Shown here piece by piece: positions 1 through 38,305 of a stretch of DNA of 38,305 nucleotides. The number at the start of each line of letters is the position of its first letter. Positions within the stretch are counted from its first letter, which is position 1. The position numbers and the translations under genes are program-made. A model generated the notes under the pieces. That model searched no databases, had not been told where the DNA came from, and saw only the letters and a program-made list of their open reading frames with translations. Origin of the DNA: a virus (Duplodnaviria; Caudoviricetes); IMG/VR virus record IMGVR_UViG_3300026288_000092, positions 1 through 38,305 of that record. One strand, 5' to 3'.

Positions 1-1224
1 TTATGTTTTCTGCCACGGCCCTCCTAAGTTGCCCAGTGAAAACCCACTAAACTGTTGATTTGTAACTCGATATTGAGATGGTCCCGATATCGAGAATGAT
101 TGGCGAAAAAGGGGGTTTGTGGCAGGTTTGGTGTCACAAGGTGCCTCAGTAGGGTCCCCAGCAGCGGGTTGAGCGGGAACCGGCAGAGGTGTCGGCAGGG
201 GGGCTGAAACCACCCTTGGGGCCTTCCTGGTCAACAGCACTTCAATCCCTTTGACGTGTTCCGCAGCAAGGTGGATGTACTTCTGCGAGACCTGAAGGCT
301 TGAGTGCCCCATGAACGCCATGATCTGCGGTGCGGTGGCCCCAGCGAAGGCCAGCCGGGTGGCTGTGGTATGACGCAGGGTGTGCACGATGAAGAACGGG
401 TCTTGCTCTCGATGTAGGGCCTCCCGGAGCTGGGACCATTGCGACCTCAGGATTGAGTCTGTGAGGCTCTGAAACACGCGGGGGCTACCGACCCCCTTGG
501 CAGCTTCAAAGACGGCAACCACGGACTCCGTAGCGGGCACAGCGCGGGCCTTACCGCTCTTGGTTTCCCCAGCATGCAGGATGACCAGACCGCCAGCTAA
601 GTCGGCAGGGACCAGCCGCAGCATCTCCGTGCGGCGGAACCCAGTGTCGATGCCAACCGTGATGAAGTTCGCCAGGGCATTCAGACCCAGCCGCTCGCAT
701 GTGTCCAGCATCAGCTTCTCGGTCTCCTCCGTGTACCAGCCGATGCGACATTCCGATTCTTTCCTCCTGAGGATGTCCGGTAGGTCCTTCACCCACCCTT
801 TGCGGCGGGCGTTGCGCAGGGACACGCTCAGGGCGGACAGCTTGCGGTTGATCGTGGACCCGGTGATTCCGCGCTCAATCAGCTCCGCAACGGCGTCGTC
901 CACGTCACTCGTCATGAGGCTCACCAGCGGGCGGTCCCATCCGAGGATGGCGGCGATGTCGCGCACATTCAGCTCCGTAGTGCGTCGGCTCTTGGTGTCC
1001 AGCCAGTGGTCCCGAATAGCGGCCTCGACAGCGTGCCCCACAGTCTTTGCTGGGTCACCCTGGGCGCGGGCCGCTACACGTCGCAGCTTTTCATCGCGCA
1101 ACTCGGCCAGCAGGGCCAGTTCAAGGGCCTCGGCTTCCGCTCTGGTGGAGGTCGTCTCGCGCTTTCGCGCAGCCCCTGACCCCACGGACACCTGAAAGGC
1201 GCCTCCTCGTTCATAGATAGGCAT
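1..1224 (-). CDS. int: Tyrosine recombinase / phage integrase
   Basis: Catalytic motifs DTGFRRTE (R), GETKSG (K), HTLRHT (HxxR), MGHSS (H), SQKYIH (Y) all present. Pro-rich C-terminal tail. Confidence 0.95.
   Translation of the reverse strand: MPIYERGGAFQVSVGSGAARKRETTSTRAEAEALELALLAELRDEKLRRVAARAQGDPAKTVGHAVEAAIRDHWLDTKSRRTTELNVRDIAAILGWDRPLVSLMTSDVDDAVAELIERGITGSTINRKLSALSVSLRNARRKGWVKDLPDILRRKESECRIGWYTEETEKLMLDTCERLGLNALANFITVGIDTGFRRTEMLRLVPADLAGGLVILHAGETKSGKARAVPATESVVAVFEAAKGVGSPRVFQSLTDSILRSQWSQLREALHREQDPFFIVHTLRHTTATRLAFAGATAPQIMAFMGHSSLQVSQKYIHLAAEHVKGIEVLLTRKAPRVVSAPLPTPLPVPAQPAAGDPTEAPCDTKPATNPLFRQSFSISGPSQYRVTNQQFSGFSLGNLGGPWQKT
48..60 (-). promoter_or_regulatory. IHF consensus site in int 3' end (probable att arm)
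   Basis: Minus strand AATCAACAGTTTA matches WATCAANNNNTTR exactly. Confidence 0.55.
66..95. promoter_or_regulatory. Putative repressor operator pair
   Basis: TGAGATGGTCCCGATATCGAGA (74-95), with a degenerate unit CTCGATATTGAG starting 17 bp before the core. Same motif at 3956, 4582, 21525 and 38231. Confidence 0.7.
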
Positions 1225-1228
1225 TCAA

Positions 1229-1615
1229 TTACTCCTTAGGACGTGTCACAGTGATCCCAGCAGGACCGGCCATCCGCATCAGCACCGCGCGTAGGAGGCG
1301 GTAGCCGTCTGCGGTGAGCTGGACCACTTTCCGGCGCCTGTTTAGGGCGTCATAGTCAGATGTCACCAAATCCATACCGATCTTGCGGGTCGCCTGGAGC
1401 GGGCCAAGTGCATCGACGTGCCGCGAAGCGGACGAGAGGGTGGTTCCAGTCAGCTTTCCAAGCTCGGTCACGGTGCTGCCTGGATTCAACGCTGCTGCAA
1501 CGAGAGTCTTGAGCTGCGCTACCGTCATATTCGGATGTACGCCCCCCAGTTCCTCCAACACCGCATACAGGCGGTTCGTTGCAATACGCTCCTCGATTGT
1601 TAGTTTTTCGTTCAC
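1229..1615 (-). CDS. MarR-like winged-helix regulator, probable lysogeny repressor
   Basis: MTVAQLKTL...TVTELGKLTGTTLSSASRHVDAL HTH, then LVTSDYDALNRRRKVVQLTADG wing. GTG start with AAGGA SD, directly upstream of int. Confidence 0.85.
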   Translation of the reverse strand: MNEKLTIEERIATNRLYAVLEELGGVHPNMTVAQLKTLVAAALNPGSTVTELGKLTGTTLSSASRHVDALGPLQATRKIGMDLVTSDYDALNRRRKVVQLTADGYRLLRAVLMRMAGPAGITVTRPKE

Positions 1616-2001
1616 AGCGTTTCCTTGGTCGGCTGTAGATTAGATGGAGAGGCCCTAAGAAGACCTCAAATCCACCGCAGTACGTTCGGTCGAACGCTGC
1701 ATACGGCGGCGCTAAGGGGGCGGTCGTGAGAATTACTTCGTGCCCAGCTACTTTGACGTGCATCAAAACGACGATCCTATGTTATGGATAAAGAAGGATC
1801 ATAACTACCGTTACCGGCAGTAACTCGATTCAATGATTGTCCCGGCAGCGGGAGAGGATGTTACACCGGACCTGTTGCGCAAGCCCCTGTTTCCATGGTT
1901 AAGTCGCGTTAAAACAACGGGAATTACCCGGTAATTTGAGTGTTTTTTGGTTACTTTTATGCCGGGGAAAGCCCAGCAGAATCGGCCACCAGAGTAAGCA
2001 A

Positions 2002-2064
2002 CGGCATCGAGAAGGTGTGACATATCGAGAGCGTTTCTGTATCGGGAAAGAATTGATGTCGGAA
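2002..2064. promoter_or_regulatory. Array of four degenerate operator units upstream of repressor
   Basis: ATCGAGA (2006), ATCGAGA (2024), ATCGGGA (2041), GTCGGAA (2058): 17-18 bp period, as in the operator pairs. Confidence 0.5.
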
Positions 2065-2067
2065 GTG

Positions 2068-2376
2068 TTAGGGCGCACGGAAAAGAGTGGCTTCGGGGCA
2101 CTCAGCCTTGACGGCCTCAAACGCCTCCGCGCGGCTCCGCGCTCGCACATAGACCTCAGTGGATAGGTCCGGCGTGAACGCGCACCACAGGGGGGCACCT
2201 CCACCGCCCCAGTAGGTCCCATCGGGGGCGTAGTCGCCATCCACAAACCGGACACGCTGGAGATACAGCGGGGACGGCTCGCCCAGGACGTTCCTACGGC
2301 CCAGCGGTGCCCCGTACCGACTACCGACCGGGCGCAAGAGCAGGATGTGGTTTATGTCGATGCGTGCCATGGTCAT
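2068..2376 (-). CDS. Early phage hypothetical protein
   Basis: YGAPLGR...LYLQRV...GDYAPDGTYWG motif typical of a phage hypothetical family. ATGA overlap with the upstream gene. Confidence 0.7.
   Translation of the reverse strand: MTMARIDINHILLLRPVGSRYGAPLGRRNVLGEPSPLYLQRVRFVDGDYAPDGTYWGGGGAPLWCAFTPDLSTEVYVRARSRAEAFEAVKAECPEATLFRAP
2079..2103 (-). terminator. Possible intrinsic terminator at end of early operon
   Basis: GAGTG-ccccgaagc-CACTC followed by TTTTCC; short stem. Confidence 0.4.
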
Positions 2377-2597
2377 GCCCCCAGCTCGGCCAGCTCAAGG
2401 GGGAGCGAAAAGCCCACGGGGCCAGAGCGGCGCAGGCTCACGCGGAACCCCTCGGACGCCGGGAAGCGCCCAATGGTGGCCTCGACAGCGCTGCGGGTGA
2501 CCCCCTCGGGGAACACCACGCGGGCGTATTTGGCGAACTTCTGGGCGGGACAAGCGCGGCGGGTGATGTTCAAGATCGGGCGGATTTCGTTTGTCAT
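2373..2597 (-). CDS. Early hypothetical protein (74 aa, MTNEIRP...)
   Basis: Fills the gap between neighbouring early genes. Start re-called from the 152-aa ORF to avoid overlap. Confidence 0.55.
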   Translation of the reverse strand: MTNEIRPILNITRRACPAQKFAKYARVVFPEGVTRSAVEATIGRFPASEGFRVSLRRSGPVGFSLPLELAELGA

Positions 2598-2631
2598 ATT
2601 GATTCTCTGAAAGGAGTTTTCTGCGGCCACG

Positions 2632-3243
2632 TCAAGCGGCCCAAACGGCAGGCATGTACGGGCCTGCATGGGTCCCCTCTGCGGGCCAGCTATGGACCGG
2701 GGAGATAACACCGACGAACTCGGGGGCGGCTTCATCGCTGTCCAGCGCCGGGAAAGTGACGATTCCGGGGTGATTGGGGCCGTTGTAGTGGATGCACGGA
2801 ATAGCCGGGTTGCCCAGCCGCTGATTTGCAACCGCAGCAGCCAACCGGCCGAACAAGTTCAAGCTGTGGGGCGCGTATTGCGCCGGCTCCCCGGTGATCT
2901 GTGCCGGAAAGACATCCCGCCAAGGTAAGCCGCCTTGGGCATTGGCCGGCTCGGACCAACGCACCCGGACCAGCTTTTGGGTGAACCTTGGCTGAACCTC
3001 TCGCCGCGCCGGCTTCGGCGGTTTTGGGTCGATCATGTAGGGTGTTGGCCCCAGCTCGCGCCCGCCCTCCGCGTAGTGCAGGACGGCCAGGGCGAACCCG
3101 TTGGATGCGGCCAGGGTGAACCCGCTACGGTAGACCCGCGAGCGCTCCACCCATACCCCCCGATAAGAGCTGCGGATGTCCTTGGGGACGGTGAACCGCG
3201 CCAAGGCTTTTAAATGTGCTGCGGGCACGTCGATGCTAGGCAT
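2632..3243 (-). CDS. Beta sliding clamp-like phage protein (degenerate, 203 aa)
   Basis: AGGAG SD. KDIRSSYRGVWVE, LAASNGFALA, LPWRDVFP and FVGVISPV resemble DnaN motifs (R-x-x-L-x-G-V, ATDGHRLA, FPDYRRVIP, vimPmr). Confidence 0.55.
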   Translation of the reverse strand: MPSIDVPAAHLKALARFTVPKDIRSSYRGVWVERSRVYRSGFTLAASNGFALAVLHYAEGGRELGPTPYMIDPKPPKPARREVQPRFTQKLVRVRWSEPANAQGGLPWRDVFPAQITGEPAQYAPHSLNLFGRLAAAVANQRLGNPAIPCIHYNGPNHPGIVTFPALDSDEAAPEFVGVISPVHSWPAEGTHAGPYMPAVWAA

Positions 3244-3345
3244 GGATTTTTCTCCTTTGTACGGGCCAAAGCGGCCCCCAAAGGGCACCCCCCACGGCCA
3301 CTCTAAGCGGCCCCTCCGGGTGCCCTTCAGGCGCAGTTCTGGCGC

Positions 3346-3771
3346 TCAGTGCGTGATGACCTGTCCCCGTGCGGCGCCTGGGACGCATGCCATAGCGACA
3401 GCCTCAAGGGCGCGGATGGTGGTTCCATGGCCGCAGCCCGACACCTCGAAAGGCAACAGCCAGCCAGCCGCACGCAGCGCCACAGCAATCGCCGCGCTGG
3501 GCTTGTGGTATCCGCAGCCGGTGACGTACCCCCAGCCGCTGGCGCCGCCCCCCTTAAGGCTTTCCGGGGCCGTCCACACGGATGCCCACAGGCGCCCGGC
3601 GCCATCGCCATGCCGCGATCCGTAAACGCGGGCGGTAACGGGGTTAGACAAGCCTCCTTCAGCATCGACCACGACAGCCGAATAGGCGTGCAGCAGCTCT
3701 TTTTCGGGGCTCATGTTCCGGGCGCGATGAGAGCCTAGGCTCGTGGGGTCAAAGGTGACTAGTTCCGCCAT
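3346..3771 (-). CDS. Early phage hypothetical protein
   Basis: GGGGAG SD; GxGYHKPSAA motif; lies in the early operon. Confidence 0.7.
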   Translation of the reverse strand: MAELVTFDPTSLGSHRARNMSPEKELLHAYSAVVVDAEGGLSNPVTARVYGSRHGDGAGRLWASVWTAPESLKGGGASGWGYVTGCGYHKPSAAIAVALRAAGWLLPFEVSGCGHGTTIRALEAVAMACVPGAARGQVITH

Positions 3772-3773
3772 GG

Positions 3774-3866
3774 TCACTCCCCTGTATCGCCATCGGCGTG
3801 CTGGGCTTCGTTCACAGCCTCTGCCAGCTCGGGGCAGTCGTGAAAGAGGTCGTAGAGGTCACTCAT
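3774..3866 (-). CDS. Small acidic peptide, 30 aa (MSDLYDLFHDCPELAEAVNEAQHADGDTGE), not in ORF track
   Basis: GGAG SD upstream of ATG; stop lies 2 nt before the next start; 9 D/E and no K/R. Confidence 0.55.
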   Translation of the reverse strand: MSDLYDLFHDCPELAEAVNEAQHADGDTGE

Positions 3867-3955
3867 CTTCAAATCTCCGTTGGTGCTTGATCGGTAGGGG
3901 CGAATCCCCCCAGAGAACCCGGCTCGGACCCTCTGGGGGGACCTCTCGGCAAACC

Positions 3956-3977
3956 CGAGATAGTCCCGATATCGAGA
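3956..3977. promoter_or_regulatory. Putative repressor operator
   Basis: CGAGATAGTCCCGATATCGAGA, intergenic after the first early gene. Confidence 0.7.
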
Positions 3978-3980
3978 GGG

Positions 3981-4538
3981 TTAGGACGAACGAAGGCCCT
4001 CTAGGAAATGAGCCTCAAGTCCCTGGAGGTCTCCTCGGTGGGTGTCCGCGTGAGCCTGGACGACAGCAAACACCCAGCTTTTTTGATCCTGGACGAATCC
4101 GCCCTCGGTGCGCTCGTGGAACCAAACCTGCCCGAGAGTGTCAGCAACGAACAGGGCGTATTCGATTGAGTCTGTACCGAAAGTGCGAGCAAGTTCGGTG
4201 AGCTGCATACGGACAGCAGCCAGTTCCCCGGCGACTGTGAAGTCACCCGTAGAGGCGATATGGGCCATGTCATGCCAGTAGCGGAAAGCGTAATTGGCCT
4301 CCGCACTGCCATAGATGGTGGCGTCCGATCCGCCTGCCCAAACCGGGAAGGGAACCCGCTCACACTGCGAACGGCGTACAGCAGCCAGGACAGCTTCGTA
4401 GGTCTCCGGGGCATCACCAGCCGGCTCGTAGCTGAATCCAACATCACGGGCCAAACGGGCAGCTCTCTGGATCATCCAGCGGCCCAGCTCGGCGCCTGCT
4501 TTGTTCATCGTGTATTCGTTGACGGGGGTCTTAATCAA
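3981..4538 (-). CDS. First early gene, hypothetical with FRYWHDMAH motif
   Basis: TTG start with AGGAG SD, just downstream of the sigma70 promoter. Confidence 0.75.
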   Translation of the reverse strand: MIKTPVNEYTMNKAGAELGRWMIQRAARLARDVGFSYEPAGDAPETYEAVLAAVRRSQCERVPFPVWAGGSDATIYGSAEANYAFRYWHDMAHIASTGDFTVAGELAAVRMQLTELARTFGTDSIEYALFVADTLGQVWFHERTEGGFVQDQKSWVFAVVQAHADTHRGDLQGLEAHFLEGLRSS

Positions 4539-4573
4539 GGTTTTCTCCTGGGTGGTTACGGTCTGTGAATCAA

Positions 4574-4603
4574 ACCGATGTCGAGAGTATCCCGATATCG
4601 AGA
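4574..4603. promoter_or_regulatory. Tandem operator overlapping early promoter
   Basis: CCGATGTCGAGAGTAT / CCGATATCGAGAGTAT direct repeat with 17-bp period, covering the spacer, -10 and +1. Confidence 0.75.
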
Positions 4604-4615
4604 GTATTAAGTCAA
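4586..4615 (-). promoter_or_regulatory. Host sigma70 early promoter, T7 A1-like
   Basis: TTGACT-N18-GATACT (same hexamers as T7 A1), with AT-rich UP-like DNA at 4616-4660. Confidence 0.75.
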
Positions 4616-4667
4616 TCGGAATTAACTAATTGAATTTTCAATTCGATAGTTTCAAGCTAAACCTCTT

Positions 4668-4838
4668 GGGTGGCCCGGTGTAGTGCCTGGAGGTGGCCTA
4701 GAGGTGCAGTGCCTGGAGGTGGCCTGGAGGTGGCCTGGGGGTGCCTGGAGGTGGCCTGGAGGTGGCCTGGAGGTGGCTCGGTGCAGTGCCTGGGGTGGCT
4801 CGGTGCAGTGCCTGGAGGTGGCCTAGAGGTGGCATGGG
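4668..4838. repeat. Degenerate tandem repeat, ~11-bp unit GCCTGGAGGTG
   Basis: More than ten imperfect units with interspersed GGTGCAGT. Position is analogous to the T7 left-end short repeats. Confidence 0.9.
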
Positions 4839-4859
4839 GTTATAAAGAATTCTGTCTTT

Positions 4860-5595
4860 ATAACTAAAAGGAATAACAACTACAGATAGCCAAAGATGCA
4901 GTGATATAGCTATTGGCTATTAACAACTGGTTCATCATATCAAATAGCTATAAAGAACCACACCCAGTGACTCTCAAGGCCCCGAATCCGCCCCCCTGTG
5001 GATGCCCCATCCGCTGCGGTCCCCTTAAGAATCAATAGGTTAGCTCGCTTGTGGCAGGTGTCACGGTGTCACAGGCGCCCGGAGGGGGTGCATGGAGGTT
5101 CTCCACCGGGGAGGTAGGGGGGGGGCTTCGAGGGGGCCATGGGGGGAAATTCGCGCCGCCCCTGTATCGAGGGTGTCCTCGGACTTTTGCGGCTAATTAT
5201 TTGGGGGCTCCCCTCAGTCGCTTCGCTCTTGGGTAGACCATGATGGCTGTACCCCGCTAAGCACTCTATTGGTCCCTGGAGGCATCCCGCCAGGTCCCCG
5301 CTGGGTTCGCCTTTAGGTTCCCTTTAGGTAATCAATAGGGAGGTAGTTGAGGTAGGACTCTCTGGGAGCGAGCTGTTTTCAACTCCCCCCCTACCCCCCG
5401 TAGATTGAACCTCTAGAGGGCCTTTACGGGGTCCCAGAGATAGACAAGAGGTAGGAGCAGAGAGAACATAAACCCACATTCCACAGAGTCCATCTGGACT
5501 CCTGGTTGGCTTCACTAGTCCCCAAGCGGCAAAGTTGCCAAAGGCCGCCGTCCTACCCATGAGTAGGGACGCTCCCCAGACAAGGCCGATTCACA
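4860..5595. other. Presumed genome-end / terminal repeat junction region
   Basis: Non-coding stretch between the post-terminase phage promoter and the repeat array / early promoter. Exact ends are not determinable. Confidence 0.6.
5030..5073 (+). promoter_or_regulatory. IHF consensus plus arm-like motif near genome ends
   Basis: AATCAATAGGTTA (5030-5042), then TTGTGGCAGGTGTCACGGTGTCACA, similar to TTGTGGCAGGTTTGGTGTCACA at 117-138. Confidence 0.5.
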
Positions 5596-5625
5596 CCGGG
5601 TTGTCCAATAAGGGTCGTTTTTATT
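5596..5625 (-). promoter_or_regulatory. Phage RNAP promoter (phiOR-like)
   Basis: AATAAAAACGACCCTTATTGGACAACCCGG, identical at 25052 and 35659. Confidence 0.88.
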
Positions 5626-5658
5626 AATCGTGAGGTTTCATGCGGGTTCCTTGCTATG

Positions 5659-5709
5659 AAAAAATAGGCCACCTGCGGAGCCCTGGAAGGGTGGTCCTGA
5701 GGTGGCCTG
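5659..5709 (-). terminator. Intrinsic terminator after large terminase
   Basis: AGGCCACCT...AGGTGGCCT stem followed by ATTTTTT. Confidence 0.65.
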
Positions 5710-5836
5710 GGGGAGGAGACTGTCTCCACTGTGTACGCTGGCGTAGGGGGTGGTGGGAACGGGGTTCCTCGGGGGTGTTTTAGGGCCTCTAGCGGCTTCC
5801 GGCCGTTGGGTGGGGGGTAGTAACCCCTGAGCCCTT

Positions 5837-7570
5837 TTAACGGCCTGAGAGCCCCCTGTTCGTGCTGAAAGCGGATGCTGCGCGGCCACGTCGCTTGCCT
5901 TTGCCCAGGGCGTTCCGAATGAAGTCCTTCAAGGTCTCGTGGATGGCCCGGTCCTTGTGGGCCTCAGCGGCTTTCTCTTGGTCACGGCTCAGTGCCTCAG
6001 ACCAGTAGCTCACAGCTTGGGCCAGGGCGTCTATGCGGTCGTCAAAGCCCAGCGAGCCACGGTCCCGTGTGATCCGGGTCAGTTGGTAGAACAGGCTCTT
6101 GCGCGGCTCGTCGCGGGTGCAGGCATAGTCCTGCTCAATGACCCTTGCGTCCACCACTAGACGGTGGCCCCCGAGTACCGGCTCAAGTGTGCTGATGATC
6201 CGCAGCTCTTTCTGGCCGTGGGAGCGCTTGGTTTCCACGGTGCACGGATAGCCAGCGGCCTTGAGCGCTTTGCGCAACAGCTCGGCAAAGGTGTTCCCCT
6301 GCGCATTGGATTCCACCCGGATCAGATTGACACCTTGGCTCTTAGCGGCCTGGGCGATCTTGCCCATGCTGGCATCACTCGGTCCCATCACGGAGTCGGA
6401 GAGGGTCAGGAACAAGTTCCCGTGGAGCTGCTTGACCACGACAAAGGCGGTCTCATCGTGGGTGCCATCTGCGTTGTCGATGGTCATGACAGCCCCGGCG
6501 TACTCAGTCAGCTCAGGGGCGTACCACATGGGGCGGTTGTACCTGTCCCCTGTGAGGCCGACAGCAGGCAGCTCGGCCAGGGCCTGTTCGGAGGCACCCG
6601 CCCAGGCGATCTTGATTGGCGCCATCGTCGGTGGCAGGCTCATCGTGATGAGGTCGGCGAGTTTCAACGGGTGCTTGTCCAGGTCGGCCAGCGTGGTGTC
6701 CAGCATGAACTGGAGCGCGAAGCCGGCTTTGCCGTAGGACACCCGGCGTTCCATGAGGTCATCGTCGGAGAACCGCTTGGGGTCAGTCGTCGTGCCTTGG
6801 AGCGATAGGTCTTTCTCCAATCGCCGAGTGATGAACGGGGCCAGGGTGCCCTTGTAGCCGTCGATCTGCTTCAGCGTGGGGTACAGCGCGGGCCACACAC
6901 GGACTTGGTAGCCGCGTTCGGGCAACTCGATGTAGAGGCTGGCCTCGCACTGGGGGGTTCCCAGATAGATGACCCGGCCACCCGGCTTCAGGATGGCGTC
7001 GAATTCCTTCACACGCTCAGCGAGCTGGTCCCGCTGGGTCTGCGTCATGGAGTTGTTGGGGACCTCCACGTCATCGGGGATGATTACGTCGGCACGGGAC
7101 CCGGTTAGTTGGCCGGTCACGCCGACTGATTTGACGGAGGGGGAGTGGTCTGCGCGGGACGGCCCCACGTCAAAGGCGATCATGGAGTCGCGCTGGCCGC
7201 GTTTCGGTTGCAGGTGTTGCACCAGCGGCATCTCCGCGATGATCCGCTTGACGAAGCTGGAGAATTGGTCGGCCCGGTCTTTCGAGGCGGACACCACCAG
7301 GATTTTTTGCTGCGGGTCGTTCCACAGCAGCCAGACCACAAAGCCAGCAGTTAGCCAAGACTTACCGACGCCACGGAAGGCTTCGATAACGCACCGACGC
7401 GGGCCGGTCTGGAGGTAACGGGCGATGTCGTACTGGACATCAGTGGGGGCGGGTAGGTTCAGGTGCTTCCACAGCAGGAAAACGAATTTCCTGAAGTCCT
7501 GCCGTGCTGGGTGCATTGCGTCAGCCAGACGGTTCAGGGGTGGGAGCGTCCCTGGAGGCTTTAACTTCAT
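5837..7570 (-). CDS. gp19: Terminase large subunit (T7 gp19-like)
   Basis: EAFRGVGKSW Walker A, GQLTGSRAD, DDVEVPNNS, YLGTPQ, DDRIDAL. Confidence 0.96.
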   Translation of the reverse strand: MKLKPPGTLPPLNRLADAMHPARQDFRKFVFLLWKHLNLPAPTDVQYDIARYLQTGPRRCVIEAFRGVGKSWLTAGFVVWLLWNDPQQKILVVSASKDRADQFSSFVKRIIAEMPLVQHLQPKRGQRDSMIAFDVGPSRADHSPSVKSVGVTGQLTGSRADVIIPDDVEVPNNSMTQTQRDQLAERVKEFDAILKPGGRVIYLGTPQCEASLYIELPERGYQVRVWPALYPTLKQIDGYKGTLAPFITRRLEKDLSLQGTTTDPKRFSDDDLMERRVSYGKAGFALQFMLDTTLADLDKHPLKLADLITMSLPPTMAPIKIAWAGASEQALAELPAVGLTGDRYNRPMWYAPELTEYAGAVMTIDNADGTHDETAFVVVKQLHGNLFLTLSDSVMGPSDASMGKIAQAAKSQGVNLIRVESNAQGNTFAELLRKALKAAGYPCTVETKRSHGQKELRIISTLEPVLGGHRLVVDARVIEQDYACTRDEPRKSLFYQLTRITRDRGSLGFDDRIDALAQAVSYWSEALSRDQEKAAEAHKDRAIHETLKDFIRNALGKGKRRGRAASAFSTNRGLSGR

Positions 7571-7580
7571 GGGCTCCTCG

Positions 7581-7621
7581 GGAAAAGAAAAAGCCCCCGC
7601 AGGGGCTACCTACGGGGGCTC
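7581..7621 (-). terminator. Intrinsic terminator-like hairpin between terminase genes
   Basis: AGCCCCCGTAGG...CCTGCGGGGGCT followed by TTTTCTTTTCC. Confidence 0.7.
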
Positions 7622-7668
7622 GTTGACTGCCCGGTCTTAGATCAGAGCAGGGGGAATAGAGGTGACGA

Positions 7669-7929
7669 TCAGTTCGGCAAGCCGAGTGCGTCCTGTTCGT
7701 CGTCATCAAACACGGGCATGGCCGCGAGGTCACCCAGAGGGGAGCCCGGAACGGGTGCCGCTTCGATCTTGTTGTCCTTCAGGTACTGACGTGCCACGTT
7801 GAGTAGGGCGGCGATGGGTCGGCCGTTCTCGTCACGAGCAGAGAGCGCCTGACGAAGCTCCCGTGCCAGCGCACTATGCAGCTCCTCCAGCTCAGGGATG
7901 GCTGCGGTTTTCGGTTTGTCTTCGGTCAT
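7669..7929 (-). CDS. gp18: Terminase small subunit (gp18-like)
   Basis: LEELH..LA, LNVARQYLKDNKIEA and PLGDLA motifs; directly upstream of the large subunit. Start re-called at MTEDK. Confidence 0.85.
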   Translation of the reverse strand: MTEDKPKTAAIPELEELHSALARELRQALSARDENGRPIAALLNVARQYLKDNKIEAAPVPGSPLGDLAAMPVFDDDEQDALGLPN

Positions 7930-8207
7930 AGAAATAGTTTCGTGAGGATGTCGTTGAGCCCTCCAGGTCCCTGCGTAAGCACAAGGGACGCCACAGCGGC
8001 GCCCACGGCGATCCACTTGATGGCTTGGAGGTTCTTTTCGATGCCTTGAAGGGCACCGCGTAGAGCTGCGTGCTCCTTTACGTACTCATTGCGGAGGGCC
8101 GTCTGCCCCCGCTCGGTTTCGTCCATGCGGTACTCCAGGATCGACACGCGGGCTTCCACGTCCCAGGACCCGTGGGGGAGCCCAGGGAGGGTCTGTTGCT
8201 GGGTCAT
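7926..8207 (-). CDS. Coiled-coil protein with C-terminal TM helix (holin / XhlA-like candidate)
   Basis: Heptad-like N-terminus, then KWIAVGAAVASLVL; occupies the T7 gp17.5 position. Confidence 0.6.
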   Translation of the reverse strand: MTQQQTLPGLPHGSWDVEARVSILEYRMDETERGQTALRNEYVKEHAALRGALQGIEKNLQAIKWIAVGAAVASLVLTQGPGGLNDILTKLFL

Positions 8208-9319
8208 GGGATGTAGGTGAGCGTCACGATAAGGACACGCCCAGCGACCAATGTCCCCAGCTCATCGCTCGCGGCGACGACGGTCGTACCCTCGTGGTAG
8301 ACGTAGTAGAGGTGCTTGCTGGCACCCAAAGCCATACTCGGGGGGACACGGAGGTTGCCGTCCTGGATGCAGATCGCCGAGAGACGGATAACGCGGTCCG
8401 CGCCGATCCCAGTCTCCACGGTGACCGGCCAGCCCGGTGTTGTAGGCAGTGTCGCGGTGATGGTCTTGGTCGTGGTGTACGGCTCCCCATCGCCGTGGGC
8501 GACATAGCCAGCAAACTCCTGCTTTCCTGTCCACGAGTTGTCCCGGCCCAGGAGAAGATTGAACACGCTGCGCAGCGAGGTCTTTACGGTCGAAGCGAAC
8601 TTACGGAGGACAGTGAAGTCATCCTCCAGCAGCTCCCCGGAGCCGGCCACAGGCAAGCCGCTCAGGTCCTTCGGGAGCGCGTTCTGGACAGCGTATTGGG
8701 CGTCACTGGCAGACCGTGCCGCATCGTTGCGGTAACCCATGGCGGCGTCCGAGTAGGACTGCGCAGCCGCTTCGCTAGCGGCCGACGAGACCGCATCCGC
8801 TTGTGCCTGAGAGGCGGCAGCGGTAGCCACCCCAGCACTGGTGCTGGCCTCGGCGGCACCGGCCGACAACTGCGCCACGGCAGAGTCAAGCTGACCCCGG
8901 TTTACGGCATCGCCCGCGTCTCGACCGGCAGCTACTTGAACCAAGCGGAGGCCACGGGCATCCAGCACACCGGCTGTTGTTTCCATCAGCGCCGCTTCAG
9001 CAGCGTCCTTGGCCTCTTGGGAGATGTATGCCGAGTACCGGGACACGAGGTCCAGGTCACGGGCGGTGAGCGTTGACACATCCTCAAAGGCGACTGGGGT
9101 GTACCCGAGTGGTGTCTCCCGGCGAACCGTCAGGACACCGCCAACCGGCAAGGGCACGGTCGGGTCAATCGAGCTGGTTTCTTGGAGGAGGTTGTAGTTG
9201 AAGAACCCCGCGCCATTCAGGTACACCTTAACGTGATCCGGCTCCAGGAACGGAAACGGAATTGCGTAGGTCACCCCTGTTGGCTTGGAGATGGTGTATT
9301 TCACACTGGTAGATGCCAT
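8204..9319 (-). CDS. gp17: Tail fibre protein (gp17-like N-terminal adapter)
   Basis: YAIPFPFLEPDHVKV, VRRETP, LTARDLD and DAVNRGQLD motifs; Ala-rich stalk. Confidence 0.9.
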   Translation of the reverse strand: MASTSVKYTISKPTGVTYAIPFPFLEPDHVKVYLNGAGFFNYNLLQETSSIDPTVPLPVGGVLTVRRETPLGYTPVAFEDVSTLTARDLDLVSRYSAYISQEAKDAAEAALMETTAGVLDARGLRLVQVAAGRDAGDAVNRGQLDSAVAQLSAGAAEASTSAGVATAAASQAQADAVSSAASEAAAQSYSDAAMGYRNDAARSASDAQYAVQNALPKDLSGLPVAGSGELLEDDFTVLRKFASTVKTSLRSVFNLLLGRDNSWTGKQEFAGYVAHGDGEPYTTTKTITATLPTTPGWPVTVETGIGADRVIRLSAICIQDGNLRVPPSMALGASKHLYYVYHEGTTVVAASDELGTLVAGRVLIVTLTYIP

Positions 9320-9332
9320 GTGTTTTTCCTTC

Positions 9333-9372
9333 GGAAATAGAAAACCCCCTCTGGGAGAACCCGAGAGGGGGC
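9333..9372 (-). terminator. Intrinsic terminator-like hairpin before tail fibre
   Basis: CCCCCTCT...AGAGGGGG followed by TTTTCTATTTCC. Confidence 0.65.
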
Positions 9373-9395
9373 CGGTAGGTGATCGGAGAGGAGGC

Positions 9396-12300
9396 TTATT
9401 CAGCTTCTTTCTCGTCGTATGGGTAGTCAGCGGCGACTGTGTTGATGAGGGATGAAATAGGCACGACGTTGTTCAGCGGCAGTAGGCGACCCCACGAGCG
9501 AACATCCTGCGATGTCGTCTGGAGGTCGTCACTGAAACCGTTGCGGACAACTTTGCCCAGCGATAGGACGCTCTGCACGGCTTGGATCGTCGGGTTGGAG
9601 GCCAAGCTGGATACGTCCGACGTGGTACGCATGCCCGAGAACACAGCGCCTGTGAGCATGCCCGGCCCGATGTCGTAGAGCTGCGGTAAAAGCGAGAGCT
9701 GAGCCACGCGGCCAATCGAGTTGGCTACGAGCTGCTTGGTTGCCAGCCTCTTGTCCAGGAACCGTTCCCGATCCTCCTCGCTCCTGCCCATAGCCGACAG
9801 TTGCGTGCGGGCCGTGTACGTCAGGCTGGAGAGGAGGCCACCCCACAGCATCGTGGATGCCGTTGCGAAGTCGCGGTGGTGCATCGCATACAGCATGGAC
9901 TTGTTCCACGCTTGCATCACGAAGTTCATGAACTGGAACATCGTCTGCCCCACGGAGGTTCCCATAACGGTCACCATTGAGGCCAGATCGTTCTCTTGCA
10001 CAACTCGCCGAGATTCCCGGTGGATCAGGTGCATCATCTTCGCGTTCAGCTCCGGCTCGTCCTTGGCGAACCGCTTGAAGTCGAAGTTCACCTTCTTGCC
10101 GTACTCCCCCCGACCTCCAGGCGCGGAGTATTTGCGGATGGCTGCCTTCATGGCTGCGAATTCGCTGGAGTCGAGCCCCATCATGGCGAGCCGGTTCGGG
10201 GTGAACACACGGGCCTCACCGCCTTCCACCGCAAGGTTCACGAGGTGGTTGGTAAGGGCCACGGCATGGAGTCTCTTTTGCTGCACCATCACGGCCGTCA
10301 TGCCGCTGTAGTCCAGGACCCCGCTAGCGAACTTCTTCAGGCCCGTGTCCAGTGTGTCCAGGGCGCGGTTCGTTCGGGTGTCCCCCAGGTTCTCCACCCA
10401 GTCGTGCCGGGGGGAGAGCTGCATCCGCGCCACGTATTCAGAACCGACTCCACCGATGGTGTTCTCCAGGTGATCCAGCCATTCGTTCGGGGCTTTCCCG
10501 GTACGGGCGTCCCGCATGAGGCGGCGCAACTCAGGAACCGCTTGAAGCGTGGCCTTCCAACCAAGGGAGCCAACGAGCTGGGACATCTCCTGGACCTGGT
10601 TGAACATGGCCCCGCCCATCAAGCGGATGACGTTGAAGGAGCGCCACATCTCCAGACCTTTACGCCACCCCGCGAACTCCTCCTGGGGCAACCCCTGGAT
10701 TCGGTCGAAGGAGAACTGAAGGTCCTTGCGGGCCTGCTCCACCACTGCCTGAGGCACGGTGGTTCCCAGCTCTTGCTTCGTCGCGGTGTCGATCAGGCGC
10801 CCGATATCGGCCTGCTTGTAGACATCCAGATGGTCAGCCAGAGAGATAGACGAGGCCGTCCGCTGGAAGTAGCTGTCGAGCACATCGAAAGCGTTGGTGT
10901 GAATGAAGTCATTCAGGGTCAACGTGCCCCGGTTCCCGGCCGAGTCAATCAGCGTTTCGCTGTGGTCCTCGGCAATGGAGCTGCGGTGGCGCAGGCTGGC
11001 TGCTGTGCGGCCCTTGTCCTTCTCAGGGCCTAGGAACATGCCCCGGATCAAGTCCCAAGCGTCGTCCTCAGAGAACCCACCGTTGCGCACCAGGACATCG
11101 TGCAGGGCCTTCTCATCAGCACCCGTCATCATGTCCTCCAGATGCGACTCCGTGCGGTTTAGGTGGGCATCCTGAACCGCGTCCATGTACCACTTGGCGA
11201 AGCGGCGGTGAAACTCCGGTTGCATGTGGCCGTGCGTTTTTGCGAAGGCGTTGGTCCACCAGTCCTCTACCGCACTCACCCCCCACTTCTGGATGGCAGC
11301 GTTCCACTTCATGATGTCGTGTTTGCGGGGGAGGTAGTTACGGTTCTTTTGCAGCTCGCCAACCCACATCGTGTTGCCCAGGTCGTCGGTCACCTCCTGC
11401 GTTGTCAGGCCACGCTTGCTCCCGCCACGGCGCATCGCGGGGTTGTTGATTTCATCCACCACCGTTTCCAGGATGTCCTGGGCGTGGCGTCCGGCCGCAA
11501 TCACCTCGGGGCCGTACTGACCTGGGATGCCTCGGATGTAGTTGTTCACCTGCTCACCGAAGTGCTCGAATGCCACCCCTTTCTGATGCCAGGGGAAGTC
11601 CTTCTGGCTCTTGAACCACTCGTGGAACTTGGTGTATCCGACCTTGCGCATATCCGCCTGCCAGCCACCGCTGCGGGCAACGCTGTCATCCCAGACGTTG
11701 GCCCTGACTACAGCGTGATCCTTGTACCCAACCGTAGTGCCAAACAGCTTTCCAGCGAGGTTGCGAATCTTCGGGGGAATCTTCTCGGAGCCCAGGCGGT
11801 GCTCCAGGCCCAACCCCCAGCCAAACACAGGGGATAGGTCAGCATTCGCAGCCGCTGTTGCCTCCTCGTCGGAAACGAACTTGTTCGCCGGTTGAAGGGT
11901 TGGCCGGGGGTTCTTCCGGGTGTCGAATCCCTTCTTGGACATCATTGCGTCCGTCAAGTCGATCAGGCGGGCCAGTGCATGGGTGTCCTTCTTGGCGATC
12001 CCCAGTAGCTTGGAGAGACCAGACGTGAAACGAGTCCACAGCGTCGTCTTGGACCCTGGCACCTTGACGCTTCGTAGCCAGTCCTGGAAGCGCCGGTCGG
12101 TAAGGCCGTAGGAGATGAACTCCTTGGCGTTGCTGAGGTAGTTGCCCGCGTTCTTCGGGATATCCGACCGGGTTCTGGAGTGCTTCTTCACGAAGCCGTA
12201 CAGGTCATTCAGCTCGCGGTAGGCTTGCTTGGTGTCGGACGACATCCTGGAAGTCCCCCAGCCCTTCATCGTGCGCTCAAAGCGGTGGACCGTGGCGCCG

Positions 12301-14105
12301 TGAACCATCTCGTGGATAAATATGTCCTCGGTCAGGCCGTGTGCTGAGCCCCAGCCGCGCCCACGCAGGGCTAACTGCAAGTCAACCCCGTCCGCCGTGT
12401 AGGTGCTCCGCATCAAGCCCAGAGCGCCCCCCAGTTTGGTGGACATATCGGGGGCCAGCCGGTTCTTCGGGTTGGACGATGGCCGTAGGTTGCCCGCCCT
12501 CTTGGGGTCGAGAACGGAGAACTTCAGGCGCCGCATGTCGATAGCCTCCAGGGACTTCTTCAGGACCCGCACGAGGTCATCGTTCTGTGAGAACCGGATG
12601 ACGTACTTCGCCATGGCCCCCGGATCGTCCAGGGCGGGCAACTCCAAAACCTTGCCCGTGCCGGTGGCCTCCGTGTAGCGCGGCGTGTCCCACTCAGCCT
12701 CCCAAGGGTCTTGCCTCGGGGCAGCATCAGGGGCCTTGTCAGGCGCCGCATCTGGGCCGGTGGGGGCTTCTTTGGCTACCCGTGGGGGTTGGGGAGGGTC
12801 ACCCCCCGCAAGCCCTTCAGGCCCCTTCAGGGAGCCCGGCTGGGGTGTCCCATCGGGGGCGTGCTCAGGGACGGGTTCCGGGGTCTTTTCCAGCGGCTTC
12901 TCAGGGGTGATGCGAGGCGGGGCCGGCTCCAGGCCACCTTCTATCGCCTCTCGCTCCATGGCGTCCCTGGCCTGTTTGCCTAGGTGACCGTCCAGGTCTC
13001 TGAGTTCCTTCGCCAGCGCTGGGGCACGCACTTTGGCTAACGAGCCTGCTACGCCCCCCACAGCAGCGCCGAACAGGGCGGACATCCACAGGTCGTCTGG
13101 GGTAGCTGTGGGGCGGTATTGATCGCCCACGGCGTCGATGGCAACGTTCGTAGCTGCGCCCCACGCTCCCGAACGAACGAGGTTGGCGAGGCGGCTGGTC
13201 TTGGTGAGCAGGCCCGCACCGCCCATACCCGGCAAGGCGCCAATCAAAGTCGGGATGTCGGGTAGGCCACCCACGATCCCGCCAGTCAGCGCCAGGGGCA
13301 GGCCCATCTCACCCAGCTTCTGCTCCTGGGCCATCGTCTCGGCCAGCCGTGCTGAGCGCATCTCCAGACCCTTGACCGTGCCGGCTTCGCTGAGGTAACC
13401 CCAGTGCCGCTCGGGGAACTGATTCAGGGTGTCCTTGGCGAGCGCTGAGTTCCAATCAAGGGGCTCCCCGACATCTTCAACGGCCCGGTCTTTGAACCAG
13501 TTCCAAGCTGTGTTCTGCGTCTCGAAACCCAGACGAGCGGCGCCAAGCACATTGCCAGCGAAGCCAGAGACCCCACCGAACTCATCTTCGCGCTGGCGTT
13601 GTTGGAAGGCGAGCTGGGTATTGGAGGGGCCTTGGGTGGAGGGGACGGTTTCAAGCTCCGTGAACTGGCGCCCGAGAGCCGGCTTTGGGGCTACTTCGGC
13701 GGGAGCTGCCGGGGCACCTGCGCGACCTCCGTTGAACTTGGACAGGTAGTCCGAGGTTTCCGCCCACGGCTTGCCACCACGTAGCGCCGCGACAGCCTTG
13801 TGGCCTCCGTTGTAGTAGGCCAGGGCCTCGTCCATATTCCCGTCGTGGCGTCCCAGCAGGTCCTTCATGAACCGGCCAGCAGCGTCGGCGGATTGGGTGA
13901 GGTCGTCAGGGTTGGTCAGCCCGTACTGTTTGGCCGTTGCCGGCATAAATTGGAACCAGCCTTGGGCACCTGTGTGGCTCCGCTGTCCGGGGCGGTAGCT
14001 GGACTCAATGCCTGCGATCTTGAACAAGGTGTCCTTGGGCAGGCCGTATTTTTTCTCTGAATCGAGAGTGATTCGACGGATTTGGTCCCTCGTGTAATTC
14101 GACAC
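9396..14105 (-). CDS. gp16: Internal virion protein gp16-like, with N-terminal lytic transglycosylase and internal HExxH domain
   Basis: IESS, GWFQFMPATA, ALAYYNGG and ETSDY (SLT motifs); HEMVH...EF internal domain; C-terminal FQFMNF; synteny. Confidence 0.88.
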   Translation of the reverse strand: MSNYTRDQIRRITLDSEKKYGLPKDTLFKIAGIESSYRPGQRSHTGAQGWFQFMPATAKQYGLTNPDDLTQSADAAGRFMKDLLGRHDGNMDEALAYYNGGHKAVAALRGGKPWAETSDYLSKFNGGRAGAPAAPAEVAPKPALGRQFTELETVPSTQGPSNTQLAFQQRQREDEFGGVSGFAGNVLGAARLGFETQNTAWNWFKDRAVEDVGEPLDWNSALAKDTLNQFPERHWGYLSEAGTVKGLEMRSARLAETMAQEQKLGEMGLPLALTGGIVGGLPDIPTLIGALPGMGGAGLLTKTSRLANLVRSGAWGAATNVAIDAVGDQYRPTATPDDLWMSALFGAAVGGVAGSLAKVRAPALAKELRDLDGHLGKQARDAMEREAIEGGLEPAPPRITPEKPLEKTPEPVPEHAPDGTPQPGSLKGPEGLAGGDPPQPPRVAKEAPTGPDAAPDKAPDAAPRQDPWEAEWDTPRYTEATGTGKVLELPALDDPGAMAKYVIRFSQNDDLVRVLKKSLEAIDMRRLKFSVLDPKRAGNLRPSSNPKNRLAPDMSTKLGGALGLMRSTYTADGVDLQLALRGRGWGSAHGLTEDIFIHEMVHGATVHRFERTMKGWGTSRMSSDTKQAYRELNDLYGFVKKHSRTRSDIPKNAGNYLSNAKEFISYGLTDRRFQDWLRSVKVPGSKTTLWTRFTSGLSKLLGIAKKDTHALARLIDLTDAMMSKKGFDTRKNPRPTLQPANKFVSDEEATAAANADLSPVFGWGLGLEHRLGSEKIPPKIRNLAGKLFGTTVGYKDHAVVRANVWDDSVARSGGWQADMRKVGYTKFHEWFKSQKDFPWHQKGVAFEHFGEQVNNYIRGIPGQYGPEVIAAGRHAQDILETVVDEINNPAMRRGGSKRGLTTQEVTDDLGNTMWVGELQKNRNYLPRKHDIMKWNAAIQKWGVSAVEDWWTNAFAKTHGHMQPEFHRRFAKWYMDAVQDAHLNRTESHLEDMMTGADEKALHDVLVRNGGFSEDDAWDLIRGMFLGPEKDKGRTAASLRHRSSIAEDHSETLIDSAGNRGTLTLNDFIHTNAFDVLDSYFQRTASSISLADHLDVYKQADIGRLIDTATKQELGTTVPQAVVEQARKDLQFSFDRIQGLPQEEFAGWRKGLEMWRSFNVIRLMGGAMFNQVQEMSQLVGSLGWKATLQAVPELRRLMRDARTGKAPNEWLDHLENTIGGVGSEYVARMQLSPRHDWVENLGDTRTNRALDTLDTGLKKFASGVLDYSGMTAVMVQQKRLHAVALTNHLVNLAVEGGEARVFTPNRLAMMGLDSSEFAAMKAAIRKYSAPGGRGEYGKKVNFDFKRFAKDEPELNAKMMHLIHRESRRVVQENDLASMVTVMGTSVGQTMFQFMNFVMQAWNKSMLYAMHHRDFATASTMLWGGLLSSLTYTARTQLSAMGRSEEDRERFLDKRLATKQLVANSIGRVAQLSLLPQLYDIGPGMLTGAVFSGMRTTSDVSSLASNPTIQAVQSVLSLGKVVRNGFSDDLQTTSQDVRSWGRLLPLNNVVPISSLINTVAADYPYDEKEAE

Positions 14106-14128
14106 GGGTGCTCCTCCTTTTGAATAGC

Positions 14129-14182
14129 CGGCTACCCGAAGGTGGCCGTGGTTTAGAAAAAGAAAAACCGCCCGAAGGCGGC
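14129..14182 (-). terminator. Terminator and second UUCG hairpin between gp15 and gp16
   Basis: GCCGCC-TTCG-GGCGGT followed by TTTTCTTTTT, then CGGCCACC-TTCG-GGTAGCCG. Confidence 0.75.
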
Positions 14183-14204
14183 TTGAGGGGGAAGCCGGAA
14201 TGGC

Positions 14205-16544
14205 TTACTTGGTAGGGCGGCGGCGGGGCGGATACAGCCGCTCCAACTCGTCCAGGTTCTTGGCTTCGTTGCCGTCCGCCACAGCGCGGCGATAGGCGTC
14301 CAGGGACAGGATGCGGCTGTGGAATCCCGGCTGGCCGTAGCGAAGCTGGTAACTCTTGGCCATCTCCAGTTCACGCGCGGCTCTCCAGGCCCCGTAGGAG
14401 TCCTGTTCGGCCTGACCGCTCAGGCGTTTCTCACCAGCCACAGCGGCGGAATTGATCCGTTGCTCTCGCTCGGTGAAAGTGCGCCGCTCGATGTCTGCGG
14501 CTCGGTAAGTGAGCTGGTGCCAGCCATCTCCCGTGAGCGGGACACCGGCCGCGAAAGCCCGGTAAGCGTTGTCCGCAGGGGACCACACGAGGTTCACTTC
14601 GCTGGCCTTGATGCCGGGGTGCTTGAGAGCTTCCGGCTTGACCACATCGTCAATGAACTTCTCGAACCAGTATTCGGGAGCCTCCCCCGGTGGGGCCTTG
14701 GGCAGCTCCGTCCGCATGTAGACAAAGCCGTTGACTTTGACGCTCACGGCCGGGCTCGCTAGGTACTCACCAGCGCTCTTGCGGGCGGACTCCAGGTCCG
14801 GGTACATGCCGGATCGGACCATTAGCTCGGTAATCCGGCCCAGCCGACTGGCGACTTGGACGGAGTTCCCGGTGGTGTTGGTCCCGAACATTCTCTGCAC
14901 CCAGCCCCACTTGTAGAAGGGCTCGGCCAGCATCTTGGCGGTGTCCGCCTGCACTTGCTTGACAAGGCCCCGCGTGTGGTCGCTCAGGATGTCGTTTCGG
15001 TCCACGTTCGCGGCCATAGCTGCGGCAGTGTTGGGTGGCATCCCGCCAGACATCAAGATGCTGACGTTCTCGTACTGCTCATACGACTTTTCGCCCAGCA
15101 TGTTCTTGAGGTAGCGGGGCTGTTGCCGGTTGACCTGCTCGAACAGCTTAATGGAGTCCATCGCGGCGCTGTTCAACTCACCCACTGGTTTGCCGGGGGT
15201 GGCCCCAGCAAGGGACGAGAAGTTCATCAGGCCAGCCGAGAACTGCGCCTTCCAGTCGGGGTTCTCCAGGTCATTGGAAGCCCACACAGCCGAGGCTTTA
15301 TCCGGGGTCATCCCTGCGGTCATGCTTGCCACCTCCTGGGCAGCGAAGCGGTCCACGTCGAAGTCTTTCAGGCCACCCGTGGCGGTCAGCACCTGGGGCC
15401 GTTCGGCGCCCCGGAGGGTCCACAACTGGCCTGACGACACAGCGGCCCGGACGGCTTGCTCGGCACCCCAGACGGACCCGTCAATGGCGCCTTGCTTGGT
15501 GACCCTCTGCCGTACCTCCTCCTGCCGGGCTTGGGCTGCTCGGTTGGCGTGCAACAGACTCATGTACTGCGGTGTGGTCAGGTACTTCTCGTTGACGTTG
15601 GCGAAGGTGTCCAGCTTCTCGACGCTGAGGCGACCCTCGTCTGCGTCACGGTAGAAGTCCCGGAGCTGCACGTCGATATCTTGGCGCAGCGATTGGTCCC
15701 TCTTGTTCGTTGCTTGAGCCAGCAGGGTTGCCGTGGGGGCCTCGCCCAGGAGGTTGCGGATGGTGCCGATGCCGGGCAGCTCGGAGTCCACCAGGGATTC
15801 AACGAGTTCCGTGTGACCGCTTAGCGCTGCGCGGGTGATGACCTCCTTGAGGGCACCTTCAGCGGCCCTGCCGGGCATGTGGGTGCCTTGGCGCAGCTTC
15901 TGGTACTGACTCAGGATGGTCTTGGCGGCGTCCTGCTGGCTCCCCTTGAAGTCGCTTCCCGTCACCGTGATGAGGGTGTTCGCCAGACTGTCGGTGACCT
16001 CGTTGGTGGCCTGTGTGACCAGCCGCTTGTCGCGCTCCTGGGAGGCTGCTGCCATGAACTTCTGGCGCATCTGGTCGTGCCCCTTATCGAACCCCGCAGC
16101 GGCGTACTGGGATTGTCCCGACAGCGTGGTGTTCCGCTGCTCGGTGAGGTAGTTGTCCATCTCCTCTGGGCTGTTGAAGGTCATCTCCCCTGTGCCGATC
16201 TTGGATAGAACGTCCCGCTCAAGGGCTGCGGCTGCGTTACCCCCCCAGATGTTCTGGAGGGTGGCGGCGAACACGGGGGAGTCGGAGGCCATCAGCTCCT
16301 GGTTACGGACCTTCTTGCCCAGCTCTGCCACCGTCATCGAGTTGGCATATTGCTGGGCGCGGCCCCGGTCGGTGTGGTCCTTGGTTGCCTGAGCCTGTTG
16401 CGCCAGGAGTTCCCCTTGGGCGAAGACCTTTGCCAGCCCCTCGTAGCGGGCGCCGGGCTGCTGCTCGGTGGTGAACACCGGCTGGGCCTGGGTGCGCAAA
16501 CGCTCTTGCCCGAACTGGTTGTCGGTGGGGGCGCGGTTCTGCAT
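14205..16544 (-). CDS. Internal virion protein gp15-like
   Basis: 779-aa helical protein between the gp14- and gp16-like genes; call rests on synteny and size. Confidence 0.75.
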   Translation of the reverse strand: MQNRAPTDNQFGQERLRTQAQPVFTTEQQPGARYEGLAKVFAQGELLAQQAQATKDHTDRGRAQQYANSMTVAELGKKVRNQELMASDSPVFAATLQNIWGGNAAAALERDVLSKIGTGEMTFNSPEEMDNYLTEQRNTTLSGQSQYAAAGFDKGHDQMRQKFMAAASQERDKRLVTQATNEVTDSLANTLITVTGSDFKGSQQDAAKTILSQYQKLRQGTHMPGRAAEGALKEVITRAALSGHTELVESLVDSELPGIGTIRNLLGEAPTATLLAQATNKRDQSLRQDIDVQLRDFYRDADEGRLSVEKLDTFANVNEKYLTTPQYMSLLHANRAAQARQEEVRQRVTKQGAIDGSVWGAEQAVRAAVSSGQLWTLRGAERPQVLTATGGLKDFDVDRFAAQEVASMTAGMTPDKASAVWASNDLENPDWKAQFSAGLMNFSSLAGATPGKPVGELNSAAMDSIKLFEQVNRQQPRYLKNMLGEKSYEQYENVSILMSGGMPPNTAAAMAANVDRNDILSDHTRGLVKQVQADTAKMLAEPFYKWGWVQRMFGTNTTGNSVQVASRLGRITELMVRSGMYPDLESARKSAGEYLASPAVSVKVNGFVYMRTELPKAPPGEAPEYWFEKFIDDVVKPEALKHPGIKASEVNLVWSPADNAYRAFAAGVPLTGDGWHQLTYRAADIERRTFTEREQRINSAAVAGEKRLSGQAEQDSYGAWRAARELEMAKSYQLRYGQPGFHSRILSLDAYRRAVADGNEAKNLDELERLYPPRRRPTK

Positions 16545-17050
16545 CAGATACCTCCCCGCGCCGCTTTGCGCTTATTCACGTAGTTCAGGCCGGTGTTGGC
16601 TATCTGGAGTCCGGCGCCCAGGTATTCAGCCACGCCTACATCGCGTATGGCGGCTTTCTGGGACACAGCGCCCCGGCGCAGCGCCTCTGCTTGGTCGGCG
16701 CGGGCTTGCGCTGAGCGGGTGTAATTGATGTCGGACGTGGTGCCGGCCTCCAAACCCTTGCCTGCCAAGTCGAGCAGCAGGGCGTCAACGCTAAGACCGC
16801 CTACCTCGGCGCCGGCAGCAGCAGCTCGGGCCGATGCCGTCCGGGACTCGGTGTCGTTCTTGATCTTGGTTTGCTCGACGGAGGCGTTCTCACGATCCTC
16901 CACGCCTTGGCGGTTTAGTGCCGAGTAGTTGTCTACGGTGGCTTTGTTGATGGCCTCGTTCTGGGCCGATGCGGCACGAGCCTGGGCGTTCACGCCTAGA
17001 GCTGTCCCGGCGATAGACAGGCCGGCGGAAATAAGGGCCGGTTCACACAT
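16544..17050 (-). CDS. Internal virion protein gp14-like
   Basis: MCEP start with GGAGG SD, Ala/Gln-rich, GGLSVDALL motif. Confidence 0.8.
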   Translation of the reverse strand: MCEPALISAGLSIAGTALGVNAQARAASAQNEAINKATVDNYSALNRQGVEDRENASVEQTKIKNDTESRTASARAAAAGAEVGGLSVDALLLDLAGKGLEAGTTSDINYTRSAQARADQAEALRRGAVSQKAAIRDVGVAEYLGAGLQIANTGLNYVNKRKAARGGI

Positions 17051-17501
17051 GGTTGGTCCTCCAAAAGTTAAGGAAATTGGGGCGGGTGGTGGGGGAAGGC
17101 TCGACGGTGAATCCAAGCCAGCGAAGCCAGCGGACGTGCAGCGTGTTGCCCTCCCAGACTTGGTGGTGCAGCAGGGGGTACTTGAGGTGCATCTCTGCGA
17201 CCACGGAGCGCGAGCCGCGCAGGAACGGCACGGCGATGTCCTGAATGCAGTCCGCCCCCAGCAACCACGGGGAGCCCCTGCCGTGGCCTTGGGGGACCAC
17301 CCCGTAGATTGCTGCCACCTCTCCCTCAGCAGTCACAACGGCGCGTGCCTCAGCGGAGTACACCAAGCCCCGCATCAAGGCGTCGTAAGGGCCTGAATGG
17401 GAGCCCAAAGCGAGTTCCCTGAGGTCGGCGTCCCGCATGGTCACGGCCAGCTCAGCGGCGTCGTCCGGGGTAGCCAGCCGGGTGTGGGGCTTGTCAAACA
17501 C
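17043..17501 (-). CDS. gp13-like protein (acetyltransferase-like fold)
   Basis: MRDADLREL, PWLLG, NTLHVRWLRWLGF; follows tail tube B. Confidence 0.8.
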   Translation of the reverse strand: MFDKPHTRLATPDDAAELAVTMRDADLRELALGSHSGPYDALMRGLVYSAEARAVVTAEGEVAAIYGVVPQGHGRGSPWLLGADCIQDIAVPFLRGSRSVVAEMHLKYPLLHHQVWEGNTLHVRWLRWLGFTVEPSPTTRPNFLNFWRTNHV

Positions 17502-19908
17502 GGCGACCCCTTGAGACGTGGTATCCCTCCCAATCGACGCTCAGCAGAGCCGGCCCCTGTGGGGTTGCCCCCGAGATGGTGACTTCCACGTCGGTGTTGC
17601 GGCCCCGCACGGGAACTGCGAACCTCCCAGGCCCAGGTTGAAGGGCTCCGATGTTGGCTGTCGAAGTTCCCAGTTGACGGCCTGACGATTTGTAGGTGCG
17701 AGGCTCGCGGCCCACCTGATCCACGGTCACTGTGAACAGGCCCCAGTCGTCGTGGTTGATCCACAGGCGGTTTACCTGGGTTCGCCCCCGTGACACCCCA
17801 GCAGAGCCGTTGCCGGACTCCTCGCGTAGGATGAAGCGGCCCAAGGTGGCCGACCACGGAATAGCCTCCCCGATGGTGACGGAGTTGGCTGCGTGGTCTC
17901 CAGCGAAAACCACTTCCAGGCCACTGGGGGACACCTCCCCGCGCAAGATGGACCCGGCTGGGTACTGAGCGGTGGCCGCATGGGTGGTGACCCAGTACAC
18001 CGCAGTGGGGCTGGCGCTGTAGTCCAGGTGTGCGGTTGTCTTTGCCTGCCAGCCAGCCCCTGTTACGGTCAATTTGGGGCCGGAGTAGGACGCCTTACGG
18101 TCCACCCGGATGGAGTCAAATGCGGAGTTCAGCTCCACCTTTTCGGCGCACGTTAGGCCATCCCGTTCGACTGCCAGGTAGAGGGTTGTTCCTACCACTT
18201 CCATGGCCTGCACCAGACCGCCCATATCCCAGCGGTGCCAAGCACTCTGAAGGCGTTGACTTCCGTCCTGGTAGAACTGGTAAACGTAGATGCTGTTGCG
18301 CTCCCCCGCGTAGGTATAGGTCAGCAACATATTGTTGGCCGCTGACGCTCGGAGGATGGCGACTCCGTAGGGGATGTAGGCCGGGATGTGGCCGGTGATG
18401 TCTACGGCATCCTCCTGGGCGTCCACTCCAGACACGAAGTAGTTATAGAAAGCTGAGAAGTCCCCTTTGTCTGCTGGGAAGTAGAGGCTGTTGCCAAGCC
18501 CGGTGGGGCGTACTGTCGGGCGGCTCTCGAACTCAGTGAGCTGGCGGGTCCCTGCATTGGCTGGGCTCAGGTAGTCACCCATCGTCAGCTCAAATTGAGC
18601 GCGGCCCGAGAAGAACAATAGGCGGCGATTGAACGGGACCGCGTAGAACAGCGTGGACACCTTCGGGTGGTTGACGGTGACGCTTACAGGGTCCGAGTCC
18701 AGCAGGTTGATAACGGACGTGCGGTAGTAGTTGAAATACTCACTGGTCTCGGAGATATCGCAGCCTTCGCCTGATAGGAGGCCCATGCGATCCTGGAAGA
18801 AAAACAGGTCGTTGATCCGCTTGCCGACGAACCCCGGTTTGGGGTTTGATTTACTATCCCCGACCTTGCGCCCCGCCCAGGGGCAGGACCGCCACTGAAT
18901 ACCGTCCCTGTAGGGTTGAATCATCACGGGGAGGGTGTCTGGGTTCAGGCCGCTCACAGGCTCCAGGGGGTTCTGGGTCTCCTCCCAGGAACTCGCCGCC
19001 TCGTTGTATTGGAGGTAGTGGTCGCCGGCCGCTGACGAGTCGCCGCCTTCAACCTTCACGAAGAAACCAGGCGCTGCGTTGCGGCTGGGAAGCTCACCAA
19101 CGGATCGCACCGTGTGGGACACGTAGCTCATCCCACTGCCTCCCGTCCCATCGTCAACCACGGTGCCGGCTGGTCCGGCTGTGAAAGAGAGCACGGAGCC
19201 GCGCAGGGACACGCCGGGCACGGCTACGCCAGGGCCTGACCACGCTCCTCCATCTTCAGTAACGCCCGAAGCTGGGCGGGTGTTGCCCAACAACTCGTAG
19301 AGCACCATTGCAATCACCGTGGTGTTTGTGAGGCGGCTGTGAGAGGCGCTACCGCCGTCTGGGGTGGTGTAGGAGTAAACGCCATAGCCCGGCACGGAGA
19401 CCGTGTATGAGCGGCCGTAGTTGCCCGCCTTGACCCACAATAGGGCAGGCCAAGCGGAAGCGTGGGCAGGGGCGGACTGCTCCGCGACCACCACCGCGTT
19501 GTTGACCAGGAACGTGGTGTCCGCCTCCTTGATGACTTTGATGCTGTCAGCAGGGTTCGCGCACGAGGTGTACGGGATGTTGCTACCCAGTTGGCCTGTG
19601 GGTCCGTAGATGGGCAGGTTCTCCCCTGTCTTGGCGTTCGCCATTGCCACATCCCCGCTGGGAGAGGTGTTCAGCAGGTAGACCCCGGTGGCCCCGTAAT
19701 CCAGGACCACGGTATGGCCTCCCTCCTGGTAGCTGGTGAAGTTGGCCTGCACCACCCCGAGGTGATCCGTACCGAATCGACAGGTCAACCCTCGGGACGG
19801 CGTGCTCAGGCAGTTCACTTGCTCCTTCAGGTGAGACGGCAGGCGCAGCAGCTCGGGCTGTTGGGAGACCCCGCCGATCAGGTTAGGGATGCTTGAGGTG
19901 ATGAGCAT
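17494..19908 (-). CDS. gp12: Tail tubular protein B (gp12)
   Basis: IPNLIGGVSQQP start, VGDSKSNPKPGF, FFQDRMGLL, QSAWHRW. Confidence 0.95.
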   Translation of the reverse strand: MLITSSIPNLIGGVSQQPELLRLPSHLKEQVNCLSTPSRGLTCRFGTDHLGVVQANFTSYQEGGHTVVLDYGATGVYLLNTSPSGDVAMANAKTGENLPIYGPTGQLGSNIPYTSCANPADSIKVIKEADTTFLVNNAVVVAEQSAPAHASAWPALLWVKAGNYGRSYTVSVPGYGVYSYTTPDGGSASHSRLTNTTVIAMVLYELLGNTRPASGVTEDGGAWSGPGVAVPGVSLRGSVLSFTAGPAGTVVDDGTGGSGMSYVSHTVRSVGELPSRNAAPGFFVKVEGGDSSAAGDHYLQYNEAASSWEETQNPLEPVSGLNPDTLPVMIQPYRDGIQWRSCPWAGRKVGDSKSNPKPGFVGKRINDLFFFQDRMGLLSGEGCDISETSEYFNYYRTSVINLLDSDPVSVTVNHPKVSTLFYAVPFNRRLLFFSGRAQFELTMGDYLSPANAGTRQLTEFESRPTVRPTGLGNSLYFPADKGDFSAFYNYFVSGVDAQEDAVDITGHIPAYIPYGVAILRASAANNMLLTYTYAGERNSIYVYQFYQDGSQRLQSAWHRWDMGGLVQAMEVVGTTLYLAVERDGLTCAEKVELNSAFDSIRVDRKASYSGPKLTVTGAGWQAKTTAHLDYSASPTAVYWVTTHAATAQYPAGSILRGEVSPSGLEVVFAGDHAANSVTIGEAIPWSATLGRFILREESGNGSAGVSRGRTQVNRLWINHDDWGLFTVTVDQVGREPRTYKSSGRQLGTSTANIGALQPGPGRFAVPVRGRNTDVEVTISGATPQGPALLSVDWEGYHVSRGRRV

Positions 19909-19911
19909 GAG

Positions 19912-20487
19912 TTACCTCCTAGAGAGAGCCCGGCGCATGTCCGGGGAATTGAAGAAATTTGGATCTGACGATTGCCCCATCACCCTACGGAACGCGCGTA
20001 AGGCAACGGCCTCGTCCTCCGCAGTGAACCCATCTAAGGTCTGGGAGCCGGTCACCCGCTTCTGGAACAGGCGGCTGGCACGTACGGCGACGAAACGCCG
20101 GGCCGCTTCGGGAAGCTCCTCAAAGGGCAACATGAAGGTGATTTCAGCGGTGACCGAACGGCCAACCTTGAACGTGTGGTTGCCCCGGTCGTAGAGGCGG
20201 CTACCGCGCTGCACGAGGTCGAGGTCCCGATCAGGGCCGAAGGAGTCCGCGAACAGGCAATTGAGGGGGAGGGCAACTTCGCCGTCCACGGTCGCGGGGA
20301 GCGGGTAACCGGATTCTGTGTTGAAGGGCCAACCGTGCATCTGGAGGTCCCTGGACGCCTCGGTGAGCACGGCTTGGGCGGTGAGCGCATCCACCGATTC
20401 CGTCCCCACCAGGGAGTTCACTGGGGACTCCGCAATGGTTCCCAGCATCTGATTCACGGCTTCGAGGGAAGTGGTCGGAGTGAGCAT
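19912..20487 (-). CDS. gp11: Tail tubular protein A (gp11)
   Basis: LEAVNQMLGTIAESPV, GWPFNTE, RGSRLYD, PFEELPE. Confidence 0.95.
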   Translation of the reverse strand: MLTPTTSLEAVNQMLGTIAESPVNSLVGTESVDALTAQAVLTEASRDLQMHGWPFNTESGYPLPATVDGEVALPLNCLFADSFGPDRDLDLVQRGSRLYDRGNHTFKVGRSVTAEITFMLPFEELPEAARRFVAVRASRLFQKRVTGSQTLDGFTAEDEAVALRAFRRVMGQSSDPNFFNSPDMRRALSRR

Positions 20488-20497
20488 GGTGTTCTCG

Positions 20498-20532
20498 AAA
20501 AAATAGGGGACGCCTTGTTAGAGCGCCCCCTT
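20498..20532 (-). terminator. Terminator after major capsid (T-phi position)
   Basis: AGGGGGCGC...GCGTCCCCT followed by ATTTTTT. Confidence 0.75.
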
Positions 20533-20568
20533 GGGTTGATGATGAGTTCCCCTACTGGGGGCTCGGCC

Positions 20569-21510
20569 TTAGACCGAAGCGAGTTCCACCGAAGTCGCGG
20601 GGTTCAGCACACCGTGACCCATGGCGTACTTCGCCACCATCAAAGTGCCCTGCCAGCGAACGCTGTACTCGTGCTCCATTTGGATGTCCATGAGCTTCAG
20701 ATTGCCCACGGTGTCCTCGGTGAACACGACGCCTACCGTCTTGGTGAAGTCACCGCCGTACTTGTTACCGTAGCCGGCCCCCAGGGAGCCGTCCGGCACG
20801 ACGGTGCTGGGAACGTGGGTGCTCTTGAGCAGTTCAATCCCTGCCACTCGAAGGACCTTGCCTTCGGCGAACACGCCAGCACCACCCCAGTCCTTGTTCA
20901 GGACCTTCGTGTTCTGGGCGAGGCGGTTGTAGATGGCGGGGCGCAGGAAGGCGAAGCGGCCATCCTCCGGCACGTTCTTGTCGTCCAGCACGGTGGCGGC
21001 GTTGAAGAACGATTCCACCAGGGCGTCCATGTCGGTGTCCAGGCTGGGCACAGAGAGGACGGTCCCACCGAAGTCGGTGGAGATGCGAGCGGCGCCGCGA
21101 GCGGCCTGCACGGCAGTCTGGAGCAAGTGGCGGTCCAGAGTGTTCGCCAGGGCGTTGCCCAGCTTGCGGGCATACGGGGCACGAACTTCGTAATGGTTCA
21201 TGGCCTCCTGGATGTTGGCGATGAACACGTCAGCGATCAACGGCATGTCCACCGTCAGGGTCACCTCGTTGTGCACGATGGGGGTGCCCTCGATTTCGGT
21301 GCCGGGGGCGTGGTACTTGGCAGTGGTGTCACCAATCACCGGGAACTGGGCGCTGCGGCCGTTGCTGATGGTCCGCTGCGTGACTCGGGGCAGCACTTTG
21401 TTCTGCGCATCGAACTGAGTCAGGATTTCACCAGCGAACTGAGTGAGGAACAGCTCGAAGTCATCGCCGGAGCCCTCGCGCTGACCGGGATTGGAGGGGA
21501 ACGTTGCCAT
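20569..21510 (-). CDS. gp10: Major capsid protein (gp10)
   Basis: LFLTQFAGE, RTISNGRSAQFP and KYAMGHGVLNP motifs. Confidence 0.96.
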   Translation of the reverse strand: MATFPSNPGQREGSGDDFELFLTQFAGEILTQFDAQNKVLPRVTQRTISNGRSAQFPVIGDTTAKYHAPGTEIEGTPIVHNEVTLTVDMPLIADVFIANIQEAMNHYEVRAPYARKLGNALANTLDRHLLQTAVQAARGAARISTDFGGTVLSVPSLDTDMDALVESFFNAATVLDDKNVPEDGRFAFLRPAIYNRLAQNTKVLNKDWGGAGVFAEGKVLRVAGIELLKSTHVPSTVVPDGSLGAGYGNKYGGDFTKTVGVVFTEDTVGNLKLMDIQMEHEYSVRWQGTLMVAKYAMGHGVLNPATSVELASV

Positions 21511-21524
21511 GTTGTATTTCCTTG

Positions 21525-21546
21525 TATTGATATCGGGAATGTCTCG
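21525..21546. promoter_or_regulatory. Operator-like site just upstream of capsid RBS
   Basis: Minus strand CGAGACATTCCCGATATCAATA, in opposite orientation to the other copies. Confidence 0.6.
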
Positions 21547-21620
21547 TTTGCGAGAGCAAATAGACGAAGCAAAGCCCCCCCAGGCGCTGGGCCTAAGGGA
21601 GCTTCAGGAGGGGGTGGGGT

Positions 21621-22064
21621 TTAGGTGCCGGTGGGTTTGACGGAGACGCCGCGTACCTTTTCGTAGGTGCGGTACGCCCCGAGTCCCAGCAGGCCCATGA
21701 GGATGGTTGTGAGTTCGTCCAGTTGCAGCTTCGGGGGTGCACCCCAGCCAAGCCCGTTGGTTGCGGCCCAGCCAAGTAGCGGGATCAGGAAGAATTGACA
21801 AGCCAGAGCAAGGGCGCAAATCCAGCCAACTGCCGGGCGCCAGCCAGACTTGAATAGGGAGTCGGACTTAGCCTCCTCCGCGTTGATGAGTTGCTGACCT
21901 GCATCGCCAGCCACCAGGGCGTCCAGCACTTTGAATTCGCCGGCCTGTTGCATCTTCAGGACATCCAGCTCGGCCGAGGCGCGGGCTGCGGGGTCCGGGA
22001 AAACGCGGTCGAAGACTTTTTCGAGCACAGGACCAAAGGGGACCAACGCTGAAAGAAAGCTCAT
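21621..22064 (-). CDS. 3TM holin, gene-transfer-agent type (DUF3154-like)
   Basis: FPDP N-terminus, INAEEAKS..F.SGWRPAVGW, LMGLLGLGAYRTYEK. Confidence 0.85.
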   Translation of the reverse strand: MSFLSALVPFGPVLEKVFDRVFPDPAARASAELDVLKMQQAGEFKVLDALVAGDAGQQLINAEEAKSDSLFKSGWRPAVGWICALALACQFFLIPLLGWAATNGLGWGAPPKLQLDELTTILMGLLGLGAYRTYEKVRGVSVKPTGT

Positions 22065-22852
22065 CGGGGAAGGTCCCCAGAGACCTTGAGGCGTGCCTCG
22101 ACTTCAGCACGGAAGGCCGAGTCGAGGCGGTACTCAGGCTTGCGCATGTCGGCGGTCACCTGTGCCCACGATTGATAACCAGCCACGCCGGAGCCCTGGG
22201 ACACAGCCGAGGTCAGCAGCTTGGGCTCGGGACGGTTCGCCGCAGCGAATCGCGTATGGAGAGCCTGCACGGCGAACTTGGCGGTGTCGATGTCGCCCCC
22301 GTTGACGAGCTTGTTGTACGAATCAATCTCGGCTTTGGTCAGCGTCGAGGACGCCCATGTCACGAGGCGTTGGTACTCGGCCGCGTCCTTCACCACAGAA
22401 GTGATGACGGCGGTTTCGTACTCTGCCGTTTTGGCTGCGGAGCTTGCCACCATGCCCGAGACGTACTGATCCACGGTGGCTTGATCCACGCCTTGCTTCG
22501 CCAGCGCTGCGTAGGTCGCTGCGGACAGGCTGCCGGTGTCCAGCTCCGAACTCAGACCGTCACGGGTGAGGCCCGCATTGGTGAGCAGGCTGTCCACGAA
22601 GGACGTGCCGGGGTTCTCGGGCTGAACTTGGGGAGCAGTCGCAGGAGTCGCAGCAGGAGAACCAGCAGGGGACGGTGCGGGAGCGGGATCGGTGGGAGCA
22701 CCATCGGGATTGGCGGGGGACTTTGACGGTACGGAGGACAGACCAGCGGCGGCAGAGGCTTGGCCTGCCTCATAGCGTTCCTGCATAGATTCGTTGTGAC
22801 CATCGGGGGCTCCACCCTCGCGGTTAATGGTGATGGAATTGGCTTGGTTCAT
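22061..22852 (-). CDS. gp9: Capsid assembly scaffolding protein (gp9-like)
   Basis: LSAATYAALAKQG, YQRLVTWA, DMRKPEYRLDSAFRAEVEARL C-terminus. Confidence 0.88.
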   Translation of the reverse strand: MNQANSITINREGGAPDGHNESMQERYEAGQASAAAGLSSVPSKSPANPDGAPTDPAPAPSPAGSPAATPATAPQVQPENPGTSFVDSLLTNAGLTRDGLSSELDTGSLSAATYAALAKQGVDQATVDQYVSGMVASSAAKTAEYETAVITSVVKDAAEYQRLVTWASSTLTKAEIDSYNKLVNGGDIDTAKFAVQALHTRFAAANRPEPKLLTSAVSQGSGVAGYQSWAQVTADMRKPEYRLDSAFRAEVEARLKVSGDLPR

Positions 22853-22857
22853 ATCAA

Positions 22858-23112
22858 TCAGAAGTAGACGGCGACAGCGCCACCTTCCATGCGGTAACCC
22901 TTGGCGGTCGGATAGGTCCGCGTCAGGGTCTCATAGCCAGGAGGCAGCTTGGACATAGGCAGCAGCGTGGGCTGCCCAGCGGGAGGGGAGAGGCGGGCCT
23001 TGTCCTCGGTTGCGTCCCCTAGGTTTTGGACCACGATGTTCTCAGCGACATCGGCGGCGGTGGGTTCTTGAGTCACGGGGTCCTGCGCGGGTTTGCGGGC
23101 AGCTTTGGTCAT
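22858..23112 (-). CDS. Hypothetical protein between portal and scaffold
   Basis: ATGA overlap with the portal stop; fills the intergenic gap. Confidence 0.6.
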   Translation of the reverse strand: MTKAARKPAQDPVTQEPTAADVAENIVVQNLGDATEDKARLSPPAGQPTLLPMSKLPPGYETLTRTYPTAKGYRMEGGAVAVYF

Positions 23113-24653
23113 TCCTTCATTCCTTCTTTAATGAGATTGCCCCCGGCTTGAATGGCCGGGTTCAAGCCTTGCTGCATCATCTGCATTGCCATGGCTTGCT
23201 GATCGTTTTGTTGGACTTCCGCCTCCGAAAGGAGAAGCCCATCGGCTCTGACACCACAGGCGGTGAACACGAGTGTCAATATGTCGGCAACCCGGAGGCG
23301 CTTAGCCACTTGCTCAGGGCCAACGGCCGCTACAGCCTTGGATAGAGCCTGCTCAAGTTTGCTCAGGTCGCTACTGCGTCCCAGGGCCTCTAAGCCTGTG
23401 ACCACCACCGGCTTGACATCCTTCTCGGGAAGCGCCGGGAGCTTGCCCGCTTGCTGTAGCACGTACATGGTGCGGGTTGCCAGGGGTAGCTGTAACTCTT
23501 TCGCCAGGAGCGAGTAGAGACCACCCAGGGAGTCCTCCAACTCTTGCGCCACGTATCGAATTTCCTCGGCAGTCACCCGCTCGCCTCGGCGTTGCACGGC
23601 GCTGTTCAAGAGAAACGCGAACGACAGGCGTTCAGTGGTGGAGTTGGCCTGCTCCAGGGCCACCCGGAAGTCGGAATACTTGCCGAGTTGGAGGGCGTTC
23701 ACGTCATTGACGGTTCCGTCCACAAAGTCCCCGTTGCGGGCTTTCGCTAGGTCGTCCTTTTCGGTGACTCCGTTCGGGTTCACCAGGAACAGCAGCTTGG
23801 CCGCGCCCACTGCTCCCTCCAGCAGCGCCTGGGATAGCCCCTCCAGACTCAGGAGGTCTCCCAGGTACTCATGGACGTAGGAGCGCCCATAGTCACGGCC
23901 GGCTTGCTTGATGAGGCGCAGCGGAATCCAGGGACACTTGTCCAGCGGGTACTCACCCCGTGTGCCTGGGACCTCCAGCCCTCCGACCTCCTGGTACGCC
24001 ACCCATTGCGTGGACTCTCGGGTGACGTGGGTGTAGATGGTCACCTCGTCTTTGTTGTCATCCCGGTTCTTGGACGCCTTCAGCAGGGCACGGAAGTCCG
24101 GGTCTAAAGCCACTCGGGCGATCTTTTCCTGGAGCACGATGTCGAGGACGTTGCCTGCGCGGTCCCTGCGGCACACATAGGCGTGCAGCCAATGGAGTTC
24201 CAGCGGCCCGTCATCAGGGAGGTACAGCAGCACGTTGCCGGCCACGATGAGGTGCTTGAACAACTCGAAGCTGGTCTCGTGAAGGCCGCGACTGGTCAGC
24301 TCAGAGGTGACCCGCGACTCAAGCGTGCTTAGCCCCGTTTCAACCTTGGAGCGAATATCCGGCGTGGCGGACATCGAGGCAAGAACTTCGTCCTCGACCT
24401 TCAGGCGGAAGAAGGGGGTCTTGGGGGGGAACAGCGCCAGCATCATCTTGGCGGCGATGTTGTTGACACCACGCGAGCCTACCGACTGGTACGGGGTCAC
24501 AAAGTCGTCAACCTTGGTGGGGTGCTGCGGGAACAGCGAGGGGATCGTGACACCGGCACAGCGAGCGGCATCGGAGATGTAGGAGGAGCGCTTGGCTTGG
24601 AGGTGTGAGTAGAGGCTCCCTGCGGTTGTTTTATTGGGGAGTGCTCCGGTCAT
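23109..24653 (-). CDS. gp8: Portal / head-tail connector (gp8)
   Basis: TIPSLF, YQSVGSRGVNN, DYGRSYV, QRRGERVTAEEIRYVA, TGLEALGR. Confidence 0.96.
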   Translation of the reverse strand: MTGALPNKTTAGSLYSHLQAKRSSYISDAARCAGVTIPSLFPQHPTKVDDFVTPYQSVGSRGVNNIAAKMMLALFPPKTPFFRLKVEDEVLASMSATPDIRSKVETGLSTLESRVTSELTSRGLHETSFELFKHLIVAGNVLLYLPDDGPLELHWLHAYVCRRDRAGNVLDIVLQEKIARVALDPDFRALLKASKNRDDNKDEVTIYTHVTRESTQWVAYQEVGGLEVPGTRGEYPLDKCPWIPLRLIKQAGRDYGRSYVHEYLGDLLSLEGLSQALLEGAVGAAKLLFLVNPNGVTEKDDLAKARNGDFVDGTVNDVNALQLGKYSDFRVALEQANSTTERLSFAFLLNSAVQRRGERVTAEEIRYVAQELEDSLGGLYSLLAKELQLPLATRTMYVLQQAGKLPALPEKDVKPVVVTGLEALGRSSDLSKLEQALSKAVAAVGPEQVAKRLRVADILTLVFTACGVRADGLLLSEAEVQQNDQQAMAMQMMQQGLNPAIQAGGNLIKEGMKE

Positions 24654-24656
24654 TGT

Positions 24657-24836
24657 TTAGCTCGGAATGTTCAGGCCGGACATACCGCTTCGGGCGGGAG
24701 TCGGGACCGTGAGCACGGAACGGCCGGAGCGGCGTGGGTTCTTCTTACCGCCAGTGTCCACAACGGTGGGCTTTACGGTCTCCTCGGGCAGCGGCACTTC
24801 AGGGGCCGGGGCGTGCGGTTTCGGAGCGGTGCACAT
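24657..24836 (-). CDS. Small virion protein (gp6.7/gp7.3-like)
   Basis: MCxxPK start and SGLNIP end; AAGGA SD; precedes portal. Confidence 0.7.
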   Translation of the reverse strand: MCTAPKPHAPAPEVPLPEETVKPTVVDTGGKKNPRRSGRSVLTVPTPARSGMSGLNIPS

Positions 24837-24841
24837 GAGTG

Positions 24842-25045
24842 TTAGCGTCCTTTCTGAGTTGGGTTGATCTGATGCTCGTACTGGCGGCGCAGGAACTGGA
24901 GAACGGCTTGCTCCCCCTGGCGCACCCGCAACAGCGCCACCACGGTGTCCGCAGAGGCGTCGATTGGTGGTGTGATGGGGGTGTTGGGGAAAGCCGTGTC
25001 CAGCGCCTTCAGCAACGACTCGGAGATGGGTGCGGTGATTCGCAT
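24842..25045 (-). CDS. Hypothetical protein, first late gene
   Basis: ISESLLKALDTAFP...GEQAVLQFL motif; immediately follows the late promoter. Confidence 0.7.
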   Translation of the reverse strand: MRITAPISESLLKALDTAFPNTPITPPIDASADTVVALLRVRQGEQAVLQFLRRQYEHQINPTQKGR

Positions 25046-25051
25046 ACTTCG

Positions 25052-25081
25052 CCGGGTTGTCCAATAAGGGTCGTTTTTATT
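25052..25081 (-). promoter_or_regulatory. Phage RNAP promoter (late)
   Basis: Exact 30-bp copy at the head of the structural module. Confidence 0.88.
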
Positions 25082-25355
25082 TTTGGATAGCAATCGTCAG
25101 GGCGAGCATGATGGCTGCGACCTTGGCAGAGACACTGGCCCACCCAGCACGTACCTTGGCCCACAGCTTGCGGAACGGGGTAGCGATGGTGAAAGCCACG
25201 TCTGCCAGAGCGCTTTTGAAGGCACCCTTGACGGTCGGCTCTTGGCCTGCGCGGTGTTGGGCGATGAATGTCTTGACGGCCACGACGGCCACCCAAACAG
25301 TCAGGATGATGACGGCGGCGACAACGAGGGCGATGAAGATGGACAGGTGGTTCAT
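25077..25355 (-). CDS. Hypothetical membrane protein
   Basis: N-terminal hydrophobic helix and basic amphipathic C-terminal half; AAGGA SD. Confidence 0.65.
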   Translation of the reverse strand: MNHLSIFIALVVAAVIILTVWVAVVAVKTFIAQHRAGQEPTVKGAFKSALADVAFTIATPFRKLWAKVRAGWASVSAKVAAIMLALTIAIQK

Positions 25356-25397
25356 AGGGGGTCCTTGGGGTATGTAGAGAACAGGGGGTGCGGCGGG

Positions 25398-25853
25398 TTA
25401 GGCGGTGCGCTTGCCGCTCGCTTGGTTTTGCTCGTGAGCGATGAGGAGGTCGATGGTGTGACGGGCCTTGCGTAGATCGGCGATGCCGTTCTTGCTGCGG
25501 AATCTCGTCACGTACTTGATGACCGTGTGCTGCATGGGGTCCAGGCGGTTCACCATTGAGAACTCAAACGGTTGAATCGGCATGTCCTTGTAGTGAGCGC
25601 CGCCCTCCTGAATGGCCCACGGGTTTTGTGTGGAACCTTGCTCGGCCGGCTGCTCGCTGGCCGCACTCGGACGTGGGTCGGTGAGAGGCGGCTCCTTTGG
25701 GCGCCACATGGGCAGAGAAACGTTGGACGAACAGGACCAGCAGATGGCCCCCTTCTTGTTGAGGGGGATGGTGGGGTCGTGCCGGGCGCACGTCAGGCAG
25801 TCGCGGCGTTCTTCCCCTTCGGGGCCGACAGGGATGGGTGGATAAGGGCTCAT
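25398..25853 (-). CDS. DUF3310 / gp1.7-like nucleotide kinase domain protein
   Basis: QEGGAHY, IQP, IKYVTR..KNGIADLRKA; N-terminal CxxC...CxxC. Confidence 0.8.
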   Translation of the reverse strand: MSPYPPIPVGPEGEERRDCLTCARHDPTIPLNKKGAICWSCSSNVSLPMWRPKEPPLTDPRPSAASEQPAEQGSTQNPWAIQEGGAHYKDMPIQPFEFSMVNRLDPMQHTVIKYVTRFRSKNGIADLRKARHTIDLLIAHEQNQASGKRTA

Positions 25854-26146
25854 TGAGAATTCCCTGAACGTTGCGGTGTGGTGTGCCATTCGGTGACCGT
25901 CACTGTCTTGGTGTGCGGGTACACCTCACTCACCTCGGGGGTGAGGTAGTCCCAATCGGTGTGGTAACTCCCGTAGCGTCTCTGATCCACAGTGAAGAAA
26001 CGCTTGGTCTCCAGATGCTCAAACACGGTGCACAGGTGCTGGCCTTTCCCCTCCTGTGTCCAGTCGCCAGTTTCCCGAACGGCGAAGCCTTCAGGCTCGC
26101 CATCGCCGCCGTTGAAGGCGTTCAGCAGTTCTGTTCGGGGGTCCAT
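25850..26146 (-). CDS. Phage hypothetical protein
   Basis: MDPRTEL start; GSYHTDWDY...EVYP..KT motif; coupled to neighbouring genes. Confidence 0.65.
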   Translation of the reverse strand: MDPRTELLNAFNGGDGEPEGFAVRETGDWTQEGKGQHLCTVFEHLETKRFFTVDQRRYGSYHTDWDYLTPEVSEVYPHTKTVTVTEWHTTPQRSGNSQ

Positions 26147-26883
26147 AAGATGGGTTTCCTTTTCTTGTAGTCGTAGTCGGTGTGGCGGCAGATACGCGCC
26201 ACGCGGGCCTGCTGAATCGCCACCTGCTCGGAGAGGCCGGCCTTCCGGTAGGCGGCAACAACCACAGGCCACAGCGGGTCCTCGGTGTTCAACAGCTCCA
26301 GGGCTTTTTTCGGACCAACGCCGGGACACCCTGTGTAGCCATCGGTGGTGTCTCCGGTCAGCGTCTGGTACAGGTGCCACCAGTCCGCCTCCTCGCTGTT
26401 TATCTCGAAGAACCGACCGTTCCCTTGGTTGTAGTGCTTGCCCGGTAAGGTTTTCATGTCCTTGTCCAGACTGGCGAGGATTCGGTCGCCTTGGATCAGG
26501 GTCGGGTGGGTCAGCAGGATGCCTGCCACGTCGTCCCCCTCAAGGGTGGGACGCATGTACGCTCTGCTGCCGTACTCGGTCAGGCACCATTCAAATAGGT
26601 GGCGCCTCAGCAGGGGCCGTCTGGTGCCCTTTCGGTTGCCCTTGTAGGTGGGCAAGATGTCCAGACGCCAGTTGCGGTCTAGGTCCGTCAGCGGTAGCAC
26701 GAAGTCATCTGCCTTCAAGGTGACCACTAGGGACTCGATGGCGGATCGCAGGGCGTGCTGGCCGTGTTCCTCCTCGGCGTGGTATGTCCACATGCCGTCG
26801 TCCCAGCGGTGCTCGTGCTCCACCTGGAGGGCAGCTTGATAGATCAGGATGTCAGCGTCCAGGATCGCCGTCAGCTTTGGCAT
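26122..26883 (-). CDS. gp6: 5'-3' exonuclease (gp6)
   Basis: LDADIL, PTYKGNRK, LEGDDV, DKDMKTLPG, GDTTDGYTGCPGVG. Confidence 0.95.
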   Translation of the reverse strand: MPKLTAILDADILIYQAALQVEHEHRWDDGMWTYHAEEEHGQHALRSAIESLVVTLKADDFVLPLTDLDRNWRLDILPTYKGNRKGTRRPLLRRHLFEWCLTEYGSRAYMRPTLEGDDVAGILLTHPTLIQGDRILASLDKDMKTLPGKHYNQGNGRFFEINSEEADWWHLYQTLTGDTTDGYTGCPGVGPKKALELLNTEDPLWPVVVAAYRKAGLSEQVAIQQARVARICRHTDYDYKKRKPILWTPEQNC

Positions 26884-27052
26884 GGGGGTTCTCCTTGGTT
26901 CGATTGCAGCTTGTGCAAGTGGTGTCTCGGTAGCGCCGGAATGGCATCTGGGTGTTCACCGGAAAGGCGCCATCCAGGAAGACCTGGCGACAATCCCAGC
27001 ACAGCAGGGAAGTGGGGGTTGGTGATTGGTAGAGCCGCAGGTCAAAACGCAT
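26852..27052 (-). CDS. Small CxxC-CxxC protein
   Basis: MRFDL...CWDC...CTSC; fills the gap upstream of the exonuclease. Confidence 0.45.
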   Translation of the reverse strand: MRFDLRLYQSPTPTSLLCWDCRQVFLDGAFPVNTQMPFRRYRDTTCTSCNRTKENPHAKADGDPGR

Positions 27053-27362
27053 CGGCCATCTCGTCAGCAGCGAGGCCGGCCACGGAGCCGAAGCACATGG
27101 CTGCGCCCATACGGACGAAGGTGGCAGCGACTTCGCTGAAGCGGTCTTGGGCGTCAGCCGGCAGGGCGTCGAAGGCGGGTAGGAATACGCCCGCTGCCTG
27201 TCCGGCTGCCGCGTACAGCTCCTCCAGGCCAGCTTGCACGAAGCTGCGTTCCGCCACCGCGACATCCGCTAAGGCGGGTTCGCAGGTGTCTTTGAACGCT
27301 CGATAAAACTCGCTCAGCTTGGCCTGGGCCGAGTAGAACTGGGGGGAAAATTGTTTGGGCAT
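27042..27362 (-). CDS. Hypothetical protein
   Basis: AAGGAG SD; 106-aa acidic helical ORF. Confidence 0.65.
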   Translation of the reverse strand: MPKQFSPQFYSAQAKLSEFYRAFKDTCEPALADVAVAERSFVQAGLEELYAAAGQAAGVFLPAFDALPADAQDRFSEVAATFVRMGAAMCFGSVAGLAADEMADAF

Positions 27363-27375
27363 AGCGCTCCTTTGT

Positions 27376-27585
27376 CTAGAGCAGACCCCGCGCGACTAGC
27401 ACGGTTTGGCCTGTGGGTGTGATTCGCCATTGACGCCCGTAGGTGTCCTTGGCTTGGCGTGTGGTGATGTAGCCTTGTGAGGCCAACGCTGCTACTTCCT
27501 GTGCTCGCTCGCGGGAGAAGTCCGACTGGATACTTCGCGGCGCCAGGAACACAAGGTGCAGCGCTTCCAGCGTTTCTCTGTCCAT
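27376..27585 (-). CDS. gp5.7: gp5.7-like host RNAP inhibitor
   Basis: PRSIQSDFSR...VAALASQGYIT...WRITPTG aligns by eye with T7 gp5.7; located after the DNA polymerase. Confidence 0.85.
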   Translation of the reverse strand: MDRETLEALHLVFLAPRSIQSDFSRERAQEVAALASQGYITTRQAKDTYGRQWRITPTGQTVLVARGLL

Positions 27586-27587
27586 GG

Positions 27588-29444
27588 TTAGTGGGTCTCG
27601 GCCCAGGTGTGGCCGATCTTGGATTCGCCATCCGTTGGACAGCGGAAGTTGAATTGCTCACCCGCTTTGCGGACCATCAGCGGCGCCAGTTCGGCGACTT
27701 CGCGGGCTATGGCTTCCGTCCGGCAGGCGATTTGCACCTCGTCGTGGACAAAGGCCACCTGTGCGTAATCCCCGTCAAAACCGTGGATGAAGCCCCTTTC
27801 CTCCATAACTGTGTGGAAATTGATGAGCCATTGCTTGCAGATGACCGCGCCGGCTGACTGCAACAGCGTGTTCAGTGCCGCGTGTTCGGAGCGAATGGGG
27901 ACGATGCGCCGGTCGAGGCCGATGATGTAACCCCTCTTGGAAGCCGCCTTCACCTTGTCGATCAGCATGGACAGAGCCGGCAGTCCAGCGAGGAACTTCG
28001 TGCGCAGGCGCCGCCCGGCCGCTCGGTCTTTCCCAATGATCTGCCCCAGCTTGCCATCCCCGGCCCCGTAGAGGAACGCATAGATGAACGTCTTTGCGTT
28101 CGCTCGGGTGGGCAGGCCGGCAGCTCGCTGGTTGACGGAGTGAATGTCCGTCCCCTTGGATGAGTCGCCTGTCAGCAGGATTCGGGTGTACGCCCCGTCG
28201 TCATAGGGGTGCATGAAGTGGGCGAGGCAGCGCAACTCCAGCCCGGAGGCATCAGCGCCGACGAGCCACCAACCGGGCGGGACAACCCAGCAGGCCCGGC
28301 AGTCCTCGCCATAAGGAGAATCGCTAGAGGGCGTTTGGGAAACGTTGGGGTAGGAGTGTGTGCACCGACCAGTAACCGCGCCGTTTGGCGTGATTGAGCC
28401 ATGGATTTTTCCTTCAGGTGAGACCAGCTTGAGCCATGCGTTGTCCCCGTCTCCCACCTGTCCGATGCGCTTTTGCACCAGGAGGTATTCAACGAGGTCC
28501 GCGACTGGCGGGTAGGGGAGATGTTTAAGAATTTCCTCATCGACCTGGGGCTTTCCACTGGGCGTGAACTCGGTGGGGTCCCAGCCGAACAGGGTCTTAA
28601 GGCGGTTGGCGATGTGGTCACGAGAACCGGGGTTGAACACCAGGGTCTTTTTCTTGACCACGGGAACGCCTTTGACGTAGCCCAGCTTCTTGTTGTTGAC
28701 CTTGGGTGTGAACGGACGAAGCTCCACGGTCCACGGCGGGAACCACCCGGCCAGCTTGTTCTCCAGGGCAGCGCGGCGCTCAACCAGCTTCAGGTACAGG
28801 GAGCGGGCTGCGCCGGAATCGAAGTGAAAGCCGTTCCGCTCTTGCTGGGCCAGGAGCCAAGAGACGCGGTGCTCCAGCTCAAGTGACTGAAGGGCGGGCA
28901 GCTTGGCTTCGATCCGTTCAAGGAGGGCCAGAGTGACCCGAACGTCCTGGGCGCAGTAGTCCAACATCTCCGGGGTGTACTTGTCCCATGCGTCCTCCTG
29001 TTCTCCATAGTCACCCTTCAGGATTCCCAGCCGGTAGCCCCAGGCTTTCAGTGAGTGAGACCCCCAAAGGCTCCCAGGAAGCCGCCTGCTCTTGACCAGA
29101 TTGGTGTCACTCTTTTTGATGTCAGGCCAAACCAGACGGGCGCACGTCAGGGTGTCGATGAGGGCTTCCTGGGGGATGTGGAGTTTGGGAAGGAGCTTGC
29201 GCAGAACGGGGTGGTCGTACTTGATGCCGTTGTGGGCGGCAACTCTGAGGCCGAGGTCCACGTAACGCTGAAGGTCCTCCTGGTAGCGCTTGGTTTCTGT
29301 TGGTGGGTAGCGGTGCTCCTGGCCTGTGCGGCGGTCGAAGATGACAGCGCAATGAAGCGTGTCCACTGTGGACAGGAGCCCGTTTGTCTCCGTGTCCGTA
29401 ACCACATCCGCCAACCAGGGTGTTGGGGCGGTGTCAGCCATCAT
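27588..29444 (-). CDS. gp5: Family A DNA polymerase (gp5)
   Basis: DTETNG exonuclease motif, HSLKAWG, DASGLELRCL, AKTFIYAFLYG, VHDEVQ. Confidence 0.97.
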   Translation of the reverse strand: MMADTAPTPWLADVVTDTETNGLLSTVDTLHCAVIFDRRTGQEHRYPPTETKRYQEDLQRYVDLGLRVAAHNGIKYDHPVLRKLLPKLHIPQEALIDTLTCARLVWPDIKKSDTNLVKSRRLPGSLWGSHSLKAWGYRLGILKGDYGEQEDAWDKYTPEMLDYCAQDVRVTLALLERIEAKLPALQSLELEHRVSWLLAQQERNGFHFDSGAARSLYLKLVERRAALENKLAGWFPPWTVELRPFTPKVNNKKLGYVKGVPVVKKKTLVFNPGSRDHIANRLKTLFGWDPTEFTPSGKPQVDEEILKHLPYPPVADLVEYLLVQKRIGQVGDGDNAWLKLVSPEGKIHGSITPNGAVTGRCTHSYPNVSQTPSSDSPYGEDCRACWVVPPGWWLVGADASGLELRCLAHFMHPYDDGAYTRILLTGDSSKGTDIHSVNQRAAGLPTRANAKTFIYAFLYGAGDGKLGQIIGKDRAAGRRLRTKFLAGLPALSMLIDKVKAASKRGYIIGLDRRIVPIRSEHAALNTLLQSAGAVICKQWLINFHTVMEERGFIHGFDGDYAQVAFVHDEVQIACRTEAIAREVAELAPLMVRKAGEQFNFRCPTDGESKIGHTWAETH

Positions 29445-29878
29445 TGGGTGAGCGTCCAGGTGATGAAGCCGTCCTCAGGGGGCGAATCGTCCACGACGAA
29501 GCCGCAGCCGACGAGGTTCGACATCGAGACGTGGTTGCGGTCCGATGTGTAGGTGTTGATCCGGGTTAGGCCCAGCTCCCAAGCCTTCTTGATCCGGGCG
29601 CTGATGAGGCGCCGTTGAAAGCCCAATCCCCGGTAACCCTCCACGACACCGCAGCGAATCAGATCGGCAGTCAGCTCGTCCAACGGTTTAGTCACCGTCA
29701 GGGCGGCGAAGGCCACAGCCCGGCGACCATCCAGCACCAGCCACCAAAGGGTGTCGTGATCGGTGCCTTCAGGGTCGATGCAGAGGTCCGAGGGGAACAC
29801 CTCCAGTTGCAGACGCTTAAGCCGCTCCACATCCAGTTCGCTGTCAATCCGGGCGGCACGGAGTGTGTATCGCGCCAT
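29441..29878 (-). CDS. GNAT family N-acetyltransferase
   Basis: GVVEGYRGLGFQRRLI (acetyl-CoA motif A) and N..S..NL..CGF. Start re-called at MARYT with GGAG SD. Confidence 0.85.
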   Translation of the reverse strand: MARYTLRAARIDSELDVERLKRLQLEVFPSDLCIDPEGTDHDTLWWLVLDGRRAVAFAALTVTKPLDELTADLIRCGVVEGYRGLGFQRRLISARIKKAWELGLTRINTYTSDRNHVSMSNLVGCGFVVDDSPPEDGFITWTLTQ

Positions 29879-29880
29879 GC

Positions 29881-30159
29881 TCAGAACTCCCGGTATTGGT
29901 CGCGCAGGGACTTCAAGAAGTAGCGGACGTAGCGCTGGCCGGTGGTCTTGTGCCGGCGCGTGTCGCTGACGATGACGTAGAAGGCACGCAACTCGTGGAT
30001 TCGTTTGGTCAGGGACTGCACGCCCAGGTCCAGGATGGCATCGCGCTGGGTGATGCTTCCCGTGGTGTTGAGGTAGCTCAGGAGCGCTTTGCCTTGGGGC
30101 GTCAGGTCCTTCCACACCATCGGTGGAATTTGCACGTTGGCAGGAATACGCTTGGTCAT
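29881..30159 (-). CDS. Winged HTH DNA-binding protein
   Basis: LLSYL...GSITQRDA..LGVQSLTKRIHELR...YVRYFL. Confidence 0.75.
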   Translation of the reverse strand: MTKRIPANVQIPPMVWKDLTPQGKALLSYLNTTGSITQRDAILDLGVQSLTKRIHELRAFYVIVSDTRRHKTTGQRYVRYFLKSLRDQYREF

Positions 30160-30179
30160 TGAGGAGGTCCTTGTTGATC

Positions 30180-30224
30180 GGAAATGGAAAACCCCGCCGG
30201 CCCTAGGTGGGCGCAAGCGGGGTC
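30180..30224 (-). terminator. Terminator-like hairpin
   Basis: ACCCCGC...GCGGGGT followed by TTTCCATTTCC. Confidence 0.55.
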
Positions 30225-30271
30225 TGTGAGGTGAGGAGGGGGGGAGAGCCTTCAGCGGCTCCCTGGGCAGA

Positions 30272-30922
30272 TCAGTAGCCGCCCTTGATGATTTCCCCTA
30301 GGCGGCCGCCCAGGTCCATATTCAGTGCGTTCATCAGGATGGCGCTCGGGTGATAGTCGTCGGCCATGTCCTGGGCCGTGAACGTCCAATCGCCCAGTTC
30401 GACCAGGGGAACATTGCGCAGCGTGGCAACGCGGCGGATGCGGTTGCGAACGTCATCCAGGCGACTGACCGATGTCTGAGTCATGAGGCCACGCACGGGC
30501 AGTACCGGGGGAGTACAGAGGAGCGGCTTGCGGCCTACGCCCTGGCTGATGCTCACCATCGCGTTGATGCAATACTCAAAGTCCTCCAAGGAGAACACAT
30601 ATACACCGTAGGCCATCGCAACGGCCTCGTTGATGCCGTAGCGGAACATCTGGTACTCGGCAATGTCGTATGCGGCGGAGAAGTCGAAGGGTCCCCCCAC
30701 GGTCAGGATGTCGCGCCACGGGCCGGTGTCGGTCATCGCGTGCTGTGCGGTACAGCCACCCACCGAACGGTCATCCAGGACCAGAAACGAACCCCGCCCG
30801 CCAGCACCGATGCTGCTCAGGGGTGAGTACGCTATGCCGGCGTCTTTGACAAAGGCGTTGGACGTGTAGCTGTCACCGAAGATGGAAACGGTTTTCGGGT
30901 TGTATTGAATTGCAGCGGCCAC
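30272..30922 (-). CDS. SGNH/GDSL hydrolase
   Basis: Blocks FGDSYT, VGGCT, YGINE and DDYHP; AAGGAGG SD. Confidence 0.85.
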   Translation of the reverse strand: MAAAIQYNPKTVSIFGDSYTSNAFVKDAGIAYSPLSSIGAGGRGSFLVLDDRSVGGCTAQHAMTDTGPWRDILTVGGPFDFSAAYDIAEYQMFRYGINEAVAMAYGVYVFSLEDFEYCINAMVSISQGVGRKPLLCTPPVLPVRGLMTQTSVSRLDDVRNRIRRVATLRNVPLVELGDWTFTAQDMADDYHPSAILMNALNMDLGGRLGEIIKGGY

Positions 30923-30951
30923 AGGGCCTCCTTATTGTTGAATGCTGAGTT

Positions 30952-30985
30952 AAAAGAAAAGTCCCGGAGTGCGCCGTGCGGGGCG
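30952..30985 (-). terminator. Terminator-like hairpin after helicase
   Basis: GCCCCG...CGGGAC followed by TTTTCTTTT; imperfect stem. Confidence 0.5.
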
Positions 30986-30998
30986 TTGGGCGGCGTGG

Positions 30999-32606
30999 TC
31001 AGAAGTCCGGTGCCGTCTCGTTTTTGAAGGGCGAATCGGCGAATTGCTCGTGCGGTGCGAGACGGCCATCGCCGTGGGAATAGAGAAGGCCCAGGGTCTT
31101 GCCGGTGCTGCGGCCCGTGTTGCGATCCTTCAGAACACGGAACAGGCTCACGCCGCGCTCGCTCTCGTCCTCGGTCTGCTGATTGCGCTCCAGTCCGAAC
31201 ATGAAGTTGGACCAGAAGCCGATGGAGCGGGAGCCCTTGAAGTGCCGGATCATCACGCGACCTCCCTCCTCGTGGGGCTTCCCCTCAGGGGTCGTCAGGT
31301 GCGACACAAGGTGCAGGATGAGGCCCAGCTCGTGGACCAGCCCGGCCAGCTCCTTCATGATCTGTTCCAGGCTGCCCTTCTCATCGGTGGTGTCGGCCAG
31401 GGCCGTGAGGTGGTCGAGGTAGAACACCTTGATGTCCAGGGCTGTAGCCATATACCGGATGTGTCCTTTCACAACATCCCAGTCGGTTTGACCGAACGAG
31501 TCATACACGCATCCTTTGCCGATCAGCCACTCGGAGCCCTGGTCCAGTTCCTCCTGGGTCCACTCGGCGTCCGGGACGTGGAACAGCTTGCCCATGTACT
31601 TGCCAGCGATGCGCTTGCCCAGCTCATCCACAGGCGTCTCCAGGAACACCAGACCGACACGGATACCCTGCGCCATATCGAAGGCGATCTGCTGGGTGAG
31701 CCAGTCGGTCTTACCGATCCCCGTGCCGGCACCGAAGGTGTAGACCTCCTTGTAGCGGCGCCCGTAGGTGGCGGCAGTCAGGCGGTCGTCCCACCAGGGG
31801 AGCCCCATCTCGACGGGCTTCTTGATGCGTTCGATAACGTCCTCGAAAGACAGGAGCCCATCGGGTCGGTACTCCTTGGCGTTCCATATGGCTGAGACTA
31901 TTTCATCTTGGCGCCCGGCCTTCATCAGCTCACTGGGGTCTTTCAGGGCTAGAGTGGCGATCTTGGCCCTGCCCACCGGGAGAATGGCGGCGCATTCTTT
32001 AGCGGCGGCTATACCTGGGTCGTCCTGGTCGAACATGAAAATCACCTCCTCGAACTTTTCCAGGAACGAGAGGTTTCGCTTGATGGCCTTGAGGGCGGCA
32101 GAGGCCCCATTGGGAACAGAGACCACAGGCCACTTGTTGTTCTGCGCCTGCGAGACGGTTAGGCAATCAATCTCGCCCTCGGTGACGACGATCTTGCGCC
32201 CCCCGCCTGACCACAGGTGGGCACCGAACAGGGCTACTTCAGAGAAGTCCCCGAGGGTGCTGAAGTCCTTGCTTGCCGTGCGGACCTTCTGGGCTACGAG
32301 GTCTCCGTCTTGGTCGCGGTAGTTCGCAACTTGGACGGTTTCCCCTTTGTGTGTGGCAACCGAATAGCCGAATTTCGCGCACGTTTCCTCGGTCAATTTG
32401 CGCTTGGGAAGCGCCCGGTATTCCCCGGTCAGTAGGCTGGACATTCGTTTACTCCTTGCGGTTTGAGGGGGTGCGCTGCCGTCGCCTGGAACGTAGTTCT
32501 CACAAGCAAAGCAGTGGGTGTGCCCGTCCGAGTACAGGCTGTTGGCGTCCCGGCTCCCGCAGGCGGTGCATGAGGTGTGGCGGATGAAGTGGGACTCGTC
32601 AGCCAT
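30999..32606 (-). CDS. gp4: DNA primase/helicase (gp4)
   Basis: CxxC/CxxC Zn finger, TEGEIDCL and FDQD TOPRIM motifs, GAGTGIGKT, LDHL, KGSRSI. Start re-called at MADESH. Confidence 0.96.
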   Translation of the reverse strand: MADESHFIRHTSCTACGSRDANSLYSDGHTHCFACENYVPGDGSAPPQTARSKRMSSLLTGEYRALPKRKLTEETCAKFGYSVATHKGETVQVANYRDQDGDLVAQKVRTASKDFSTLGDFSEVALFGAHLWSGGGRKIVVTEGEIDCLTVSQAQNNKWPVVSVPNGASAALKAIKRNLSFLEKFEEVIFMFDQDDPGIAAAKECAAILPVGRAKIATLALKDPSELMKAGRQDEIVSAIWNAKEYRPDGLLSFEDVIERIKKPVEMGLPWWDDRLTAATYGRRYKEVYTFGAGTGIGKTDWLTQQIAFDMAQGIRVGLVFLETPVDELGKRIAGKYMGKLFHVPDAEWTQEELDQGSEWLIGKGCVYDSFGQTDWDVVKGHIRYMATALDIKVFYLDHLTALADTTDEKGSLEQIMKELAGLVHELGLILHLVSHLTTPEGKPHEEGGRVMIRHFKGSRSIGFWSNFMFGLERNQQTEDESERGVSLFRVLKDRNTGRSTGKTLGLLYSHGDGRLAPHEQFADSPFKNETAPDF

Positions 32607-32931
32607 GGCTGGGGAAGAACAGTGCCTTGCCACTGAACTGGAACTGCTCGGCCAGCTCGTGCTCGGCAAACACCTTGACGGCCAGGAATACAGAGCGCAG
32701 CAGGGCGTGCACGCTGTCCTCAAAGTCCCAGGCCCACCAACGGCCCCGGTGCGTCTCCAGTTCCCCGGAGACATTGCAAGGGCCTACGACAACGATTTGG
32801 AACTCGTAGCCCCAAGGCGTGTATCGGTAGTCGATACCGGCGTCCCCTAGGAGACGGGGAAGCTCGATTTCCCGGATAGTTCGGAAGAACCGCGCTCGGG
32901 CCTCGGCTTCAAACAGAGAAGGCTTGTTCAT
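32599..32931 (-). CDS. Phage hypothetical protein
   Basis: GRWW...FLAV..FAEHELAEQF motif; overlaps the primase start. Confidence 0.7.
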   Translation of the reverse strand: MNKPSLFEAEARARFFRTIREIELPRLLGDAGIDYRYTPWGYEFQIVVVGPCNVSGELETHRGRWWAWDFEDSVHALLRSVFLAVKVFAEHELAEQFQFSGKALFFPSHG

Positions 32932-32934
32932 GGC

Positions 32935-32958
32935 AAAAGAAAAGCCCCTTGCGGGGCT
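32935..32958 (-). terminator. Intrinsic terminator
   Basis: AGCCCC-GCAA-GGGGCT followed by TTTCTTTT. Confidence 0.75.
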
Positions 32959-33043
32959 GTGTTGGTTGGTGGCTGCGCCGCAGCATCAGAGGTCAGGACG
33001 TGCGGCGAGTCGGTTGGTGGGGTCGATGTTCTATAGTTGGACG

Positions 33044-33454
33044 ATGAAAAAGTTGTTGTTATTGGCCGCTCTGGTGGCCGTTTTTCAGGTGCCCGTACAC
33101 GCCAAGACCCCTGTCCCTGAGGGTCTTATTCCGAAGATAGTCCCGGCGAAACCAGCCGATAGCGTTGCTGAGGGCTGCTTTCTCGTGGTCCGCTTACTTG
33201 AGCACAAGCAACGCTCAGCAACGCTAAGCGATGCGATGGGGGCAGGCACTTGTCAGGGGTACATCAGGGCAGCGCGGGACCTGGAGTTCGACCACGGCTG
33301 CGAGATGACTCAGATTGGGTCGATAACTGATCCGTACCGACTGTTCGGCGCCGCCATCATTGACCACCGGATCAAACGTCAAATGAGTTACCTCGACGTG
33401 GCGCGGGAAGTTGTCCGTGAACTCAACGGCTGCCCCCCGCTGGAGAAGATGTAG
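33044..33454 (+). CDS. Secreted Cys-containing protein, Rap1a/Tai-like
   Basis: Signal peptide MKKLLLLAALVAVFQVPVHA; four Cys including CQGYI; fills a gap with no minus-strand gene. Confidence 0.7.
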   Translation: MKKLLLLAALVAVFQVPVHAKTPVPEGLIPKIVPAKPADSVAEGCFLVVRLLEHKQRSATLSDAMGAGTCQGYIRAARDLEFDHGCEMTQIGSITDPYRLFGAAIIDHRIKRQMSYLDVAREVVRELNGCPPLEKM

Positions 33455-33460
33455 TCCCCC

Positions 33461-33913
33461 TCAGGTATTCACCTCCTTCCACCATTTGCGCACATCAAAG
33501 CAGGGGCAATCCTTCTTGACTCCTTTGAAGTCGCGGTGACCCTGGATGACGGCCCCACGGTACTGCTTGGAGAGGTCCTTGAGGAGCGCCACTAGGGTCA
33601 CCATCTGCTCCGGCGTGTAGTTGTTCTCGGCGGTCTTGCCATCTTTCTCGGCTACCCCGCCAGCCAAGCAGATGCCCAGGCTGGTGGCGTTGTGGCCGTA
33701 GACGTGTGCACCAATCAAGTCCTGGCCGCGCCCTTCTTCAACGGTGCCGTCTCGGCGGATAACGAAGTGATAACCGATGCAGGCCCAGCCTCTGCCGCGA
33801 TGCCAGCGGTCGATGGTTCGTGCTCCGATGTCTTGGGAGGGTCGGGTGGCGCTCGCATGGACCACGAGGTAGTCCGTGCGGGGGCGTTTTTTGAGTCCGG
33901 CTACGGTGCTCAT
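33461..33913 (-). CDS. gp3.5: N-acetylmuramoyl-L-alanine amidase (T7 lysozyme, gp3.5)
   Basis: VVHASAT, IGYHFVIRRDG, GAHV, GHRD, KDCPCFD. Confidence 0.95.
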   Translation of the reverse strand: MSTVAGLKKRPRTDYLVVHASATRPSQDIGARTIDRWHRGRGWACIGYHFVIRRDGTVEEGRGQDLIGAHVYGHNATSLGICLAGGVAEKDGKTAENNYTPEQMVTLVALLKDLSKQYRGAVIQGHRDFKGVKKDCPCFDVRKWWKEVNT

Positions 33914-34344
33914 GTGTTTTCCTTTCTGGGTTCGTCCAGCCACGCCGGGGGGATTAGCCGGTCGGTGTACTGAAAGCCGTGCTTCGCGCACCACGCGGCA
34001 TAGCTGGTAGGGGAGCCCTTGTAGATGGGCGCTTTGCTCCGTGAGAAAACGAAGCGGATGTCGATGTCTGGGTGCTGGGCGCGGATGAGGAGATGCTTCT
34101 TGCGGTCGGCCGAATCGAAAATTCCCTTGGATTCAATGACGATTCCGTTGGGGAGAACGAAGTCCGGCGTGTACCTGTGGTTTTCGGCGGGGGTCTCATA
34201 CTTGATGACTGACCCCTTGTCCTCGTACAGGACTTCAACACCGATAGATGCCAGTTGAGCTGCGAGCTTTGCTTCCAGCCCGCTCCGGTAAGCGGTGATC
34301 CGCTTGATTGCCTTCCCCCCAGCCGCGCGGCGGGGAGCTGTCAT
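33910..34344 (-). CDS. gp3: Endonuclease I (gp3)
   Basis: YRSGLE, YTPDFVLPNG, ESKG, DRKKHLLIRAQHP. Confidence 0.96.
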   Translation of the reverse strand: MTAPRRAAGGKAIKRITAYRSGLEAKLAAQLASIGVEVLYEDKGSVIKYETPAENHRYTPDFVLPNGIVIESKGIFDSADRKKHLLIRAQHPDIDIRFVFSRSKAPIYKGSPTSYAAWCAKHGFQYTDRLIPPAWLDEPRKENT

Positions 34345-35045
34345 CAGAAGTCCTCGTCACCTGCGGTGTCAGCGGGCACAGCCGCATCGGACACAGCATC
34401 GTCGCCTGCGGCCTCGAATTCGGAGCTGTCGAAGCCGTCGTCCTCCGGCGCAAATCCGAAGCCACCAGCGTCTCGCTGACCACCCTGGACGAGCTTGATG
34501 ACCTGAGCCGCCTTCAGGCGCAGCGAGACACCAGCCGCACCCGTGCCGGGGATGAAGTACGGGTTGGCCGTGAACGATAGGCGACCCTCGCTGCCACCCC
34601 AAATCTCAGGCACCTTTTTGAGGGCCACGCCTCGGGCGTCAAACACGGCCGGGCGCTGGTTCCAGGTGCTCTTGTCCTTGCGCACGCCGCCGGCTCTCAT
34701 GGCGATCTTGATGAGGACGTAGCCCGTGGGCTCCTCGGTCTCCTTGTCGTACTCAGGGGCGCCCACGTCGTTGAAGGTCACCTCCTTCAGCTTCTTGCGT
34801 TGAGCAATCGGCAGCTCTTTGAAGGCGCGGCTTGCTTCTTCACGGGCTTCTTCGATCAGGCCACCCAGCTTCTCGCTGATGAACTTTTCAGCGTCCGCTT
34901 CGGGCAGCTTCAGGGTGACCTTGTACTCACCATCCGGTTTCGGAAACGCCTTGGTCCCGAAGTCGGGCTTGTCCAGGGACGGGTAGACGAACACGCCTCG
35001 GGGGGAGGTGAATTCCAGTGCTCGCTTCTTGGTATCTTTGCTCAT
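34344..35045 (-). CDS. gp2.5: ssDNA-binding protein (gp2.5)
   Basis: FTSPRG...KPDF, GGSEG, GVSLRLKAAQ, acidic tail ending in F. Confidence 0.93.
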   Translation of the reverse strand: MSKDTKKRALEFTSPRGVFVYPSLDKPDFGTKAFPKPDGEYKVTLKLPEADAEKFISEKLGGLIEEAREEASRAFKELPIAQRKKLKEVTFNDVGAPEYDKETEEPTGYVLIKIAMRAGGVRKDKSTWNQRPAVFDARGVALKKVPEIWGGSEGRLSFTANPYFIPGTGAAGVSLRLKAAQVIKLVQGGQRDAGGFGFAPEDDGFDSSEFEAAGDDAVSDAAVPADTAGDEDF

Positions 35046-35059
35046 AGGGCTCTTTCAGG

Positions 35060-35086
35060 GGAAAAGAAAAGCACCTCGTAGGTGCC
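35060..35086 (-). terminator. Intrinsic terminator-like hairpin before SSB
   Basis: GCACCT-ACG-AGGTGC followed by TTTTCTTTTCC. Confidence 0.65.
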
Positions 35087-35108
35087 TTCAGGTTTGTGTG
35101 CTGGGTCG

Positions 35109-35408
35109 TTACACCCAGGTGATGGGATCAGGGGTGATGAACACCGGGATGCCGTACAGCGTGTGGCGGGCAACTAGGGTTTCCTGGTATCCGTGGCTAC
35201 CGATGACCGTGCGGTGGACACGGTGTTTGGCCGTGGGCTTTCCGATGGCCCCGCCTTGCTCGCGCATCTCTAAGCCCCTCATTACGGACGCCCACTCGGG
35301 GGGGCTGAACGTGAACGCTGCGGTGAAGCAGGCACCAGGGAGGGTGCTCTCGGCGGCTTGTCGGCAGGCTTCCGGGATATCTTTGGGATCGAACGACAGA
35401 AGTTGCAT
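35109..35408 (-). CDS. Hypothetical protein
   Basis: AAGGAGG SD before MQLLSF. Confidence 0.6.
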   Translation of the reverse strand: MQLLSFDPKDIPEACRQAAESTLPGACFTAAFTFSPPEWASVMRGLEMREQGGAIGKPTAKHRVHRTVIGSHGYQETLVARHTLYGIPVFITPDPITWV

Positions 35409-35421
35409 CGGCGGTCCTCCT

Positions 35422-35616
35422 TCAGGCGCCGAAAGTGTTCTCGATGGCATCCGCGTCGATGCCGGCTTCCATCAGTTCGGTCCGCAGGTCCACAGGGATG
35501 GGACGCCCCTCGCTCGCCAGCGTGATGGCGCGGCGGGTCTGGATGGCGAACGCGGACGGGTGGTCAGCGCCCATCGGGGGTGTATCAATGGAAGGGACGG
35601 AGTAGTCGAATGCCAT
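35422..35616 (-). CDS. Hypothetical protein, first gene after phage promoter
   Basis: AAGGA SD before MAFDYS; GRPIPVDL..LMEAGID motif. Confidence 0.6.
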   Translation of the reverse strand: MAFDYSVPSIDTPPMGADHPSAFAIQTRRAITLASEGRPIPVDLRTELMEAGIDADAIENTFGA

Positions 35617-35658
35617 GGTGATCCTTTGGTTGGGTGAGGAGGACACCTGACGAAGACG

Positions 35659-35688
35659 CCGGGTTGTCCAATAAGGGTCGTTTTTATT
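35659..35688 (-). promoter_or_regulatory. Phage RNAP promoter (middle)
   Basis: Exact 30-bp copy just downstream of the RNAP gene. Confidence 0.88.
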
Positions 35689-35728
35689 GAAAATCCCGGA
35701 GTAGGGATGGTCACGATTGCGAGAGTGT

Positions 35729-38305
35729 TCAGGCAAAGCAATACCTGCTCGCCTTGACGGCCTCTAGGTCCAGAGAGCCAACGGGCGGTATCGGCGGGAA
35801 CTTCGCCGCCACCTCCGGGGCGACCAACTCAGCCATTGAGTCCTGGAAATTGCCAAGCACGTTTATCCCCCCGTAGATTTCCACGAACGCCTCGCGGACC
35901 GCCTTGAAATACACGTCCATGTCGCAGGCGTGGGTCCCGAACGAGTCATGGACCACGGCGAACGAGGTAACCCCGGACTCCTCGCCCCGGACCACAGTGA
36001 GGGTCAGGTGAGCGGCATCGCAGGAGTGGACGAAGTTCGGCGCAATGCCGTCCTCCATCTTCCGCACGTTCAGCCCGCCGTCCTTGCTCGGTTCCAGCAG
36101 CGGCAGGGTGAGACCACCGTGCAGGCTGGTCGTTACTCGGCGTGTACGCATGTCCGGGTACGCCTGCATCACTGGGAAGCCCACGGCGTTCTCCCAGCGG
36201 GCCGGGATGTTCTCCTTGGCGACCCGGTTAGCCACCGACTGGAGCCACTTCATCGCTGAGGTTGCCGCCACCAGGGTCTCCGTGACCGAAGCCCAGATTT
36301 TCTTGGCGAGGTAGCGGGCAGTCGCGTTCTTGTCCCCGGTGAACGGGTAGAGGTCCTTGTCGATGCTCCCATCAGGGCCTGTGGCGTGGGCCAGGGCCGG
36401 GTCCAGGATGTCGTCAAGGAGCTGGTCGGTGAACCCGTACTCTTTCGACCCGTAGGCGAGCGTCATCACCGGGCGCTTGGTCACCTTGCGTGTCACCCCG
36501 AACTCCAGCCACTGAGCGGCGAGGGTCTTGGTGCCCTGAATCACCACAGCCGCGCCATCCTTGGTGTGGCTTAGACTGTCCTCGGTGCCATGTTCCAGGT
36601 CTCGGCGCAGCTCGGCACTCACGGCGTCCGCCACGATCCGGTACACGTCCTGGGGCCGCTCCTCAGGGGTGAGGTTCACAGCGCGGGCGCCGCTGGGGTC
36701 TCGCAGCATGGCGCTGAAGTGTTGGATTCCCGAACACGAGCCGTCCATTGCCACCGACAGGTGCGACACGAAGCCGTCCGGGTCCGCCCGGTAATCGTTC
36801 CACTCGAAACAGAACGCCAGGAACTGCCAGGGGGAGTCGATAGCGATTTCGCCAATGGCTCGGCACCAGCCCCGGTTGTTCATCGGATCAGCGGCGCATG
36901 CCCGGATGGCCTCATCGTTATCCCAGACCCATTGCACACGCTCCTCGAAGGTCACCTTGTCGTTGCCGGCGAGGTTGGCCCCTTGGTAGGCCAGCCAGAA
37001 GGCCCCGCGCTCCCCCAAAGGCTTCCCCTCGGCGAACCTGAGGAGGCCCTTGGCGGGGTCAGCGCCTTGCGGGGATAGTCCAGAGGGGACAGAGTAGAGG
37101 CGCCCACGGTAGTCGTACTGGTAGGGGAAGTAGATTGCCGGGTACTTGGCGAACCTGTTGGCGGTGCCCAGCATCAAGTTGGTGGCGATGCGCTCGCCGC
37201 TCAGGCTCTTGTTTGCGGCCCAGGCGACGGCAGCGCGGCGGCGCCAGCTCCTGCGGGACTCCTCGTTGCTTGCGATGTCAGCCGGCTTTGGGGGGATAGG
37301 AACGCCACCACGGTGGGGCAGACCCGCCTCGGCAATGTCCTCATCCCACATGCTATTCATCACTTCCAGGACGCGGTTGTTCACTTGCCACCCCGTGTTC
37401 TGGACGTTGTTGATGGCCTCGTAGATCACAGGCATCTCGTAGTTGGGCAGCTCGGCGAGGAACCCCTGGTTGCGGGTTTTCACGAGCGGGTAGGGCCGCT
37501 TGGCGTAGGTTAAATAGCCCCCGAACTCCTCCGGCGACCAAGGCATAGGCGGGACCACCATCGGCTCGTGCTGTGGGCGCAGGGCCTCGGTTGCCGCGTT
37601 GCGTCGGTCGATCCAATCCAGGGCGGCTTGTGTCGGCAGCAACTCGTTGTACGTCTTACCTTTCCGGCCCCGTGCGGCTTGAACGTGGAACAGCCCCGTG
37701 GTCTCGATAACGAAGTCGATCAGGGCTAGTCCGATGTGGACCCGCTCATGCGCCGGCAGCTCGTCAACGACGCCCTTGAGGTGGCGGTGAACAAAAGTGC
37801 GGCGGAACTGGTGCGACACCCGCTCCGTGGCGTTTTTCACGAGCTTGCCCGCCTCCTTGGCGTCCTTTTCTCTCAGCTCCTCCAGGCGCATCTCGTCGTC
37901 CACCATTCGGCCAACCACAGAGGCCACCGAAGTGAGGTGGCGAGTTGATCGGATGCCAGCCACGCATCCCAGGAGAGCGAGGTATGCCGCCTTGCGGGGG
38001 TTGATCTTCCGCAAGTGCTTTGCGGAGGCGTGTCGCTTGCCGGGCTTGCCCGTATCCAAGGAGCGGAGGAATTCTTCGATGCGATCCGCGACCACAGCAT
38101 TGAACCGCTTCATCAAGGCGGTGCCGAAGCTCGTGCTGTTCTCCTGCTCACGCTGGCGAGCTGACTCCAGGTTGCGGTAATACGAATCTATCCCGCGTTC
38201 CATGATTTCCTGTTCGATCCGTAGCTGTTCCGAGACCATCTCGGGATCGAGAGAATCAAAGTAAATAGAAAAGGCGTCACCGCCCTTAAGGGATAAAACC
38301 GACAC
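35729..38305 (-). CDS. gp1: T7-type single-subunit RNA polymerase
   Basis: DYRGRLY, DGSCSGIQH, KRPVMTLAYG, PNFVHS, HDSFGT and C-terminal FA. Start lies at the window edge and is uncertain. Confidence 0.97.
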   Translation of the reverse strand: MSVLSLKGGDAFSIYFDSLDPEMVSEQLRIEQEIMERGIDSYYRNLESARQREQENSTSFGTALMKRFNAVVADRIEEFLRSLDTGKPGKRHASAKHLRKINPRKAAYLALLGCVAGIRSTRHLTSVASVVGRMVDDEMRLEELREKDAKEAGKLVKNATERVSHQFRRTFVHRHLKGVVDELPAHERVHIGLALIDFVIETTGLFHVQAARGRKGKTYNELLPTQAALDWIDRRNAATEALRPQHEPMVVPPMPWSPEEFGGYLTYAKRPYPLVKTRNQGFLAELPNYEMPVIYEAINNVQNTGWQVNNRVLEVMNSMWDEDIAEAGLPHRGGVPIPPKPADIASNEESRRSWRRRAAVAWAANKSLSGERIATNLMLGTANRFAKYPAIYFPYQYDYRGRLYSVPSGLSPQGADPAKGLLRFAEGKPLGERGAFWLAYQGANLAGNDKVTFEERVQWVWDNDEAIRACAADPMNNRGWCRAIGEIAIDSPWQFLAFCFEWNDYRADPDGFVSHLSVAMDGSCSGIQHFSAMLRDPSGARAVNLTPEERPQDVYRIVADAVSAELRRDLEHGTEDSLSHTKDGAAVVIQGTKTLAAQWLEFGVTRKVTKRPVMTLAYGSKEYGFTDQLLDDILDPALAHATGPDGSIDKDLYPFTGDKNATARYLAKKIWASVTETLVAATSAMKWLQSVANRVAKENIPARWENAVGFPVMQAYPDMRTRRVTTSLHGGLTLPLLEPSKDGGLNVRKMEDGIAPNFVHSCDAAHLTLTVVRGEESGVTSFAVVHDSFGTHACDMDVYFKAVREAFVEIYGGINVLGNFQDSMAELVAPEVAAKFPPIPPVGSLDLEAVKASRYCFA
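38231..38252. promoter_or_regulatory. Degenerate operator in RNAP 5' end
   Basis: CGAGACCATCTCGGGATCGAGA: 11/14 core match with the exact CGAGA-N3 flank. Confidence 0.5.

Follow-up and report, generated by a model that had tools for sequence, protein, structure and literature searches.

Near-palindromes dispersed over a temperate T7-like phage genome are likely operators of its MarR-family protein

T7-like phages, which find use in therapy and biotechnology, are regarded as strictly lytic. Many of them are prophages, and how their silence is kept rests on hypothesis. The closest described arrangement is the module of Pasto and LUZ100, in which a marR-int operon lies upstream of the polymerase gene, a tRNA-Leu gene lies near att, the polymerase gene is driven by a phage promoter, and MarR is proposed to repress the polymerase via specific sites. 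The LUZ100 paper relays the hypothesis that these sites flank the promoter upstream of the polymerase gene (PMC10134795), and repression by MarR near that promoter had been proposed earlier (Boeckman 2022, as given in a citing paper). An earlier, sequence-only reading of the DNA analyzed here held that nothing similar had been described, which is too strong in view of this published hypothesis. The terms "operator" and "palindrom" have 0 occurrences in the main text of the LUZ100 paper (PMC10134795), and we found no genome-wide operator map in print in the portions of this literature covered; Boeckman 2022 itself or the supplements of the LUZ100 paper may list sites.

A second comparison is offered by P-SSP7 pMarR (gp0.7), which shares with the protein studied here its family, gene position, a conserved S-R pair, and a C-terminal Gly. 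According to the accessible sections of the report on pMarR, dimerization and DNA binding have been demonstrated, the DNA-binding dimer needs R67, and, unlike the repressor predicted here, the protein was studied as an activator of host rne with an affinity of 320 nM; those sections do not mention a phage operator or consensus (PMC9692554). This homolog, reported as a host-gene activator, is the only one tested. The cluster A mycobacteriophage system (L5, TipsytheTRex) uses a two-domain monomer that acts at more than 20 asymmetric 13-mers and stops elongation by the host polymerase (PMC9283540).

The window, by which we mean the whole stretch of 38,305 nucleotides analyzed, is an intact-looking T7-like prophage integrated in a tRNA-Leu gene. 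An 11-bp att core is duplicated 38,725 bp apart (positions 43803 and 82528 of contig C217), and the empty attachment site reads as tRNA-Leu(TAA). Profile matches identify both a T7-type RNA polymerase and T7-like gene order. The minus strand carries a tyrosine integrase gene (1 to 1224; PF00589, E = 1.7e-15; phrog_1), with the attR core ~50 bp past the window start; directly upstream of it, the gene for a 128-aa MarR-family winged-helix regulator of the gp0.7/pMarR type, a predicted repressor (1229 to 1615; phrog_9665, E = 4.7e-16); the major capsid gene (20569 to 21510; PF21703, E = 9.5e-63); and the gene for a T7-type single-subunit RNA polymerase (35729 to 38305; PF00940; phrog_414, E = 8e-258). 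The att site lies between int and the polymerase gene. On the same strand, a consensus scan predicted a sigma-70-type early promoter, TTGACT-18-GATACT (4586 to 4615; 9/12 matches), whose hexamers match those of T7 A1. Repeat family D7, a putative phage-polymerase promoter to judge from its position, has four copies: three in the window, at 5594 to 5625 (after the terminase gene, minus strand), 25050 to 25081, and 35657 to 35688, and a fourth beyond it, 5' of the polymerase gene. Coverage of the prophage in two RNA runs is sparse and uniform, as contigs, and is therefore uninformative on its expression.

The AF2 model of the MarR-like protein has a mean pLDDT of 92.8 and places the recognition helix at residues 60 to 70. 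A winged helix-turn-helix fold is supported by Foldseek, in which the top matches listed were all of the MarR type (E about 4e-5); 42 PDB sequences match the protein's profile, its match to the MarR_2 profile is weak, and a single MarR domain fills the 128 aa. R67 of P-SSP7 pMarR corresponds to R65 here. The sole match in a homolog search at 90% clustering was the protein itself; with the MarR alignment, a genome-collection scan found no relative and a metagenome scan found one 99%-identical copy.

The repeated palindrome is real. As the sequence-only reading had it, the core, TCCCGATATCGAGA, occurs in exact copies at 82 to 95, 3964 to 3977, and 4590 to 4603, each preceded by YGAGA-N3, and in variants at 21525 to 21538 and 38239 to 38252. 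With up to 2 mismatches, TCYCGATATCGRGA gave 6 matches, compared with a mean of 0.24 and a largest count of 2 in 100 dinucleotide shuffles. A scoring matrix trained on 10 named units of the window found 6 tandem pairs at a 17-bp period versus 0.06 expected, four of them part of the training set and two (35694/35711 and 2034/2051) outside it; the training pair 3947/3964 fell below threshold (second unit, 2.6 bits). Every other period from 14 to 23 gave 0 to 2 pairs. The 17-bp unit period of the earlier reading was upheld. The 17-bp neighbor signal stands at 3.7 SD in this prophage, a partly circular value, and at a weak 1.0 to 1.5 SD in relatives; from the spacing only, we infer that MarR may bind as cooperative tandem dimers. 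Sites of at least 16 bits number 5 in the 4.5-Mb host genome outside the prophage versus 6 in the 38.8-kb prophage.

These sites, near-palindromes of 14 to 16 bp at about 8 to 10 locations, lie at control points. In the 3' tail of int near attR, a tandem pair (65 to 78 and 82 to 95; 17.8 and 21.0 bits) sits ~110 to 150 bp from the att core. Upstream of marR, a weak three-unit array of period 17 at 1806 to 1853 (units 1806, 1823, and 1840; 8.3, 4.4, and 9.0 bits), absent from the earlier reading and newly located here, is a candidate autoregulatory site for marR. The degenerate four-unit array formerly placed at 2002 to 2064, in the gap that separates the last early gene from the marR leader, does exist but is weak, starts at 1999, and is spaced 18/17/17 (units 1999, 2017, 2034, and 2051; 5.9, -0.2, 10.9, and 4.7 bits, with upstream half-sites kept). 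A strong site at 3964 to 3977 with a weak partner (together 3947 to 3977; 21.0 and 2.6 bits) follows the first early gene, a pair at 4573 to 4603 (12.6 and 21.0 bits) covers the early promoter from its spacer through the -10 to the start region, and a single site (14054 to 14067; 15.5 bits) lies in the 5' end of the gp16-like gene. The pair previously assigned to the capsid RBS (21525 to 21555; 16.2 and 13.6 bits) ends just 5' of it, and that assigned to the 5' end of the polymerase gene (38222 to 38252; 8.5 and 17.4 bits) is really 54 to 84 nt within the coding sequence. Directly 3' of the polymerase stop codon, a pair outside the training set (35694 to 35724; 7.8 and 11.8 bits) abuts the promoter-like repeat at 35657 to 35688; like the array at 1806 to 1853, this pair and the gp16 site are additions to the earlier reading. 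The matrix scan found no strong site next to the promoter that precedes the polymerase gene; pairs lie ~215 nt downstream of it and, once the phage is excised as a circle, also upstream across attP. In the Pasto/LUZ100 model as cited, the sites flank one promoter; the sites here are genome-wide, with promoter-spacer and intragenic slots, 17-bp pairs, and lineage-specific sequences.

Several of these slots resemble T7 RNase III positions, the RNA around 3947 to 3977 folds into a long hairpin (3925 to 4000, z = -2.7), and the region from 50 to 120 folds too (z = -3.4), so that RNase III hairpins, pause sites, or other RNA elements might be considered. However, four of seven regions fold only weakly or moderately (z = +1.1 to -2.0), any tandem palindrome folds, and within each phage the sequence is kept rather than pairing alone. 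Moreover, the promoter-spacer sites lie 5' of the transcription start (which is mapped for LUZ100 P1), and a site that fills a promoter spacer must therefore act as DNA. We consider an RNA role for the set very improbable; a dual DNA/RNA role at 3947 to 3977 is possible.

The closest phage, Limnohabitans phage YIMV22061, has a MarR ~40 to 46% identical to that of this phage and the same motif in the same slots, where the window matrix found 5 sites of at least 12 bits versus 0.8 (maximum of 3 in 40 shuffles). These lie at equal offsets within the polymerase gene (the pair at 38222 to 38252 here) and after it, 50 bp ahead of the capsid gene, near att, and in gp16, on the same codons by codon alignment. 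LUZ100, RHEph01, Pasto, and two metagenomic phages, all MarR-carrying and T7-like, have different palindromes in these slots; the post-polymerase slot (35694 to 35724) is the most conserved across the phages compared. In LUZ100, where promoters P1 and P2 have been mapped by transcriptomics, the equivalent palindrome sits between the -35 and -10 of both. In LUZ100, two relatives, and RHEph01, an intragenic DNA-polymerase site is spelled with the rare CTA codon (2 to 5% of Leu). Phage G805, fetched only once the slot had been defined, has a new palindrome in it and 15 further copies (shuffle maximum, 7), including a 17-bp pair before marR. Searched exactly, the tandem pattern matched nothing but an identical copy of this prophage. 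When viral and genome collections were scanned for the pattern of the post-polymerase slot, 33 matches came up, which we attribute to chance because none had a polymerase gene.

Motif type roughly tracks the recognition helix (L..SRH with TCTCG, Q..SR with TATCCAC, and K with GTCAC). The LUZ100 matrix transfers to RHEph01 (11 versus 0.4) and HTVC019P (4 versus 0.4); against the operator reading, RHEph01 has the LUZ100 motif with only 32% MarR identity. Pasto, which has a rhizobial host like that of RHEph01, has another motif; that phages of unrelated hosts share the LUZ100 motif while Pasto differs argues against a host factor. The chance that the binding protein is instead a host regulator or phage gp5.7 is slim indeed. 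The host genome does contain one strong tandem match, and a gp5.7 homolog is encoded at 27376 to 27585; in T7, gp5.7 is described as repressing host-polymerase promoters (PMC5569994). Against these points, the motif is rare in the host, its distribution is independent of host taxonomy, and gp5.7 is present in network-less phages and undetected in Pasto, which has the network.

A clear network was found in 11 of 20 MarR-positive phages and in 0 of 5 that lack MarR, which makes binding by MarR likely; the sample is interdependent, in that five of the positives belong to a single LUZ100 clade and all five negatives to two clades, so that overall descent is also tracked by motif and helix. Counts leave out G500, G503, and G686 (MarR-like gene, but the fetched stretch has no T7 polymerase), G260 (a 3.4-kb contig), G037, and G191. 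Among MarR-positive phages, P-SSP7, S-CBP3, S-SRP02, and G133 showed no clear network, and four pelagiphages and CRP-361 gave weak or single-slot signals only. BB8, DU_RP_I, and BOESR1, without an intact marR, have no such network; compared with this phage they stand at 47 to 49% in polymerase, 37 to 39% in integrase, and 46 to 60% in gp5.7, as close to it as LUZ100 or closer. BOESR1 has a possible relic pair after the polymerase gene, with no network behind it. A single-word slot test exceeded all 40 shuffles in 8/20 positives and 0/5 negatives but exceeded 95% of random genomic 16-mers in only 3/20 positives, this window not among them. Slot symmetry alone (at least 4 of 7 pairs) was a weak discriminator (12/19 MarR-positive, 1/5 MarR-lacking), and the Pasto matrix gave 4 versus 0.8 on two lytic controls. 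Blind palindrome discovery was abandoned; codon repeats and promoters score equally high in MarR-lacking phages.

Three of the five MarR-lacking phages retain integrase and have no network, which counts against the sites being bound by integrase or serving recombination as arm-type or directionality sites. One pair does lie near the att core, and YIMV22061 also has sites near att; the majority, however, are 2 to 35 kb away, and a separate TG(A/C/G)CACA repeat, clustered around att on both arms, is the better arm-site candidate (8 of 22 copies near att in YIMV22061, 3 of 8 here). A role in recombination is accordingly hardly to be expected.

The sequence-only reading also likened the network to L5 stoperators. 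Dispersal and orientation bias support the likeness: in the cluster A system, as here, many sites occur genome-wide, in promoters and between genes, biased to one orientation (PMC9283540). Orientation here correlates with transcription, the better half being upstream, downstream, or tied in 13/2/4 cases (8/0/3 in LUZ100, 8/1/6 in RHEph01, and 8/1/2 in Pasto), with a half-site chosen post hoc on data already seen. Site symmetry and protein family speak against it: instead of more than 20 asymmetric 13-bp sites and a monomeric two-domain repressor, this phage has near-palindromes at about 8 to 10 locations and a predicted MarR-type dimer, and its late genes use a phage polymerase (compare PMC9283540). 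Given its palindromic sites and predicted dimeric repressor, this is not an L5 stoperator system; by analogy, the network may function like one despite unlike parts.

Taken together, the near-palindromes are probably operators of the MarR-family protein (1229 to 1615), which is predicted to silence the prophage. Support for this network is comparative and makes it likely; the earlier claim of operators dispersed over a temperate T7-like genome gains strong comparative evidence, with binding by MarR a prediction from comparison. A MarR dimer would bind each palindrome via helix 60 to 70. The pair in the early-promoter spacer would block initiation by the host polymerase, the weak arrays before marR would set MarR's own level, and the pair adjoining the promoter 3' of the polymerase gene would impede the phage polymerase. 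Sites in the int tail, polymerase 5' end, capsid leader, and gp16 would curb leak and read-through and thereby keep the polymerase's positive feedback loop from starting. Integration parts the early promoter from the polymerase gene and would so reinforce silencing.

There is a small chance that MarR binds these sites mainly as a timing switch in lytic growth, through early shut-off or some activation, rather than as a lysogeny repressor. [quoted passage not shown] Still, the prophage in the window is integrated and looks intact, one of its sites occupies the promoter spacer, a classic repressing position, and the deposited LUZ100 marR is without two codons found in 4/4 relatives, which may account for LUZ100's behavior.

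If MarR does repress from these operators, lineage-specific palindromes would define immunity groups. We tentatively offer a broader proposal, possible but on balance doubtful: that temperate T7-like phages have in common a single conserved operator layout for the whole genome, whose slots, some of them intragenic and written in rare codons, change together with the MarR recognition helix and so produce many immunity groups; that internal oriented sites block elongation, by a stoperator logic that arose independently on a MarR dimer; and that lytic T7-like lineages lost first marR and afterwards the sites. With exact operator sequences and positions, the MarR silencing hypothesis becomes checkable by simple binding and reporter tests. 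The operator map also provides a sequence screen that tells temperate from decayed modules, and the lineage-specific palindromes suggest sets of orthogonal repressor-operator pairs.

All three exact copies of the quasi-palindromic core and both variants described in the sequence-only reading were recovered at their positions, and a scan of the window gave 6 matches versus 0.24 expected by chance. The 17-bp period likewise held up (6 pairs versus 0.06 expected), although 4 of these 6 pairs are circular, because the search matrix was made from 10 named units. The matrix also located a pair directly after the polymerase stop and adjoining a phage-promoter repeat (35694 to 35724), a site within gp16 (14054), and, ahead of marR, a weak array of three units. 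No consensus promoter was found between 1616 and 1810, the noncoding leader of about 200 bp from this array to the marR start. At the predicted early promoter, one palindrome pair covers the spacer and the −10 element. Upstream of that promoter, a 10- to 11-bp GCCTGGAGGTG repeat array (4665 to 4845) likely represents short repeats adjoining the genome terminus. Sites of at least 16 bits number 5 in the 4.5-Mb host and 6 in the 38.8-kb prophage. The feature is real, and it is likely the operator network of a proposed, still unproven lysogeny switch.

The window lies at C217:44177-82481 of a bacterial assembly (4.5 Mb, 67% GC). The minus strand encodes its genes, which are arranged in T7 order: polymerase, single-stranded DNA-binding protein, primase, DNA polymerase, portal, capsid, tail, terminase, early genes, MarR-like gene, and integrase. 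A three-helix holin is encoded between the scaffold and capsid genes (21621 to 22064), and a GNAT acetyltransferase and a GDSL-like hydrolase between the primase and DNA polymerase genes (29441 to 30922). Two copies of an 11-bp att core are 38,725 bp apart, and the empty site reads through as a tRNA-Leu(TAA). Integration at the core split this host gene (just outside the window, at C217:43803-43919 and 82528). Beside attL, the phage carries a complete copy, the sole intact tRNA-Leu(TAA) detected in the assembly. Among GenBank phages, Limnohabitans phage YIMV22061 is nearest (polymerase, 52%; MarR, 46%), and these neighbors point to a probable Burkholderiales host.

We compared 20 MarR-positive T7-like genomes, including the window, with 5 lacking an intact marR; each group comprises few clades, and no formal test is claimed. 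A clear network was found in 11 of the 20 (the window, YIMV22061, LUZ100, genomes G403 to G406, RHEph01, Pasto, S39-C11, and G805), and a weak or single-slot signal in 5 (four pelagiphages and CRP-361); none was found in P-SSP7, S-CBP3, S-SRP02, or genome G133. No network appeared in the 5 genomes lacking MarR, the exception being 4 Pasto-type matches versus 0.8 in two lytic controls. A single-word slot test was weak against random genomic words (3/20 MarR-positive genomes).

Conservation in relatives was borne out by YIMV22061, in which the window's motif (5 sites versus 0.8) keeps its offsets: inside and behind the polymerase gene, ahead of the capsid gene, and at the same gp16 codons, with further copies near att and between early genes, as in the window. 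LUZ100 has 11 sites of a different palindrome, two of them between the −35 and −10 elements of annotated promoters P1 and P2. Its matrix found 2 to 13 sites in four relatives and 11 versus 0.4 in Rhizobium phage RHEph01; transfer was weak to HTVC019P (4 versus 0.4) and HTVC200P (3 versus 0.9, 3 being the shuffle maximum). Pasto has 11 sites of a third motif; among them are a promoter-spacer site, one at the ribosome-binding region of marR, and two that precede the polymerase gene. MedDCM-S39-C11 has a fourth motif. The slot 4 to 19 nt behind the polymerase stop was defined before the G805 genome was obtained; G805 has a fifth palindrome there and 15 further copies in matching slots.

Several observations bear on which protein binds these sites. 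BB8, DU_RP_I, and the Ralstonia phage BOESR1 retain integrase, polymerase, and gp5.7, with identities that match or exceed those of LUZ100, and no network was found in them; BB8 and DU_RP_I lack marR, and in BOESR1 only its last 33 residues remain, before the integrase (L012:7378-7476). These phages are possibly stages in the loss of lysogeny. Palindrome type is not in step with host taxonomy and roughly tracks the MarR recognition helix, except that RHEph01 shares LUZ100's motif despite 32% MarR identity. For the integrase, the repeat TG(A/C/G)CACA, which occurs on each att arm (window 117 to 140 and C217 about 43930 to 43970) and clusters around att in YIMV22061 as well, is a better candidate than the palindrome for arm-type sites. 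The MarR-like protein is predicted to adopt a MarR winged-helix fold, and its S64 and R65 correspond to S66 and R67 of P-SSP7 pMarR, which PMC9692554 describes as a dimer requiring R67 for DNA binding. Because the same paper describes pMarR as activating a host gene, the MarR-like protein may have a role other than repressor. The deposited LUZ100 marR (L002:2321-2650) is missing two codons present in 4/4 close relatives; it could encode a defective repressor or reflect a sequencing slip, which could bear on the failure to obtain lysogens. Phage-type MarR genes also occur in bacterial contigs (G500:C224:13221-13517, G686:C19:6361-6672, and G503:C23:151374-151709, the last adjoining an integrase), with no T7 polymerase in the stretches examined around them.

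With the MarR-like protein as repressor, dimers filling the early-promoter pair would block initiation, and the weaker arrays would tune marR-int. Together with the internal sites, the pair next to the first phage promoter after the polymerase gene would damp leak and leave untriggered a polymerase feedback loop of the kind described for LUZ100 (PMC10134795). The phage-promoter repeat has four copies, none of them found near the capsid leader, so the capsid pair would need to work either as a roadblock or through a promoter that is hidden. Bound repressors are thought to be passed fairly easily by T7-type polymerases; thus, blocking may matter mainly for the host polymerase. We infer cooperative binding of MarR dimers solely from the spacing, whose signal is strong in the window and modest elsewhere.

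The suggested likeness to L5 stoperators holds in part: at most sites the better half-site faces upstream, and cluster A stoperators share this bias to one orientation, but by the defining features in PMC9283540 the network here does not count as an L5 stoperator system. The claim that no operator map had been described also needs narrowing. Our literature searches on temperate T7-like phages or Autographiviridae, MarR, and stoperators turned up no genome-wide map, although Boeckman et al. 2022 and the supplements of the LUZ100 paper may list some sites; MarR sites on either side of the promoter that precedes the polymerase gene had already been proposed (Boeckman et al. 2022, as cited in PMC10134795). 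The YIMV22061 paper presents marR as an auxiliary gene related to resistance. The scheme of a MarR-based switch is known in outline, and the extension here is the genome-wide slots and lineage-specific sequences, which make the proposed lysogeny switch directly testable.
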